Assembly: GCA_046290465.1 (NCBI GenBank)
Contig: JBKAGP010000001.1
Location: 2,816,001 to 2,880,000 of the forward strand
Direction of reading: 5' to 3'
Source of the DNA: Planctomycetota bacterium
Lineage (GTDB): Bacteria > Planctomycetota > UBA1135 > UBA2386
Length of the DNA stretch: 64,000 nt
In this document: in pieces, positions 1 through 64,000 of the stretch
Numbering within the stretch: position 1 is the stretch's first letter
How the letters are laid out: every line of letters begins with the position of its first letter
Position numbers and translations under genes: made by a program
The notes under the pieces: model-generated
What the model was told of the DNA's origin: nothing
Database searches by the model: none
What the model saw: only the letters and a program-made list of their open reading frames with translations

Positions 1-737
1 GGCTCGCGCGAGCGCCCGTCGGTCTTGCACCAGCTGCCGACGATCGCGCCGTCGACGCGCGGCCACAGCTGCGCGGCGTTGTCGGCGGTCAGTCCAGAGC
101 CGATCCAGATCGGGAACGCAGAGACCGCGTCCCGCACGCTGTCGAGCATCGCCACATCGACCGGCTCGCCCGTACGAGAACCCGACAGCACCATGCCGTC
201 GGCTCCCGAACGTTCGGCGAGGTCCCGAGCGCCGGTCGCCAGGTCGAACGGCGCCAGCGGCGTCGCGTGCTTGACCAGGAAGTCGGCGAGCAACCGCGCG
301 TCGCTGCGCAGCTGACGACGGTAGGCGGAGAGCCGCGCGGCCTCGCCGGCGATCACGCCCTGGTCGGTGACGTAGGCGCCGGTCAGCACGTTGACCCGCA
401 CCCACGCGGCGCCGGTCGCGGCCGCGACCCCGAACGCCGCGACCCCGTCGTTGCGCAGGCAGTTGATGCCGACCGGCAGGCCGGTGGCGCGCTGGACCCG
501 ATCCGCGGCGATCGCGATGCCGGCGACCACGTCGGGCGTCACCGGGTCGTCGTGGGTGCCGCGATGGAACGGCGCGTCGCCGAAGTTCTCGACGATCAGG
601 CCGTCGAAGCCGGCCTGCGCGTAGGCCTCGGCGTCGGCCAGCGCCAGATCCAGCACCGACCGCATCGACTCGTGGCCCGCCGCCGACGGCAGCGCGCGCA
701 GGTGGACCACACCGAGCAGGGGTCGCGTCGCCGTCAT
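1..737 (-). CDS. BtpA/SgcQ family TIM-barrel protein (3' end runs off window)
   Basis: Not in the ORF track. Manual translation from ATG 737 (ATGA overlap with the GT2 stop) gives MTATRPLLGVVHLRALP...GFDGLIVENFGDAPF...VDGAIVGSWCKTDG, typical BtpA motifs. Confidence 0.85.
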   Translation of the reverse strand, partial: MTATRPLLGVVHLRALPSAAGHESMRSVLDLALADAEAYAQAGFDGLIVENFGDAPFHRGTHDDPVTPDVVAGIAIAADRVQRATGLPVGINCLRNDGVAAFGVAAATGAAWVRVNVLTGAYVTDQGVIAGEAARLSAYRRQLRSDARLLADFLVKHATPLAPFDLATGARDLAERSGADGMVLSGSRTGEPVDVAMLDSVRDAVSAFPIWIGSGLTADNAAQLWPRVDGAIVGSWCKTDGRSRE

Positions 738-1606
738 CGCTTCAGCATCGTGCGCAGCCGCATCTTGAAGCCCTTCCACGTCGGCGTCAGCTGCTGCGCC
801 TCGGCGATCACCTTGCGCGCCTCGTCGAAGCGGCCCTCACCGAGCATGTCCCAGGCGAGGTCGAGCCGCACGTCGGCGCGACGGCGCTTGATCAGGTTCT
901 GGAAGTGCGCCTCGCCCTCGTGCTGCGTGGCGATGCGTCCGAGGATTGTGTCGACACCGCGCAGGAAGCGCGTGTTGGCCGACAGGCTGCCGTCGTGCAC
1001 GCGGTAGAACGTCATCGCCTTGGCGGAGTAGGCGATCGGTTCGCGCACCGACATGCGCAGCCACAGGTCGTAGTCCTCGGTCGCGACCAGCTCCGGCGAT
1101 TCGTCGAAGCAGCCGGCGTCGATCACCGCCTGGCGACGGGCGACCACCGAACTGCAGACGATCGGGTTGCCGCGCAGCAGGAACTCGAGCGTCAGCACGT
1201 TGGGCACGGGACGCTGTTCGTTCTTGCGGCCCTCGATGCGGTCGCCGCGCACGATCCACGCGTCGGTCGCGCTGCAGGCCGCGCCGAGGTCCTCGAGCTG
1301 GCTCACGGCGCGTTCGATCTTGTCGGGCACGTACCAGTCGTCGGCATCGCAGAACGCGACGAACTCCGTCTCGGCCAGTTCGATGCCGCGGTTGCGGGCG
1401 GCACCGGGACCGCGCTGGTCCTGCGACACAACGTCGACGCCGAAGCCCTTGGCGACTTCGACCGTGTTGTCGGACGAGCCGTCGTCGACGACCACGACGC
1501 GTTCGGGCACGACCGTCTGTTCGCGGATCGCGTCCAGGGTCACGCCCAGGTACTCCCCCGCGTTGAACGCCGGGATGACGACGGTCACAGGTGCGGTGCG
1601 GGTCAT
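734..1606 (-). CDS. Glycosyltransferase family 2
   Basis: VVIPAFNA, VVVDDGSSD, GPGAARNRG, FCDADD and EDYDLWLR motifs. Confidence 0.92.
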   Translation of the reverse strand: MTRTAPVTVVIPAFNAGEYLGVTLDAIREQTVVPERVVVVDDGSSDNTVEVAKGFGVDVVSQDQRGPGAARNRGIELAETEFVAFCDADDWYVPDKIERAVSQLEDLGAACSATDAWIVRGDRIEGRKNEQRPVPNVLTLEFLLRGNPIVCSSVVARRQAVIDAGCFDESPELVATEDYDLWLRMSVREPIAYSAKAMTFYRVHDGSLSANTRFLRGVDTILGRIATQHEGEAHFQNLIKRRRADVRLDLAWDMLGEGRFDEARKVIAEAQQLTPTWKGFKMRLRTMLKR

Positions 1607-3033
1607 GATCCCTTGCGGCGGAGCTTCGACATCACGGCGGAGATGATGTCACGAATGTAGCGGAAGTCGGACGGGTGCACGAACAGGCAGCGCCACACCG
1701 GCGTGTCGGTCTGGCGACCGTAGGCGATCACCGTCCAGACCGTGCCGAGCACGTAGGCGCCGGTCGACGCGACCGCGGCGCCCTGCGCGCCATACTGCGG
1801 GATCAGCCAGACGTCGAGCGCGAGCATCGACACCAACACGCAGACCTGCGCGTTGACGCACGTCTGCAGCTGGTCGCGCGCGGCCAGGTCGGCCTGCAGC
1901 ACCTTCGACACGGTGAAGCCGACCGTTCCGGGGACCAGCAGCCACAGCGCCTCGCCGACGTGCGGGCTCCAGTCGTCGTACCAGACCGACGCGTCGTTCT
2001 TCGCCGCCCACGTGATCGCCCCCATGATCGGGTCGACCATCAGCACGATGCCGACCGCGCCGACCAGCGAGACCAGCAGGCCGAGCCGCGCGAACACCGG
2101 CGTCAGCTTGCGGGCCTGGTCGTGCGAGCTGCCGGCGACCTTCGAGAAGAACAGGTCGCGCATCGCCTCGGGGAAGTGCCAGACCAGTTCGGCCCAGGTC
2201 ACCGCCATCGAGTAGTAGGCGACCTCGGTGCCGGCGAGGTCCTTGGCATCCTCGACGCTGAAGCCGTGCTCACGCATCACCGAGATCATGACGATGCCGA
2301 GCACCAACAGGTCCACCCGGTGGTTGAGGTAGGTCAGCGTCGACGTTAGGTTGGCCTTCCAGCCGTAGCGCACCGCCTCGCGCAGGTAGCGCCGGTCGAC
2401 CTCGGCACGCAGCTTGACGACCTTGGAGACCAGCCACAGCGCCAGCACGGCGACGATCGCGGTCGACGCCAGACGCCCCCACGCGACCGCCAGCGGCACG
2501 CAGCCGTCCTCGACCGAACCGCCGAGCAGGAAGAACAGCAGGAAGAACGCCGGCAGGAACCCGACCGACGTCGCGATGTGCACGACGCCGTAGTCCTTGA
2601 TCCGTTCGGTCGCCAGCTGGGTGCTGTTGGCGTAGCTCGCGATCAGCAGCAGCGGCACGACCGCACAGATCGGCACCACCGCGAACCAGTCGAGCTGCCA
2701 GTCCGGGTCGATCCACGGCAGCACGTAGAGCGTGAACAGCGCCGAGGCCACGGCTACGAAGCCGCCCCACACCAGCGCCACCCACATCGACGTCTGGAAC
2801 GCCGTCTGTGCGGTCACCGACCTGCGCCGGACGAAGTAGACCAGCGCTGTCGCCAGGCCGAGGTTGGCGATCGCGCCGAGGATGAACGGCAGCGACGCCG
2901 CGATCCCCGACTTGCCGTGCTCCGCCGCCTGGTTGGCGGTCAGCAGATACAGGATCAGGCCGCCGCCCTTGTCGACCGCGACGACGAGGACGTGGACCAG
3001 AAACGTGAAGACGACCCAGCGCCGGAAGTTCAT
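1603..3033 (-). CDS. Wzx-like polysaccharide flippase / oligosaccharide transporter
   Basis: Many hydrophobic helices, LNHRVDLLVL, and C-terminal WLIPQYGAQGAAVAST; coupled to the GT2 gene. Confidence 0.8.
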   Translation of the reverse strand: MNFRRWVVFTFLVHVLVVAVDKGGGLILYLLTANQAAEHGKSGIAASLPFILGAIANLGLATALVYFVRRRSVTAQTAFQTSMWVALVWGGFVAVASALFTLYVLPWIDPDWQLDWFAVVPICAVVPLLLIASYANSTQLATERIKDYGVVHIATSVGFLPAFFLLFFLLGGSVEDGCVPLAVAWGRLASTAIVAVLALWLVSKVVKLRAEVDRRYLREAVRYGWKANLTSTLTYLNHRVDLLVLGIVMISVMREHGFSVEDAKDLAGTEVAYYSMAVTWAELVWHFPEAMRDLFFSKVAGSSHDQARKLTPVFARLGLLVSLVGAVGIVLMVDPIMGAITWAAKNDASVWYDDWSPHVGEALWLLVPGTVGFTVSKVLQADLAARDQLQTCVNAQVCVLVSMLALDVWLIPQYGAQGAAVASTGAYVLGTVWTVIAYGRQTDTPVWRCLFVHPSDFRYIRDIISAVMSKLRRKGS

Positions 3034-3063
3034 GCCTGCCTCACCACGCGGGTGACGGACGCA

Positions 3064-3933
3064 CTACCAGGGCAGCTCGGACGCGGTGAAGTCGTCGTGG
3101 ATCTGCGGCAGCAACTCTTCGATGCGTTCGGGCGACAGGCCGACCTGGTCGTAGACCTCGTGGTCGAGCGGCGCCGGCGCGGTGCCGACGGTGGAAGGCA
3201 TCTGGGCGCGCCAGGCGAGCTGGTCGGCGAGATGGATGAGCGAGCTGAGCGAACGATGGAACGGGTCACGCGCGGGCGCGTGGTGGTACCGGATGGCGAT
3301 CGCGAGATCCTCCGGCAACGACCACTTGATCGCCAGCACCGAACCGACGTCGGCGTGCGTGAAGCCGAAATCCTCGACCTCGGCATCGACCTCGGGCCGA
3401 CCCTGCTGGACCGACTTGCGCAGCATCGCGAGGTAGCGCGGCGCCGACTTCTCCATCAGGATGATCTTGCCGATGTCGTGCAGCAACCCGGCGATGTAGG
3501 CGTCCTCGGGGTGCATGTCGGTGAACTGGTCCGACGCGCCGGCGAGCACGCGCGCCGCGACCCCGGCGTAGACCGCGTGCTTCCAGAAGGCCGACGGATC
3601 GAAGTGTTGGATCTTGTCGCGGCGCTTCGTGAAGGCTGAGAAAACCGCGGCCTTCAACGCGACCTTCTTGGTCATGTTGAAGCCCATCACCGAGATCGCC
3701 AGGCTCACCGACGAGACCCGCACCTGCAGGCCGTAGTAGGCGGAGTTGACGATGCGCAGGATGTTGGTCGACACCGCCGGGTCGGCCGCGACGACCTTGG
3801 CCACGTCCGCGGCAGAGGTGTCCGGGTTGGCCATGACCTCGTTCAGCTTGATCAGGACCTCCGGCATCGTCGGCAGGTCGATCGTGCTGTTGACCAGCGT
3901 CAGGATGTTCGTCGATGAAGTCGTCTCAGCCAT
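3064..3933 (-). CDS. HDOD domain signal-transduction protein
   Basis: Likely start ATG 3933. LPTMPEV, DPAVSTNILRIVNSAYYG, FWKHA, AGLLHDIGK, GFTHADVG..L..KWSLP, HH motifs. Confidence 0.92.
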   Translation of the reverse strand: MAETTSSTNILTLVNSTIDLPTMPEVLIKLNEVMANPDTSAADVAKVVAADPAVSTNILRIVNSAYYGLQVRVSSVSLAISVMGFNMTKKVALKAAVFSAFTKRRDKIQHFDPSAFWKHAVYAGVAARVLAGASDQFTDMHPEDAYIAGLLHDIGKIILMEKSAPRYLAMLRKSVQQGRPEVDAEVEDFGFTHADVGSVLAIKWSLPEDLAIAIRYHHAPARDPFHRSLSSLIHLADQLAWRAQMPSTVGTAPAPLDHEVYDQVGLSPERIEELLPQIHDDFTASELPW

Positions 3934-3993
3934 GCGGTTCGCGCTCCCGTCCTTGTATCGGGGCGGGACGCGAGCAACCTTGATGCCCCTTCC

Positions 3994-5220
3994 GTGTCGA
4001 ACTCCTCGCAGCAACCCCGCGTCGTCTTCCTGTGCCAACGCGTGCCGTGGCCGCCCGACCGGGGCGACCGCATCACCACCTGGCACTTCCTGCAACACCT
4101 GCTCGCACGCGGTGCCGAGGTCCGCGTCGGGTGCTTCCTCGAAGAGGATCGGGACCACCAGGCTGTCGAGTTCTTGAACAGTCGCTGTGCCGAGGTCGTC
4201 GCACCGCGGCTGTCGCGCAAGGCGCGCAAGCTGACCAGCATGCGCGGCCTGCTGACCGGCGAGGCGCTGACGGTGCCGTTCTTCCGGCACGGCGAGCTGA
4301 GCCGCGCGATGGATCGCTGGAGCGCGACGCCGCCCGACCTGGTCTACGTCTACTCGTCGTCGATGGCGCAGTACGTGCTCGGCCGCGACGCCCGGGCCAA
4401 GGTGATGCAGTTCGCCGAGCTCGACTCGGACAAGTGGCGCCAGTACGCGGCGGTGGCCGGCCCGCTGGGCCGGTGGATCTACGGCCGCGAGGCCCGACGG
4501 CTGCTGGCGTTCGAGGATCGGGTGGCGCGCGAGTTCGACCGTTCGTTCGTCGTCAGCGAGGTCGAGAAGGACCTGTTCGAAGAACGCATCCCCGGAGTCG
4601 AGCCGGACGTGCTGCCCAACGGCGTCGACGTCGAGCACTTCGCGACGCAGGGCGACGCCGAACGGCACCCGCGCACCGCGGTGTTCACCGGGGTGATGGA
4701 CTACGAGCCCAACGTCGACGGCGTCTGCTGGTTCGTCGAGACGTGCTGGCCGACGCTGCGGCAGCGCTTCCCGGACGCGCAGCTGTTGATCGTCGGCAGC
4801 AAGCCGATCCCCAAGGTGCAGGCGCTCGGTGGCCGGGACGGCATCACCGTCACCGGTCGGGTCGAGACCACGCCACCGTACTTCGACCGTTCGTCGGTCG
4901 CGATCGCGCCGCTGCGACTGGCTCGCGGCGTGCAGAACAAGGTGCTCGAGGCGATGGCGATGTCGCTGCCGACGGTGGCGTCGCCGCAGGCCTCGCAGGG
5001 CCTCGGCGACGACGTGCCGGCGCAGTCGCTGTGCGTCGCGGACGGCGCCGAGGAGACCATCGCGGGGGTCACCCGATGGTTTGCCGATCCGGAGCTCGCG
5101 CGTCGCGACGGCGCCGCGGCCGGCGAGTGGGTGCGGCGCACGTGGCGCTGGGAACGGATGTACGAGCGCCTCGACGAGATCCTGGCGCAGCTCGGCGTGC
5201 CGTTCGTGGCGGCGCGCTAG
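3994..5220 (+). CDS. GT4 glycosyltransferase, PEP-CTERM/exosortase-associated type (TIGR03087-like)
   Basis: QRVPWPPDRGDRI, DSDKWRQYA, FTGVMDYEPNVDG, ARGVQNKVLEAMAM. Confidence 0.88.
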   Translation: MSNSSQQPRVVFLCQRVPWPPDRGDRITTWHFLQHLLARGAEVRVGCFLEEDRDHQAVEFLNSRCAEVVAPRLSRKARKLTSMRGLLTGEALTVPFFRHGELSRAMDRWSATPPDLVYVYSSSMAQYVLGRDARAKVMQFAELDSDKWRQYAAVAGPLGRWIYGREARRLLAFEDRVAREFDRSFVVSEVEKDLFEERIPGVEPDVLPNGVDVEHFATQGDAERHPRTAVFTGVMDYEPNVDGVCWFVETCWPTLRQRFPDAQLLIVGSKPIPKVQALGGRDGITVTGRVETTPPYFDRSSVAIAPLRLARGVQNKVLEAMAMSLPTVASPQASQGLGDDVPAQSLCVADGAEETIAGVTRWFADPELARRDGAAAGEWVRRTWRWERMYERLDEILAQLGVPFVAAR

Positions 5221-5298
5221 GAGCGCGTCCACGTAGTAGACGCGCTGCCAACCGGGATCGCGGAAGCGGCGTGTACGCCTCGGACGGGGCTTTGCCCG

Positions 5299-6036
5299 CT
5301 AGGGCTGGTCGGGCTGGCGTCGGTCCTGCTGGCCGTCGGTCAGGTTGAACACGACCTCGATGTCGGTCTCGCTCGCGACCGCGACGCCATTCTCGGTCGC
5401 CGGGTCGAACCGCCACTTGCGGGCGGCGCGCAGCGCGGCGCGGTTGAACCCGGCGTAGCGCGACGGCGTCTTGAGGCTGACCTCGTCGACCGTGCCGTCG
5501 GCCGCGACCGAGATGCGCAGCACCACGGTGCCTTCGCGGTTCATGCGCCGCAGCTTCTCCGGGTAGGCCGGCGGACCGCCGCGGTCGGAGCGGGTCGCGG
5601 ACGTGTAGGCGGGCACCGATTCCTGCTCGACCGGCTTCTTCTCGACCGGCTTCTCGACGACCGGCTGCTCGGTCGGCACGACCGGCTCGTTCGCCTCGAC
5701 CTGCTTGCGCAGGACGCGCTCGGCGGTCGCCTGGTTGAGCATCGACGACGCGGTCGCCGGCAGCGGCGACGCCTCGATCACCGGCTCCGGCTCACGCGGC
5801 TCGGGCGGCGGCACGTCGAGGTCGACCAGCGGGCTGGCATCGCGCGCGTCCTCGGCCTCGACGTCCGGACACGGCCGCATGTTGGTGCGGGCCGGCGCCG
5901 ACGGCGGTTGGTTGCGGATCTCGATGCGCGCGACCGGCCGGGCGGCCTGCCGGTGCGCGTAGACCCCGAGCACCAGCGCCACCGAAACGGCGGCGCCGTG
6001 CAGGAGCATCGATACCAGCAGCCAGGGGGTGCGCAC
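5299..6036 (-). CDS. TonB family energy transducer
   Basis: N-terminal TM with SMLLH, Pro/Glu-rich linker, C-terminal PAYP..REGTVVLRI...WRFDPA. Confidence 0.88.
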   Translation of the reverse strand: MRTPWLLVSMLLHGAAVSVALVLGVYAHRQAARPVARIEIRNQPPSAPARTNMRPCPDVEAEDARDASPLVDLDVPPPEPREPEPVIEASPLPATASSMLNQATAERVLRKQVEANEPVVPTEQPVVEKPVEKKPVEQESVPAYTSATRSDRGGPPAYPEKLRRMNREGTVVLRISVAADGTVDEVSLKTPSRYAGFNRAALRAARKWRFDPATENGVAVASETDIEVVFNLTDGQQDRRQPDQP

Positions 6037-6175
6037 GGTCGGGTGGAGAACGATACCGTAAGCCGGTCGGTTCAGAAGCTCCGAAGCCTGCCGGGCCCAA
6101 TCCCGAGCTGGCCCGATCCCGTGCTAGTCCGATCCAGTGCTAGTCAGGGCCCCCGACCTCCGACAAGATGGGCAC

Positions 6176-6934
6176 ATGCTGGCCATCGCTGCCCTGCGCA
6201 AGACCTACGGCTCGTTCGTCGCCCTGCACGGGCTCGACCTCACGGTCGCCCCGGGCGAGATCCTGGCGCTGCTCGGGCCGAACGGCGCCGGCAAGTCCAC
6301 CACCGTCAAGTGCCTGGTCGGCCTGCTGCGACCGGACTCGGGTTCGGTGACCGTCGACGGCGTCGACGCGCTGCGCGACTCGTCGGCGCGGCGGTTGATC
6401 GGCTACCTGCCCGAGGTCGCCAAGCTGCACGAGACGCTGACCCCGTGGGAGTTCCTGCTGCTGAAGGGCCGGCTGTTCGACCTCGACGACCCGACCGTCG
6501 CCGCGCGCGCCGAGCGGTTGCTCGACGGCTTCGGCATCGTCGACCGCAAGGACGAGCCGATGGTCGCGTTCAGCAAGGGCATGCTGCAGAAGGTGTCGAT
6601 CTCGGCGGCGCTGCTGACCGAACCGAAGCTGCTGGTGTTCGACGAGCCGTTGTCCGGCCTCGACGTCACCACCGCGCTGGTCGTCAAGCAGCTGATGCAC
6701 GAGTTCGCGGAGCGCGGCGGCGCGGTGCTGCACTGCAGCCACCTGCTCGACGTCGTCGAGAACACCGCGCATCGCATCGCCGTGCTCGACAAGGGCAAGC
6801 TGCTCGCCAACGGCACCGCCGCCGAACTACGCAGCCAGGCCGGCGCCGGCGCCGACACCCACCTCGACCAGGTCTTTCGCTCGCTGGTCCAGGCCAGCGA
6901 CCCCGCCGCCGTCGCCAAGGCCATCCTCGGCTGA
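6176..6934 (+). CDS. ABC transporter ATP-binding protein
   Basis: Walker A GPNGAGKST, signature FSKGM, Walker B LLVFDEP, H-loop SH. Likely start ATG 6176. Confidence 0.92.
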   Translation: MLAIAALRKTYGSFVALHGLDLTVAPGEILALLGPNGAGKSTTVKCLVGLLRPDSGSVTVDGVDALRDSSARRLIGYLPEVAKLHETLTPWEFLLLKGRLFDLDDPTVAARAERLLDGFGIVDRKDEPMVAFSKGMLQKVSISAALLTEPKLLVFDEPLSGLDVTTALVVKQLMHEFAERGGAVLHCSHLLDVVENTAHRIAVLDKGKLLANGTAAELRSQAGAGADTHLDQVFRSLVQASDPAAVAKAILG

Positions 6935-6982
6935 CCAGCCCACTCGAACGCCCCGGTTCGCCGACCGGTGCGCAAATCCGGC

Positions 6983-7030
6983 CGGGCTTCGGCCGGGCTT
7001 CGGGCGGGCTTCGGGCGGGCTTCGGGCGGG
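6983..7030. repeat. ~11-bp tandem repeat (CGGGCTTCGG[C/G]) about 4 copies
   Basis: Read directly; lies between the convergent ABC and helicase genes and abuts the helicase stop. Confidence 0.8.
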
Positions 7031-8254
7031 CTAGACGGCGCTGGCGGCGGTGCGGCGGCCGCCGCCGCGACGGGGCTTGCGATCGCCGCCCTTGCGGGGG
7101 CCGCCGCGCTTGCCGCCGCGACCCTTGGGCATGCCGTAGCCGCGGCCCGGGGCGCTTGGCGCGTTCTGCACTTCCTTGCCGGCGAGGTGCGCCTTGACGA
7201 CCTCGTAGAGCCGCTTCTCCGACGGCGCGACCAGCGAGACCGCGCGGCCGGTCTTGCCGGCCCGGCCGGTGCGGCCCGAACGGTGGATGTAGTCCTCGAG
7301 CGCGAGCGGGAAGTCGTAGTTGACCACCAGTTCGACGTCGTCGACGTCGATGCCGCGGCCGGCGACGTCGGTCGCGATCAGGAACCGCGTGCGACCACGC
7401 GAGAACGCGCCGAGGCACGCGTGCCGCGCTTCGGCACTCTTGTCGCCGTGGATCGAGTCCGCCGGCAGGCCGGTGCGCTTCAGCATGTTGCCGAGCTTCT
7501 CGCAGCCGATCTTCTTGTTGCAGAACACCAGCACCTTGCCCTGCTCGCGGCGCAGCAGCCGCTCGAGCGCGTCGGCCTTGTCGGTCGCGCTGACCGCGGC
7601 GAAGCGGTGCGTGATCGTGCTCGCCGACTCGCTGCGACGACCGATCTGCACGCGCTCGGCGCCGGGCAAGAAGTCCTCGACCAGCGACTCGACCTCGGTG
7701 GGCAGCGTCGCCGAGAACAGCAGGTTCTGCCGCTCGTCGGGCACGCGCAGGAAGATCCGCCGGATCTGCGGCATGAACCCCATGTCCAGCATCCGGTCGG
7801 CCTCGTCGAGCACGACCATCTCCACCTTCTCGAGCGAGATGTTGCGGCGCTCGAGGTGGTCGATCAGGCGACCGGGGCAGGCGACCAGCACGTCGAGGCC
7901 GCGCTTGAACGCGCTCTCCTGGATCGACAGGTCGATGCCGCCGAACGCCGTGCACACGTGCAGGCCGGCGTGCTTGGCGTAGATGCGCAGGTTCTCGGCG
8001 ACCTGCACGCACAGCTCGCGGGTCGGCACGATGATCAGGCCGCGCAGGCCCGGCTCACCGCCGCACAGGCGGTCGAGCATCGGCAGGCCGAACGCGGCGG
8101 TCTTGCCGCTGCCGGTCTGGCCGAGGCCGATCAGTTCGTCGCCGGCGAGGACCTTGGGGATGGCGTGCGCCTGGATCTCGGTCGGCTGTTCGTAGCCGGC
8201 GTCGCGCACGCCCTTGAGGATGGGCTTCTTCAGCCCGAGGGATTCAAAACTCAC
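7031..8254 (-). CDS. DEAD-box RNA helicase (RhlE/CsdA-like)
   Basis: GTG 8254 (SFESLGL). Q motif PTEIQ, GSGKT, PTREL, DEAD, SAT, HRSGRTGRAG, basic RGG tail. Confidence 0.95.
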   Translation of the reverse strand: MSFESLGLKKPILKGVRDAGYEQPTEIQAHAIPKVLAGDELIGLGQTGSGKTAAFGLPMLDRLCGGEPGLRGLIIVPTRELCVQVAENLRIYAKHAGLHVCTAFGGIDLSIQESAFKRGLDVLVACPGRLIDHLERRNISLEKVEMVVLDEADRMLDMGFMPQIRRIFLRVPDERQNLLFSATLPTEVESLVEDFLPGAERVQIGRRSESASTITHRFAAVSATDKADALERLLRREQGKVLVFCNKKIGCEKLGNMLKRTGLPADSIHGDKSAEARHACLGAFSRGRTRFLIATDVAGRGIDVDDVELVVNYDFPLALEDYIHRSGRTGRAGKTGRAVSLVAPSEKRLYEVVKAHLAGKEVQNAPSAPGRGYGMPKGRGGKRGGPRKGGDRKPRRGGGRRTAASAV

Positions 8255-8714
8255 GGGGATGTCAGGTTGTGGCAGCGGGCCCGATCGTCGGGCGCTGGGC
8301 TGCGGGGATTCGGTTTGCGTCGCATGGCGCACCCGCCCCCGAACCCTGGCCGACCCACCTGGTCGCCACCCGCCGGACGCTGCGTACACCGCGCGTGTCG
8401 TGCTCGAACCGGGTCGTCGCGACCACCGTCGATGGAATGACCGCGGCGATCGCCACTGTCGGTTCCGTGCACAACTGTCGTTGGCATCGGTCGTTCGCTG
8501 CCTCGACTTGAGACCGGAATCCGTTCCGGCGGCAGCATCCCGATGGTCGAGGCGGCCAATCGGGCCCCGTCGACGCGGGGAATGGTAGCCCGAACCGCCT
8601 GGCCCCACAAGATCCCGGCGGTCCGGGGCCCGGCACGGGCCCAGTCGGCGGCGGTCGCGTGCGCTCCCGTCGCGGCCTGCGGAAGTCCGAGCGGCGCCCG
8701 CTACGATCCCGGCC

Positions 8715-9179
8715 ATGCATTGCCCTTCGCCCAACGAACACCACCAGCTCCTCGCGCGCTTCGCCGGCACTTGGCACGGCAAGGAAACCATGCATCCGTC
8801 GGAGTGGAGCCCGGAGACGATGGTGCTGGACGCCACCACGACGTGGCGCGTCGACCTCGGCGGCTTCGTGCTGATCACCGATTACGAGCAGCACAAGGAC
8901 GGCCAACCGACCTACCGCGGCCACGGCGTCTACACGATCGACCCGGAGAGTAACGAGGTCGTGCTGCACTGGTTCGACCAGATGGCCGGCCAGCGCGAGG
9001 AGTTCCGCGGCAGCTGGACCGGCCAGGAGCTGACCCTGCAGAGCAAGAACCAGATGGGCTTCATGCGGCTGCACTACGACCTGTCGGTCGACGGCCAGCT
9101 CGAGACCCGGGGCGAGATGTCGGCCGACGGGGAGAACTGGAAGCCGATGTTCGACGGCGAGCACAGCCGACGGGGCTGA
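8715..9179 (+). CDS. DUF1579-like protein
   Basis: P..EHHQLLARFAGTWHG, LGGFVL, WFDQM pattern recognised by eye. Confidence 0.7.
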   Translation: MHCPSPNEHHQLLARFAGTWHGKETMHPSEWSPETMVLDATTTWRVDLGGFVLITDYEQHKDGQPTYRGHGVYTIDPESNEVVLHWFDQMAGQREEFRGSWTGQELTLQSKNQMGFMRLHYDLSVDGQLETRGEMSADGENWKPMFDGEHSRRG

Positions 9180-9219
9180 TCACACCGCGCGGATCACACC
9201 GCGCGGATCACACCGCGCG
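9178..9219. repeat. 14-bp tandem repeat GATCACACCGCGCG x3
   Basis: Read directly; starts inside the stop codon of the DUF1579 gene. Confidence 0.9.
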
Positions 9220-9291
9220 GAGACGCTGCGGCGGCCAGGCCATTGTTCCCGCGCAGGGGTGCTGCAGCCGAACAAAAGGTGTCGCCACCGA

Positions 9292-9675
9292 TCACTTGCG
9301 ACCGATGGCGACGAGCTGCAGGGCGTCCTCCGGCGACGAGCCGTCGTTGGTCGTCGTCGCCTCGCCGCGCAGGCAGACGGGGGCATCCGTCGGCCGCGCT
9401 TCGCCCTGCAGGTGCAGGACCGCGTGCAGCGCCAGCAGCTCGAACTGGGTCGTCGAACTCTGGTTGGCCGGCGTGCGGAACCAGCGGTGTTCGCCCTTCT
9501 CAGGTTCTACCCGGACCAGCACGGTGCCGTCGTCCTCGACGAACCATCCACCGATCCGCCCTTCGAGGGTCACGTCGCGCCGAGGCGTCGTCGTGGCGGA
9601 CGGCGAGGTCCACAGAGAAGAGGTGAGCGGGACGGAGATGGCGGCGAGCGCCAGGGCAACGGACTTGATCAACAT
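9292..9675 (-). CDS. Hypothetical secreted protein
   Basis: ATG 9675, MLIKSVALALAAISVP signal-peptide-like start, host-like codon usage. Confidence 0.6.
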   Translation of the reverse strand: MLIKSVALALAAISVPLTSSLWTSPSATTTPRRDVTLEGRIGGWFVEDDGTVLVRVEPEKGEHRWFRTPANQSSTTQFELLALHAVLHLQGEARPTDAPVCLRGEATTTNDGSSPEDALQLVAIGRK

Positions 9676-9734
9676 GACTGGATGGTCGGGTAAGGGAGGA
9701 AAGGCGGGCGAACGGGAGCGTTGCTGCGGGCAGA

Positions 9735-10256
9735 TCAGGCGGTTTCCTGCGACTGCAGCAGCCAGTGGTCCTTCTCGAGGTGGCCCAGCGCGCCGATCAC
9801 GAGGTCTTCGGAGACCGGGTCGTTGACGGCGATGTCGGGCAGCAGGTTGCGGCCGCGCTCGACGACCAGCGACAGATCGGTGCAGCACTGACGGATGGCT
9901 TCGCTGACGGTCAGGGCACCGGCCGGGAACTCTCCGAGGCGCATGTGCTCGGCGACGATCCGCGGACGGGCGTCGGCCTGGCCGCCGATCGTCACGACGC
10001 GTTCGGCGACGTCGTCGACGGTGCGCTGCACGTGCACCAGGATCTCGTCGAGCTGCTCGTGGATGCTCTTGAAGCGCGGACCGCGCAGGTTCCAGTGCGC
10101 CTGCTTCAGGCGCAGGGACAGGGCGACGAGGTCGACGAGCCAGATGTTGAGCCGTTCGCAGACCTCGCTGCGCTTGTGCTCGTCGAGGCCGAACGGAACG
10201 GGGCGGACGTCGGGAAGGGAAGACAGGGTCGAACTGATGGTCATAGGGTGTTCCAT
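9735..10256 (-). CDS. dps: Dps / DNA starvation-stationary phase protection ferritin
   Basis: KQAHWNLRGPRFKSIHEQLDE, DDVAER, LEKDHWLL. The start could be 10313, 10256 or 10244. Confidence 0.93.
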   Translation of the reverse strand: MEHPMTISSTLSSLPDVRPVPFGLDEHKRSEVCERLNIWLVDLVALSLRLKQAHWNLRGPRFKSIHEQLDEILVHVQRTVDDVAERVVTIGGQADARPRIVAEHMRLGEFPAGALTVSEAIRQCCTDLSLVVERGRNLLPDIAVNDPVSEDLVIGALGHLEKDHWLLQSQETA

Positions 10257-10309
10257 GGGTTTGGGAATGGGGACGGCGTCGGGACGCAGCGGCGACGGCT
10301 CCGGCTCGG

Positions 10310-10801
10310 TCACGAGCGCGCCTCTCCGACGACCGGGTCGTCGATCGCGACGATGCGCTGGTAGTCGCTGGTGCCGATCGCGGTCAGCGCCAGCGCCTCG
10401 AGGCCCTTCTCGTCGGCGACGTCGACGGCGACGAGGATCGCGCCGTCCTGGATGTCCTGGCTGCGCAAGAGCGCCTCGTTCTCGGGGATGCCGAGGCCGA
10501 CGAGGCCGCCGAGCAGGCCACCTGCAACGGAGCCGGCGAGCACGCCGACGATCGGACCGGTGAAGACCGCGCCGACCCCGACGAGCGCGCCGGCGACCAG
10601 GCCGCCGGTCGAGCCGAGGGCCACTCCGGCCAGCGCGCCCTTCTTGGCGGCGGTGCGTTCGGTCGCCATGAACGCCTGGCCCGACGCGCTGTCGGCGGCG
10701 AGCACCGAGATCGCGTCCGGAGCGAAGCCGGCGTCCTCGAGGTCTTGGGCCGCGCGGGACGCGCGCTCCTGGTCCTGGAAGATTGCGAGGATGCGTTTCA
10801 T
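10310..10801 (-). CDS. General stress membrane protein (glycine-zipper, YflT/DUF3341-like)
   Basis: MKRILAIFQDQERASRAAQDLEDAGF, Gly/Ala-rich TM hairpin, GLGIPENEA...GAILVAV. Confidence 0.75.
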   Translation of the reverse strand: MKRILAIFQDQERASRAAQDLEDAGFAPDAISVLAADSASGQAFMATERTAAKKGALAGVALGSTGGLVAGALVGVGAVFTGPIVGVLAGSVAGGLLGGLVGLGIPENEALLRSQDIQDGAILVAVDVADEKGLEALALTAIGTSDYQRIVAIDDPVVGEARS

Positions 10802-10814
10802 GCCGGAGCAGGTC

Positions 10815-10830
10815 GCAAGCTCCGTGCCAA
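10815..10830 (-). promoter_or_regulatory. Sigma54 (-24/-12) promoter for the stress protein-dps operon
   Basis: Minus strand reads TTGGCACGGAGCTTGC, matching TGGCAC-N5-TTGC exactly, 14 nt from the ATG at 10801. Confidence 0.85.
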
Positions 10831-10840
10831 CAGCGTTTTG

Positions 10841-10917
10841 TGCAGATGCTGCACGCGCTCCCCGGAACCGGCGCCGGCCCGCATCCCGATCCCCGTGCAG
10901 ATCCTGCAAAGCTTGCA
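10841..10917. promoter_or_regulatory. Putative enhancer (UAS) sites TGCA-N5-TGCA
   Basis: TGCAGATGCTGCA at 10841-10853 and TGCAGATCCTGCAAAGCTTGCA at 10896-10917. Confidence 0.6.
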
Positions 10918-10948
10918 AGCAGTGCCGCCGGTGCCCCAGTATCCGGCC

Positions 10949-12892
10949 ATGACGCGCGACGACGACGGGGCCCGTTCGCGGCCCGAGCGGGCCCGGCTGG
11001 CGCACCTGCGCCTGGTCGAGCGGGCCCTGCACGGCGCAGCCAACAGCATCATCATCTGCGACGCCCGGCGCGAAGACCTGCCGATGACCTACGTCAACGC
11101 GGCGTTCGAGCAGCTGACCGGCTACCGCTCGGCCGAGGTCCTCGGCCTCAATTGCCGGATGCTGAACGACACCGACCGCGACCAGCCGGCGCTGCAGGAG
11201 GTTCGCGACGCGCTGCGCGAACGCCGCGGCACCCGCGTCGTGCTGCGCAACTACCGCAAGGACGGCTCGCCGTTCTGGAACGAACTGACGCTGTCGCCGA
11301 TGTTCGACGCGGCGGGAGAACTGACCCACTACATCGGCACCCAGGTCGACGTCACCGAGCGCATGGAGTTTGCGGCCGAACGCGAGCGCCTGCTTGCCGA
11401 GACGCTCGCCGAACGACAGCGCGCCGAGCGCGCCGCGACCGCGCGCGACCGGCTGCTCGCGGTCGTCTCGCACGAGCTGCGTTCGCCGCTCAACGGCATC
11501 CGGCTGTGGACCTCGCTGCTGCAGGACACCGACCACCCGGACCAGGAGCTGGTCCGGCGCGCGGTCGCCAACATCGAGAGCGGCGTCACCGCGCAGGCCC
11601 GCATCCTCGAGGACCTGCTCGACGCGACCCGCCTCGAGAGCGGCGGGCTGCAGCTCGAGCGCACGCCGGTCGACCTGGTGCCGCTGGCCCGCCGCGTCGT
11701 CGAGCGCAACGCGCCGGCCGCGGTCGAACAGGGCCAGCAGCTGACGTTCGCCGCCGACGTCGACGAGGCGATCGTGCTCGCCGATCGTGGCCGCATCGAG
11801 CAGGTCCTGCAGAACCTGATCGACAACGCCCGTAAGTTCTCGGAGGCCGGTGCCGCCACCCGCGTCGAGGTCGCGATCTCGGGGGACAGCGCGCAGCTGC
11901 GCGTTCGCGACCAGGGCCGCGGCATCGCGGCCGACGACCTCGGCGACCTGTTCGACCGGTTCTGGCAGGGCGCGCGCACCGGCGACCGCGAACAGGACGG
12001 CCTCGGCCTCGGGCTGCACCTGGTGCGCCACCTCGTCGAGCACCAAGGCGGCCGGGTCGAGGCCCACAGCGACGGCCTCGGAACGGGCGCCGAGCTCCGC
12101 ATCGAGCTGCCGCTGCACCGCCGCGCCGACGACGACGCAGAGCAGCGACCGGCGACGTCCACCGATGCGCCGCTGCCGGCCGGCGACCTGCTGGTCGTCG
12201 ACGACGACCCGGCAACGGCCGAGGCGCTGGCGCTCGGCCTGCGCATGGCCGGCTACGAGCCACGCGTCGCGCGCGACGTTCCGACCGCGCTGGCCGAACT
12301 CGACTCGCGACGGCCGCGCGCCCTGGTCAGCGACCTCGGCATCGGCACGCGCTCCGGCTTCGAACTGGCGCAGCGTCTGCGCCGGCTCGAGTTCGACCAG
12401 CGGCTGCCGCGCACGCCTGCGATCGCGATCTCGGGGCGGGACCTGCCCGAGGATGCCCGCGACAGCCGCGCCGCCGGCTTCGACCGCTACCTGCGCAAGC
12501 CGGTCGCGATGCGCCCGCTGGTCGCGGCGCTGCGCGCCCTGCTCGAGGCCGACAAGGCGCCGGCGCTCGACGTGCTGATCGTGCACGGCGACCGCCAGGC
12601 AGGCGAACGGCTGCGCGAACTGCTGCTCGGCCACGGCCACAGCGTGCAGGTCGCGCCCGACGCGGCGGCGGCGCTGGCGCAGATCGCGCAGCACCCGGTC
12701 GACGCCGTGGTCGCGACCGCGACGCTGCCCGACGGCGACGGCGAGACCCTGCACGCGTCCGTGCAGCAGACCGCGCCGCAGACGCTCGCGATCACGCTCG
12801 GCGACGGCGACGATCCGGAGCAGGTCGCAGCGGAGGTGGCGTTCCGCCTGTGGCGCTGGCAACGTCTGCCGATCTCCGCCGACGAACGGTAG
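10949..12892 (+). CDS. LOV-domain hybrid sensor histidine kinase (LOV-HisKA-HATPase-REC-degenerate REC)
   Basis: GLNCRMLN, NYRKDGSPFWNEL, YIGTQVDVT; SHELRSPL; NLIDNARKF, DQGRGI, GLGLGL; REC with VVDDD...SD...KP. Confidence 0.9.
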   Translation: MTRDDDGARSRPERARLAHLRLVERALHGAANSIIICDARREDLPMTYVNAAFEQLTGYRSAEVLGLNCRMLNDTDRDQPALQEVRDALRERRGTRVVLRNYRKDGSPFWNELTLSPMFDAAGELTHYIGTQVDVTERMEFAAERERLLAETLAERQRAERAATARDRLLAVVSHELRSPLNGIRLWTSLLQDTDHPDQELVRRAVANIESGVTAQARILEDLLDATRLESGGLQLERTPVDLVPLARRVVERNAPAAVEQGQQLTFAADVDEAIVLADRGRIEQVLQNLIDNARKFSEAGAATRVEVAISGDSAQLRVRDQGRGIAADDLGDLFDRFWQGARTGDREQDGLGLGLHLVRHLVEHQGGRVEAHSDGLGTGAELRIELPLHRRADDDAEQRPATSTDAPLPAGDLLVVDDDPATAEALALGLRMAGYEPRVARDVPTALAELDSRRPRALVSDLGIGTRSGFELAQRLRRLEFDQRLPRTPAIAISGRDLPEDARDSRAAGFDRYLRKPVAMRPLVAALRALLEADKAPALDVLIVHGDRQAGERLRELLLGHGHSVQVAPDAAAALAQIAQHPVDAVVATATLPDGDGETLHASVQQTAPQTLAITLGDGDDPEQVAAEVAFRLWRWQRLPISADER

Positions 12893-12902
12893 GATCCGGC
12901 GC

Positions 12903-14300
<1,398 letters not shown>

Positions 14301-14380
14301 CGTCCGCCACCGAAGCCGTCTGCTCAGGACAACTTACGCCCGCACCACCGGATCGCCCCGGCCACCGGCACGCAACGCTA

Positions 14381-14445
14381 TGTAAAGCATGTTTGACACA
14401 AGGTCGAAGATGGGTTACATCGATCGATGTCAAACATCCTTTACA
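14381..14445. promoter_or_regulatory. Pair of palindromic operators overlapping a TTGACA -35 box
   Basis: TGTAAAGCATGTTTGACA (14381-14398) and TGTCAAACATCCTTTACA (14428-14445) are 17/18 inverted matches. Confidence 0.75.
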
Positions 14446-14473
14446 CCAACGACCCGCACCCACCGACGACCCG

Positions 14474-14893
14474 ATGTCCTTCGAAGAAAAGAGCACCTGG
14501 ATCATGGCCGTGATCAGCCCGGTCGCCTGCGCCGTCTACGTGCTCAACGTCCTCACCCGCCTCGAGCACGCGCCCGCCACCGAGGTCCACTACGCTTGGC
14601 CGATGATCGTCTCGATCGTCGCCGCGGTGGTCGCGTCGATCGTCGCGCACATCGTCGTGTCGATCGCCAACCCGCGCGAGGCCGACCGGCGCGACGAGCG
14701 TGACGCCCACATCGCGCGCTTCGGCGGCCACGTCAGCGGCTTCGTGCTGGCGATCGCCTGCGTCAACGTGCTGATCCTGGCGATCACCGAGGTCGCCCAC
14801 TTCTGGATCGCCAACGCCATCTACGCGTCGCTCGTGCTCGCCGACGTCACCGGCTCGATCACGAAGATCGTCGGCTACCGTCGGGGCTTCTGA
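14474..14893 (+). CDS. 4-TM membrane protein (DUF2178-like)
   Basis: ATG 14474, [16 protein letters not shown] motif between TM pairs; coupled to an XRE gene. Confidence 0.75.
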
Positions 14894-15114
14894 TGGGCAA
14901 GCCGACCAGGATCACCAACCGCATCCGCGCGCTGCGCTTCGAACACGGCGAGATGACCCAGCAGGAGCTGGCCGACGCGGTCGGCGTGACCCGCCAGACG
15001 ATCCTGGCGATCGAGCAGTCGCGCTACTCCCCCAGCCTCGAGGTCGCCTTCAAGATCGCCAAGGCCTTCGACGTCGAACTCGGCGAGGTGTTCGCCTACC
15101 CGGACGACGCGTGA
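14893..15114 (+). CDS. XRE-family HTH transcriptional regulator
   Basis: [43 protein letters not shown]. Confidence 0.93.
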
Positions 15115-15686
15115 GTGCGCTCCTCGAGCCGAACCAGCGCCAACTGCTCGCGGCGCTGCAGGCGCTCGGCCTGCGCGACCGCACCGTGCTCGAGATCGGC
15201 TGCGGCCGCGCGCCGCTGCACGCGCAGCTGGTCGATGCCGGTGCGAACGTGGTCGGGGTCGAACTGCAGCAACCGCTCCTGGACGCCGCGCGGGCCGGCG
15301 ACGACGCGCGTCGGCGCTACCTGCACGGCGACTTCGTCGCGCTCGCCGACGAGATCGGCGCCGTCGACGTGGCGCTGCTCGACAAGGTCGTGCACTGCTA
15401 CGGCGATCCCGAGGCGCTGGTGCGGCGTGCCGCGCAGGCCGCGCGCATCGCGGTGGCGCTGAGCTTTCCCCGCAACGTGCTCTGGCTGCGCTGCCTGCTG
15501 ACGTGCGTCGGGCCGGTGATGGGCCTGCTGCCCGGCCTGCGCAGCCTGCCGTTCCGGGTCCGGTTCACCAGGCCCGAGACCGTGCGCGGCTGGCTGCTCG
15601 ACGAAGGCCTGCGCTGTCGTTCGCGAAGCGACGCAGGGCCGTGGCACACCGAGCTCTACGTGCGGGACGCAGCCGCGCCCGCATGA
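15111..15686 (+). CDS. SAM-dependent methyltransferase
   Basis: Motif I VLEIGCG, GVEL, GDF, DKVVHCY. Confidence 0.8.
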
Positions 15687-15699
15687 CGACGGGCCGGCG

Positions 15700-17151
15700 T
15701 CAAACGCCCAGCCGGCGCGACAGGTCGGTCTGGAAGAAGCCGGTCGGATCCCACTGCTGCTTGAGCGCACGGAACTTCGCGACGGCTGCTTCGCCGTGCA
15801 CGCGCGGGAACGACGATTCCATCAGCACGGCGTCCTTGGCGTAGTAGAAGCGGCCGCCGGCATCGAGCACGATCTCGGCCATCTCCTGGCACATGCGCCA
15901 CAGGCTCTCGCGCTTGCCGTGGTTCCTGCTGACGCAGATGTCCATCGCCATCGAGTAGCCGTCGACCGCGTGCGTCATCAAGAACGGGTCGGGCTTGTGC
16001 TTCTTGAGCACGCCGAGGTACGGCACGTGGCCCTTGCGCTGGCACAGCTCGATCAGCTGCCGCAGGACCCGCGGCGCCTCGTTCTTCGGGAGGAACGGCT
16101 GGAACTGGATCAGCCCGCCCGGCTTGGTCATCCACTGCCAGCGCGGCACGTAGTCGAGCAGGAAGTGGAACGCGCCGTGGCTCTGCAGGTAGGGCGAGTT
16201 GCGTTCCTCGCGGTAGCCGGCCAGGAACTTCAGCCAGTTGACCAGACCGACCTGGCCGGACTTGACCGCGCACCACATGCCCGGCCACAGCCAGCCCTTC
16301 GGCACCACGCCGAAGATGTTGGGCGGCACGTCCTGCAGCGACGGGTCGAAGAAGCGCAGGCCGTCCGGGTCCTCGCCCGGGTTCATCTGGTCGGCGCGGT
16401 GCATCAGCCCGCGGCCGAGCGCCTTGCCCTTGGCGTGCACGTCGACCCAGCTGACCAGGTAGTCGGCTTCGCCGTGCATGTCCTCGAGGATCTCGAAGTT
16501 GTGGTCGAGGTCCTTGCAGACGATGCCCCAGACGCGCAGGCGGCCGGAGTGCACACGCTTGGTCTCGATCTCGAGGCGCGTGAAGCAGCCGAGCATGCCG
16601 AAGCCGCCGATCGCGGCGTGGAACAGTTCGGGGTTCTGTTCGCGCGAGCACTGCACCAACTCGCCCTTCGGCGTCATCAGCTCGAACGAACGGATGCCCT
16701 CGCCGAACGAGCCGAGGCGGTAGTTGTTCTTGCCGTGGATGTTCATCGCGGCGGCGCCGCCCATCGACACCTGCATCGTGCCGCTGACGACGCGCGGCCA
16801 GTAGCCGCAGCCGATCGACCGCCGCCACAGATCGCGCACGGTCACGCCCGGCTCACAGGTCGCGACGCCGGTCGCCGGATCGAACGCCAGGATCCGGTTC
16901 ATGCTCGTCAGGTCGAGCACGTGGCCGTGGTTGTTGGTCGACGCGTCGCCGTAGCTGCAGCCGGCGCCGCGCAGCGCCAGCGTCTTGCCGTCGCGCTGCA
17001 CCTGCGCGAACGCGGCCGCGACCTGTTCGGTCGTCTTCGGCCGGAACACCTGCGCCGGTCCGCCGACCGACATGCCGAACCCCATCACCGACTCGTTGCG
17101 CCAGGTCGGCGATGCGGCGGTCGTGTCGGGATCTTGCGTCGAGGAGGTCAT
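15700..17151 (-). CDS. FAD-binding oxidoreductase, DprE1-like
   Basis: RGAGCSYGDAS, NIHGKNN, IGGFGMLG, GGRFYYAKDA, DPTGFFQTDLSRRLG. Likely start ATG 17151. Confidence 0.85.
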   Translation of the reverse strand: MTSSTQDPDTTAASPTWRNESVMGFGMSVGGPAQVFRPKTTEQVAAAFAQVQRDGKTLALRGAGCSYGDASTNNHGHVLDLTSMNRILAFDPATGVATCEPGVTVRDLWRRSIGCGYWPRVVSGTMQVSMGGAAAMNIHGKNNYRLGSFGEGIRSFELMTPKGELVQCSREQNPELFHAAIGGFGMLGCFTRLEIETKRVHSGRLRVWGIVCKDLDHNFEILEDMHGEADYLVSWVDVHAKGKALGRGLMHRADQMNPGEDPDGLRFFDPSLQDVPPNIFGVVPKGWLWPGMWCAVKSGQVGLVNWLKFLAGYREERNSPYLQSHGAFHFLLDYVPRWQWMTKPGGLIQFQPFLPKNEAPRVLRQLIELCQRKGHVPYLGVLKKHKPDPFLMTHAVDGYSMAMDICVSRNHGKRESLWRMCQEMAEIVLDAGGRFYYAKDAVLMESSFPRVHGEAAVAKFRALKQQWDPTGFFQTDLSRRLGV

Positions 17152-17191
17152 GGCTTCGGGGGCGAACGTCGGCGCCTGCAGCGATGTTTCG

Positions 17192-17275
17192 GCAAGCTCG
17201 ATCGAATCGAGCAAGCTCGATCGAATCGACCAGGGGTCGATCGCATCGACCAAGGTTGGAACTCGATCAGATCGA
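17192..17275. repeat. Four TCGAT-N3-ATCGA palindromes, including a 19-bp direct duplication
   Basis: Palindromes at 17198, 17217, 17237 and 17263; GCAAGCTCGATCGAATCGA occurs twice (17192-17229). Confidence 0.8.
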
Positions 17276-18016
17276 CAGCTTGCGGAACACGAACGACGGG
17301 ATGTTGCGGATCACGAACATGATCAAGCGCCACTTGCCGGGCACGTAGACGATCGCCTTGCGCCGGTCGCGCGCCTTCAGGATCAGCTCTGCGGCCTTAT
17401 CGGCCGGGATCGCGCCCTTCAGCTGAAGGTCCGCCGTCATCGGCGTTTCGACGAACCCCGGCCGGATCGTCGTGACCTGCACGCCGTGCCGCCAGAGCCG
17501 GTTGCGCAGCGCCTCGAGGTAGGTGTCCATGCCGGCCTTGCTGGCGTTGTAGACCGGGCGGCCGATGCGGCCGCGATCCTGCGCGACCGACGTCACGCCG
17601 ACGATGCAGCCGCGCTTGCGCTGCTGGAACCGCCGCGCCGCCGCGTTGCACCACGCGATCGCACCGAGGAAGTTGACGTGGACCTGCAGGCGGTCCTTGT
17701 CGAGGTCGAACTCGTCCGGACCGACCTCGGGCATCACCCCGGCGACGAAGTGCAGTTCGTCGACGTCGCCGCACTCCTGCTCGATCCGGGCGAACAGCGC
17801 TTCGGCCGCATCGACGTCGGACGCGTCGTGCACGTAGGCCGTGGCGACCTGCTTGCCGAGCGCCTCGTCGATCAGCGCGACCTGGGCCGCGAGTTCGTCC
17901 TGGCGGCGCGCCAGCAGCGCGACCTTGCGACCTTGGCGGGCCAGGCGGCGCGCGACCGCCAGGCCGATGCCGGACGACGCGCCGACGACGATGCAGGTGC
18001 CGTTGCGGGGGCTCAT
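17267..18016 (-). CDS. Short-chain dehydrogenase, DprE2-like
   Basis: GASSGIG, SVAQDRGR, YNASK, IRPGFVETPMT, WRLIMFVIRNIP. Confidence 0.88.
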   Translation of the reverse strand: MSPRNGTCIVVGASSGIGLAVARRLARQGRKVALLARRQDELAAQVALIDEALGKQVATAYVHDASDVDAAEALFARIEQECGDVDELHFVAGVMPEVGPDEFDLDKDRLQVHVNFLGAIAWCNAAARRFQQRKRGCIVGVTSVAQDRGRIGRPVYNASKAGMDTYLEALRNRLWRHGVQVTTIRPGFVETPMTADLQLKGAIPADKAAELILKARDRRKAIVYVPGKWRLIMFVIRNIPSFVFRKLSI

Positions 18017-18118
18017 GAGGCCCGAGAGGAGACGCCTCGCACCCGGCGATTGCAACCGCGGCAACGTTCAGCGGCCGCCGCGCTTGCCGGATCGGCGCCC
18101 CGCCTCCATCATCGCGCC

Positions 18119-19138
18119 ATGCGAACGGCGGTCCTCTGTGTGGTGCTTCTCGGTGCGGGCCTCGCGGCGCAGGATCGTCCCGCAGCCGCGCAGCCACAGC
18201 TGCCCAAGCGGCTGTTCGTGGACAGCGTCGTCGCCAGCATCAACGACAGCGCGATCCTGCAGAGCAAGGTGTTCGCGGTGTCGTCCGGCGACATCGTCGG
18301 CAAGGAGAACGAATATGGCGGCCCGCTGCCGCTGCAGGCGATCGCCGACCTGACCGGCCAGGCGCTGCGCAAGCTGATCAGCGACTACCAGATGGCGCAG
18401 TCGGCGCGTTCGTTCGGCAACATCCCGCCCGAGCGCTTCGACATGATCCTCGAGTCGGAGCTCGAGCGCGACAAGGAGGAGCTGCGGCGCGACCTCGGTG
18501 GCTACGGCGAACTCAGCGCCGAACTCGACCGCACCGGCCAGACCTGGCGCACCTACGCCAACGGCAAGAAGATCGAGAAGCTGCAGATGCTCGCCGAGCA
18601 GTTCTCGATCTACGAGCGCCTGCGCAAGCAGTCGAACCTCTACCTGACGCCGCGCATGCTGCGGGAGACCTACCAGCAGGTGCGCGACCAGTTCGTCGGC
18701 CCGGCGCTGGCCCAGGTGTCGCTGGTGACCTTCCGCGGGCCCGACGCGGAGCGGCACGCGAAGGCCGCGTCGGACCTGTGGGCCGACAAGGTGCTGACGG
18801 CGCGCGAGGTCGCCGCCCGCTACGACGGCGCGACGCCGGTGCCGACGCTGCGCGCCAAGGACCTGCAGCCGCGCCTGCGCGACTTCGCGCTGAAGGGCCC
18901 GGTCGGCAACGTGTCGCAGCCGATCCCGCGCGGCAACGGCCTCGTCGACGTCATCAAGGTGATGCAGTACCTGCCGGCCCGGAACGGCCGCTTCGAGGAT
19001 CCCGCCGTGCAGGCGCAGGTCCGCGAGATGGCCACCAACCGGGTGTTCCTCGAGTTCCGTGCGCAGGCGCTCGAGCAGGCCCGCGAACGCACCGAGGTGT
19101 GGATCTACCAGAACGGTCGACGCGTCCCGATGCGCTGA
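18119..19138 (+). CDS. SurA-like periplasmic chaperone / parvulin-related protein
   Basis: Signal peptide, VDSVVASINDSAILQS, FALKGPVGNVSQPI. Confidence 0.6.
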   Translation: MRTAVLCVVLLGAGLAAQDRPAAAQPQLPKRLFVDSVVASINDSAILQSKVFAVSSGDIVGKENEYGGPLPLQAIADLTGQALRKLISDYQMAQSARSFGNIPPERFDMILESELERDKEELRRDLGGYGELSAELDRTGQTWRTYANGKKIEKLQMLAEQFSIYERLRKQSNLYLTPRMLRETYQQVRDQFVGPALAQVSLVTFRGPDAERHAKAASDLWADKVLTAREVAARYDGATPVPTLRAKDLQPRLRDFALKGPVGNVSQPIPRGNGLVDVIKVMQYLPARNGRFEDPAVQAQVREMATNRVFLEFRAQALEQARERTEVWIYQNGRRVPMR

Positions 19139-19385
19139 CGCAAACTACAACTCACAATTGACTTACGACCAACCCAGGCGACGCTCCCCGACCTGGAAGC
19201 CACCGGCCGTCAGGACTGGCGGTTGCCAGGACGCACCCGGGTCGGTCTACTTTCCCGCCCCTCTCTGAACCTCCCTGCGGATCGGCCCGTTCGACGTGGT
19301 CGCGCCAGCCCTTGGCGCCACACGTCTCCAGGCCATCCAGGCTGCGGCGCCCCAAGCGCCGCGTCCGAATCTCAGGTCCCATAGC

Positions 19386-20918
19386 ATGGTCCATCTCGAC
19401 CCCACCAAGATCCAAGTTCAGTCCAACGCGGCTCCCGTCTGGGAGCAGGAAGAGACCTTCCAGGACATGATGGCCGAGCGCCTCCGCCAGGCGCCGTGGC
19501 TGATTCTCTCGGCGGCCATCCACGCGGTCATCGCGCTGCTGGTGATCGTGCTGATCCCGCCGAAGGAGAAGGAGAAGCCGAAGGCCGTCGTCGAGATGGA
19601 CATCAAGGAGGAGACCCAGATCGAGGAACCGCCTCCGCCGCCGCCGCCGGAGACGAAGACCGAAGAAGTCACGGAAGAGGTCGTCGTCACCGAGACGACG
19701 GTCACCGAGACCGAAGAGGCCTTCGACAACACGGACAGTGAAGAGGTCTCCAAGGAGTCGGCCTTCGACTCGAACCAGTGGAACTCGGCCGTCGGTCTCG
19801 GCGGTGGCGCCGGTGGCCGCTACGGCGGTCGCGGCGGCGGCAAGGGCGGCAAGGGCGGCGGCAAGTCGTACGCGGCTGCCATCGACGCCGGCCTCAAGTG
19901 GCTTGCCAACCACCAGGACGAAGACGGCAAGTGGGACTGCGACGGCTTCATGAAGCACGACCTGGCCGACGGCGGCCAGATCTGCGACGGCCCCGGCAAC
20001 GCGGTCCACGACGTGGGTGTCACCGGCCTCGCGCTGCTCGCCTTCCTCGGCGACGGCAGCACGATGCGTTCGGGCCCCTACAAGGAGAACATCAAGAACG
20101 GCGTCAACTGGCTGCGCAAGCAGCAGCAGGAGAACGGCCTGTTCGGCACCAACGCGTCGCACGACTTCATCTACGACCACGCGATCGCCGCCTATGCGAT
20201 GTGCGAGGCCTACGGCCTGTCGAACTACAAGCTGCTCAAGAAGACCGCCCAGAAGGGCATCAACTACCTCGAGTCGCACCGCAACCCCTACTCGGTGTGG
20301 CGCTACCAGCCGCGAGACAACGACAACGACATCTCGGTGACCGGCTGGTGCATCATGGCCTACGAGTCGGGCGAGTTCTTCGAGCTGCAGATCAACAAGT
20401 CGGCGCTCGACCTGTGCGAGACGTTCCTCGACCAGGTCTCGGACCCGACCGGCAAGCACGGCTACACCAAGCAGGGTGAAGGCAGCTCGCGGAAGCCGGG
20501 CGACCACGGCACCAAGTTCCCGATCGAGAAGGGCGAGGCCCTGACCGCGGTCGGCCTGTTCTGCCGCTTCTTCATGAACCAGGACCCGAAGGAGAAGCCG
20601 ATCATGAAGGCTGCGGCCGACCTGATCCGCAGCAAGCCGCCGGTCTGGGACGAGAAGGGTGGTTCGATCGACCACTACTACTGGTACTACGCCACCTACG
20701 CGCTGTTCCAGTACGGCGGCGCCCACTGGAACGAGTGGAAGAAGAAGCTCGAGTCGTCGGTGGTGAAGAACCAGCACCGCAAGGGTAGCGAGAAGAACCT
20801 GCTCGGCTCGTGGGACCCGATCGGCGCCTGGGGCGAAGACGGCGGCCGCGTCTACTCGACGGCCATCCTCGTGCTGACGCTCGAGGCGTACTACCGTTAC
20901 TCGCGCCTGGTGCGCTGA
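19386..20918 (+). CDS. Membrane-anchored prenyltransferase/squalene-cyclase-repeat protein (copy 1)
   Basis: TM (PWLILSAAIH), Pro/Glu linker, GLKWLANHQDEDGKW, TGLALLAFLGDG, YYWYYATYALFQ, GGRVYSTA. Confidence 0.85.
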   Translation: MVHLDPTKIQVQSNAAPVWEQEETFQDMMAERLRQAPWLILSAAIHAVIALLVIVLIPPKEKEKPKAVVEMDIKEETQIEEPPPPPPPETKTEEVTEEVVVTETTVTETEEAFDNTDSEEVSKESAFDSNQWNSAVGLGGGAGGRYGGRGGGKGGKGGGKSYAAAIDAGLKWLANHQDEDGKWDCDGFMKHDLADGGQICDGPGNAVHDVGVTGLALLAFLGDGSTMRSGPYKENIKNGVNWLRKQQQENGLFGTNASHDFIYDHAIAAYAMCEAYGLSNYKLLKKTAQKGINYLESHRNPYSVWRYQPRDNDNDISVTGWCIMAYESGEFFELQINKSALDLCETFLDQVSDPTGKHGYTKQGEGSSRKPGDHGTKFPIEKGEALTAVGLFCRFFMNQDPKEKPIMKAAADLIRSKPPVWDEKGGSIDHYYWYYATYALFQYGGAHWNEWKKKLESSVVKNQHRKGSEKNLLGSWDPIGAWGEDGGRVYSTAILVLTLEAYYRYSRLVR

Positions 20919-20941
20919 TCGCAGCAGCAAGGCCCAATCGC

Positions 20942-20979
20942 AAACGGCTCGCGTCCCTCACGGGGACGCGAGCCGTTTT
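20942..20979. terminator. Bidirectional intrinsic terminator
   Basis: AAACGGCTCGCGTCCC-loop-GGGACGCGAGCCGTTTT between convergent genes. Confidence 0.85.
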
Positions 20980-21006
20980 GCGTTGGTGGCCGACGCATCC
21001 GAACGG

Positions 21007-21507
21007 CTACCAACCCCACGTGCCCGGCGCGCCCTTGAAGCCGCGCTCACCGCCCTGGATCCAGCTGGTGATCCAGCCACCGTAGAAGTCGCCGGCCTGC
21101 CGCACGACCCGTTCGCCGTCGACCTCGCACAGGTCGAGCTGCGCCGCGTAGAAGGCCAGATGGCCGCGCAGCGCCGCAAACGTGCGCCGCGGCGCCTCGT
21201 AGGTCCAGGCGACCGCCTGCAGCGGGCGCTGCCCGGGCAACTGCAGGTCGAGGTAGCTCGCCAGCCCCTTCCACTCACAGGCCGTCACCTGCCGGCGGCT
21301 CGGCCGCAGCGCGGCGCGCGCGGCGCCGGTCAGCGACGCCAGCGGCAGGTAGTAGGTCGGCGGGTGCGAGGTCTCGAGCACCCGGTAGGCCTCGGTCGCC
21401 TGGACCAGCTCGATGCCCGCGTGTTCGATCCGGACGCTGCCGGCGAACCGCTCCAGCCGTGGCGGCCGCGGGTAGTCCCAGACATTCTCCTTCACACGGT
21501 GCCGCAT
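21007..21507 (-). CDS. DUF427 domain protein
   Basis: ENVWDYPRPP, VLETSHPPTYYLP, CEWKG, FYGGWITS, FKGAPGTWGW. Confidence 0.88.
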   Translation of the reverse strand: MRHRVKENVWDYPRPPRLERFAGSVRIEHAGIELVQATEAYRVLETSHPPTYYLPLASLTGAARAALRPSRRQVTACEWKGLASYLDLQLPGQRPLQAVAWTYEAPRRTFAALRGHLAFYAAQLDLCEVDGERVVRQAGDFYGGWITSWIQGGERGFKGAPGTWGW

Positions 21508-21575
21508 GACCCCGCATCTTCGTTCCGGAGCTGCCAACGGATGCACCAAACTGCGAACATCCTACGATTGGCGGC

Positions 21576-21764
21576 ATGCGTGACGAGGCGAGCTACGTGT
21601 GCGACTCGTGCGGCGAGGACATCGTCGTGCCGATCGACTGGTCGGGCGGCGCGCGGCAGAGCTACGTCGAGGACTGCCCGGTCTGCTGCAACCCCAACGT
21701 GATCCACGTCGAGCTCGACCACGGCGAGGCCTACGTGCGCAGCGAGCCCGAACAGGATCGCTGA
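21576..21764 (+). CDS. CPXCG-motif cysteine-rich protein
   Basis: CDSCGE...QSYVEDCPVCCNP. Confidence 0.85.
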   Translation: MRDEASYVCDSCGEDIVVPIDWSGGARQSYVEDCPVCCNPNVIHVELDHGEAYVRSEPEQDR

Positions 21765-21768
21765 GCGC

Positions 21769-22638
21769 TCACCGCCGCCACAGCTGCCGCGCCAGCAGGC
21801 GGACCGACTCGACCGGGTCGTCGCGCAGCGTCGCGCGAAGCCGGGCGTCGACCGGCCACGACGTCCGCCAGCGCTGCAGCACCTCGAAGCGGACCACCGG
21901 GTCGGCGTCCCGCAGGCCGACGCGTGCGTCGTACGGCCCGAACTCCGGCAGCCGCGCTTGCAGCATGCCGACGTGCAGCGTGCGCCGATCGATCGCGTCT
22001 CCGCGCAGCGCCTCCTGCAGGGGCTTGCCGAGCACCTCGTCGAACGCCTCCGGCGCCGGCGCGGCACCCGACCGTTCGCCGCCGATGGCGAGCCACTCGG
22101 ACATCGCCGCCACCCGCTGCTGCTGCTCCAGCGCCTGCGCCGCCTCGACCTCGCGACGATACTGCTCGTCGAGCTCGGCACGCTGTTCTGCGGTCAACGG
22201 CGGCTGGTGCGCCGGCAGGTCGAACAGCGAACGCCCGAGCCACGAGCCGGTGAATGCCACCGGCGTCCACACGGCGCGGAACGGCAGCCACGCCAGCTCG
22301 GTATAGTCGGACTCTTCGAAGTCGAACGACTCGTCGCGCCAGACCAGACCGGCGTCGTTCCAGGCGTCGTCGACGACCTGGATCGGATGCGCGACCAGCG
22401 TGTCGGTCAGGATCGCGCCGAGGCCGATCGGCACGGTCACCGGCAGCGTCGCGAAGAACCAGCCGTCGCCCTCGGGCACGACGTTCTGCTCGAACGCGTT
22501 CCAGACCGGCCGGTTGTCGGGGTTGGACCAGGCGCACGATGACAGCGACAGCAGCGCGCCCGACAAGATGAGGCGATGCCAAAGGAGGCGATACCAGACG
22601 CAACGACGCCTGACGACAGGATGCAGCAACGCCTTCAT
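21769..22638 (-). CDS. Hypothetical lipoprotein with C-terminal HEAT-like repeats
   Basis: Lipobox LSSC; LRDADPVVRFE and LRDDPVESVRL repeats. Confidence 0.65.
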   Translation of the reverse strand: MKALLHPVVRRRCVWYRLLWHRLILSGALLSLSSCAWSNPDNRPVWNAFEQNVVPEGDGWFFATLPVTVPIGLGAILTDTLVAHPIQVVDDAWNDAGLVWRDESFDFEESDYTELAWLPFRAVWTPVAFTGSWLGRSLFDLPAHQPPLTAEQRAELDEQYRREVEAAQALEQQQRVAAMSEWLAIGGERSGAAPAPEAFDEVLGKPLQEALRGDAIDRRTLHVGMLQARLPEFGPYDARVGLRDADPVVRFEVLQRWRTSWPVDARLRATLRDDPVESVRLLARQLWRR

Positions 22639-23126
22639 CGCGTCCCCTCCCGTGCTTCGCCGGACTGGCCACCGGACTCGTCACCGGCGCGATCGCCGAC
22701 CGGCTCGTCGTCGTTGGCGTAGTCGTCGTCGGCGTAGTCGTGGTCGTCGATGTCGAACACCGAACGGAACACCCAGTCGACGCCGAACACGACCGGCGTC
22801 GCCAGCGCCGACAACGGCGTCAGCAGCACGGTGCGGAAGTTGGAGTCGTGGTCGAACTCCCACAGCAGATCGGCCGTGTCCCACCACGCATCGTCGAGCT
22901 GCGACAGCGGGTGCACGACGACCGCGTCGGCCGCGCCCGCGACCAGGCCGACCGGCAGCGCGATCGGCGCCGCCAGCCAGCGCCCCGTCTCGCTCGACGG
23001 AGCGACGTGTTCGTCCAGCTGGTTGAGCAGCAGGCGGCGATCGGGATTGGCGATCGCGCAGCTCGCCAGCGAGGCCAGAACGAGCATCGCCGCGCATCGG
23101 TTCATTCGCGACTGGTGGTTCTTCAC
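22635..23126 (-). CDS. Hypothetical lipoprotein, paralog of the downstream gene
   Basis: Lipobox LASC; shares NPD.R, P.G, HP...DDAW motifs with 21769-22638. Confidence 0.65.
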   Translation of the reverse strand: MKNHQSRMNRCAAMLVLASLASCAIANPDRRLLLNQLDEHVAPSSETGRWLAAPIALPVGLVAGAADAVVVHPLSQLDDAWWDTADLLWEFDHDSNFRTVLLTPLSALATPVVFGVDWVFRSVFDIDDHDYADDDYANDDEPVGDRAGDESGGQSGEAREGTR

Positions 23127-23293
23127 GACGCGAGCCTACGCGACAGAACCTGCGCGAAGAAGTGATCCGCGCCGCGATCCGGCCCGTTGACAGGATGCAT
23201 CGGGCCACCGCGGTTGCGCGGCGACGACGCCGTGCGGGTTGGCCCGAACGCACACGAACGCGCGCCCACGAGAGCGCGCAGGAGAAGTCCCTC

Positions 23294-24817
23294 ATGCAGA
23301 CGTCCGCGCTACCGGTCCGTACCCACCGCTTCGAGAACGACGAGAGCTTCCAGGAGATGATGGCCGCGCGGCTGCGGCAGTCGCCGTGGCTCTTGCTATC
23401 GGTCGGCGTGCACGCGGTGTTGCTGTTGTTGGTCTGGGTGCTGATCCCTCCCGAGGCGGCCAGGAAGCCGAGCACGCAGATCACGTTACAGCAGCCCGAG
23501 GACAACCCGGTCGAGCCGCCGCCGCCGCCGGAGAAGCCGGAGGTCAAGCCCGAGGTCGACCCGGACGTCACACCGATCGACGATCCGGTCGTCAACGAGA
23601 ACCCGGTCGAGAGCGACAACCCGTCGGACGCGGACAGCTCCGACATGTCGACCGAATCGGCGTTCACGTCGGACCAGTGGAACACGGCGCTCGGCATGGG
23701 CGGCGGCGCCGCCGGTCCCTACGGCAACCGCGGCACCGGCGGCGGCGGCGGCAGCGGCGGACACCGTCCGATCCCGACCGTGCAGCGCGGGCTCGAGTGG
23801 CTCGCCGCGCACCAGGACGAGGACGGTCGCTGGGACGCCGACGGCTTCATGAAGCACGACGACCCGGCGCTGGCGCCGTGTGACGGGCCCGGCAACGGCG
23901 CGCACGACGTCGGCTGCACTGGCCTTGCGCTGCTCGCGTTCCTCGGCGAGAACAACACGACCAAGTCGGGCCCCTACAAGGACAACGTGCGCCGCGGCAT
24001 CAACTGGCTGCGCAGCCAGCAGGACCCGACCACCGGCCTGTTCGGCGGCAGGACCACGCACGACTTCATCTACGACCACGCGATCGCCGCCTACGCGATG
24101 TGCGAGGCGTTCGGCCTGTCGGACTCGAAGGTGCTGAAGAAGTTCGCGCAGCGCGGCATCGACTACCTCGAGGCGCACCGCAACGGCTACTCCGTGTGGC
24201 GCTACCAGCCGCAGGACCAGGACAACGACATCTCGGTCACGGGCTGGGCGGTGATGGCCTACAAGTCGGGCAAGTTCTTCGGGCTGACGATCAACGAGGA
24301 CGCGATGAAGAACGCCGCGGTATTCCTCGATCAGGTCAGCGACGGCACCGGCCGCCACGGCTACCAGAAGGCCGGCGAAGGCAGCTCGCGCAAGAAGGGC
24401 GACCACGGCGTGAAGTTCCCGGCCGAGAAGACCCACGCGCTGACCGCGGTCGGCCTGTTCTGCCGGTTTTTCCTCGGCCAGGACCCGAAGGAGACGCCGA
24501 TCATGGGCGCGTCGGCGAAGCTGATGAACACGCTGCCGCCGGTGTGGGACGAGCAGTCCGGCGCGATCGACCACTACTACTGGTACTACGCGACCTACGC
24601 GCTGTTCCAGATGGGCGGCACCGAGTGGCGCCGCTGGCAGAAGGCGATCGACAAGGTCGTGCCCAAGAACCAGCACCAGCAGCGCTCGCAGAAGAACCTC
24701 TACGGCTCGTGGGATCCGGTCGGCGCGTGGGGCGACGACGGCGGCCGCGTCTACTCGACGGCGATCCTGACGCTGACCATGCAGGCCAACTACCGCTACA
24801 CGCCGTTCGTGCGCTGA
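23294..24817 (+). CDS. Membrane-anchored prenyltransferase/squalene-cyclase-repeat protein (copy 2)
   Basis: Long identical blocks with 19386-20918 (HDFIYDHAIAAYAMCEA, IDHYYWYYATYALFQ, GGRVYSTAIL). Confidence 0.85.
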   Translation: MQTSALPVRTHRFENDESFQEMMAARLRQSPWLLLSVGVHAVLLLLVWVLIPPEAARKPSTQITLQQPEDNPVEPPPPPEKPEVKPEVDPDVTPIDDPVVNENPVESDNPSDADSSDMSTESAFTSDQWNTALGMGGGAAGPYGNRGTGGGGGSGGHRPIPTVQRGLEWLAAHQDEDGRWDADGFMKHDDPALAPCDGPGNGAHDVGCTGLALLAFLGENNTTKSGPYKDNVRRGINWLRSQQDPTTGLFGGRTTHDFIYDHAIAAYAMCEAFGLSDSKVLKKFAQRGIDYLEAHRNGYSVWRYQPQDQDNDISVTGWAVMAYKSGKFFGLTINEDAMKNAAVFLDQVSDGTGRHGYQKAGEGSSRKKGDHGVKFPAEKTHALTAVGLFCRFFLGQDPKETPIMGASAKLMNTLPPVWDEQSGAIDHYYWYYATYALFQMGGTEWRRWQKAIDKVVPKNQHQQRSQKNLYGSWDPVGAWGDDGGRVYSTAILTLTMQANYRYTPFVR

Positions 24818-25070
24818 CGCGCGAACGGTCTCGCGTCGGGACGCCGTCGCATTCCGGGTCCCGGTGCCCGACCGGAAATGCGGCGGCCGTCCCGAAACGC
24901 GTCACCGGATAAACCCCGATTCCACCCCGACATGCGCCCTTGCCACCGGGGCGCCGCGCGATCGCCTCGGAAGTTTCCTGAAGTAGGACTCAAGCGATTG
25001 CCGATGGGTTTGGCAACAGGGTGCCGGACCTACCGCCGCGGCGCCCAAGCCAAGAGATCGAGGAGGACTG

Positions 25071-25901
25071 ATGGGCCTGCGGGTCAATTCGAATATCGCA
25101 TCCCTGAACGCACAGCGCTCGCTGTCGACGACGACCGAGCGCCTGCAGGCGAACTACCGCCGCCTGTCGACGGGTCTGCGAATCTCCACCGCGTCGGACG
25201 ACGCCGCCGGTCTCGCGATCTCGGAGCGCTTCCGCGCCCAGATCCGTTCGACCAACCAGGCGATCCGGAACGCACAGGACGGCATCTCGCTGACGCAGAC
25301 CGGGGAAGGCGCGCTGAACGAGGTCAGCTCGATCCTGATCCGAATGCGAGAACTGTCGATCCAGGCGAGCAACGGCACGGTCAGCGACGCCGACAAGGCG
25401 ACGCTCAACCAGGAGTTCGCCGACCTGATCAACGAGATCGACCGGATCGCGCAGTCGACCACGTTCAACGGCGTGCGGCTGCTCGACGGCACCGGCTCGA
25501 CGCTGACCTTCCAGGTCGGCACCGGCACGACCAGCGGCATCGACACGATCCAGCTGAGCACGTCGGACACGCTGGCGTCGACGCTCGGCCTGTCGACGCT
25601 CGACATCGGCTCCGGCGGCGCGCCGACCCTCGCGGTCTCGCTGCTCGACGACGCGATCAACGCGGTCAGCCGCGTGCGCGGCCAGTTCGGCGCGGCCCAG
25701 AACCGCCTGTCGACGACGATCGCCAACCTGCAGATCCAGTCCGAGAACCTGAGCGCGGCCGAGTCCCGCATCCGCGACGTCGACGTCGCCGTCGAGACCT
25801 CGGCGCTGACCAGGAACTCGATCCTGCAGCAGGCCGCGATCTCGATCCTGGCCCAGGCCAACACGCAGCCGCAGGCCGCCCTGACGCTGCTGCAGGGCTA
25901 A
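25071..25901 (+). CDS. fliC: Flagellin (minimal, 276 aa)
   Basis: RVNSNIASLNAQR, RLSTGLRI..ASDDAAGLAIS, GAAQNRL, ENLSAAESRIRDVDVA; RBS GAGGAGG. Confidence 0.97.
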   Translation: MGLRVNSNIASLNAQRSLSTTTERLQANYRRLSTGLRISTASDDAAGLAISERFRAQIRSTNQAIRNAQDGISLTQTGEGALNEVSSILIRMRELSIQASNGTVSDADKATLNQEFADLINEIDRIAQSTTFNGVRLLDGTGSTLTFQVGTGTTSGIDTIQLSTSDTLASTLGLSTLDIGSGGAPTLAVSLLDDAINAVSRVRGQFGAAQNRLSTTIANLQIQSENLSAAESRIRDVDVAVETSALTRNSILQQAAISILAQANTQPQAALTLLQG

Positions 25902-25930
25902 GCCGCCCTAGCTCGCGCGGGTGCGCGCGA

Positions 25931-26194
25931 TCAGCTCATCGCGTTGACCGCCTTCATCGCCAGGCCCTTGCGGCGCGAGGCGGTGTGGCGGTGGATGACG
26001 TTCTGCTTGGCCGCCTTGTCGATGCACTTGCAGACCAGCGTCAGCATCTCCTGCGCCTTGCTCTTGTCGCCGGCTTCGACCGCGGCGAACAGCTTCTTGG
26101 TCTCGGTCTTCATGCGGCTCATCCGCGCCTTGTTGTCGACGCGCTTCTTCTCGGTCGTGCGGATGCGCTTGATCGCTTGCTTGCTGTGGGCCAT
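25931..26194 (-). CDS. rpsT: 30S ribosomal protein S20
   Basis: MAHSKQAIKRIR...IDKAAKQNVIHRHTASRRK. Confidence 0.95.
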   Translation of the reverse strand: MAHSKQAIKRIRTTEKKRVDNKARMSRMKTETKKLFAAVEAGDKSKAQEMLTLVCKCIDKAAKQNVIHRHTASRRKGLAMKAVNAMS

Positions 26195-26265
26195 CGCTTG
26201 GTTTCTCGGCTCTATCTCTGACTAAGGGAGGTTGGGTTGAGGCAATCGTGGGTGCGCCGGGCGGA

Positions 26266-27594
26266 TCAGCCCTTCAGCGCCTCCACCTTCTTGGCGACAT
26301 CGCGGAAGCCGATGTCTTGTTCGAGGATCTTGGTGAAGTGGCGCAGGGCGTCGTCGTTCTTGCCCTGGGCCTCGCAGATGACGCCCATCTCGTAGAGCGC
26401 CTCCTTCTGCCGTGCGCCGCCCGCCGCCAGCGCCTTCTCGTACTGGCCGAGGGCGAGGTCGTGCAGGTCCTTCTGCTGGAACGCCTGCCCGAGCAGGAAC
26501 GTCGCGTCGGTCTTCTTGCGCGGGTCCTTGACGGCCTGCTGCAGCTCGGCGATCGCGTCGTCGAGCTCGCCGGCCTCGAGCAGGCCGGCGCCCAGGTCGA
26601 AGCGGGCCCCGAGGTCCGACGGGTTGCGCTCGACGCGACGGCGGGCCTCGCCGACGCGCAGCTGGCCGAGCGCCTGACGGGCGCGGTTGGCCGCCGCCTC
26701 GTCGCCGCGCTTCAGCGCCTTCTGCACCATCTGCTCCTGCAGACGGATGCGCAGGTCGCTGGCGACCTCGAGCAGTTCGCCGTCGTCCGGGTTCTTCTGC
26801 AGCAGCTGCTCGATCAGGTCGAGCGCGCCGCGCAGGTCCTTGGCCATCTCGCGCAGCCGCGCGCAGCGGCGCAGCAGCTTCTCGTCGCCGGGGGTCTCCT
26901 GCAGCTGGTTCTCCAGCTGCTGGAGCTCCTCCTCGACCTCCTCGGCCGACAGCTGCAGGCGCTCCTGGCGCTCGAGCTGCTTCTGCCGGGTCTTGTCCTT
27001 GATCAGGTCGCGCGAACTCTCGGCCTTCTCGATGCCGGTGCTCGCCAGCGCGCCCTCGGCCGCGAGGTTCTTGCGCGCCTTCAGCGACTCCTGGTCGCGC
27101 GGGTCGACCTTGAGCGCCTGCTCATACATCTCGAGGGCTTCGTTGAGCTTGCCGTGCTCGTAGTAGAGCGCGCCGGCCGCGCGGCAGGCTTCGAGGCAGC
27201 GCGGCTGCACCTCGGCGTAGGCCGCGTAGACCGCCAGCGCCGACCGGGTGTGGCCGGCCCGCTCGAGCGAGTTGCCGAGCTTGAGGTTGGCTCCCTCGGC
27301 CGCCGGATCGAACGTCAGGTAACGCTCGTACGACTTCGCCGCGCCGCCGTGCGCGCCGACCAGACGCTGCAGGCCACCGACCAGCAGGTTGACCCCGCCG
27401 AACAGCATCGCCGTCAACTTCGACGGCGGCTTCTGCGCGGCCTTCTGGAACAGCGCCTTGCGCAGTCCGGCGCGGGCCTCGCCGAAGTCCGGCTGGATCG
27501 ACAGCACCTGGCCGTAGATCTTGACGGCCATCGCGTAGTTGCGTCGCTTGACGGCGTCGGCCGCCTGCTCGAGGTACTTGCTGAGATCCACCAT
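26266..27594 (-). CDS. Tetratricopeptide repeat protein
   Basis: Repeated TPR-like helices (EALEMYEQALKVDP, DDAIAELQQAVKDP). Confidence 0.85.
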   Translation of the reverse strand: MVDLSKYLEQAADAVKRRNYAMAVKIYGQVLSIQPDFGEARAGLRKALFQKAAQKPPSKLTAMLFGGVNLLVGGLQRLVGAHGGAAKSYERYLTFDPAAEGANLKLGNSLERAGHTRSALAVYAAYAEVQPRCLEACRAAGALYYEHGKLNEALEMYEQALKVDPRDQESLKARKNLAAEGALASTGIEKAESSRDLIKDKTRQKQLERQERLQLSAEEVEEELQQLENQLQETPGDEKLLRRCARLREMAKDLRGALDLIEQLLQKNPDDGELLEVASDLRIRLQEQMVQKALKRGDEAAANRARQALGQLRVGEARRRVERNPSDLGARFDLGAGLLEAGELDDAIAELQQAVKDPRKKTDATFLLGQAFQQKDLHDLALGQYEKALAAGGARQKEALYEMGVICEAQGKNDDALRHFTKILEQDIGFRDVAKKVEALKG

Positions 27595-27766
27595 GGAGGT
27601 CTAGGGAACGCCCGCCCGCCGCGGGGCTGCCAGGCCGTCGAACGGGGTCCCGGCGAGTGGGCCGGGATTCGGGTCCGGGGACTGCTTGACGCGGGCGAAA
27701 GGGCGGAACAATCTACCGTCCGAGCCCGGGCCCCGCAACGTGGCTCCGGCCCCGACCGCAAATCCC

Positions 27767-28279
27767 ATGGAAGTCCTGATCTACCCCGACCCGATCCTTC
27801 GCCGCGGCGGCCAGCCGATCACCGAATTCGACCAGGACCTGGCCGACCTGGCCGACCGGATGATGGCGGCGATGTACGAGGAGGGCGGCGTCGGCCTGGC
27901 TGCCCCCCAGGTCGGCATCGAGCAGAAGCTGCTGGTGCTCAACCCCAGTGGCAGCAAGGACGACCGCTCGGGTGAACGGGTGCTCTGCAACCCCAAGATC
28001 GTGCGCAAGAAGAAGTGGGAGTTCGGTGAGGAGGGCTGTTTGTCGTTCCCGGGCATCCAGGCCGAGGTCGAGCGCTCGGTCGAGATCACGGTCGCCTACC
28101 AGGACCTGAAGGGCGAGGAGCAGCAGCTCAAGTGCGACGGCTGGCTGGCCCGGATCGTGCAGCACGAGATCGACCACCTCGAGGGGGTGTTTTTCGTCGA
28201 TCGCCTGACCGCAACCGAGAAGCTGCGGGTCAAGCAGCAGCTGCTCAGGCTCGAAGACGACTTCAAGGCCCGCGCCTGA
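27767..28279 (+). CDS. def: Peptide deformylase
   Basis: GVGLAAPQVG, EGCLS, QHEIDHLEG. Confidence 0.97.
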   Translation: MEVLIYPDPILRRGGQPITEFDQDLADLADRMMAAMYEEGGVGLAAPQVGIEQKLLVLNPSGSKDDRSGERVLCNPKIVRKKKWEFGEEGCLSFPGIQAEVERSVEITVAYQDLKGEEQQLKCDGWLARIVQHEIDHLEGVFFVDRLTATEKLRVKQQLLRLEDDFKARA

Positions 28280-28304
28280 GCTCCCGGGCGACGGCCGCAC
28301 GACC

Positions 28305-29414
28305 ATGAGACTCGTCGAAGGCCTCGACGCGCTGCGCGACCTGGACCTGCTGTCGGTCTACGGCGCCGACTCGTCCGACAGCCACTCGGTGGTCGCCGTC
28401 GGCGTGTTCGACGGGGTGCACCTCGGCCACCACCGGCTGCTGCACCAGCTGCTCGAGATGGCGTCGTCGCTGCAGGGCATGCCGACGGTGGTGACGTTCG
28501 CCAACCACCCGGACCAGGTGCTGCGCGGCGATGCGCCGCCGCTGATCTGCAGCGTGCCGCACCGCCTGCGCCTGCTGCGGCGCGCCGGGGTGCTGCGGCT
28601 GGTGCTGCTGCAGTTCGAGCCGCGCCTGCAGAACATGACTGCCCGCGAGTTCGCCGAGGACGTGCTGATCGGCCGCCTGCGCGCGCGCGGGCTGCTGCTC
28701 GGCTACGACTCGGCGATGGGCAAGGACCGCGAGGGCACGCCCGAACGCTTCGGCGAGCTCGGCCGCGAGCTCGGCTTCGAGGTGCAGAGCGGCCAGCCGT
28801 TCGAGCTGGACGGCAAGCCGGTGTCCTCGACCGCGATCCGCGAGGCGATCGCCGCCGGCGACCTGGCCACCGCGCGCCGCTACCTCGGCCGCTTCCCGGG
28901 CGCGCTCGGCGAGGTCGTGCACGGCGACGCGCGCGGCCGCACGATCGGCTTCCCGACCGCCAACGTCGCGCTGCAGAACGGAGCGCTGCCGCCGACCGGT
29001 GTCTACGCGGTCGAAGCCGTCGTCGACGGCGAGACCTTCGCCGCGGTGGCCAACCTCGGCACGCGCCCAACGTTCGGCGACGGTGAGCCGAGCCTCGAGG
29101 TGCACCTGCTCGACTTCACCGGCGACCTCTACGGCCGCGAGCTCGAGGTGACGTTCCGCCAGGTGCTGCGCGAGGAGCGCCGCTTCGACGGCATCGACGA
29201 GCTCAAGGCGCAGATCGGCCGCGACGTCGCCGCGGCGCGCGCCTGCCTGAAGGCCTGGAGGACCGCTGCTCAATCGAGCAGCTTGGCGACCACCTCGCCG
29301 ACGCGCTCGATCTCGTCGAGGCCGGCCTGCGCGCCGAGCACCTGGTGCAGGTCCTTGACCACCCCGAACGGGTGGCCGCCGAGCAGGATCGGCCGCGCCG
29401 TCTCGTCGCCATAG
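28305..29414 (+). CDS. ribF: Bifunctional riboflavin kinase / FAD synthetase
   Basis: GVFDGVHLGH, VSSTAIR, GRTIGFPTAN, GTRPTF, LEVHLLDF. The last ~48 codons overlap the opposite gene. Confidence 0.93.
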   Translation: MRLVEGLDALRDLDLLSVYGADSSDSHSVVAVGVFDGVHLGHHRLLHQLLEMASSLQGMPTVVTFANHPDQVLRGDAPPLICSVPHRLRLLRRAGVLRLVLLQFEPRLQNMTAREFAEDVLIGRLRARGLLLGYDSAMGKDREGTPERFGELGRELGFEVQSGQPFELDGKPVSSTAIREAIAAGDLATARRYLGRFPGALGEVVHGDARGRTIGFPTANVALQNGALPPTGVYAVEAVVDGETFAAVANLGTRPTFGDGEPSLEVHLLDFTGDLYGRELEVTFRQVLREERRFDGIDELKAQIGRDVAAARACLKAWRTAAQSSSLATTSPTRSISSRPACAPSTWCRSLTTPNGWPPSRIGRAVSSP

Positions 29415-30343
29415 ACCGAACCGCAGACGGCGCGCACCTGCGCGACCGCGTCGCGCACACCGTGCAGGTGCAGCAGCATGCTGGCCGACATCGCGATCGC
29501 GTCGACCTTGCGATCCTGCAGCGCCCAGGCGAGATCGCTCGCCGGCATGTTGGGCCCGAGGTGGTGCACCGCGTAGCCCTCGAGCTGCAGGCGCTGGCCG
29601 ATCATGCGCAGGCCGAGGTCGTGCAGGTTGCCGGCGACGCCCATCGTCATCACGACCTTGGCGTCGGCCGGGGGCCGCGGGATCGCCTCCTGCAGCAGAC
29701 CCAGCGCGCGTTCGACGATCGCGGTGCCGTAGTGCTCGTCGGCGATCGGGATCTCGGCCATCAGCCACATCCGGCCGGCCTCGCGCTGCGCCGGACGCAG
29801 CACGTGGTCCTGGACCTCCTGCACCGGCACGCCTTCCTGCAGCGCGCCGCGCACCAGATCGAGCGCGTCCTCGCCACGGTTCTCGAGATTGGCGAGCAGG
29901 AACCGCATCGCGGCCTCGCCGTGCGGCGCGTCCTTGGACAGCAGCATCGGCAGGTCGGTCGGCGCGTGCTCGAGGCCGTCGGCAGCGGCGGCGACGTGCT
30001 GCCGCACCAGCGCGAACGACTCGCGCGGCATCTCGCGTTCGAGCGTCTTCTCGATCGCCTGCAGCGTCGCCGGCAGGTAGTCGGCCGGCACGTCGCGGTG
30101 ATGGAACGCGACCTTGTACCAACTCAGCACGTCGTGCAGCAGTTCGGGGCGGTCGACCGAGACGCTGGCCGCGATCTGCAGCAGGCGCACCTCGAGATCG
30201 TCGATCGGGAGCGCAAACGTCGCGGGCAGCGCCGCGTCGACCAGCGACGGACGCGCCGCCTGCAGCGTGTGCAGGGTCGCGTTCGCGTAGGCACGCGCCG
30301 ACGAGCGCAGCAGTCCGGCGGTGAAATCCTGGGCCGAGGGCAT
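29270..30343 (-). CDS. Cobalamin-binding protein (CarH/AerR-type B12 module) with N-terminal helical domain, no HTH
   Basis: W-x9-EH (WLMAEIPIADEH), NLHDLG variant of the (D/E)xHxxG motif, LGPNMP, ILLGG. ATG 30343. Confidence 0.85.
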   Translation of the reverse strand: MPSAQDFTAGLLRSSARAYANATLHTLQAARPSLVDAALPATFALPIDDLEVRLLQIAASVSVDRPELLHDVLSWYKVAFHHRDVPADYLPATLQAIEKTLEREMPRESFALVRQHVAAAADGLEHAPTDLPMLLSKDAPHGEAAMRFLLANLENRGEDALDLVRGALQEGVPVQEVQDHVLRPAQREAGRMWLMAEIPIADEHYGTAIVERALGLLQEAIPRPPADAKVVMTMGVAGNLHDLGLRMIGQRLQLEGYAVHHLGPNMPASDLAWALQDRKVDAIAMSASMLLHLHGVRDAVAQVRAVCGSVYGDETARPILLGGHPFGVVKDLHQVLGAQAGLDEIERVGEVVAKLLD

Positions 30344-30358
30344 GCTCGAATTAAAGCC

Positions 30359-30449
30359 TTTCGCGACCTGCAAACCTACGGATGCAGGCAATCCAAACGG
30401 CCGCAAAGCGCGATTCCGCCGTGCATCCGCGGCCTTTTCGATCGCGAAC
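30359..30449. promoter_or_regulatory. Divergent ECF (SigK-like) promoter motifs xxATCC-N15-GCGAxx
   Basis: Minus: GCATCC-N15-GCGAAA (30385-30359). Plus: CAATCC-N15-GCGATT (30389-30415) and GCATCC-N15-GCGAAC (30423-30449). Confidence 0.7.
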
Positions 30450-30537
30450 TCCGCGGCGGCCGGGATCGACCGGCCACGCATTGGAAACGAATCGAGAGAG
30501 AGACCGAGAGAACCCACCGCCCCCTCAGGAGCCAACC

Positions 30538-31437
30538 ATGAAGACCATCCAGATGTTCGCCTGCGCCACGGCGCTGCTCGCCGCCAACGCCGTCGCCCAA
30601 GGCCCGACGGACAGCCCGACGATCGTCGACGTCGCCGCCAAGGCCGGCAAGTTCAACACGCTGCTGGCCGCCGCCAAGGCCGCCGGCCTCGCCGACACCC
30701 TGGCCGGCAAGGGGCCGTTCACGGTGTTCGCGCCGACCGACGCCGCCTTCGCCAAGCTCGGCAAGGACACGATCGCCGACCTGCTGAAGCCGGAGAACAA
30801 GGACAAGCTCGCCGGCATCCTGACCTACCACGTCGTCGCCGGAAAGTTCACGGCCGCCAAGGTCGTCGGCATGAAGAGCGCGCAGACGGTGCAGGGTGCG
30901 CCGCTGTCGATCGTCGTCAAGAACGGCAAGGTCAAGGTCGCGGACGCCAACGTCGTCAAGACCGACGTGATGGCCAGCAACGGCGTGATCCACGTCATCG
31001 ACTCGGTCATGCTGCCGCCGGAGCCGAACCTGGTCGAGGTCGCCGCCAAGGCCGGCACGTTCAAGACGCTGCTGACCGCCGCCAAGGCCGCCGGCCTCGC
31101 CGACACGCTTGCCAACGGCGGGCCGTTCACGATCTTCGCCCCGACCGACGAGGCGTTCGCCAAGGTCGGCCAGGCGACGATCGCCGACCTGCTCCGCCCG
31201 GAGAACAAGAAGAAGCTGCAGGCGATCCTGAAGCACCACGTGGTCGCGGGTTCGGTCATGTCGGCCACCGCCGTCAAGCTCAGCGAGGCCAAGACGCTCA
31301 ACGGCACCAAGCTGCCGCTGAAGTACGACGCCAAGACCAAGACGCTGCGCGTCGGCGCCGGCAAGGTGGTCGCCGCGGACGTCAAGGCCCGCAACGGCGT
31401 CATCCACGTCGTCGATACGGTCCTGCTGCCCAACTGA
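30538..31437 (+). CDS. Secreted tandem fasciclin (FAS1 x2) protein
   Basis: Signal peptide; two repeats of GPFT(V/I)FAPTD.AF...IL..HVV...NGVIHV(I/V)D.V; RBS AGGAG. Confidence 0.95.
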
Positions 31438-31491
31438 TCCGCCAATGAGGACGGCGACGTGTCCGCGACGAATCCCTTGTGTGCCGCCGGT

Positions 31492-31518
31492 TCTCGACCT
31501 GTAATCAACAGGTCGAGA
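31492..31518. promoter_or_regulatory. Perfect 11-bp inverted repeat just upstream of the sigma gene
   Basis: TCTCGACCTGT-AATCA-ACAGGTCGAGA, 9 nt before ATG 31528. Confidence 0.6.
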
Positions 31519-31527
31519 CCCCGCACG

Positions 31528-32094
31528 ATGCAAAGCTTGCTCCCACAGATCGCAACTGGTGACCCAGCTGCCGTCGAGGCATTCCTCAAACGGCACTCGG
31601 GCATGGTCTGGGGACTGGCCCGCCGCTTCTGCCGCAATGCGGAGGACGCGGAGGACGCCACCCAGGAGATCTTCGTCGACGTCTGGCGCAGCGCCGCCCG
31701 CTACGACGAGAACGCCGGCAGTGAAGTCACGTTCTTGATGACGATCGCGCGGCGACGGTTGATCGACCGCGCGCGTCGCCTCGGTCGGCGGATCTCCGCC
31801 GACCTGCTCGAAGACCCGACCACGATCGCCAGCCCGGCATCCAAGGACCAGGTCGAGCTGCACGACGAAGTCGCCCGTGCCCAGGACGCGCTCGAGAAGC
31901 TGCGTCCCGAGCAGCGGGAAGTGCTCGATCTGGCGCTCGGTCAGGGTCGCACCCATCAAGAGATCGCCGCATCGATCGGCATCCCGCTAGGAACCGTCAA
32001 GAGCCACGCACGGCGTGGCCTCATCAAGCTGCGCGAAATGCTCGGCGTAGATCCCAACGACACGAACCAGGACCAAGGTGGAGGTACGCGATGA
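31528..32094 (+). CDS. ECF sigma factor (SigK-like)
   Basis: DAEDATQEIFVDVWRSAARYD, IARRRLIDR, THQEIAASIGIPLGTVKS..RRGL. Confidence 0.92.
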   Translation: MQSLLPQIATGDPAAVEAFLKRHSGMVWGLARRFCRNAEDAEDATQEIFVDVWRSAARYDENAGSEVTFLMTIARRRLIDRARRLGRRISADLLEDPTTIASPASKDQVELHDEVARAQDALEKLRPEQREVLDLALGQGRTHQEIAASIGIPLGTVKSHARRGLIKLREMLGVDPNDTNQDQGGGTR

Positions 32095-32816
32095 GCAAGC
32101 TCGAAGAGCTGGCTGAAGCGATCGTCTTCGCCCACGAAACCGACCAGACGAACACGGCGGAGACCACCGAGTCCCGCGAGCTCGAACGCATCGCGGCGCT
32201 GGCCGCCGGCGCGTTCAGCCACGCGGCCCCGGCCCCGTCCTCGCTGGCCTCGAAGCTCGCCGCGGACGCGCTCGCGTTCTGCGCCGCGCAGAAGGCCCCG
32301 GCACCGCAGGAGCCGCCCGGCTTCACGACCCCGCGTCCCGGCCAGGGGGGCAGGATCCTGTCGTTCGTGCTCGGCGCGGCCGCCGCCAGCATGCTGCTGT
32401 GGTTCACGGTGCTGTCGCCATACGAGGAGACCCTGTCCGAGATGCGCGCCGAGGCACTGGCCAACCAGGTCGCGATGCAGCAGCAGTGGAAGCCGGGCCC
32501 GAGCCCGCTCCGCGGCGACGTCACCGGCGACGTGGTCTGGCGCCAGAACGAACAGGACGGCTGGCTGACGTTCCGCAACCTGCCGGTGCTGCCGGCGGAC
32601 AAGGCCTACCAGCTGTGGATCGTCGACGGCGAACGTGAAGGTGCCCCGGTCGACGGTGGCGTGTTCACGATCGCGTCCGAGGACCGCGAGACGATCGTGC
32701 CGATCCAGGCGCGCCTGCCGATCGGCAAGCCGGCCGCGTTCGTGATCACGGTCGAGGACCGCAACGGCGTGGTCGTCTCCAAGCAGGAACACGTCGTCGC
32801 GATCGCGGCGTTGTAG
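32091..32816 (+). CDS. Anti-sigma factor, RskA-like
   Basis: Single TM; C-terminal NLPVLPADKAYQLWI, PVDGGVF, AFVITVE..GVV. Confidence 0.85.
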   Translation: MSKLEELAEAIVFAHETDQTNTAETTESRELERIAALAAGAFSHAAPAPSSLASKLAADALAFCAAQKAPAPQEPPGFTTPRPGQGGRILSFVLGAAAASMLLWFTVLSPYEETLSEMRAEALANQVAMQQQWKPGPSPLRGDVTGDVVWRQNEQDGWLTFRNLPVLPADKAYQLWIVDGEREGAPVDGGVFTIASEDRETIVPIQARLPIGKPAAFVITVEDRNGVVVSKQEHVVAIAAL

Positions 32817-32916
32817 GCCCGCGGCGACGCAAGTCGGCAACTCCCACTTGCGCGCCGGCCATCGCCCGGCTAGGTTCCTCCGCCCGTCGCGCTGCAAGGC
32901 GCGGCACCCGTGGTGC

Positions 32917-32992
32917 GGGTAGGTAGCTCAGTTGGTAGAGCATGGCATTGAAAATGCCAGGGTCGGCGGTTCAAATCCGCCCCTGCCCACCA
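32917..32992 (+). tRNA. tRNA-Phe (GAA); probable prophage integration site
   Basis: Acceptor stem GGGTAGG/CCTGCCC+ACCA, D-arm GCTC/GAGC, anticodon arm TGGCA-TTGAAAA-TGCCA, T-loop GGTTCAAATCC. Confidence 0.97.
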
Positions 32993-33082
32993 CCCTTTCA
33001 GGGCGGATACACAACGGGTTACGACAGCGAGCACTGTCAGCCTCCTTGCGGCCAATCTAACTTTCGGTCTAACCTGCGCCCC

Positions 33083-34201
33083 ATGACGGGAGCCAGCAAG
33101 CGGCCGAAGAAGCCCCGGAAGAAGCCGGGGATGCGATGGATCCAAGCGCGCTGGCGCGAGCGTGCGCAGCGCTGGGAGTGGCTCCCCTGCCGACGCATCG
33201 ACGGCAAGCTGGTCTGGGGCTCGAGCTACCCAACCCAGGAAGAGGCCTTCGAAGCCGCCAAGCGGATGCCCGAGGAGCACGCGCGCCACGAGCGGATCGG
33301 CGACCTCACCTTCGGCGGGGCCTGCGACAAGGCGAACCAGCAGCTGATCGCCGACGGCGGCAGCGAGCACACGCGCACCGGCTACGTCAGCCGGTTCGGC
33401 AGGTGGTTCGACATCCTCGCGAAGGATGCGCTGGTCTCGGAGATCACCAGCGAGGACATCGAGTACTTCAAGCTGCAGCGCCGCGAGAAGCACGGCGTCG
33501 CCAGCGCGACCATCAAGAAGGACCTGGTCGTCATGCAGCGGGTGTTCGACATCGCCGGCCTGACCGGCGAGCACAACCCGGTGCGCGGCGTGCGGCGGCC
33601 GAAGCCGATCGACCCCGACCGGCCGTTCCTCAGCATGAAGCAGGTCGCCGAGATCCTCGACAAGATCCGCGCGAGCAAGAAGCCCGAGCGCGAGTGGCAC
33701 GCGGTCGTCATCGCTTTCCTGGCGCTGACCGGCATGCGCGCCTACGAGCTCGAGCACCTGCGCCGGAAGAACGTCGAGACGCTCGAGGACGGCAGCTGCT
33801 GCGTCGTGCTGCAGGGTGAGAAGGGCAAGCGGATGCGGCGCGTCTACATCGCCGAGGGGTCCGCGTGGATCGCGCACGCCTTCGTCAAGGAGGCGGTCAG
33901 CGCTCCGCCGATCGCCCCGGCGACGATCGCGACGATCTGCAAGCGGTGGAAGCGAGACCTCGACCTCCCGCACCTGTCGGGGCGCGTCCTCCGCCGGACG
34001 TTCGCAACCGAGATGGATCAGCATGTCTCTCTTCGCTACCTGCAGGAGATGATGGGTCACGCGCAGATCACCACTACGCAGAAGTACGTTGGCCTTGATC
34101 AGCAACGCGCACGCGCCGCCGCCGGGCAGCTTCATCTTTCGTTGGCCGGGACCGATCGATCAGCGCCTCCCGCTCCGGACCAGTCGTCCGCCGGCGGTTG
34201 A
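33083..34201 (+). CDS. int: Tyrosine recombinase / phage integrase
   Basis: TGMRAYEL (R), GEKGK (K), RVLRRTFAT (HxxR with H->R), MGHAQITTTQKY (H, Y). Confidence 0.92.
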   Translation: MTGASKRPKKPRKKPGMRWIQARWRERAQRWEWLPCRRIDGKLVWGSSYPTQEEAFEAAKRMPEEHARHERIGDLTFGGACDKANQQLIADGGSEHTRTGYVSRFGRWFDILAKDALVSEITSEDIEYFKLQRREKHGVASATIKKDLVVMQRVFDIAGLTGEHNPVRGVRRPKPIDPDRPFLSMKQVAEILDKIRASKKPEREWHAVVIAFLALTGMRAYELEHLRRKNVETLEDGSCCVVLQGEKGKRMRRVYIAEGSAWIAHAFVKEAVSAPPIAPATIATICKRWKRDLDLPHLSGRVLRRTFATEMDQHVSLRYLQEMMGHAQITTTQKYVGLDQQRARAAAGQLHLSLAGTDRSAPPAPDQSSAGG

Positions 34202-34388
34202 GCCAGGCGAGGAACTCCGGCCAGACGATCAGGCTGACGTGGTTCTTGCCCTTGCGCAGCGTCGTCATCGTCGGCGCGCCGCGCACCGAACGCAGGAGCT
34301 TCCGCAGCTCGGCGGGGTCGTCGAACCTCGCGAACTTCGCGCACTCCTCGAGCGTGCGGAGTTCGGTCTCTTCGGTGATCTCGCTCAT
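34074..34388 (-). CDS. Putative excisionase-like DNA-binding protein
   Basis: MSEITEETELRTLEECAKF...IVWPEFLAWL, AlpA/Xis-like pattern; convergent with and overlapping int. Confidence 0.5.
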   Translation of the reverse strand: MSEITEETELRTLEECAKFARFDDPAELRKLLRSVRGAPTMTTLRKGKNHVSLIVWPEFLAWLNRRRTTGPEREALIDRSRPTKDEAARRRRVRVADQGQRTSA

Positions 34389-34555
34389 GGTCGGTTCTCC
34401 AGGTCGTCGACCTCGATGCCCTCGAGGTCCTCGGTGAACACCCACCGCTCGCCGTCGACTTCCATCGCGTGCTGCAGCGCCGCGGCGCGCATGGCGGCGG
34501 CGCCGGAGTCGAAGGCCTCGCGGAGAGCGTCCGTGGATTCGCTGGGATCACGCAC
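34385..34555 (-). CDS. Small hypothetical phage protein
   Basis: GTG 34555; its stop overlaps the next ATG (ATGA). Confidence 0.5.
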   Translation of the reverse strand: MRDPSESTDALREAFDSGAAAMRAAALQHAMEVDGERWVFTEDLEGIEVDDLENRP

Positions 34556-34766
34556 GGAGAGAAGCCTCCTCAGCTTGCTGGCGGTCCTGATCGGTGAGCG
34601 GCGCACCGCCGCGCAGCTCGGCGACCGCGTGCTCGAGCACGGGCAACAGCAGCGCGCGCAGCGATGGCCGCGGTTCGGTCACAAGCGAGGCCGCGACCTC
34701 GAGGCGCACTTCCAGCGGCATCGCGATGAGCGACTCGAACGTGACCTGGCGCTTCGTCGTGCGCAT
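34548..34766 (-). CDS. Small hypothetical phage protein
   Basis: ATG 34766 (MRTTKRQVTFESL) with GGAGG RBS and TGATG coupling. Confidence 0.55.
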   Translation of the reverse strand: MRTTKRQVTFESLIAMPLEVRLEVAASLVTEPRPSLRALLLPVLEHAVAELRGGAPLTDQDRQQAEEASLRA

Positions 34767-35119
34767 CAGCTGATCCTCCGTGAAAAATGGGCCCGCGCCG
34801 GTCTCCCTGTTGGCGCAGGCCCCACGACTCGCTCTCGATTCGCTGCGCGGCTCGCCACCGCGCCCCAGACCGCCGCGCCGACCACTCGACGACGTGACGG
34901 CAGAGAGTTCCCGAACCTGCTGAGCAGGCATGCGCCGTGGTCGGGCGGCGCGTCAGGTTCGGGCAGGCTCGCGGCGAGGGAACGTTCGCCGCCAACCCAG
35001 ATAGCTACCGGCGCCGAGCGGCTGCATCTGAGCCGCCCCGCGAACGTCCGACCGTGAGCGTCAAAGACCGCTCGGCACCGGCGCCCGGAACATCCGGGCG
35101 AATGCGTGTTGGCGCGCAT
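34766..35119 (-). CDS. Hypothetical phage protein
   Basis: TGATG coupling at both ends; low-information sequence. Confidence 0.35.
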   Translation of the reverse strand: MRANTHSPGCSGRRCRAVFDAHGRTFAGRLRCSRSAPVAIWVGGERSLAASLPEPDAPPDHGACLLSRFGNSLPSRRRVVGAAVWGAVASRAANRERVVGPAPTGRPARAHFSRRIS

Positions 35120-35754
35120 CACTGCGCCCCCATCAGCAGCGACAGCCCCTGCATCAGCCAGCCGTGGAAGCACCACAGCAGCATCACCAAGCCGACGGCG
35201 ATCGCGCCCAGCCACCCCGGCTCCGCGTCCTCGGCGCGTGCCAAGCCGGAGTTATTCTCGGTGGCACCGGACAGATCTGTCCGGTCGGCGAGGGGTGCAC
35301 GGTCTCGGCAAAGTTTCCCGAGAACCACCCACGAAACGTCACACCGACGTAACGCGGGCAAGGAACCGGCAGCTCCTGGGGTTGATGAAGGTTCGCCGGC
35401 GCGCAGCTGCACCGGATCGGCGCCGAGCGGGTAGCGCCGGCCGCTAGAGAGCCCCTTGCGCTCATTGCTATCGGCTGCTCCGGTCGCAATCAGCAACGGA
35501 GAGTCATGCACCAGAAGCTTCAGACCAGAGTCCTGAGCGCAGGTGCAGCCACCGGTCGAAGGGTGGCTGCAGGGGCGGGAATCACCGCCGCGGCGCAAGG
35601 CGCGGCGGGTTCCCTTCGTCGCTATCGGTGCCGCGCCTTCAGTGCTACCAGAAGGGCCGGGGCGCCCTTGGCGCACGCTCCCGACGATGCCTTCGACAAG
35701 CGACGTGTTCCTGTGAGAGTCGGCGGGGAGACGCAGATCGCGTTCTGCTGGCAT
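35119..35754 (-). CDS. Hypothetical protein, first gene of the leftward early operon, C-terminal TM
   Basis: Strong AGGAGG RBS 7 nt before ATG 35754; divergent from the repressor. Confidence 0.45.
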   Translation of the reverse strand: MPAERDLRLPADSHRNTSLVEGIVGSVRQGRPGPSGSTEGAAPIATKGTRRALRRGGDSRPCSHPSTGGCTCAQDSGLKLLVHDSPLLIATGAADSNERKGLSSGRRYPLGADPVQLRAGEPSSTPGAAGSLPALRRCDVSWVVLGKLCRDRAPLADRTDLSGATENNSGLARAEDAEPGWLGAIAVGLVMLLWCFHGWLMQGLSLLMGAQ

Positions 35755-35860
35755 GTGGGTCCTCCTGGTAGCACTGCCATCGCAGTACCCGCAGGATCCT
35801 ACGGATTCAATAGCTTGCTACGTGTTTTTCAGTTCAGCACCCCATCAACGCTAGGATCGC

Positions 35861-36343
35861 ATGCAGACCATGGGGCTCGACAACGACCCAGACCCGAAGG
35901 CGCTGGCGCTCAGTCGTCGCCTCAAGAGTTCGCGACGCAGAGCTGGGCTGAGCCAGAAGGAAGCCGCTGCGTACCTTGGAGTTGGCGAAAGCACAGTCGG
36001 CACCTGGGAGCGCGGCTTGGCCGAGCTTCGTGCACTGGACCTGGAGCGGTGGGCCACCATGACCAGCACCGACCCCGCCATCCTGCTCGGATGGAAGAGC
36101 GAACAGCTGGGACTGCCGATCGTCCGGTCAGAGACGACCTACTTGGTGAGACGCGACCGCGTCGAGAGAATCCGCGCAGCCAAGGACATCAGCGAACTCA
36201 GGGACCTGTTTCGACTGGGCATTGCCTTCGGGCATGCAGTCACCCCGCAAGCCGAAGAGGTCACTGCCGACGAGTGGTCACGTGTCGAGAGGTTGGTCGA
36301 GTTCCGAATCGCCGAGCTCGGCGGCATACCAGAGGACTGGTAG
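35861..36343 (+). CDS. XRE-family phage repressor (CI-like)
   Basis: RLKSSRRRAGLSQKEAAAYLGVGESTVGTWERG HTH. No recognisable S24 domain. Confidence 0.85.
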   Translation: MQTMGLDNDPDPKALALSRRLKSSRRRAGLSQKEAAAYLGVGESTVGTWERGLAELRALDLERWATMTSTDPAILLGWKSEQLGLPIVRSETTYLVRRDRVERIRAAKDISELRDLFRLGIAFGHAVTPQAEEVTADEWSRVERLVEFRIAELGGIPEDW

Positions 36344-36346
36344 CGC

Positions 36347-36841
36347 ATGTCTGAGGGCCTCGCAGGACAACGACGCGTGCGCAAGCGCCCGACGTGGCGC
36401 AAGCACGCAAGCATCGTGACGATGCTCGCACTGCTCGCCACCGCAGGTTGGACGATCGTGGGTGTCGACTGGCCATCGAAGACAGGGCGGGGCAACCCGG
36501 TCGATGCGCTGATTGCGAGCGTGCACGGCAACGGCGAGTCAGCGATCCAAGCGAACATCGAGGCCACCGACCGCGCGGTTGACTTGATCGACTCGCTTCA
36601 GCTGATCCGGGATCACGGCAACAGCCGCCGCCGGACGGAGGCCAAGCAGGGGCTCGCGCTGTTGCGAGTCGCCCTGGATGAGCCGTCGGCGACGCGCAAC
36701 GTTGAGGCCCCGGTCGACCCCTACTTCCTCTACTCCATTCAGGTCATCAAGGTGCTGCAGTCTGTCGCGAAGGACGGCACTGATCGGCAGCAGCAACAGG
36801 CTCGGATGAGCCTGGAGCGAATCCGCAAGCACCTTGGCTAG
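36347..36841 (+). CDS. Membrane-anchored protein with internal helical repeat
   Basis: One TM; repeats IDSLQLIRDHGNSRRRTEAKQGL and IKVLQSVAKDGTDRQQQQARMSL. Confidence 0.6.
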   Translation: MSEGLAGQRRVRKRPTWRKHASIVTMLALLATAGWTIVGVDWPSKTGRGNPVDALIASVHGNGESAIQANIEATDRAVDLIDSLQLIRDHGNSRRRTEAKQGLALLRVALDEPSATRNVEAPVDPYFLYSIQVIKVLQSVAKDGTDRQQQQARMSLERIRKHLG

Positions 36842-37176
36842 CTGGAGGCTTGCACGTTTGTCGAGACCGCATCAGCCAGCCCATCGTTGTCGACGACCTT
36901 CATGGTCTCGGCATCGCTCGGCACCGTCACCGTCACCTTCCCGCTGGCGTTCGTCATGACGTCCATGTGCGTGTCCTCGCCCTCTTCGTTGCGGAACGTG
37001 ATCGTGAGACTCGCCGGGGCCGGCCCGGTGTACTCGATGGTCGCGGACTGCCCTTGGACGGGCGGGGTCGGAGAGATCGTGATCGTCGGCGGATTTGCCA
37101 TGGGTCCTCCTGCAGCAAGGAGCCCCAACGATAGCACAGCACCCATCGCGAGCTTGAACATGCTCAACGCTACCAC
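36838..37176 (-). CDS. Small secreted beta-sandwich (Ig-like) protein
   Basis: Signal peptide, PTITISPTPPVQGQSATIEY, TNASGKVTVTVP. Confidence 0.6.
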   Translation of the reverse strand: MVALSMFKLAMGAVLSLGLLAAGGPMANPPTITISPTPPVQGQSATIEYTGPAPASLTITFRNEEGEDTHMDVMTNASGKVTVTVPSDAETMKVVDNDGLADAVSTNVQASS

Positions 37177-37271
37177 GCGCGCGTGCGCGCGGTCGTCGAG
37201 TTGTCTCGCTCAAACCACCAACAACCCTTAGCAGCGGCGCGGGGAAGCGCCGCGTCGAAGAAGGAGATGCG

Positions 37272-37889
37272 ATGCCTCGTCGCGACGACCCAGCCACGAA
37301 CCGTCAACGCAAGTTGATCAAGTTCGCGGGACACGAACCCGGAACCATCACCTTCTTCGAGGCATCAGACCTCATCGACCAACTGCTAAACCAACAGGGA
37401 CTGGAGGAGCGTTGGGTTCGCTACACGATCGCCACCGACGACTTCGGTCGCGACTCCGATGAGCTGAAGCCCTTCACCGAGGGCGAGCTCGAAGCGATCG
37501 ACATACCAGACGACTGGGACAGTTCGGATCGCGTCACAGCTGAGAACTTGAAGCTGATTAAGAGGCTGGTTGCCGATGAAGGCGTGTTCGACGATCCATG
37601 CCCGCGCGTCGAAGTCAGCGACCGCGAGTTCGTGTTCACCGGCCGGTTCAGCTTCGGCACGCGCAAGACATGCATCGAAGCAGCCAGCAGAAAGGGGGCC
37701 CGCTGCACGACCGGCGACGAGGTCACGATGCTGACGGACTACTTGGTTGTCGGAGAGAAGGGCAACGCCAACTACGCACACGGCAGCTGGGGCACCAAGA
37801 TCGCTGCTGCGGTGCTGTTCCGGTTCCAGTACGGACACCCAGCGATCGTCCGCGAGTCGGACTGGATCGCAGCGATGGAAGCGGCATGA
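37272..37889 (+). CDS. BRCT-domain protein
   Basis: FVFTGRF...TDYLVVG...SWGTKIAAA...IVRESDW; N-terminal PATNRQ motif; RBS AAGGAG. Confidence 0.85.
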   Translation: MPRRDDPATNRQRKLIKFAGHEPGTITFFEASDLIDQLLNQQGLEERWVRYTIATDDFGRDSDELKPFTEGELEAIDIPDDWDSSDRVTAENLKLIKRLVADEGVFDDPCPRVEVSDREFVFTGRFSFGTRKTCIEAASRKGARCTTGDEVTMLTDYLVVGEKGNANYAHGSWGTKIAAAVLFRFQYGHPAIVRESDWIAAMEAA

Positions 37890-37921
37890 CGCCGCACTGC
37901 ACTACCCCTCGGAGAAGCTAG

Positions 37922-38791
37922 ATGACCAAAAGGACCGAACCCAACGTTCTGCAGCACTCAACTGAGAAGCTAAACGAGCTGCTTCGACAGGTTGAGCAAC
38001 ATGCAGATGAAGACGTGCTACTGATCTTCGGCCCCCTCTTCGCTGATGTCGACAAGCGCGTGCGATTGGCTGTCGAGGCGATCAAGAATCGACGCGAAGG
38101 CCTGTTGATCATGCTGACCACGAACGGGGGCCTCGTAGAGATCGCAGAGCGGATCGTCAAGACCGTACGTCACCACTACGATCGCGTTCGGTTCATCATC
38201 CCCGACCGCGCCATGTCTGCAGGGACCATCCTCGCGATGTCTGGTGATGCGATCCTGATGGACTACTACTCGTGCCTTGGACCGATCGACCCACAAGTGC
38301 CGAACGCCGATGGGAACTACGTCCCCGCATTGTCCTACCTAGAGCAATACGAACGCCTGCGCCAACTGTCGCTCAACGGTCAGCTGACGACCGTCGACGC
38401 ACAGATGATGCAGAAGATGGACCTCGCCGAGTTGCACCGCTACGAGCTGCAACGCGACCTCTCTGTCAAGCTGATTCAGGACTGGCTGGTGGCCTACAAG
38501 CTCCGGGACTGGAACACAACCGAAGGCCGTGGGACGACAGTCACCCACCAGATGAAGGAGCAGCGGGCCAAGGACATTGCCGAGCAACTAAGCGACCACA
38601 AGCGATGGGGGTCTCACGGCAGAGGCATCACAATGGAGGTTCTCTGGAACGACCTAGGCCTCAAGATCGACGACTTCGGGGCCGATCAGACGCTGAGCGA
38701 CCGAGCTAGGGACTACCACGATTTCCTTCTGGACTACATCATGGGTCCGGATAGATCCTTCGTGCATTCCAACTCCTGGGGTACCCGATGA
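37922..38791 (+). CDS. SDH-family ClpP-fold serine protease
   Basis: LTTNGG, AMSAGTILAMSGDAILM, LGPIDPQ, SHGRGI. Confidence 0.88.
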   Translation: MTKRTEPNVLQHSTEKLNELLRQVEQHADEDVLLIFGPLFADVDKRVRLAVEAIKNRREGLLIMLTTNGGLVEIAERIVKTVRHHYDRVRFIIPDRAMSAGTILAMSGDAILMDYYSCLGPIDPQVPNADGNYVPALSYLEQYERLRQLSLNGQLTTVDAQMMQKMDLAELHRYELQRDLSVKLIQDWLVAYKLRDWNTTEGRGTTVTHQMKEQRAKDIAEQLSDHKRWGSHGRGITMEVLWNDLGLKIDDFGADQTLSDRARDYHDFLLDYIMGPDRSFVHSNSWGTR

Positions 38792-38997
38792 AGCACCTAA
38801 GCAAGCCAACGCTCGATGCCAACCCGATGGTCGACGTCAAGATCCTGGAGGAGGTGCAGCGCCAGAATGCGGACCTTGCCCGCGTCGGTAGCTACGACGC
38901 ACAGGCCTCCTACAAGCTTGCGCCGACGCACGAGCAGATGACTCAACAGGGCATGCAAGCGTGCTCGCGGCCGCAAGGAGCTGGCCGCGAGTCATAG
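38788..38997 (+). CDS. Small hypothetical protein coupled to the protease
   Basis: ATGA overlap with the protease stop. Confidence 0.5.
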   Translation: MKHLSKPTLDANPMVDVKILEEVQRQNADLARVGSYDAQASYKLAPTHEQMTQQGMQACSRPQGAGRES

Positions 38998-39022
38998 GGC
39001 GACACCCAGTTCGACGCAGGAC

Positions 39023-41665
39023 TTACGGCACCATCGCCCCGCGGAACACCACGCCCGCGCGTCTCCCGCCGAACACCGTGACCAGGCGCCCGACGGTCGA
39101 GCCGCCAACCGACGAACCGCGCGCGATCCGGAACGTGTCGTAGCCGGTCGCCTCGACGGTCACCGTGACGTCCCCCACGTCCGCCTGCAGCGGCGTCTCT
39201 TCGTCGATCTCGAGCACGACGCCCCCCATGCCCCGCACGGGGATCGCGCGGTCTCCGTCGCCCTCACCGTCGATCGCAATGCTGTCCTCGAGCGCGAACC
39301 CGATGAACGGGTGCTCGCCGGTCGCGAGCACCCCGTAGCCGCCGTTCGATTCGAGTGCGGCGCCGAACGGGATCGACTGCCCCGCCTTGACCAGAACCTG
39401 GTGGAAGTCGACCTCGGGCACGTTCGCGATGAACTGGCGCAGCGCGTCCGGGAGCAGCTCCTGTGCGGCCGCCGGCTCGCCAGCTTCCGGGGCCTGGTAG
39501 TCCTCCGCGACGTCGAGCCACACGCCCATCGTCGACTCGCCGCCGGCGTCCGGGAACACGTACTCCGTCGGGAACGGGATCGGCGACGACGGGAGGTTGC
39601 CCTGGTTGGCGGCCGCCGGCGTGAGGTGGAACGGCGCCGCCGACGGGTCACCCTCGAACCACGGCGCCACGGTCGACGAGTTGGTGCCCTCGACGTCGCC
39701 GGCGTCGCCCCACCGGTTGCGATCGAACGTGATGCCCGAGCCCGAGTAGTTGAACTCCTCGAACACGCACCCGCGCACCTCGGTCCGGCCGGTCGCCGCG
39801 ATGCTGCCGAAGTCGACGTTGTGGAACGTGCAGTGGAAGAACAGGCAGTCGACCAGGCCACCGCCCGGGTTCATGTCCGACTTGTCGGGCCCGGCGTCGC
39901 CGCAGTCAACGAACGCCACGCGCTCCATGATCGGCGTCGAGCTCGCGAAGAAGCGCGTGCCCGTGCAGTCCTCGGACCGGATGCCCTGGATCACCGAGTT
40001 GGTGCAGGCCCCGTTGAACTGAATCACGTCGGGGTGCACCTGGTCGACGTAGGCGGACTGGTTCATCCCCTCAAGCGTCGCGGTGCCGACGTAGGTCGCG
40101 CAGTAGAGCCGGTGGCCGGCCAGGTCAGCGATCGGCGTCAGACCATGCGACGGCGCGTTGATCGTGATCGTGTATTCCGACCCATCGACACCGGCGGCCG
40201 TCACCTGGCGGCCTTCGAAGATCACCGGCCCCGAGCCCTTGGCGCCGTCGACCAGCGCGATGCCCCACCGCTCCGAAAGAACCAGCTCGGGGGCGTGGTC
40301 GGCAAAGTCGAGCTGCACCGACTCGTCCGGGTTGCCGAAGTTCGCCAGCGGGTTCACGTCGTAGCTCGCGGCGCGGCGAATCACGATCGTGTTGGCGTCC
40401 GGCGTCTCGAGGGAAACGCCGCTGTCGATCTCGCAGTCGATGTAGCCGCGAACCTCGGGGCCGTATCGCTGCCCCTTCGGCTTGCAGTTGGCCAGCATGA
40501 GCGAGGGGGCGTCGCTATTCGATTGCCAGCAGGTGGCCGTCCAGTCCTCGATCACGCAGTCGAGGCCGTAGCTGAAACTGACGAACGCGTTGTCGACACC
40601 GAGCGCACGAACGCACGTCGCGCCGAGGACTGCGCCCCCGCTGCCGCCGTTGTCGAGCACGTGGTCGAACAACCGGACCGTGTTCTCGGTGTAGCGCACG
40701 GACCAGCGGGTGGTGACCGCGTTGTGCGCCGGGTGCCCGAACACGCCGCCCTCGACGTGCAGCCACGTCGCGTTGGCCATGGCGGCGAGCGTGCCGACCT
40801 TGAGGTCGCCCTTGGTCACCTGCGGCGTCGACCCCTCGAGGATCATCAGGAGGCGCAGCTGCGCCGGGTGGCCGCTGCCGGTGTTCGGGAGCAGCCAGAG
40901 CGTGTCAGAGGAGTTGAAGCGGCCGTGCAGCCCCGCCTCCCAGATGACGGATCCGTTCGGATCCATGCCATCCCCGTTGCGCACGATCGTGGCGCCGTCC
41001 TCGACGCGCATCGTGACCCACCAGTGGTCCGACGTGCCGCCCTCGCAAGCCGGGTTACCTGGGCCGGCCCAGACGTGTTCGCCGGCCATCAGCACCACCT
41101 CGGCGCCGCCGAGCTCGCCCGTGCCGTTGGCGGCCTTGATGAACCCCTCCATCACCTGCAGCACGGCCGTGCCGCGGGTGAGCCCGTCGTTGGCGTTGTC
41201 GCCGCTGACGGGGTCGACGTAGATGACGCGCGTGTTCGGCCGCGTGTCGCTGTCCTTGTTGTTGTAGACCTTGAGCGTCGGCAGGTTCTCGGTGCTGCCG
41301 GCCGTCGTGGTCACGACCACTTCGATCGTGATGGTGCCGTTCGGCCAGTCGGCGGCGCGCAGGTCCATGCCGAACGCGAACAGGTCCGACATGGTCGTCG
41401 TGCCGGTCCTCGGGCTGACCTGAGTATTGTAGTTCGGCGCTCGCCTCGAACGCGCCGTGATCGGCGCCTGCGCCACCCCGTTGATCGTGAACACAACGGA
41501 GGCGATGTCGCCCTCTCCGCCCGTGCCGGTGCCCTCCAGGTTCGTCCACGAGACGACGTCGAGCGACACATATTCGCCGGCATCGTTGAGTTGTCGGCCA
41601 GTGAGCGTGGCCCATTGCGCGATCGGTGCAACCATACGTATTGACTCAAGCAGGTGCTGCGCCAA
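39023..41665 (-). CDS. Beta-helix/pectin-lyase-like protein fused to a C-terminal capsid cement/decoration domain
   Basis: IYVDPVSGDNANDG..T and HPDVIQF beta-helix motifs; the last 136 aa are 80/136 identical to 57097-57537. Start TTG 41665 or ATG 41635. Confidence 0.8.
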   Translation of the reverse strand: MAQHLLESIRMVAPIAQWATLTGRQLNDAGEYVSLDVVSWTNLEGTGTGGEGDIASVVFTINGVAQAPITARSRRAPNYNTQVSPRTGTTTMSDLFAFGMDLRAADWPNGTITIEVVVTTTAGSTENLPTLKVYNNKDSDTRPNTRVIYVDPVSGDNANDGLTRGTAVLQVMEGFIKAANGTGELGGAEVVLMAGEHVWAGPGNPACEGGTSDHWWVTMRVEDGATIVRNGDGMDPNGSVIWEAGLHGRFNSSDTLWLLPNTGSGHPAQLRLLMILEGSTPQVTKGDLKVGTLAAMANATWLHVEGGVFGHPAHNAVTTRWSVRYTENTVRLFDHVLDNGGSGGAVLGATCVRALGVDNAFVSFSYGLDCVIEDWTATCWQSNSDAPSLMLANCKPKGQRYGPEVRGYIDCEIDSGVSLETPDANTIVIRRAASYDVNPLANFGNPDESVQLDFADHAPELVLSERWGIALVDGAKGSGPVIFEGRQVTAAGVDGSEYTITINAPSHGLTPIADLAGHRLYCATYVGTATLEGMNQSAYVDQVHPDVIQFNGACTNSVIQGIRSEDCTGTRFFASSTPIMERVAFVDCGDAGPDKSDMNPGGGLVDCLFFHCTFHNVDFGSIAATGRTEVRGCVFEEFNYSGSGITFDRNRWGDAGDVEGTNSSTVAPWFEGDPSAAPFHLTPAAANQGNLPSSPIPFPTEYVFPDAGGESTMGVWLDVAEDYQAPEAGEPAAAQELLPDALRQFIANVPEVDFHQVLVKAGQSIPFGAALESNGGYGVLATGEHPFIGFALEDSIAIDGEGDGDRAIPVRGMGGVVLEIDEETPLQADVGDVTVTVEATGYDTFRIARGSSVGGSTVGRLVTVFGGRRAGVVFRGAMVP

Positions 41666-41719
41666 GGCCGATAGCCAAGGCCACTTCTCATCACGCGCTG
41701 GGTTTCCTGACCAGCGCGA

Positions 41720-41748
41720 AGGCGGCGGCGCGCTGGGCGCCGCCGCCT
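41720..41748. terminator. GC-rich stem-loop between the lysis genes and the cement-fusion gene
   Basis: AGGCGGCGGCGC-GCTGG-GCGCCGCCGCCT; no long U-tract. Confidence 0.45.
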
Positions 41749-41758
41749 ACTTCACGCG

Positions 41759-42034
41759 CTACTCGCGCGACAACGCCGCCTGCACGCCGGCGAGCGCCAC
41801 CTTGCCGATCCAGTCGGCGATGATGGTCTGCGCCGCGGCGGCCTCGGCGGCCGACAGGTTCGCGGCCTGCGCCGCGATGTGCTTCGCCTCGCGCTCGGCG
41901 CGCTGCGGGTCGGTCAGCGCCAGCGCCGCGACCTGCGTCGCGTCGGCGGCGATCTGCGCCAGCAGCTGCTGCTTGGCCGGGTCGGTGACTCGCGCCTTCA
42001 GCTGCGAGACCAGGTCGTCGAGCGGCGGGATCAT
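41759..42034 (-). CDS. Small Ala-rich helical phage protein
   Basis: Coupled (ATGA) to the upstream lipoprotein. Confidence 0.65.
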   Translation of the reverse strand: MIPPLDDLVSQLKARVTDPAKQQLLAQIAADATQVAALALTDPQRAEREAKHIAAQAANLSAAEAAAAQTIIADWIGKVALAGVQAALSRE

Positions 42035-42279
42035 CGCTTCACCTCACCGGTCTCGGTGCGGATGCGCCAGGTCTCGACCGTGCGGCCACGGCGCTCCTTC
42101 TCGACCGTCGTCAGCTCCGGGTCGGCCTCGACGTACTCGAGGTACTCGGGCGCGATCGTGTCGTAGGTCACGCGGTCGGCCTTGACGTAGGCGTCGGCGA
42201 CGCCGGTGCACGACGGCAGCACGCAGCAGCCCGCAACCAGCAGGAGAAGGAGAAGGGAACGTCTGATCTTCGGTTTCAT
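42031..42279 (-). CDS. Small phage lipoprotein (possible spanin)
   Basis: MKPKIRRSLLLLLLVAGC lipobox; located in the lysis position. Confidence 0.65.
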   Translation of the reverse strand: MKPKIRRSLLLLLLVAGCCVLPSCTGVADAYVKADRVTYDTIAPEYLEYVEADPELTTVEKERRGRTVETWRIRTETGEVKR

Positions 42280-43103
42280 GGCTTCGCAGTCGGTGGCCTG
42301 ACGGTCTCGAACACTTGCTCGAGCTCGATGATGAGCCCGCGGCAGCGGGCGGGGGATTCGAAGACCTGGCGCATCGCAGCAACGAACTGCGCGCGTTCGT
42401 CCTCGGGGATTGGTTCGAACCGGCCGGTCCGCATGCCGGGTTCCTGACTTTCGGGGTCGCCGTCGACCCAGAGCCGACGGCGGCCGAAGTTGATGCTCAC
42501 GTACCAGAGCTGGGCAGACGCTCGCCACGCGAAGGGCAGCACGATCGACGCGCACGTGCCCTGCTCTACGTACTGGTGCCTCAGCGTTCCGTGAGGTTGG
42601 CCCGGGTCGTCCGGGTCCTCTTCGACTGGGCATTCGAGCGCGACGCCGGTTCGGTTGGGCAGGCTCTCGAGCAGCCGGCCCAGGAAGTCGCGGTACCAGG
42701 AGTCGGCCTCGAATCGACGCCAGAGCTCGATCGTGTTGGGCTCGCCAGGGGCGGCGCGCTGCGCCTGGCAACGAACGGTGAGCGGGCCAGCGTTCCAGGC
42801 GTCACCACCGTTGTTCGCGGTGAGCAGCAGGCAGCGCTGAAACCCGCTCTCGGTGATCCACCGATGGACGACGGCCTCGATGGTGCGCACCCGGCGCATG
42901 TGCACGATCGACTCCTCGAACTGGATCTTGGCGTCGATCTTCGCGCTCTCGCGGCGTGCCAAGGCCCGGAAGCGCGTCGACAGCTCGCCGATCTTCGGCA
43001 CGATCTTGGTCAGCGCCACAACGGCCGCCATGACGACGGCTGCGATGCCGCCGATCCAGGCCATGGTGGTGACCGCCCAGGCGGGCATCTCGCTCGCGAG
43101 CAT
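42276..43103 (-). CDS. Single-TM protein with GAF-like soluble domain (possible holin)
   Basis: N-terminal TM, LLLTANNGG, YVEQGTCASIVLPF...YVSINF; follows the tail genes. Confidence 0.45.
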   Translation of the reverse strand: MLASEMPAWAVTTMAWIGGIAAVVMAAVVALTKIVPKIGELSTRFRALARRESAKIDAKIQFEESIVHMRRVRTIEAVVHRWITESGFQRCLLLTANNGGDAWNAGPLTVRCQAQRAAPGEPNTIELWRRFEADSWYRDFLGRLLESLPNRTGVALECPVEEDPDDPGQPHGTLRHQYVEQGTCASIVLPFAWRASAQLWYVSINFGRRRLWVDGDPESQEPGMRTGRFEPIPEDERAQFVAAMRQVFESPARCRGLIIELEQVFETVRPPTAKP

Positions 43104-43576
43104 CAGCCCCCACCTCCCCCCGCCACGTTCGCGTCGATCCAGTCGGCCAGCTCCTGGACGCTCTTGATGCCGCTGCCCACCAGCGAGCCGGACCAGTCGG
43201 CGCCGCTGATACTGACGGCTGTGCCCGCGTGGGCATGCCCGACATCGGACTTGTTCGCGAGGTAGCCGAGGAACGTCGCGGTCAGCGCGTTGAACAGCGC
43301 GTTCACCTCGCCGATCCGGACCAGGTGCTGCGGCAGGGATGCGGCGACGTCGCTGCTCGGCGGCGACGTGAAGGCCTGCGAGCCGTCGAGCGGTGCGAAC
43401 GGGCCGCCGGCGGCGTGCTCGATCGGCACCAGGTCGGCCGCCTTGACGCGCATCGCCGCCTGTCCCTGGTCGCCGAACACGACGAGTACGGAGTCGCCTT
43501 CGACGGCGCGCACCGTCCCGGCCACCGAGTAGATGGCGTCCGCGACGATCGGGTTGCCGTTCCGGTCGTTCGGCAT
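43103..43576 (-). CDS. Tail-fibre-associated protein
   Basis: ATG 43576 with TGATG coupling; KSDVGHAH fibre-type motif. Confidence 0.55.
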   Translation of the reverse strand: MPNDRNGNPIVADAIYSVAGTVRAVEGDSVLVVFGDQGQAAMRVKAADLVPIEHAAGGPFAPLDGSQAFTSPPSSDVAASLPQHLVRIGEVNALFNALTATFLGYLANKSDVGHAHAGTAVSISGADWSGSLVGSGIKSVQELADWIDANVAGGGGG

Positions 43577-44205
43577 CAGACGACCTCGACGACCGCCCGG
43601 AAGTTCGTGAGGGTCGTAGCGGTGCCGACCTTCGTCATCGTGACCTTGAGGACGTCGAGATCGGCGAGGCTGAGGTTCTGGTCGGGCGTCAGCACGTAGG
43701 CCGCGTCGGCCACGAACTCGGCGCCGCCGCCGACGCCTCCGAGCGCCGTGAACGTCCCGACGGTCCCGCTGAACAGCTCGACCGGTGAGCCCGGCGAGGC
43801 CGCCGGGCACTTGCTCAGGCCGACCTGCCACTCGTTGCCCGACGAGCTCGTCGATGCCGTGTCGGACAGAAGCACCAGGCGCTTGACCGTGCCGGGACCC
43901 CGCGAGGCCCCCGCGTACGCGGTGGCCGTCGCAGACAGCGATCCGGTGAGGCCGTCGACGACGAGCTGGTGCCGCAGGTCGCTGCCCACGAAGCCGCGCT
44001 CGTACCAGACGGAGTTCGTCGCGTCGCGCTGCTTCAGCAGCGGCGGCGACGTCGACGTGTCGAGCCAGAGCTGGCCGGCGATCGGGTTGCTCGGCGCGGC
44101 GTCGCCGCTGAACTGCGTGCGCAGAGACTCCAGGGCGTTGGCGACGTTGGTCTTGATCGCGGTGTTGAGCCGCAGGCTGCCGGTCGGGAGGATGAAGTTC
44201 TGCAT
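43576..44205 (-). CDS. Short tail fibre / receptor-binding-like protein
   Basis: FSGDAAPSNPIAGQLWLDTS motif; directly after the J-like gene. Confidence 0.6.
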   Translation of the reverse strand: MQNFILPTGSLRLNTAIKTNVANALESLRTQFSGDAAPSNPIAGQLWLDTSTSPPLLKQRDATNSVWYERGFVGSDLRHQLVVDGLTGSLSATATAYAGASRGPGTVKRLVLLSDTASTSSSGNEWQVGLSKCPAASPGSPVELFSGTVGTFTALGGVGGGAEFVADAAYVLTPDQNLSLADLDVLKVTMTKVGTATTLTNFRAVVEVV

Positions 44206-47200
44206 CAGAGTCGCGCCTCTACTCGCGCCAGTCGGATCCGTGGGTTGTGGGTCGTGCTCTCGCGTTCGACGCGGATGCGGAACTGCGCGTAGCGCGAGCT
44301 GCGGACGCCGTCCTCGTGCGGCGTGTCGGCACCGAAGGAGCCCGACGACGTGCGGAAGCGCGACTCGAGCACGATGTTGGTGTGGCTGCCGGCCTGGCCG
44401 GCGCGGCCGTGCACGAACTCGGTGTCGGGCAGGTCGTCGATGATCGTCGTGACGTCGTCGACCGTTCGCGACCAGTCCACGCCCGGCCGGCCCGGCGATG
44501 CATCGCGCCCGTCCACGGTTCGCCAGTCGAGCTCAGGGCTGCCCAGCAGGTCGGTGACGTCGTCCACGAGCTCGCTGCTGTCGACGGCGCCCTCCACGGC
44601 GATGCGCCACAGGAACGGGCCATCGAACCCGGCGTCGTACTCGTCCGACTCGTAGGCTCCCTCGAGCGCATCGCCGTCCAGGGCCAGAACCCCCTCGTCG
44701 TTGACGGTGTCGGTGTGGGTGCCGTCGAAGTCGTCGTCGGTCCCGACGAAATCGACGTCGGGCCCCGCCGCGGCCGGGATGAACGGGGTCGGGTTGCTCT
44801 GCCGGCCGTCCTCGGCGACGGCCGCGATCAGGAACGAGTCCCCCGCGGGCGCCGCCGGCCAGGTCACGCGCGGGCCAGCGACCCGAGCCAGCACCGGTGC
44901 ACCGACCCAGCCGTCCCCCGCCCGGATCTCGTAGGCAATCGCGCCGGCGACGGCGCTCCACGACCAGGTCACGACGCCGTTGGCCTCGTTCTCCGTGATG
45001 CCGGTGACCGGCGGGACCGTCAGGGCCATGAACTCCGGCACGGTCACCAGGGCGCGCACGCCCGTCTCTGCGGGCTGATTCGCGTCCGAGCCCAGCTTGT
45101 CGAGCACGACCGAGATCTCCAGCTGAGCGCCAGCCTGGAGCCCCCGGACGTCCACACCGTTGCTGTCTGTCGAGCCGAGCGACGACCAGGTGTCGCCGCC
45201 GACCGGCCGCGCGAACACCCGGGCGGTCTCGGCGCGCCGCTCCGGCGGCTTGGCGAACGTGATCCGGTGACCATCCCGGATACGCACGACGCGGATCAGC
45301 GAGACCACGGGGTCGACGGCGCCGTCCTCCTGGGCCTCGACGGCCAGGAAGTCGGTCGAGAGTCCTTCGTCGTACTCCTCCGGATCGATGGCGTCGTAGA
45401 TCTCGGGCACCCACTCGAGCGCGGTGATGGCGTGGGTGAAGTCCTCGCGCGCCTCGATCGCCGTGATGCGGTAGGTCTCGACGACCTGGTCGTTCATGCC
45501 GAGCACCGCGTCGGCGCCGGCCGCGACGGTCACCGCCTCGTCCAGCGTCAGGATCGTGAACGTCCGCCCCTTGATCGTCGTGCTCGCCATGCTGTCGATG
45601 CCGACGTGCAGCGGCGCGCCCGACTCGGTCCGGAACACGACCGCATCCCATGGATCGCCGGCGGCGTCGTGGTCCACGATCACCGCTGCCGAGGCGGTGA
45701 CGTCATCGACGACGACGCAGGCCTGCGGAACGACCGCCCCGAACGGTCGGAGCACGTTGTTCTCGACGTCGATCAGGTCGCCGACCTGCGACGCCAGGGC
45801 CCATCGCCCCGTCACGAAGTCGATCTTGCGGGTGACCAGCCGGTTGACCAGGTGCCGGTAGATGCCCTCCCGCCAGACCTGCGTCGGCCGCGTGACGCTG
45901 AACAGCTGGGCTTGCTCGGGGCGGTACTTGTCGGCGACCTCGTCCGGCTGACCAGGGTCGTCCAGCGTGCTGCTCGGATCCTGGACAGGGAAGGCGTCCT
46001 GCTGCCAGAACTGCTCCTCGTTCAGGAACTGGAAGATGTAGGCCGTCGGGCGCGAGCTGCGCGGCAGCCACGTGACCGTCAGGTCCTGCACGGACGACGA
46101 AGAGAACAGCTGCGACGGCGCCTTCGCCGGGACGCTGACGCTGCCCTGTGCGTGCGCTGCCGCGAACTCGTAGACGATCGAGACCTTCCCGTTCTGGAAG
46201 ACCGGCGCTGCGCGACCGGCCTCGCAGATTGCCAGCACCCACTCCCAGGCGGGGCGCGACTCATCGAGCACCAGGTCGCACGTGAACTGCGGCTCGCCCC
46301 ACGGGTTGGCGGGGTTCGGGTCCCGGTCGCACCACACGGCCCAAGCAGCGAACGAAGGGAGGTCGAGGTCGTCCTCGCTCAGGTATTGCCCCAGGCCCCA
46401 TGGCTGGGTCAGGAAGTCGAGCAGGATCCACGCGGGGTTCCGACCAGGTGGGTAGTCGTGCCAGTCGAACGGGGCCGCCGGCACGTCCCAGCAGCGCGGC
46501 GAGAATCCCTGAACCGCGTCCCACACCCGCACCTTGACGCCATCGACCCTGACCTTGAACTGCGGCAGGCCGCCCGACCACTTGCTGGACGCCTGCAGGT
46601 TGAAGGCGGCGAGCGCGATGCGCGGATAGGCGAGCTGGTGCTCGATGGCGGTCGTCACCTCGCGCCACGTGATCGCACTGCCGCCGTTCTGCGGCGCGCC
46701 GGACTCGCGGCGCACGCGGAACTCGAGGTCCCCGCTGACCGGCGCCGCGAAGCGCCCCGTCACCGTGCGGACCTGCGGCGACGTGATGTCGGCGAAGTCC
46801 GGCGCGAACACGAACGTCTCGTTGTCGGACGTGCTCCACGGGGTGACCGGCTGCAGCTGACGCCACGCCGTCTCGCCGACGAACCGCCAGTTCAGCTTCA
46901 GGCTGCACTCGAACACCTCGTTCTCGCCGGTGGGCCCGAGCGAGTAGAGGCCCACCGGCGCCTCGAGCACGAAGCTGACCGTCGACACCTCCTCGGCGGA
47001 CGCGACGGTGAAGCTGCGCTCCTCGCCGAAGCCCTCGATCGCCTCGTTGACCCCGTAGGACGTCGAGACGTTGGAGAACGGGAACTCGAGCGGCGTCTGG
47101 CTCAGGGTCCCGGGCCGGATGCTGAGCTGCACGCCGGCACTCGGCTTCTGGAAGAACTGGAACGAACCCGCCTGGAACACGCGCGCATCGGCGGACGTGA

Positions 47201-48191
47201 AAGTCCCGCCGTTGACCTGGCCGAACGCGATCTCGAGGTTCGAGGTGTTCGGTGTCCCCAACGGAGCGACAGCCTCCCAGGCAGTCGGCCACTCCTTCAA
47301 CAGCGGTTCGAGCACCCCGCCGATCGACTGGACCGCGACTACCTCGACGCTGCCGTAGTTGGTCGAAGTGCTCGGGTTGTAGAGGAACGCTCGGTCGCCA
47401 GCGGTGAGCCCCGACGGACTGTTGATCCAACCACCTTGCCAGCTGAGCTTGATCGCTTGGTAGCCCTCGACGGTCGTCGCGAGCTCGGCATCGTTGACTC
47501 GGACGAAGTTCGGCAGAGGCGTCGGGTTCTCGGACGGGATCGGCTGCTGCGTTGCGGCGACGAGCGCGGACTGGCCGAGGCCACCGAGCCTGTCGGCCGC
47601 GGTAGCGAGGAAGTCGCCGACCCGGTGGATCGGACCTTCTGACAGAGCCAGGACCACGCGCAGCGTGTCGGTCGTGACCGCCAGCGCCGACGATCCACCC
47701 TGCGACCTCGCGAAGGCCGATGTCTCGATGGCCTGGCCGCCGGTCGCGATCCGTCCGTAGACGACCGGGACCAGAAGCCCTTGCCCGTAGTTCGTCCGGA
47801 TCCCGAGCCACGAGTAGGTGGCCGACCGCTCGTCGCCTCGATCCTGCGGCTGGTCAGGTGCCTTCCGCGTCGGGCTCAGCGCCTGGATCGCGTAGTTGAT
47901 ACCGACGCTGACGACCGCGGAGATGACCGCGTAGACGAAGTAGCCCAGCAGATCGACGCCGTACGTCGTCGGCGCAACGACGACCACAGTGTCGCCGTCG
48001 CGAAGCTCTCGGTCGTAGCCGTCCTCCCCCAGCATCGTGCCGTTCACCAAGGCCTCGACCTCGAGGCCAGGCAGGACGTCGGCAGCGGCCAGCGCGATGC
48101 AGCGAGCAGTCACACCAGACCGCCACGGCACCTCGCGGCGCACGACGTTCTCACTCCCGATGGAGCCGCGCCGAATCACCACGTTCAGCAT
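44205..48191 (-). CDS. Tail tip / host-specificity protein (lambda gpI+gpJ-like fusion) with FnIII-like C-terminal domains
   Basis: Ubiquitin-like start (LRDGDTVVVV), VPVVYG, LSEGPI, YPRIAL, NPAWILLDFLT, VGDLIDV, ITALEW. Likely ATG 48191. Confidence 0.9.
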   Translation of the reverse strand: MLNVVIRRGSIGSENVVRREVPWRSGVTARCIALAAADVLPGLEVEALVNGTMLGEDGYDRELRDGDTVVVVAPTTYGVDLLGYFVYAVISAVVSVGINYAIQALSPTRKAPDQPQDRGDERSATYSWLGIRTNYGQGLLVPVVYGRIATGGQAIETSAFARSQGGSSALAVTTDTLRVVLALSEGPIHRVGDFLATAADRLGGLGQSALVAATQQPIPSENPTPLPNFVRVNDAELATTVEGYQAIKLSWQGGWINSPSGLTAGDRAFLYNPSTSTNYGSVEVVAVQSIGGVLEPLLKEWPTAWEAVAPLGTPNTSNLEIAFGQVNGGTFTSADARVFQAGSFQFFQKPSAGVQLSIRPGTLSQTPLEFPFSNVSTSYGVNEAIEGFGEERSFTVASAEEVSTVSFVLEAPVGLYSLGPTGENEVFECSLKLNWRFVGETAWRQLQPVTPWSTSDNETFVFAPDFADITSPQVRTVTGRFAAPVSGDLEFRVRRESGAPQNGGSAITWREVTTAIEHQLAYPRIALAAFNLQASSKWSGGLPQFKVRVDGVKVRVWDAVQGFSPRCWDVPAAPFDWHDYPPGRNPAWILLDFLTQPWGLGQYLSEDDLDLPSFAAWAVWCDRDPNPANPWGEPQFTCDLVLDESRPAWEWVLAICEAGRAAPVFQNGKVSIVYEFAAAHAQGSVSVPAKAPSQLFSSSSVQDLTVTWLPRSSRPTAYIFQFLNEEQFWQQDAFPVQDPSSTLDDPGQPDEVADKYRPEQAQLFSVTRPTQVWREGIYRHLVNRLVTRKIDFVTGRWALASQVGDLIDVENNVLRPFGAVVPQACVVVDDVTASAAVIVDHDAAGDPWDAVVFRTESGAPLHVGIDSMASTTIKGRTFTILTLDEAVTVAAGADAVLGMNDQVVETYRITAIEAREDFTHAITALEWVPEIYDAIDPEEYDEGLSTDFLAVEAQEDGAVDPVVSLIRVVRIRDGHRITFAKPPERRAETARVFARPVGGDTWSSLGSTDSNGVDVRGLQAGAQLEISVVLDKLGSDANQPAETGVRALVTVPEFMALTVPPVTGITENEANGVVTWSWSAVAGAIAYEIRAGDGWVGAPVLARVAGPRVTWPAAPAGDSFLIAAVAEDGRQSNPTPFIPAAAGPDVDFVGTDDDFDGTHTDTVNDEGVLALDGDALEGAYESDEYDAGFDGPFLWRIAVEGAVDSSELVDDVTDLLGSPELDWRTVDGRDASPGRPGVDWSRTVDDVTTIIDDLPDTEFVHGRAGQAGSHTNIVLESRFRTSSGSFGADTPHEDGVRSSRYAQFRIRVERESTTHNPRIRLARVEARL

Positions 48192-48568
48192 CGGCGCCAG
48201 ACCTCCTGCGGCGTCTTCGAGAACCGGTTCAGGGGGCGCGACCAGGTGCCAGGACTCGGGTGCGACGACCACACGAAGCCGTCGTGCACGATTGCGGACC
48301 AGTGGTGCTCACCGAAGAACAGCAGCACGTCACCATCACGGAGCGGCGCGTCACCACGACGCCAGCCCTCGGGGAACCCGGCGTCTCCCGGCGATTTCCC
48401 CGGCTGGCGGTAGTGCTGCGCCAGCGTCTCCCAGGGATCCGGGATCCCCTCGCCGCGCTGCTCTAGGACGAAGAGCACGACGCCCAGGCAGTCGATGCCC
48501 GCTCCGATCTGGCGGCCACCGAGCTCGTACGGAGTGCGCAGCAGCTTCCTTCGCAAGTCGGCGTTCAT
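48185..48568 (-). CDS. NlpC/P60 tail assembly protein (gpK-like)
   Basis: TPYELGGR...GIDCLG, GDVLLF, H. Confidence 0.85.
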   Translation of the reverse strand: MNADLRRKLLRTPYELGGRQIGAGIDCLGVVLFVLEQRGEGIPDPWETLAQHYRQPGKSPGDAGFPEGWRRGDAPLRDGDVLLFFGEHHWSAIVHDGFVWSSHPSPGTWSRPLNRFSKTPQEVWRRC

Positions 48569-49263
48569 CGCTGCTTCGACACTCCCGGGAAGGCGCCGAA
48601 GTTGCGCGGGTTCATGCGCGGCAGGCCGCGGGCGACGTGATCGTCACCACGCTTGATGCACGACCCGAGCGTCTTGTCGCAAGTCGTGTAGGCCGCGGCC
48701 GAGTTGACGACGTAGCCGCACTGACGGCTGCCGAACGGCCAGCGGCATCTACGCGCCGTGAAGCGGTCCTGCGGCGCCGCCTTCTCGTAGAAGTTCTGGA
48801 AGCCGAGCCGGATGCTGATCGCGCGCGAAGTCGCGGTCGCCGAGATCACCTCGAAGTCCCAGCGTTCGAACTCGTGGTTGGGGTAGGCGATCGACAGCGC
48901 CGACTGCGGGACGGTGTACAGGCGGCACGTGTTGCCCTCGAGACCGGCACCGGCGTGCAGGTAGCGCATCAGCGCCCCGGTCGTGTTGTCGACCGAGAGC
49001 TGCAACCCCGGGAGGTTGCCTTCCCCGTCCCGGCGCATGACCGAGAGCGAGAAGTTCCACGGCTGCCATCCCCAACTCTCCGGGTGCGACGGCGGCCAGG
49101 AGAGGCCCTCGTGCCACTTGCACGAGCGCAGCAGCAGCGCGGGCATCGGCGTGTCCAGATCGAGCCGCGGTCGCTCCAGCTCGAGCTCGAGCAAGCGCAC
49201 GTAGGCGTCCGCACTGTGCGGATCCTCGCGCGACGCGAACGACGATGGCAGGGTGATGGGCAT
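48565..49263 (-). CDS. Minor tail protein gpL-like (4-Cys C-terminus)
   Basis: CRWPFGSRQCGY...CDKTLGSC...NFGAFPG. Confidence 0.85.
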   Translation of the reverse strand: MPITLPSSFASREDPHSADAYVRLLELELERPRLDLDTPMPALLLRSCKWHEGLSWPPSHPESWGWQPWNFSLSVMRRDGEGNLPGLQLSVDNTTGALMRYLHAGAGLEGNTCRLYTVPQSALSIAYPNHEFERWDFEVISATATSRAISIRLGFQNFYEKAAPQDRFTARRCRWPFGSRQCGYVVNSAAAYTTCDKTLGSCIKRGDDHVARGLPRMNPRNFGAFPGVSKQR

Positions 49264-49264
49264 C

Positions 49265-51043
49265 CTAGGCGGTGAACACCAGCTCGGTGACCTCGGTGGT
49301 GAGCTCGACCCGACCATCTGGCAGTCGAGACTCGGAGAACGGCGTGCGCTGCGTCACGGCGACCGACTCCCCACCGCCTGGCGTGGGGAGCGCGAAGTTT
49401 CGATTCTCACGCAGGAACACCGAGACGGCGGCGCCGTGGCTGGCAGCCAGCGGCCCCCAGGTGAGGGCGAGCACGCGCCGCGGCTTGATCCAGTTCGGCC
49501 AGGTCCGCGAGTAGCCGGCGCGCGCGCGGATGCGTCCGATCTCGTGCCCAGAGACCCGGACTGGCGTGGCTGCAATCGGCGGATAGGGCGGCGACGGCAG
49601 AGCGCCGACGAGCGGGCCCTCGCCGTGGAGCGAGAGTTCGATCGGTGTCGGGATCACCCACTTCGGAGCGCTGAGCGACTGATCGTGCACGCGGTTGAAG
49701 ACAGCGTGCGAGATCTCTGTCACCGACGCCGGTGCGAACGGCCCCGAGTTCTGGAACCAGAACCGCACGAAGTGGAGGCGAGCTTCGTCGACCGCTTCGA
49801 ACGGAAGCGTGCGCGCCTGCAGGTCAAGAACGGGGATCCGCTCCTGGTAGCCGAAGGACGCGGCGCCCTCGACGTAGGCGAACGCAGACGGGTAGGTGGC
49901 GCCCTGGTCCTCCAAGGCCGTGTGCGCACGGAAGCCGTTCCCGCCCGGCTCAAGTACCTGGAACGTCGCGCAGGCGAGCTGCAGCACGCCAACGGGCGCC
50001 GCCGGCGCTGACACCTCGTGCCGGCTGTACGGCGTCCACGGTTGGCCGTCGTAGAGCTCCGTCGCCTCGCCGTGCGAAGCCACGTAGGACCCCGCCTGCG
50101 GCGTGAGACCGAGGTCGACCCGGATCGCCAGCATCGTGTGGGCCTGCACCACGGGAACGACGCTCGCGATCTGGTCGGTGAGCCGCATCCGCCCGAAGGC
50201 GTCGACGACCTCGGTCTCCAGGCGCTGCATGCTCCCGATCGTGGTCACGACCGGTACTTCCGAAGGCGTCGGGACTCCGGTTGGGTGCGGGCGGTTCGTG
50301 CGCGCACTCGACTCGACCACCCACGCACCAGACCGCGCAGCGCCGTGCTGGAGGTCGGGCGGAGGCACGGTCGGCGATGGCTGCATGTAGGTCGCGTGCA
50401 GCAGGCACCAGGACTGCGAGCTCGCGCCGATGGCGTTGCTGCTCGTCCAGTCGAGCGCGCCAGACTCGTCCCGCTCAGCAAGCACGAGGTCGAGCGCTTC
50501 GAGCTCGTCCATGTCGGCCCAGAACCACCTGACGTCGCGAACCAACGGCGGCTCCGTCGCACTTGCCGCGTAGGCCGGCGTGTCGCCGTTCCAGTTCAAG
50601 CGCGCGTAGAGGCCGAACTCGGCGGCACTCGTGTTCGTCGTGGCGCCGAACGTGGGGTCGCTGATCGCCGGTCGGCCCGTTCCGGCCGACTGCTGCACCA
50701 TGATGAACGTGAAGGGCATCCCGGCCCACAGCGTGGTCTTCAGCGACTCATGCCGTAGCGAGAACCGCGCGCGATGGAACGTGCTGCGCGCGCCCCCCGT
50801 CAGCCCCATGCAGACCTCGAGCACCCCGCGCTCCGGCGTCGCACCGACGGTCCGGACCTGGCAAACGAACCCGGTGACGACGAGCGCCAGGCGCTTGCTC
50901 GCGCCGGCCGGCAGGTGACCCAGCGGGATCGCATCGACCTGCTGCCAGTCGCTCGGCGCGTTCGACGTCGGCGACGACGGGAACAGCGTCACGTTGACGT
51001 CAGCGGGCGCCCTGCGAAGGCCGAAGAGCCGTTCGTCCGCCAC
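49265..51043 (-). CDS. Large protein with C-terminal gpM/distal-tail-like domain
   Basis: Occupies the gpM slot between tape measure and L; C-terminal RRVLALTWGP...FALPTPGGGESVAV. Confidence 0.6.
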   Translation of the reverse strand: MADERLFGLRRAPADVNVTLFPSSPTSNAPSDWQQVDAIPLGHLPAGASKRLALVVTGFVCQVRTVGATPERGVLEVCMGLTGGARSTFHRARFSLRHESLKTTLWAGMPFTFIMVQQSAGTGRPAISDPTFGATTNTSAAEFGLYARLNWNGDTPAYAASATEPPLVRDVRWFWADMDELEALDLVLAERDESGALDWTSSNAIGASSQSWCLLHATYMQPSPTVPPPDLQHGAARSGAWVVESSARTNRPHPTGVPTPSEVPVVTTIGSMQRLETEVVDAFGRMRLTDQIASVVPVVQAHTMLAIRVDLGLTPQAGSYVASHGEATELYDGQPWTPYSRHEVSAPAAPVGVLQLACATFQVLEPGGNGFRAHTALEDQGATYPSAFAYVEGAASFGYQERIPVLDLQARTLPFEAVDEARLHFVRFWFQNSGPFAPASVTEISHAVFNRVHDQSLSAPKWVIPTPIELSLHGEGPLVGALPSPPYPPIAATPVRVSGHEIGRIRARAGYSRTWPNWIKPRRVLALTWGPLAASHGAAVSVFLRENRNFALPTPGGGESVAVTQRTPFSESRLPDGRVELTTEVTELVFTA

Positions 51044-53052
51044 TACCTGGCCCCCTTCTGGACGCTCTGCCTGAAGCCGCGGTGGGAGGACAGGTCGTCA
51101 GAGACCAGGCTCCGGATCGTCTCGCGGTTGGCGACGAGCCCCTCGGCGGCGTCGCGACTGTCCCAGGCGTAGACGTTGACGTTCACGTTGCGCGCGCCGC
51201 CGGCGGCCGGCGAAGGGCCGAGGTAGACGGCTGCAGCGCCGCTGCCGCCGAGCGCCGCCGGAGACGCCTGCAGGCTCGCGGCCGACGCCGTTCCGCCGCC
51301 ACCGCCGCCGACGTCGACGCTCCCACCCCCGGTGAACAGGCTGATCGTGCGCAGCACCAGCAGCCGCGCGATGACCTGCGCGATCATCTGGAGCGTCGAG
51401 ACACCCCACTGACGGAACGCCTCGCGCATCGACTGCGCGCCGGTGATGACGCCAGCGATCGAGTTCGCGAGGCCGTCCACGGCTCGTGTAGCAACAGATC
51501 CAAATGCCGCACCAACCGTAGCGTCGAATCGATTCAGCTCCCCGCGGAGGCGCTTGATGCTCTCCTCGAACCCCTCGGAGAACGTCCGGGGGAGATCCAC
51601 CGTCAGCTTCGGCTGTGCGCCCTTATTGATGGCCTCGCCAATCTCCTTGCCGGCCTGCTCCGCGTCCGACTTCGGGACTCCGGAGGCCCGCAACCGCCGA
51701 ACCATCTCCTCACGCAGCTGCTCGAATGTCCTGAAGGACTGCTGAACCGAGGCCGCGATACCTGTCGCCGCCGGTTGCTCAGCACCATTCAACTCGTCGA
51801 AGAACCGCCGCACAGCGTTCCGCGCACGCTCTGAGAAGTAGATGAACTGCTCGTTGGCCGGAAGCTCGGCAATCCGAAGTTCCTGTAGCTCGCGCAGCTT
51901 CTGCGTCTCTCGATCGAGAATGTCCAAACGCTTAGAGCTCGGCTCGACACCACGATCACGCCGCCGAGCGATGGACGAGTTGAGAGCGTCGATGCCCCTC
52001 TGGACGTCGGCAATCTGATCGTTGAGCGCAGTCAACCTGGGCGATGGCGCGGACGTCGACTTCCGCTCGAACTCGAAGAAGCCCAACGTGAAGCCATCCG
52101 CAACGGCTGCGAAGTCGGCGAGCGTCTTCTCCAGGCCCTTCGGGATGCTCGCTACGAACTGTGCGACGTCGATGGCCACTTGCGACAACCCCGAGATCGC
52201 CTGGACCGTTGCAGCCGCGATGTCCTTGATCGAGTCCTTGTTCGAGAGCAGCGCCTTGGTCAGCCTATCGATCCCCTTCGTGACCGCTGGTTCGAACTCC
52301 ACGATCACCAAGCGAGAGACAGACTCGATCGCGGTCTGAAGGCTCCGGAACGCCTTCTCGGACCGCACTGCCGCGCGCGCTTGCTCAGATGTGATCGTCG
52401 CACCCGCGCGCCGAGCTTGTTCGAGAGACGTCTGGAACGCCGCCGAGCCGTCGCCAATCAGGTTGATTACGTTCCGCCACTGCTCTGGGAACAGCTTGAC
52501 CAGCTCGAGGTACTGCTCGCTGCCCTCATTCAGGTCAGTGATGCCGCCCGCCATTGCCCTGAAGACGTCGATGGGGTTCTTGCCCCTGAGGTCGTCGACT
52601 TCGACGCCGAGGCGCGCGAAGGCATCGATCTGTCGCTGCGCACCCTCGAGGGCTGCCCCCTGCGCGGCAGCCAACGACGACATCACCGCACGGAACTGCT
52701 CGGCGTTGCCTCCTGCCTCCTGGAACGCGAACCGAAGCTCGCTCAGGTTCTCGATTGTCTCTCCGGTGGCACGAGCGACGGCCACGAGCTCGTCGACCTG
52801 CTGGTTGATGGCACGACCTGCGGCCACGATCTCTGAAGCGAACTGAGCGATCTTGAGGCCTGCGTAGATAGCGGCGACGGCGGCGGCCGCCTTCTTGACG
52901 GCCGCCCACGACTTCGCCGCCCGGTTGTTCGCCTTCTCAGTCTGGTCGGCGACCTTCTTGACCTCGTCACGGATCCCGCCCAGCTGCTTGGTGATCTCAT
53001 CAACCAGCAGCGCTCGGATGCTGAGCGTGCGCTTGTCGGTACGATTCGTCAC
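51043..53052 (-). CDS. Tail tape measure protein
   Basis: Ala-rich helical, LSELRFA...FARLGV, C-terminal NVNVNVYAWDS; follows the TAC genes. Confidence 0.9.
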   Translation of the reverse strand: MTNRTDKRTLSIRALLVDEITKQLGGIRDEVKKVADQTEKANNRAAKSWAAVKKAAAAVAAIYAGLKIAQFASEIVAAGRAINQQVDELVAVARATGETIENLSELRFAFQEAGGNAEQFRAVMSSLAAAQGAALEGAQRQIDAFARLGVEVDDLRGKNPIDVFRAMAGGITDLNEGSEQYLELVKLFPEQWRNVINLIGDGSAAFQTSLEQARRAGATITSEQARAAVRSEKAFRSLQTAIESVSRLVIVEFEPAVTKGIDRLTKALLSNKDSIKDIAAATVQAISGLSQVAIDVAQFVASIPKGLEKTLADFAAVADGFTLGFFEFERKSTSAPSPRLTALNDQIADVQRGIDALNSSIARRRDRGVEPSSKRLDILDRETQKLRELQELRIAELPANEQFIYFSERARNAVRRFFDELNGAEQPAATGIAASVQQSFRTFEQLREEMVRRLRASGVPKSDAEQAGKEIGEAINKGAQPKLTVDLPRTFSEGFEESIKRLRGELNRFDATVGAAFGSVATRAVDGLANSIAGVITGAQSMREAFRQWGVSTLQMIAQVIARLLVLRTISLFTGGGSVDVGGGGGGTASAASLQASPAALGGSGAAAVYLGPSPAAGGARNVNVNVYAWDSRDAAEGLVANRETIRSLVSDDLSSHRGFRQSVQKGAR

Positions 53053-53474
53053 CTCGGACTCCCCGCCCGACGATTCGGGGGATTCAGTGCGCGTTCCCGG
53101 TAGCTGTGAATCTCACGAGCGCCGAACGGGTAGGCGCTCACGAACGTTGCAGCCTGGTCGTTCCAGCCTCCGGGGTCCGGCAACACCCCATTCTCGACCA
53201 TGGCGAAGGCCGCGATGAGGCCCAGTTCGCGCTCAGTCACGACGCGATGCGGACACTCGCTCTGCGGGATCTGGCCGGTGCCGGCGCACGCCGTGCACTC
53301 CGGCGAGTCGCCAGCGCAGAACGGGCACCCGAGATACCCCCAAGGTTCGGCGGACGGACCATCACAGCCCCACTCCGCGCGCAGGCGCCGACTGGTTCTG
53401 CAGACCCGGCATGACTGCACCGGGCCCTCCCCCTTTGCGGAGCAGACGATGGCCGCCGCCAACATCACTTTCCC
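53049..53474 (-). CDS. Tail assembly chaperone gpT portion (-1 frameshift product), Cys-rich
   Basis: Open -1 frame from the slippery site; CxxC motifs; LPDPGGWNDQAA. Confidence 0.8.
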   Translation of the reverse strand, partial: GKVMLAAAIVCSAKGEGPVQSCRVCRTSRRLRAEWGCDGPSAEPWGYLGCPFCAGDSPECTACAGTGQIPQSECPHRVVTERELGLIAAFAMVENGVLPDPGGWNDQAATFVSAYPFGAREIHSYRERALNPPNRRAGSPR

Positions 53475-53839
53475 ACGTCTTCCTGCGTAGTCCGATTCTG
53501 CTTCACGACCTGCTCGGCCAGTTCGGCGATGCAATCGGCTGGGAGCGAGTCGTAGCTGCTCAGCGCGAGCGGCTTCTCGACCTCGACCCCGAACAGCATC
53601 TGCGAGCCCTCGACGCGCACAGCCTCAACCGGGCGGCCCTGCGCGTCGGCCATGCCATCCCAGCCGCGAACGCCCGCCCGAACTACAAGCTCGACCTGCT
53701 CTTGTTCCTTCAGGCTCGGCAAGGCGAGCATGGTCCGGTGCGACAGCACGCCGATCCGGAAAGTCGTGGGGCGGGGCGAGTCCTTGTCGGACTCGAGGAC
53801 GACCGAGAAGACCTCGGCCACGGATCGTGCGATCACCAA
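53465..53839 (-). CDS. Tail assembly chaperone gpG
   Basis: AAGGAG RBS then TTG 53839; GVRGWDG motif; ends GTG GGA AAG TGA. Confidence 0.8.
   Translation of the reverse strand: MVIARSVAEVFSVVLESDKDSPRPTTFRIGVLSHRTMLALPSLKEQEQVELVVRAGVRGWDGMADAQGRPVEAVRVEGSQMLFGVEVEKPLALSSYDSLPADCIAELAEQVVKQNRTTQEDVGK
53468..53474 (-). other. Programmed -1 ribosomal frameshift site G GGA AAG
   Basis: Same heptamer as the lambda G/T site, in the correct frame immediately before the gpG stop. Confidence 0.88.
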
Positions 53840-53852
53840 GGGATGCGGCTCC

Positions 53853-55274
53853 TTACAGCTGCGAGAAGTAGAGGTCGTCGTCGCCCGACTCGGCGATGCG
53901 CATCGGCCGGAGCGTGACGTCGAACACGGAGATGCCGTTGGCGTCCGAGAGGGACACCTCAGCGACCTGGCAGTGCGGCGCGACGACGGACAGCGGGTTG
54001 CCGTTGGCGTCGACCAGGACCGCCGCGAACCGCACCGCGGTGCCGTTGTCGCGCATCGCTTCCCAGTCGAAGGCACCGTTCACGTTGTCGACGGTGATCT
54101 GGATCGTCGAATCGCGGTCCGTGATGTTCGCGCCGGTCGCGCCGCCGGGACTGTTCGCGTCGAGGTTCGGAGAGACGGTGCCGGCGTTGTCGAGGTTGAT
54201 GCTCTTGATCGGCAGCCGGTAGACGTTGGCGTCCGAGTCGTACTCGCCGACTGCGACCACAGCGCCGAGCAGTCGCGGGCCCTTGACCGAGCTGGTCGCG
54301 CTCGAGGCCGCCGGAGCCACGTCGAGGTCGGAACCGATGTCGCCCTGGAACGTCCAGCTGAACTGCAGCGGCTCGCCGACGCTGCCCTGCATGCTGAAGG
54401 TGCCGCGCGCGCCCTTCAGCTCCCGCCGGCGGCCGTCGAGGTTGTGCCAGAAGACGAGCGTCGGGCCCTTCACGACGGTCGGCGCCGCGTTCAGCGTGGC
54501 GGTGTTCGTCCCGTCGGTCACGACGTCGCCGTTCGCGATGCTGCCCCAGAGCAGGGTGACGTTCAGGTCGTCGAGCGCCGTGACCTCGACGACCGTGAGG
54601 CCGCCCACGAGTTCGCCGCCGCGCTCGATGTTGTAGCTCTTGCCCGCGGCCGCGCCGGTCAGGTCAGCGGCGAACCCGATCTGCATCAGCGACTCGCTGG
54701 TCGGCGCGTAGCTGAACGAGTTCGCCCGCGTCGCAGCGCCCGAGGGCGTCGTGCCGGCACCAGACGACGCACCCGTCACCGCGTTCACAGCGTTGAACGC
54801 CGACGAGCTCGTGCGCGCCACGACCAGGACGTCGCCGGACGAGGTGGCCTTGTCGACGGAGCTGCCCCCGCTCGTGATCGCGACCACGATGCCCTCGGCG
54901 TCGCTCGTCGCCTGGGTCACGCGCTCGCCGACGACGAAGTAGCCGGTGCCTCCGGAGACGCTTCCGCAGGTCAGGTTCTGGACCGCCGGCACCGCGGCAT
55001 AGCCGCACGCCTTGAGCAGCCTTGCGAACTCCGGTTCGGCCGCACCGCCGCTGCCGCGGAAGTCGGTCTGGAACGACAGCTCGCGGGTCTTCCGGCCGGG
55101 AGGCTGGAACGCTCCCGAAAGCGTCGCGCCGCTCGGCGTCCGGTCGAGGAAGTCCGTCGAGTCGGAGATCGACGGGTCGTAGACCAGGATCGCATCGGAT
55201 CCGGTGAGGGTTCCGCCGCCGCCAGGCGTGGTTTCGATCGCTCCGAGGAGCTGCTGCTTTCGGGTGAGGACCAT
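53853..55274 (-). CDS. Major tail tube protein with inserted domain
   Basis: LLGAIETTPG, LLKACG, LKGARGTFSM...FSWTFQG; position before TAC/TMP. Confidence 0.8.
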   Translation of the reverse strand: MVLTRKQQLLGAIETTPGGGGTLTGSDAILVYDPSISDSTDFLDRTPSGATLSGAFQPPGRKTRELSFQTDFRGSGGAAEPEFARLLKACGYAAVPAVQNLTCGSVSGGTGYFVVGERVTQATSDAEGIVVAITSGGSSVDKATSSGDVLVVARTSSSAFNAVNAVTGASSGAGTTPSGAATRANSFSYAPTSESLMQIGFAADLTGAAAGKSYNIERGGELVGGLTVVEVTALDDLNVTLLWGSIANGDVVTDGTNTATLNAAPTVVKGPTLVFWHNLDGRRRELKGARGTFSMQGSVGEPLQFSWTFQGDIGSDLDVAPAASSATSSVKGPRLLGAVVAVGEYDSDANVYRLPIKSINLDNAGTVSPNLDANSPGGATGANITDRDSTIQITVDNVNGAFDWEAMRDNGTAVRFAAVLVDANGNPLSVVAPHCQVAEVSLSDANGISVFDVTLRPMRIAESGDDDLYFSQL

Positions 55275-55277
55275 GTC

Positions 55278-55622
55278 TCAGGAGTGCGCCAGCAGGACCT
55301 CGAGCTCGCCCGAGACGCTGGCGGTCGTCGGCGACGAGTAGGAGAACTGCGGCGGGGTCAGCCACCGCACCTTGATCGCCTGGCTCTCGCCCGGCGGTGT
55401 CCAGTCGAAGGCGCCGACCCCGTGCTCGAGGTAGTGGCGCCAGATCGCGTCCGCGACTTCCCTGCGCTTATCCGACCAGGTCAAGAGCAGCTCGCGCGCG
55501 CAGAGCTCGGCGTCGACCGTCTGGCCGAACACCAGCGGTCCCGAGTCCGATGTCTCGAAGCCGGGATCGGGGCGTTCCGCGACCGCGCTCGGCGGCGGCA
55601 GGCCTGTCGCTGGAATGCTCAT
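55278..55622 (-). CDS. Stand-alone gpM-like minor tail protein
   Basis: RELLLTW...YLEHGVGAFDWTPPGESQAIKVRW, resembling the lambda gpM F.WTPP motif. Confidence 0.7.
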   Translation of the reverse strand: MSIPATGLPPPSAVAERPDPGFETSDSGPLVFGQTVDAELCARELLLTWSDKRREVADAIWRHYLEHGVGAFDWTPPGESQAIKVRWLTPPQFSYSSPTTASVSGELEVLLAHS

Positions 55623-56062
55623 AGGCCCGGGTCCTGGTAGTGGTGCCGGTACGAGAAGGTCAGGCCGATGAAGGCGCCGAGTTCGCCCTTGTCGTCCGGG
55701 CCCTCGATCTCATGCCCCGCGACCACCACGTCGGAGAAGCCCGGCACGGTTCCGGCAGTGTCCGGCGCATGCACGACCTTCTCGATCTCCGTGACCATCC
55801 GGTCGAGGTAGCGGTAGGCGTTGCCGCCGTCGGTGACCTCGTCGGCGTCGCCAACGCTGACGACGAGCGTGACCTCGACCCGGAAGGTCGCCTCGTAGGT
55901 CTCGGACGTGCCGAGCTCCTTGTCCTCGCCGTCGGGGTGGACGTAGGCCGTCGGCCCGTCGGGGCGGGTGTTCCGCATGTCGCGGAGCGTGCCCGTCATC
56001 CCCTCGATGGCGTCGATCCTGGTGACGAGCTCCATCAGGATCCGGTCGCGGATGCTAGCCAC
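55619..56062 (-). CDS. Tail terminator (gpU-like)
   Basis: SIRDRIL..., position and size. Confidence 0.6.
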   Translation of the reverse strand: MASIRDRILMELVTRIDAIEGMTGTLRDMRNTRPDGPTAYVHPDGEDKELGTSETYEATFRVEVTLVVSVGDADEVTDGGNAYRYLDRMVTEIEKVVHAPDTAGTVPGFSDVVVAGHEIEGPDDKGELGAFIGLTFSYRHHYQDPGL

Positions 56063-56759
56063 GGCCGGCCTCCATGTCCTCGACCATGCGCCTCGTGCGG
56101 TCGCGCAGCTTCAGGTCGCGCGCGCCGCGCAGCTGGTCCCACGTGCGGTAGAACTTCAGCGTCGGGCGGTTCATCACCCGCGGCAGCTGCGCGTAGCGCA
56201 ACCGGAGCTTGCGGATCTTCTTCCGGTCGCGCACGCGCTGGGCGACGACCTTCTTCATCTCCTCGAACACGAGGTATCCGCCGCCGCGGCGCGGGAAGAT
56301 GCGCAGCCGCCGGTTCGGGTACTTCTTCTTGAAGTCGCTCGGCGTCGGCAGCCCGCGCGTCTTAACCGGGATGGTCAGCAGCTTGCCCTTGGCCCGCGTG
56401 ACGCCGCCCTGCTCGAGCAGCTCGAGCGCGTCGCTGCCGGTGCTGATCTCCGCTCGGAAGCGCTGCAGCTTGGCGACCGCGTCTTCGGGGCCGCTCGCCA
56501 TCTTGTCGGTCGGCACTTCGTAGCCGACGGCGCGGCGACCAGGCCGCGACTTGCCGACCCGGCCGACGTCGATGCCCTTGCCGCCCTTGCGCTTCCGGCC
56601 GAAGCTCGGCCGCTGGCGACGCAACCACGCCGTTCGGTGCTCGATCATCGAGCCGAACCAGAACCCGCGGACGTGACGGTATGCCGCCATCGGAGCCGCG
56701 CGCACGACGTCAAGCAGCCCATCGGGCTGGAAGTCGAGTTCCACACCGCCGCCGGCCAC
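56055..56759 (-). CDS. Basic neck/tail completion protein (gpZ / virion morphogenesis-like)
   Basis: LLEQGGVTRAKGKLLTIP; very basic; position. Confidence 0.6.
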   Translation of the reverse strand: MAGGGVELDFQPDGLLDVVRAAPMAAYRHVRGFWFGSMIEHRTAWLRRQRPSFGRKRKGGKGIDVGRVGKSRPGRRAVGYEVPTDKMASGPEDAVAKLQRFRAEISTGSDALELLEQGGVTRAKGKLLTIPVKTRGLPTPSDFKKKYPNRRLRIFPRRGGGYLVFEEMKKVVAQRVRDRKKIRKLRLRYAQLPRVMNRPTLKFYRTWDQLRGARDLKLRDRTRRMVEDMEAGRG

Positions 56760-57097
56760 TACTCGAGCACCTCCACGATGATCCGTGCCTGGTCCTCGCC
56801 GACGACGCGAACCACGCAGCACGGAACGGCCGCTTCGCCGATCCGGACCGGCAGCACGATCCGGTCCTTGCCGACGACCACCGACTCGACGCCCGTTGTC
56901 GCGTGCCGCGGCATCGCCACGACGCAGCTGCGCCGGTTGATCTCGCCGTCGGGCCCGTCGAAGTCGCGGCGCACGGCCGCGTTGAACGTGCGCTCCGGCG
57001 ACCCGTCGCTGAACCGGTACGTGATCGACTCGGCAACGCCGTTGGCGTTGCCGTAGATCTCGCGCGCGTGGCGCTGCTGTAGGTCGCGGAGGCCCAC
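56759..57097 (-). CDS. Head closure / head-tail joining protein (gpFII-like)
   Basis: GTG 57097 with TAGTG coupling; AESITYRF; position. Confidence 0.6.
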   Translation of the reverse strand: MGLRDLQQRHAREIYGNANGVAESITYRFSDGSPERTFNAAVRRDFDGPDGEINRRSCVVAMPRHATTGVESVVVGKDRIVLPVRIGEAAVPCCVVRVVGEDQARIIVEVLE

Positions 57098-57537
57098 TAC
57101 GGGACCATCGCCCCCTTGAACAGGACCGCGACCCGCGAGCCGCTCAGGACGGTCACGATCTTGCCGACCGTCAAGCCGGTGATCGCGCTGGCGCGCTCGA
57201 TGCGGAACGTGTTGTCGTCGGTCGCCTCGACAGTCACGGCCGCCGCGCCGACGTCCGACTGCAGGGCCGTCTCGGTCGTGATGTCGAGCTCGATGCCGCC
57301 CTGCGCGCGCACGCCGATCGTCCGATCGCCGTCCGCCTCGCCGGACACCGCCAGGCTCGTCTCCAGCGCGAAGCCGGCGAACGTGCCCGCGCCCGAGGCC
57401 ACCTCCAGGTAGCCGCCGTTCAGCTCGAGGCACGCGCCGGCGTAGATGGTCTGACCCGCCTTGACCGGCATCTGCTGCAGGTCGATTTCGGGGACGTTCG
57501 CCAGGAACGGCGGGACTCGCTCTTCGGTCATTGCCAT
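57097..57537 (-). CDS. Capsid cement/decoration protein
   Basis: PVKAGQTIYAGA...FAGFA...GDRTIGVR..G pattern; directly after the major capsid gene. Confidence 0.8.
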   Translation of the reverse strand: MAMTEERVPPFLANVPEIDLQQMPVKAGQTIYAGACLELNGGYLEVASGAGTFAGFALETSLAVSGEADGDRTIGVRAQGGIELDITTETALQSDVGAAAVTVEATDDNTFRIERASAITGLTVGKIVTVLSGSRVAVLFKGAMVP

Positions 57538-57598
57538 TTGGATCTCTCCTTGTGTGGATCTGGGTGGTGGGCGGCGCGGGGACGTGCCGCCCGATCGA

Positions 57599-58528
57599 TC
57601 AGGTGGTCAGCGTGACGCGGACGGCCTGGTCGTAGCGGCCGTAGCCGGCCGCACAGACGCGCTTGGCCTTGAACAGGTGCACGTCGTTCAGGAACCCGAT
57701 GTCGGAGTTCTGCGGGTTGCGCTCCGCGAACTGCGTCGGCACCTCGTCCTGCCAGAGCAGCGCGCGCACGTCGCTGTCCGACCGGAACACGAACAGCTGA
57801 TCCTCCGCCGTCAGGCGCGGGTTCATGATCACGCTGATCTGGTAGTCGCTGTTGCGCAGCGTGTTGCTCGCGCCGTTGCCCGAGAACTCGTTGCGGGTCG
57901 CGGACAGCAGGCCCGTGTGCAGGTTGATCGGGCACATGATCGTGAACTGCCGTGCGAACTCGTTGCGCGGCTCGCCCTCGTCGTCCAGGAAGCCGACGAT
58001 CTGCTCGATCGCCTTGAGCGCGACATCGATGCCCTCCTGCGTCGTCAGCTGGTTCGCCGCGGCGACCGTGTGCGAGATGGCGTTGTCGATGGTGTCGCCG
58101 TTCTCGTTGCGGTGGTCCGACGCGAAGAAGTTCTTCTTGTCGTAGGCCTTGCCGTTGGCGTTGAGCAGCAGCGCCGTCAGCAGCGACTGCGGCAGCTGCG
58201 CCGCGCGGGCGGCACGCTCGTTGACGCGGGCCATGATCTGCCCGGTCTTGTCGCGCCGCATGTCGTCTTCCTTGATCTCCAGGATGTTCTGGTAGACGCG
58301 GTTGCGCAGCGACAGCTCGAAGGTCTTGAGCGTCCGCTTGGTCGGGCTGTTCCCGAGCTCCTTCAGAGTCGGGCTATCCGACGCGAAGGTGTAGGTCTCG
58401 ACCTCCTGGTTGGAGTCGTACTGCGAGGCCAGCCGGGAAACCCAGCTGGCGGTCATGGCCTCCTCGAGGCGCTTGAAGAAGGCCCCGATGATCGCGCGCG
58501 ATCCGAGGCCCTTGAGGGTTCCGGGCAT
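57599..58528 (-). CDS. Major capsid protein, Mu gpT-like
   Basis: SNQEVETY, IKEDDMRRDKTG, YDKKNFFASDH, RVCAAGYGRYDQA. Confidence 0.9.
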   Translation of the reverse strand: MPGTLKGLGSRAIIGAFFKRLEEAMTASWVSRLASQYDSNQEVETYTFASDSPTLKELGNSPTKRTLKTFELSLRNRVYQNILEIKEDDMRRDKTGQIMARVNERAARAAQLPQSLLTALLLNANGKAYDKKNFFASDHRNENGDTIDNAISHTVAAANQLTTQEGIDVALKAIEQIVGFLDDEGEPRNEFARQFTIMCPINLHTGLLSATRNEFSGNGASNTLRNSDYQISVIMNPRLTAEDQLFVFRSDSDVRALLWQDEVPTQFAERNPQNSDIGFLNDVHLFKAKRVCAAGYGRYDQAVRVTLTT

Positions 58529-58587
58529 GTCTGTCTCCTGTTCCGTGTCTGTCGTTTGTCCTGTTCCGTCAGAACCGGATCAGCGCA

Positions 58588-59091
58588 CTACTGCGCAATC
58601 CGGCCCTCGCTCTCCGCCTTCCGGTAGGCGAGGAACGCCTGCTTGTCGTCCTTGAACTCCTCGCGGACCTCCGCCGAGGCCTCCCACTCCCTGTCCCACT
58701 TCGACGCGCCCTCCGGCATGCCGGCGATGCGCTCCTCGACGGAACGGGTGTCGGTGCCGCCGTTGTTGCCGGTGGCCAGCGAAGCGGACGCGGGCGGCGC
58801 GACGCGCTGCCGGCGGTCCTCGATCAGCGCCGTGAGCGCCTCCGCCTCCGGCGTGCCGCTGTCGATCAGCTGCTGCGCGACGTCCTTCTGGTCGGGATCG
58901 GCGGCGCGGAGGATCCGCGACGCACGCGCACGCTCGGCGGCGGCCGTGTCGGCCGTGCTGCTGGGCGTGTCGTCGGCACGCGCCTCCGGCTGGGTCTCCG
59001 GCTCGGCGGCCGGCGTCGTCGACGGCGCCGTGGCCTCCGTCGGGGTGGCCGCAGTCTGTTCGTGCGCGGCGCTCTCGTTCGTCTCGGGCAT
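58588..59091 (-). CDS. Nested in-frame scaffolding protein (lambda Nu3-like)
   Basis: GAGGAGG RBS 8 nt before the in-frame ATG 59091 (MPETNESAA...AERARASRI). Confidence 0.65.
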   Translation of the reverse strand: MPETNESAAHEQTAATPTEATAPSTTPAAEPETQPEARADDTPSSTADTAAAERARASRILRAADPDQKDVAQQLIDSGTPEAEALTALIEDRRQRVAPPASASLATGNNGGTDTRSVEERIAGMPEGASKWDREWEASAEVREEFKDDKQAFLAYRKAESEGRIAQ

Positions 59092-60018
59092 CTGAGGTTC
59101 CTCCTCGTCTGGGTGAGCGCCTGCGCCTCCTGTGGCGTCAGGCACGGATTCGGTTGCAGCGGCGCCGCGCGCCATGGCGCGCGCGCGCTTCACGGCGATC
59201 TCGACGTCGCCGATCTCGTCGACGTAGCCCTTGTCCTGGGCCTCGGCGCCGATGTAGATGCGGCCGTCGCCCATCGAGCGCGCAGCCTCGACGTCGATGC
59301 CGCGGCCCTCGGCGATGCTCTCGACGAACATCTCGTGGTAGCGGTCGACCTCGCGCTGCACGTCGGCGCGGTCGGCGTCGCTGACGGCGCCGTTCGATTG
59401 CACGCCGCCCTTGGCCGGCGTGCTCTTCACCACGACGGGCTCGTAGCCGCGGTTCGCGAGCGCGCGGCTGTTGTCGAGGAAGCTGGCGATCACGCCAACC
59501 GATCCGACGGACGAACTGCGCGTCGCGACGATGCGGTTCGCCTGGGATCCCAGGTAGTAGGCGGCCGAGGCCATCATGGCGTCGGTGTGCGCCACGATCG
59601 GCTTCTGGTCGCGTGCGGCGCGGATCTCGGCGGCCAGCTCGTCGATCCCGAGGACGCTGCCGCCGGGAGAGTCGATCTCGAGCACGATCGATCGGACCGA
59701 CGAGTCCGCGACCGCGGCCCGGAGGTCGGAGCGGATGTGCTCGACGGAGGTCCCCACGTTGCTGCAGATGTCGCCGACCGCGCTCGCGCGCTGCGCGATC
59801 ACGCCCTGGATCGGCACGAAGGCAACACCGCGCTCGGTCCGCATCTCGGCGTCGCGCTTCGGCCGGTCGCGACGCGCAGCGGCGGCGATCCCCTCGTCCG
59901 TGATCTTGATGCCGTCCTCGCGGCTGATCAGCAGCTGCATCATGCGACGGTGCGTGCCCTCGTCCATCGCCCATGCGTGCGATAGCGCGAACGTCAGGAT
60001 TCGACTCAGGGTCGTCAT
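58588..60018 (-). CDS. S49 head maturation protease with C-terminal scaffold
   Basis: IDSPGG, MMASAAYYLGS, VGSVGV, GRIYIGAEA..GYVD. Confidence 0.92.
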   Translation of the reverse strand: MTTLSRILTFALSHAWAMDEGTHRRMMQLLISREDGIKITDEGIAAAARRDRPKRDAEMRTERGVAFVPIQGVIAQRASAVGDICSNVGTSVEHIRSDLRAAVADSSVRSIVLEIDSPGGSVLGIDELAAEIRAARDQKPIVAHTDAMMASAAYYLGSQANRIVATRSSSVGSVGVIASFLDNSRALANRGYEPVVVKSTPAKGGVQSNGAVSDADRADVQREVDRYHEMFVESIAEGRGIDVEAARSMGDGRIYIGAEAQDKGYVDEIGDVEIAVKRARAMARGAAATESVPDATGGAGAHPDEEEPQMPETNESAAHEQTAATPTEATAPSTTPAAEPETQPEARADDTPSSTADTAAAERARASRILRAADPDQKDVAQQLIDSGTPEAEALTALIEDRRQRVAPPASASLATGNNGGTDTRSVEERIAGMPEGASKWDREWEASAEVREEFKDDKQAFLAYRKAESEGRIAQ

Positions 60019-61709
60019 GCCTGCTCTGCCTCCGGTTCCTCGTTCTCGTCGTCGTCGGCGCCCTCGTCTTCGAGTTCGCCCTCGTCGCCGACCTGCGGGT
60101 CCAACTCGTCCCCTTCCTCGGGCGGGTCAGGAGGCTCCGTCGCCGGCGGCGCCGACGCGGCTCCCTTGCCCAGGAGCGAGCCGGGCTTCAGCCCGAGCTC
60201 CTCCTCAATCGCCTCCGCCTTCTTGATGTACTCGGCGTTCTTCCGAAGCAGCTCCTCTGCGTCGAGGCCGAGGCGCGCCGCCTCGTCGTACGGCGTCGAG
60301 AGGTGGTTCTCGATGGCAATGCGGCTGCTCTCGATCTCCTTGACGGGATCGACCCAGCCGTAGGCCGGCGGCATCCAGCGGACAGCGAGGAACGGCTTCG
60401 GGTTGTCCCGGAAGCCGGGCGGCATCGGCAGCGTGCCGTCCGAGATCTTCGAACGGATGACGTTGGACCACCACGGCATGCAGAACTGCCGGATCAGCAT
60501 CGCGCGCAGCGCGTCGAACCCGCGGCGGCACTCGAGCAGCATCGAACGCGCGCTGCTGTAGTTCATGCGGCCGAGGTCCTTTGAGACGAGCTCGTAGGAC
60601 AGGCCCTGACTCGCCCAGATCGCGCGAAGGATGCGCGTGACGAACGCGTCGAACTGCGCGCCGGGCCGATTCGGCATGAACGGCTCGATGCTCTCGCCTT
60701 CCTCGAGGTACTCGATCGTGCCGGCCTCGAGGCGCTGCAGCAGCTTGCCCTCGTCGTTCGGACTGCTGCCCGGGCGGAAGTCGCCGCCGTCCAGTTCGGG
60801 CGCACGCTTCACGAACATGGCGATATTGCTGCTCGCGCGCGCGGCGATCAGCTCGCTGCTCAGATACTCGTGCAGGTGGCGGTTGTAGGGCAGCGCTGCC
60901 GCCAACCATGGGACGCCGCGCGTCTGGCCCGGGCGATCGCGCCGGAAGACGTGCTGCACCATGCTGTAGCCGTTCTCCTCTGCCACGACGTAGCTGCCGG
61001 TGAGCCCGGTTCGTGCACCGAAGGAGGCGTCCGCTGGGTGCGAGTCCAGGAAGTGGTATCGGACCGGCTGGCCGCGATCGCCGAGCTCGACGCCCGCGCG
61101 CATCCGATCCGTGTCGATGGCGTTCGGGGACTCCAGCCGGTCGGAGTCGATCAGCTCGCAGAACAGGTCGTTGCCGTCCTTGACCAGGTGCCCGAGGCCT
61201 TCGCCGTCCTGCATCAGCATCCGAACACCGATTCGCTGCAGGTCGCTGAACGAGCCGTAGTTGGTGGCGTCGGCGTGCGGCGCCCACTCGGACCACGCGG
61301 CTTCGCATGCGCCGCGCCAGTCCTGACACTCGCCTTCGGACATGCCGGTCGCCTCGGGCGTGCAGATGCTCTGCGGCAGGATCCCCTTGCCGACCGTGTT
61401 CTCCTCGAGCACGCGCACGGCCGCGGCGGCGTGCGCATCGTCGCGAACCATCGTGCGGGAGGCATCGCGCAGGATCTGCAGGTTCGGGATCGCCTCCGCG
61501 TCGGCGCTGCCGCTGTAGCTGCGGCTGTTGGTCCTGCCGATGCGCGCCGCCTCGTAGGTCAGCAGCCCCTGCGCTCGCAGGCGATGCTGACGCATCTCGA
61601 GCCCCATCTTCGGCATGAAGGTGCCGACCACCCCGTCGACGATGCGCCGCACGGCGCCGCCGACGCCGGAGTAGATCGATTGCAGCTGCTGTTCGGTGCT
61701 CCTCCCCAT
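60015..61709 (-). CDS. Portal protein, lambda family
   Basis: YEAA, DGEGL, RPGQTRGVPW, NYSSAR, GWVDPVKE. Confidence 0.95.
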   Translation of the reverse strand: MGRSTEQQLQSIYSGVGGAVRRIVDGVVGTFMPKMGLEMRQHRLRAQGLLTYEAARIGRTNSRSYSGSADAEAIPNLQILRDASRTMVRDDAHAAAAVRVLEENTVGKGILPQSICTPEATGMSEGECQDWRGACEAAWSEWAPHADATNYGSFSDLQRIGVRMLMQDGEGLGHLVKDGNDLFCELIDSDRLESPNAIDTDRMRAGVELGDRGQPVRYHFLDSHPADASFGARTGLTGSYVVAEENGYSMVQHVFRRDRPGQTRGVPWLAAALPYNRHLHEYLSSELIAARASSNIAMFVKRAPELDGGDFRPGSSPNDEGKLLQRLEAGTIEYLEEGESIEPFMPNRPGAQFDAFVTRILRAIWASQGLSYELVSKDLGRMNYSSARSMLLECRRGFDALRAMLIRQFCMPWWSNVIRSKISDGTLPMPPGFRDNPKPFLAVRWMPPAYGWVDPVKEIESSRIAIENHLSTPYDEAARLGLDAEELLRKNAEYIKKAEAIEEELGLKPGSLLGKGAASAPPATEPPDPPEEGDELDPQVGDEGELEDEGADDDENEEPEAEQA

Positions 61710-64000
61710 CAGTCAAACGCGACCCTCACACTGCCGCCGCCGCGCTTGCGCGCGGCCTGGTGCTGCTGGTGCCTCTGCAGCTTGATGAGCTCGTCGGGAC
61801 TCCGACGCTGCACGGAGTCGCCCGTGGCCGTCGTGTAGCTCGCGACGTCCGGCGAGTCGTGCATGGCATCGGTGAGCGCCTGCTGCTGCTCGGGAGTCGC
61901 CGTCGGACCGTCTTCGCCGCCGGACTCGGCGGGCGCCGCCGGCGGGCTGTCCCCGCCTTCCTCCGGCGCGTCCCCGCCGCCGTCGCCGTCGCCGTCGCTC
62001 ACCGAATCGAACGTGCCCGCAGTCGTCGATCCGTAGATCACCGCGGCCGACCCCGTCGGATGCGACGGCCAGGTCGCGGCCCCATCGAGCGCGGCGTCGA
62101 TCAGGAACCCCTTGCTGATCATGTTGCGCGGGGTCAGGTGCAGCCCGTTGAACTCGCGGTACGGCAGATACGGCATGTTGCCGAACGCGACGTTCGCGAC
62201 GCTGAGGTCGAGCGCGAGGTTGGACGGATCGACGAGGATGCCCCCCTGCATGGAGGCTGCTTGCGCCTGCTGGGCCGCCCGGATCCGCGAGACCTGCTCG
62301 GTGCTGCCGAACGGCGTGCCGGCGTGCAGCTGCACGACGACGCGCGCAGGCGTGTCGCCGCCGACTAGGCCGTCCGTCAGGAACGTCTGGTCGATCGCCT
62401 CCCAGAGGTTGGCGAGGTTGGCGGCGTAGTCGTTCGACTGCGACAGGTCGGCCTCGCCGTTCTCCCAGATGACGGCGACCACCTTCGGCATGTAGCGCTT
62501 GTTCGCCGCGAGGCCGCCGTCGCCGTCGCCCACGTTGACCAGACGGTCCAAGCACGCGGACCACTGCTGCTTGGCGTAGACCCAGCAGGGCGGCGGCCCC
62601 ACCTTCACCGCGATGTCCGAACCCGGCGTGCCGGCGGGGTAGAGCGTCGTCCGGATGCCGGCCTGCACCACCAGCTTCGAAGCTGTGCAGCTGGCCGCGA
62701 TCGCGTAGACGAAGGCGTGCTGGTCGTCGTGGTAGCTCGCGTTCGAGCTCGCGAGCTGCAGCGGGATCAGCGGCAGCGCCGCGCCGCCCTCATCCTGCTG
62801 GCCAATCAGGCCGCCGCTGGTCCCGAACAGGCTGCCGAACACGGCGCCGGCGGCCGACGTGATCTCGACCGTCGAGCCGACCGTCGTGAACGTCAGGTCG
62901 CCGCGCGTGACCGTGCCCTGCGACGCCGTCGGCGACCAGGTCGCGTAGCCGTTCGTGTCGGCCGACACCGACGACGAGTTGATGCCGATCTTGAACAGCA
63001 GGACCTTGCCGAAACGCTCGCGCGCGCGCGCCATGATCGGGATCTCGGGACCGCAGTCGCCCGCGTTGTCCCACGCCGTGTTCGCGCCGTCGCCGCCGAT
63101 GTCGAAGCGCTGGATCTGGCCGTCGACGAAGTTCCAGTGCATGACCTCGTCGGTCGTCGTGTCGACGCCCGACAGCGGCCAGTGCTCGCTCGAGTGGTAG
63201 AGTGTCGGGTCCGCGTCCTGCGGCAGCCACTTCGAAGGGTCGATCAGGCCCTTCACCTGCGACTGGCCCAGGTAGACCACGATCGCGAGCTGCTCGAAGA
63301 ACGATTCGGGGAACGCCACGTCGAGCCCCGACATCTTCCGCCAACCCGCGAGGCCGAGGTTCAGGTAGTCCTCGGGGCGCAGCCACTCGTTGTCGTCGAC
63401 GAACGCGCCAGCGGGCCCCGACGTCAGCGCGACGCCGCCAATCATCTGGTAGTTCGGGCTGCGGACGTGGTTGTGGCTGCTGCTCGTCTGGTCGGCCGAG
63501 TGCCAGTTCTCGCGGATCCGCTTGATCGCCTCGGCCGCGGTGAAGGCCGCGAACGCCGACGTCGGCTGGTAGCCCTGCTCGTCGCTGCGGTGCGACAGGA
63601 TCACGACGTCAGCGCCGATCTCGAGGTTGAAGTCGCTGTCGGTGAGCAGCTCGGCGACCAGGTCGGCGTAGTCCTGCGCGCCGGGGCCGAAGATCGCCTT
63701 GTAGCCGGAGCTGTAGGTGAACGGTGCAGCACCGTTCATCCAGTCGTCGACGTCGCCGGCCGCCGTCAGGCAGGCCTCGAGTCCGCGCAGCGTGGTCCAC
63801 TCGCCGGTCCACGGGAACAGGGCGACCTTGCGCACCTGCGCGGCGCCGCCGGGTTGGCCGGCGGCGTCGTCCCGCGCGGCGATGAAGCGCGCGCGCATGT
63901 TCTCGTAGTGCAGGCTGCCCTTGCGCCACCCGAAGACGGTCGAGTCGGCGGTCGCGGTCGCGCCGCTCGATGCCCCCGTGATCGTGTCCGTCGCCGCGAG
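61709..64000 (-). CDS. SGNH/SASA (sialate O-acetylesterase-like) protein fused to a C-terminal gpW-like domain; 5' end beyond window
   Basis: Frame is open to 64000. YLGQSQ, GPEIP, IWENGEAD, NGLHL motifs; acidic linker; VASYTTATGDSVQRRSPDELIKL; TGATG-coupled to the portal gene. Confidence 0.75.
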   Translation of the reverse strand, partial: LAATDTITGASSGATATADSTVFGWRKGSLHYENMRARFIAARDDAAGQPGGAAQVRKVALFPWTGEWTTLRGLEACLTAAGDVDDWMNGAAPFTYSSGYKAIFGPGAQDYADLVAELLTDSDFNLEIGADVVILSHRSDEQGYQPTSAFAAFTAAEAIKRIRENWHSADQTSSSHNHVRSPNYQMIGGVALTSGPAGAFVDDNEWLRPEDYLNLGLAGWRKMSGLDVAFPESFFEQLAIVVYLGQSQVKGLIDPSKWLPQDADPTLYHSSEHWPLSGVDTTTDEVMHWNFVDGQIQRFDIGGDGANTAWDNAGDCGPEIPIMARARERFGKVLLFKIGINSSSVSADTNGYATWSPTASQGTVTRGDLTFTTVGSTVEITSAAGAVFGSLFGTSGGLIGQQDEGGAALPLIPLQLASSNASYHDDQHAFVYAIAASCTASKLVVQAGIRTTLYPAGTPGSDIAVKVGPPPCWVYAKQQWSACLDRLVNVGDGDGGLAANKRYMPKVVAVIWENGEADLSQSNDYAANLANLWEAIDQTFLTDGLVGGDTPARVVVQLHAGTPFGSTEQVSRIRAAQQAQAASMQGGILVDPSNLALDLSVANVAFGNMPYLPYREFNGLHLTPRNMISKGFLIDAALDGAATWPSHPTGSAAVIYGSTTAGTFDSVSDGDGDGGGDAPEEGGDSPPAAPAESGGEDGPTATPEQQQALTDAMHDSPDVASYTTATGDSVQRRSPDELIKLQRHQQHQAARKRGGGSVRVAFD

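Follow-up and report, generated by a model that had tools for sequence, protein, structure and literature searches.

The window, i.e., the whole stretch of 64,000 nucleotides that was analysed, carries part of a siphoprophage of about 42.7 kb in a Planctomycetota host, inserted in tRNA-Phe. The left attachment site, attL, lies in this tRNA gene (32917..33006, + strand) and holds a 59-bp repeat, of which a second copy is found at the window-equivalent position 75674, outside the window. The ORF adjacent to attL (32942-34201) was read by eye as a tyrosine integrase. Three ORFs of the prophage, all on the − strand, encode fusions in which a cargo is followed by a linker and a small C-terminal structural domain of the virion; they belong to the neck, the tail tip and the cement. 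A threefold design of this kind had been put forward in the original prediction, and the three ORFs are present with cement, gpM-like and gpW-like anchors as claimed. The neck and tail-tip fusions are lineage-wide whereas the cement fusion is a recent accessory, and the three therefore do not form one coordinated system of a single age. The major tail tube protein (473 aa, 53853..55274, − strand) is probably a fourth decorated structural protein; it has a beta-rich insertion (approximately residues 95-240), of which one relative has a longer version. Among the related loci, two (G052 and G319) are remnants only.

Although the cement fusion is found in this genome only, and most of it is apparently deleted in close relatives, several observations make it hardly credible that the fusions are assembly errors or read-throughs of a decaying prophage. 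GC3 is uniform (0.81-0.98) along all three fusion ORFs, no start codon with a Shine-Dalgarno sequence is present at any fusion junction, and no conserved internal start precedes any of the anchors. A Logan contig from run X1, possibly the source sample, shows 0 differences across the cement junction, and gap-free contigs from another study (X3) cover the gpM fusion. Many independently assembled contigs contain the gpW and gpM fusions, by which an artefact is largely refuted for these two. The att sites and the gene set of the prophage are intact, and dN/dS between the fused and free copies of the cement domain is about 0.48. The fusions are thus very unlikely to derive from sequencing errors that removed stop codons.

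The neck fusion and its SGNH domains

The neck-fusion gene (61709-65245, 1178 aa) sits between the terminase and a lambda-type portal, and its stop overlaps the portal start. It was originally delimited as 61709-64000; the fusion and the identity of the anchor are upheld, but not the extent, since the ORF reaches 65245, beyond the end of the window. The anchor (61709..61891, − strand) is a gpW-type head-tail adaptor with a helix-hairpin-helix and a C-terminal hook ending in RVAFD. An anchor profile of nine sequences matches residues 110-178 of the R4C adaptor (8GTD_M; E 9.8e-9), which places the adaptor in the last ~60 residues of the fusion. The window's own 70-aa anchor piece gave no PHROG match when scanned alone; five of the seven other anchor pieces scanned (four from fusions and one free) match head-tail adaptor PHROGs, and orthologous anchors match phrog_118, phrog_2545 and phrog_5774 with E values down to 5e-6. 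A weak gpW profile match (G206, E 5e-4) was dropped because it lies in a non-phage protein.

The anchor occupies the extreme C-terminus in all 35 long homologues, 34 of which have a phenylalanine within the last four residues, as expected of a free beta-arm that could augment the portal clip, while the cargo varies; the swapping of cargo on one anchor, proposed as a check in relatives, is thus seen for gpW. The anchor is free in three of nine related loci, and G330 has a free 69-aa gpW form at the equivalent gene position. An anchor tree, computed from 62 columns, has weak support. The genome gives a single match for gpW-like sequences, so that the idea of a cargo-free paralog kept beside the fusion does not extend to the neck, even though crowding is worst there. 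Twelve heads of 113 kDa are estimated to require a ring radius of 12.3 nm, which is within the 16.9-nm contour length (up to ~17 nm) of the 47-residue acidic Gly/Pro linker (61892..62032, − strand), and it is this linker that would solve the crowding at the neck, in place of a free paralog.

The cargo comprises two SGNH domains. The second (62051..63298, − strand) is SASA/CE6-like with an insertion, and has the motifs GQSQ (Ser662), ENGE and NGLH (His1036). The first is a degenerate SGNH-like domain with beta-rich insertions, present in part in the window (63299..64000, − strand), with the ORF continuing to 65245. The profile of domain 2 matches the CE6 structures 2APJ (E 6.5e-9) and 1ZMB (E 0.0014). 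Against Pfam PF03629 (SASA), the window piece of domain 2 scores 12.3 bits (E 0.13), short of the gathering score of 24.8; SASA matches occur in 12 of 33 neck-fusion homologues, four of them above the gathering score, which L013 also reaches. CBM5/12 is present in two of the 33. Among the 16 sequences of the window's class, block I of domain 2 reads GQS in 13 and retains Ser in 15, block III has Glu in 16 and Gln in seven (the window has NGE rather than QGE), and block V has His with a preceding Asn in all 16. This Asn replaces the block-V Asp, which is likewise missing in NanS, as described for that enzyme (PMC9487903). Searches with the neck ORF in the Atlas returned no usable match, and 50,697 GenBank phage records compared by tblastn with both the neck and the cement fusion gave no match. 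A single-sequence AlphaFold model of the 1183-aa neck ORF was discarded (pLDDT 31.7).

It might be argued that the cargos are non-catalytic, and act as adhesins on polysaccharide surfaces such as algal or biofilm matrix, or as braces between neck and capsid, with the esterase folds serving as binders. Domain 1 lacks both the catalytic Ser and His, the Ser of domain 2 is also lost in one of the 16 homologues, three neck homologues (P0025, P0030 and P0032) have a beta module of ~95 residues as their sole cargo, and the cargo of the tail tip is lectin-like. There is precedent as well, in the extra domain of the R4C adaptor, which its authors consider to serve stability rather than adsorption (PMC10276861), and in the lactococcal 936 phages, where the CBMs carried by Dit, tail tube and neck are described as pure binders (PMC6669499). 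However, domain 2 keeps its Ser, Glu and His at an overall identity of 22-35%, which favours catalysis by this putative esterase, and a purely non-catalytic role for the cargos appears unlikely.

We also consider it improbable that the anchors are built into the virion and the cargos then cut off at exposed linkers, during or after lysis, to act as soluble enzymes that clear matrix for the progeny or release sugars for surviving lysogens. In the account given for phage phi24B, the NanS-like esterase gp84 is processed at linkers so that only the anchor is found on the capsid (bioRxiv 10.64898/2026.04.10.717836). The gpW linker is long and of low complexity, and L011 and L041, two related phages whose gpW is free, encode a separate protein with two SGNH domains that has no anchor attached. 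On the other hand, the linker sequences contain no conserved cleavage motif, the linker length agrees with the crowding estimate, and a carrier of 12 copies limits the yield of enzyme, so that display fits better than release.

For display at the neck, we predict that the gpW-type adaptor docks in 12 copies beneath the portal via the C-terminal hook and the helices, a mode of docking by which the cargo must be N-terminal. The linker would allow the 12 esterase heads to form a collar outside the neck, where the second SGNH domain may take O-acetyl groups off a polysaccharide of the surface or matrix, and binding may fall to the inactive first domain together with the beta modules. As a separate observation, the neck is distant from the adsorbing tail tip, which counts against display.

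The tail-tip fusion and the 114-aa protein

The tail-tip fusion (49265-51043, − strand, 592 aa) lies between the tape measure and the gpL/hub gene, the canonical position for Dit. Its anchor (residues 482-592; 49265..49600) has a gpM/Dit fold, modelled as a tail-tube-like beta-sandwich with a flanking helix (pLDDT 68-90 over residues 520-590). Residues 482-590 of the model superimpose on lambda gpM (8IYK_M) with Z 9.3 and rmsd 3.6 over 89 aligned residues, and on the Dits of T1 (Z 8.7), Sf11 (Z 8.3) and RcGTA (Z 8.2). All eight relatives in which the whole gene is present keep the fused state.

The cargo of ~480 residues (49601..51043, − strand) begins with a jelly-roll domain (residues 5-180) that resembles the CBD of the A-1(L) fibre and TNF-like lectins, and ends in a Pro-rich linker at about residues 455-495. 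Possibly it consists of three tandem jelly rolls, of which the third is modelled without confidence; pLDDT is under 50 for residues 311-477. A single-chain TNF-like trimer can be suggested from the top structural matches (Z 9.1-10.6, rmsd 4.2-4.5, low-confidence parts counted), and remains a lead only, since hhalign did not show the three putative domains to be repeats of one another in sequence. Foldseek with the model of the fusion gave nothing at E <= 0.001 in the PDB; in BFVD it gave jelly-roll matches, all of them diffuse. The original prediction assigned a carbohydrate-modifying domain to the tail tip, which is not borne out, as the cargo resembles binding modules of TNF/C1q type. The related claim that two of the cargos look like glycan-acting enzymes holds in so far as the SASA/CE6-like putative esterase of the neck and the probable beta-helix of the cement fusion look glycan-acting. 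We predict that the tail-tip Dit forms a homohexameric ring with its jelly-roll modules acting as reversible carbohydrate-binding adhesins.

A free gpM-like protein of 114 residues is encoded between the terminator and the tail tube (55278..55622, − strand), a position conserved in 11 related loci, as opposed to one after the tape measure. It had been regarded as a cargo-free paralog of the fused anchor that would form mixed rings with it and relieve crowding. Both proteins are indeed gpM-like, with equally weak matches to phrog_14 (E 0.034-0.036), but they are not close paralogs: BLAST gives E >1 and hhalign a probability of 35% (E 4e-4, 23% identity over 64 columns). The PDB sequence search returned no match for the 114-aa protein. 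A mixed hexamer at the tail tip would be compatible with the joint retention of both genes in all loci that cover both, and with the two gpM conformers described for a 3-fold ring in lambda (PMC10721106). Apart from the low identity, it is disfavoured by the location of the 114-aa gene outside the tip module, and by the account of cargo-bearing Dits as normally hexameric (PMC6669499). Furthermore, crowding is mild, as six 51-kDa cargos are estimated to need a ring radius of only ~4.9 nm; since the 114-aa gene is also old and conserved, the tail tip has no need of a mixed ring against steric crowding, and we regard such a ring as quite unlikely. Additional rings have been described elsewhere, i.e., p140 beside Dit at the tip of T5 (PMC11313276) and the two Dit hexamers of 936 phages (PMC6669499). 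The likelier arrangement is that this ancient and conserved protein forms a separate ring of tube fold.

The cement fusion and its free paralog

The cement fusion (39023..41635, − strand, 870 aa) probably starts at ATG 41635, the Met from which homologues align, and the TTG at 41665 appears to be too far upstream. The C-terminal anchor (39023..39439) is homologous to the free cement or decoration protein encoded at 57097..57537 (− strand), which has a strong Shine-Dalgarno sequence and follows right behind the major capsid gene; cement and major capsid genes adjoin in the related loci that cover this stretch. The two copies are 59% identical over 136 residues (E 4e-49), in line with the suggestion that a cargo-free cement paralog is kept. 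The free cement matches phrog_1731 (E 3.6e-9), and members of the family match PF22758 (E 0.021), PF09956 (E 0.0099) and PF23982 (E 0.011), all under the curated cut-offs. The PDB sequence search yielded nothing for cement, and viral contigs scanned with single proteins, cement or capsid, gave no matches. A weak cement profile match (G183, E 5.6e-4) was dropped because it is in a non-phage protein. No promoter-like site was found near the cement fusion.

A 20-residue Ala/Pro/Glu linker (39440..39499, − strand), where homologues of the cargo either stop or switch to a different C-terminus, connects the anchor to a cargo of ~710 residues (39500..41635). The cargo is probably a right-handed beta-helix, judging from a Pfam Beta_helix match at E 0.086, which in one of 48 homologues reaches E 3e-5, and from Atlas scores of 0.84-0.89, under 0.9, with beta-helix families in most of the named rows. 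It contains a YVDP motif, which we take to be DUF1565-like, and a conserved VHPDxxQ motif; none of its residues were recognised as catalytic.

In a modelled trimer of two free and one fused cement, ipSAE is 0.87, compared with 0.00 for the best of three controls; among benchmark pairs, 116 of 157 solved and two of 215 mismatched ones scored at or above the mark applied. The three subunits form a closed interface, with contacts that agree to >=97% between runs and partner pLDDT >=91. The model thus supports mixed cement oligomers, as had been proposed, but the pass may stem from the similarity between two closely related copies, and the alignment for chain 1 included the fused domain as one of its rows. 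At the head, a low-copy cement paralog would join free cement in mixed trimers and display a beta-helix that binds or cleaves polysaccharide, as a recent and dispensable add-on. In beta-tulip cements, contact with the capsid is reported to be made via an N-terminal arm (PMC7602432); in the cement fusion this end bears the cargo, which counts against its display on the head.

Display of glycan-directed modules and relation to known systems

We consider it probable that, in this lambda-like siphoprophage, virion proteins with essential or semi-essential functions serve at the C-terminus as anchors, to which large glycan-directed modules are attached N-terminally; the fusions would be incorporated at full length and most likely serve to cope with sugary cell coats. 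Catalysis, the substrate and a benefit in crossing glycan coats are predictions of this model. If it is correct, the essential head-tail adaptor, among the smallest virion proteins, can bear enzymes 10-25 times its own size, and is a site at which large proteins are naturally displayed in 12 copies. Testable predictions follow for the encounter of phages with planctomycete surfaces, where O-acetylated glycans would be a barrier or a foothold, and the family is a source of new candidate esterases, lectin-like modules and beta-helix proteins.

Decorated structural proteins are already known, and the closest counterpart at the neck is the adaptor of Roseophage vB_DshS-R4C (8GTD). It is described as dodecameric and located outside the capsid; an Ig-like domain is attached at the N-terminus through a flexible loop, and the hook at the C-terminus sits in the clip of the portal (PMC10276861). 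The adaptor has a homologous gpW-type tube domain. The extra domain is a 106-aa Ig-like domain, thought to be stabilising, whereas the prophage family has enzyme-like cargos of 45-190 kDa that vary between relatives. Lambda gpW and gpM share fold, gene position and, as we infer, ring roles (12-mer adaptor and 6-mer Dit; PMC10721106, 8IYK) with the anchors, but have 68 and 109 residues, respectively, and no cargo. The C-arm of lambda gpW is reported to bind the portal through beta-augmentation (PMC10721106). In phi24B, also a temperate phage, gp84/NanS-p combines a SASA-family esterase with a small virion-binding domain; the anchor described there is an accessory DUF1737 domain at the N-terminus, which sits on capsid hexons and is cleaved (bioRxiv 10.64898/2026.04.10.717836), whereas the prophage has an essential anchor, placed C-terminally and located at the neck. 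In lactococcal 936 phages, a single phage carries carbohydrate modules on Dit, the tail tube protein TpeX and neck passage structures, described by the authors as shuffled 'bricks'. As reported, these are CBMs inserted in Dit or placed on a separate neck protein, and the hosts are Gram-positive (PMC6669499); the prophage instead has N-terminal fusions to a minimal gpM, the adaptor itself and cement, with probable enzymes, in Planctomycetota. The head fibre gp8.5 of phi29 likewise has a decoration base domain and a projecting part, but with the base N-terminal and the fibre C-terminal, while the prophage has a C-terminal base, globular cargo and a retained free paralog; chimeric gpD/SHP demonstrate that related decoration proteins are able to form mixed oligomers (PMC7602432). 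A literature search, covering titles and abstract openings of mostly openly accessible papers, retrieved no SGNH-gpW fusion, no 12-copy esterase-bearing adaptor, no cargo hopping between anchors, none of these phages and no structural phage study for Planctomycetota hosts.

A wider and more tentative reading, which we hold to be quite possible, is that Planctomycetota phages share a general cargo-linker-anchor grammar, in which glycan-acting domains are recombined onto available C-terminal virion anchors: the gpW adaptor, Dit, cement, a GTA-type spike base and at least one domain of ~150 residues. Its fixed core would be a 1.5-MDa, 12-copy acetylesterase collar. If this applies, a given enzyme is passed among the neck, the capsid face and the vertex, and the collar is made from the essential DNA-plug ring itself. 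The C-terminal domain of ~150 residues is present in P0069, P0081 and P0106, and has no match in Pfam, PHROGs, NCBIfam or PDB sequences. One cargo type recurs on different anchors, and the sequences thereby give direct evidence of a cargo moving among virion proteins. The beta-helix cargo is found on the spike base NF048002 in P0056 and P0058 (above the cut-off), and together with an SGNH cargo on the gpW anchor in P0053. Most homologues of the beta-helix cargo have no recognised anchor, and one (G680) is encoded on the chromosome and starts like a signal peptide; this cargo is therefore not always bound to the virion.

Neck adaptor fusions and their esterase-like cargo

Three proteins of the prophage, at the neck, the tail tip and the head (cement), join a large N-terminal cargo to a C-terminal virion anchor. 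The neck fusion (65245 to 61709, 1178 aa), whose stop overlaps the portal start, ends in the gpW-like anchor originally predicted, as the best structural match of a profile built from nine anchors is the adaptor of Roseophage vB_DshS-R4C (R4C; 8GTD_M 110–178, E 9.8e-9), with the next match at E 0.009. The R4C adaptor is described as a dodecamer outside the capsid, in which a flexible loop carries the N-terminal Ig-like domain while the C-terminus is hooked into the portal clip (PMC10276861), and the portal contact of lambda gpW is likewise reported to be through its C-arm (PMC10721106). The cargo is N-terminal because in such adaptors the C-terminus is buried and the N-terminus free. By a rough sphere estimate, twelve 113-kDa heads require a ring radius of ~12.3 nm, and the 47-aa linker can reach up to ~17 nm. 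The genome has one gpW-like match, and no conserved internal start exists among seven neck fusions checked, so that virions can only be built with this protein.

Fusions of 632–1083 aa occupy the gpW position in six of the nine related loci showing the gene (L013, L014, L019, L021, L022/L023, and L037), and a free small protein in three (L039, L012, and L041). Among 8000 scored candidates, the anchor profile matched 35 proteins of 136–2000 aa, the window's own included and shorter free forms lying outside the search; the anchor is the C-terminal end in all 35, and 31 have 509–1879 aa. As anticipated, cargo varies on this one anchor, forming nine clusters at 60% mutual coverage (15 window-like, seven of ~690 aa, four of 660–770 aa, three of ~165 aa, two with CBM5/12, and four singles, one probably a fragment). 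In a tree of the 35 anchors, weak with its 62 columns, the window's cargo class requires at least three label changes over well-supported branches, and a free protein (genome G330) is nested in a supported clade of fusions. Phages with free gpW encode unfused counterparts of the cargos: a 1005-aa LamG-containing protein directly upstream of gpW (L012:5355–8372), and a two-SGNH protein after the cement or capsid gene (L011:13848–15593; L041:7582–9321, opposite strand in L041).

The window's neck cargo has two SGNH-like domains. The first is without Ser and His; the second keeps GQS in 13 of 16 sequences and, in all 16, Glu and His, with Asn replacing the block-V Asp, a residue reported absent from NanS too (PMC9487903). 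A seven-sequence domain profile matches CE6 2APJ (E 6.5e-9), 1ZMB (0.0014), and NanS (0.22), but the window's domain alone reaches only E 0.13 in Pfam, which counts against the esterase assignment. We consider it fairly probable that the neck would carry a collar of 12 esterase copies, the tail tip six lectin-like heads, and the head a few beta-helix domains, and that jointly these would attach to the glycan coat or matrix surrounding the host and remove its acetyl groups or cut it. That the cargo is purely adhesive or stabilising appears unlikely.

Structural proteins decorated with carbohydrate modules are already known (936 phages, the R4C adaptor, phi24B gp84, and phi29 gp8.5). For phi24B gp84, a preprint provides a precedent for release through cleavage (bioRxiv 10.64898/2026.04.10.717836); cleavage and release of the present cargos seems improbable to us, and we favor the displayed, glycan-acting arrangement. 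A literature search at title and abstract level, of incomplete coverage, turned up neither a gpW-type adaptor bearing an enzyme-sized cargo nor a cargo shared by several anchor types, and no earlier description of these planctomycete phages; GenBank phage records held no relatives of the neck and cement fusions.

The cement fusion and its cargo on other anchors

The last 136 aa of the cement fusion (39023–41635, minus strand, 870 aa) are 59% identical to free cement (57097–57537, minus strand), in agreement with the proposed cement anchor, and retain the 23 columns invariant in a 17-row alignment that includes the fused domain (fused versus free, dN 0.34 and dS 0.70). The predicted mixed oligomer is supported by modelling, in which two free and one fused domain form a closed trimer scoring 0.87 against 0.00 for the best of three controls (contact agreement at least 97%, partner pLDDT 91 or higher). 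Of 157 solved pairs 116 attained the mark for this score, against two of 215 mismatched pairs; close paralogs can pass through likeness, and the alignment used included the fused domain as a row. Beta-tulip cements are reported to hold the capsid by an N-terminal arm (PMC7602432); the first residues of the domain are replaced in the fused copy, a possible reason for the need of a free paralog.

A contig of sequencing run X1, possibly the source sample, crosses the junction with no differences, which speaks against a sequencing error, and we regard an artefactual origin of the fusions as very improbable. The cement fusion looks unique to this genome: it was the only one among 1303 candidates in a search of longer proteins and among 339 genomes of the class, no cement ORF in 12 related loci exceeds 173 aa from stop to stop, and the cargo is absent from all five loci with 5–8 kb past gene J. 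Run X3, from another study, joins 39207 to 41767 (weak, 37 letters on the short side), and the homologue P0075 (74 aa, 87% identical, on 8 + 2 contigs) starts at the same point; close relatives therefore seem to have lost the cargo. In run X2, a contig spans the cargo and its alignment ends at the linker.

The cargo, from its sequence a likely but weakly supported beta-helix, has 71 homologues at E ≤ 0.001 (19 at ≤ 1e-30), none with a cement domain; the matches end at the same linker, followed by differing C-termini. Other anchors stand behind the cargo in P0056 and P0058, two of nine homologues scanned with NCBIfam, where the GTA-type spike base NF048002 follows above cut-off, and in P0053, where the whole SGNH cargo and gpW anchor follow. 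In P0061 tandem SGNH domains follow, and P0069, P0081, and P0106 share, behind beta-helix cargo, a C-terminal ~150-aa domain matching no known family, a candidate further anchor whose pattern we take to be reminiscent of tail terminator proteins. Many other homologues have short Arg-rich or low-complexity tails. The nearest, P0054 (53%), is without a cement domain; its longest contig equals in length that of one protein in the nearest neck-fusion cluster, which suggests that the two come from the same phage. In genome G680 one homologue is encoded on the chromosome and starts like a signal peptide.

The tail-tip fusion and the 114-aa gene

The gene after the tape measure, in the window the tail-tip fusion (49265–51043, minus strand), encodes 581–642 aa in all eight related loci having it whole (L011, L014, L015, L023/L045, L038, L043/L044, L046, and L047). 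In an AlphaFold model from eight sequences (mean pLDDT 52.8; 68–90 over 520–590, below 50 over 311–477), residues 482–590 match lambda gpM (Z 9.3, rmsd 3.6, 89 aligned) as well as the Dits of T1 (8.7), Sf11 (8.3), and RcGTA (8.2), and the gpM-like anchor is thereby upheld. Residues 5–180 resemble jelly rolls (cyanophage A4, 8.3; A-1(L) fibre CBD, 8.2; TNF-like lectin, 8.2; CBM15, 7.3), and the top fold matches of the cargo are single-chain TNF/C1q trimers (Z 9.1–10.6 over 5–451, low-confidence parts included). The model hints at three tandem jelly rolls; hhalign found no sequence repeat within the cargo. Carbohydrate binding may be expected, a shared fold in itself showing no function.

The 114-aa gene (55278–55622, minus strand), proposed as a cargo-free gpM paralog for mixed oligomers, is gpM-like through weak signals only; 11 related loci have it between the terminator and tail tube genes, four of them having served to build its search model. 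We read it as an old duplicate, not a trimmed copy of the fused anchor. Because T5 is reported to have an additional tip ring, p140 (PMC11313276), and 936 phages two Dit hexamers (PMC6669499), we prefer, by analogy, a separate ring over a mixed oligomer. The adjacent tail tube protein (53853–55274; larger in L041, 583 aa) contains an inserted beta-rich stretch of some 140 aa, whose 'F.VGE.VT...GA' modules by eye resemble modules in the neck cargo, and is likely a fourth decorated structural protein.

Prophage organization and remnants in relatives

The source genome is a single contig of 6.59 Mb, and the homologues and loci carrying names belong to Planctomycetota. A 59-bp repeat at 32948 (inside tRNA-Phe) and window-equivalent 75674 gives the ends of a ~42.7-kb prophage. 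Its lambda-like late operon, on the minus strand, runs from terminase gpA, a Zn-ribbon gene, the gpW-position gene, a lambda-type portal, an S49 protease, a Mu gpT-like capsid, and cement, through FII and Z genes (named by position), terminator, the 114-aa gene, tail tube, chaperones, tape measure, the gpM-position gene, and gpL, to NlpC/P60, an I+J fusion, small lysis-like genes, and the cement fusion. The small Zn-ribbon gene (L001:5309–5533, window-equivalent 65309–65533), between terminase and the gpW-position gene, is conserved in relatives covering the region.

In the window, gpI and gpJ form one 1355-aa protein (44205–48272; phrog_32 at 96–185, phrog_31 at 380–1049), of which the segment at about 265–380 is missing from several relatives. 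At 44327 and 47189, X1 and X3 contigs both disagree with the window base, each difference turning an Asp of the J protein into Tyr; these are possibly assembly errors or strain variants. Two genes follow J (43103–44205). One encodes 209 aa and is conserved, at about 50% identity to its counterparts in relatives; the other ranges from ~157 to 435 aa across relatives and is fibre-like in L038. Beside the integrase, a plus-strand accessory block (35861–38791) encodes an Xre repressor, a membrane protein, a BRCT-like protein (phrog_3989), and an SDH-type serine protease; the minus strand there encodes a small, secreted protein that is Ig-like.

The head module varies among relatives: scaffold/protease is joined to capsid in L037:15852–17912, cement lies upstream of capsid in L041:9357–10726, and a different protease precedes the common C-terminal scaffold in L013, L021, L022, L043, and L047. 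Two genomes hold small phage-derived elements that are decayed prophages or satellites, one with shuffled remnants of protease, partial cement, and tape measure (G052, L008:17543–20000), the other with cement, small terminase, and J (G319, L018).
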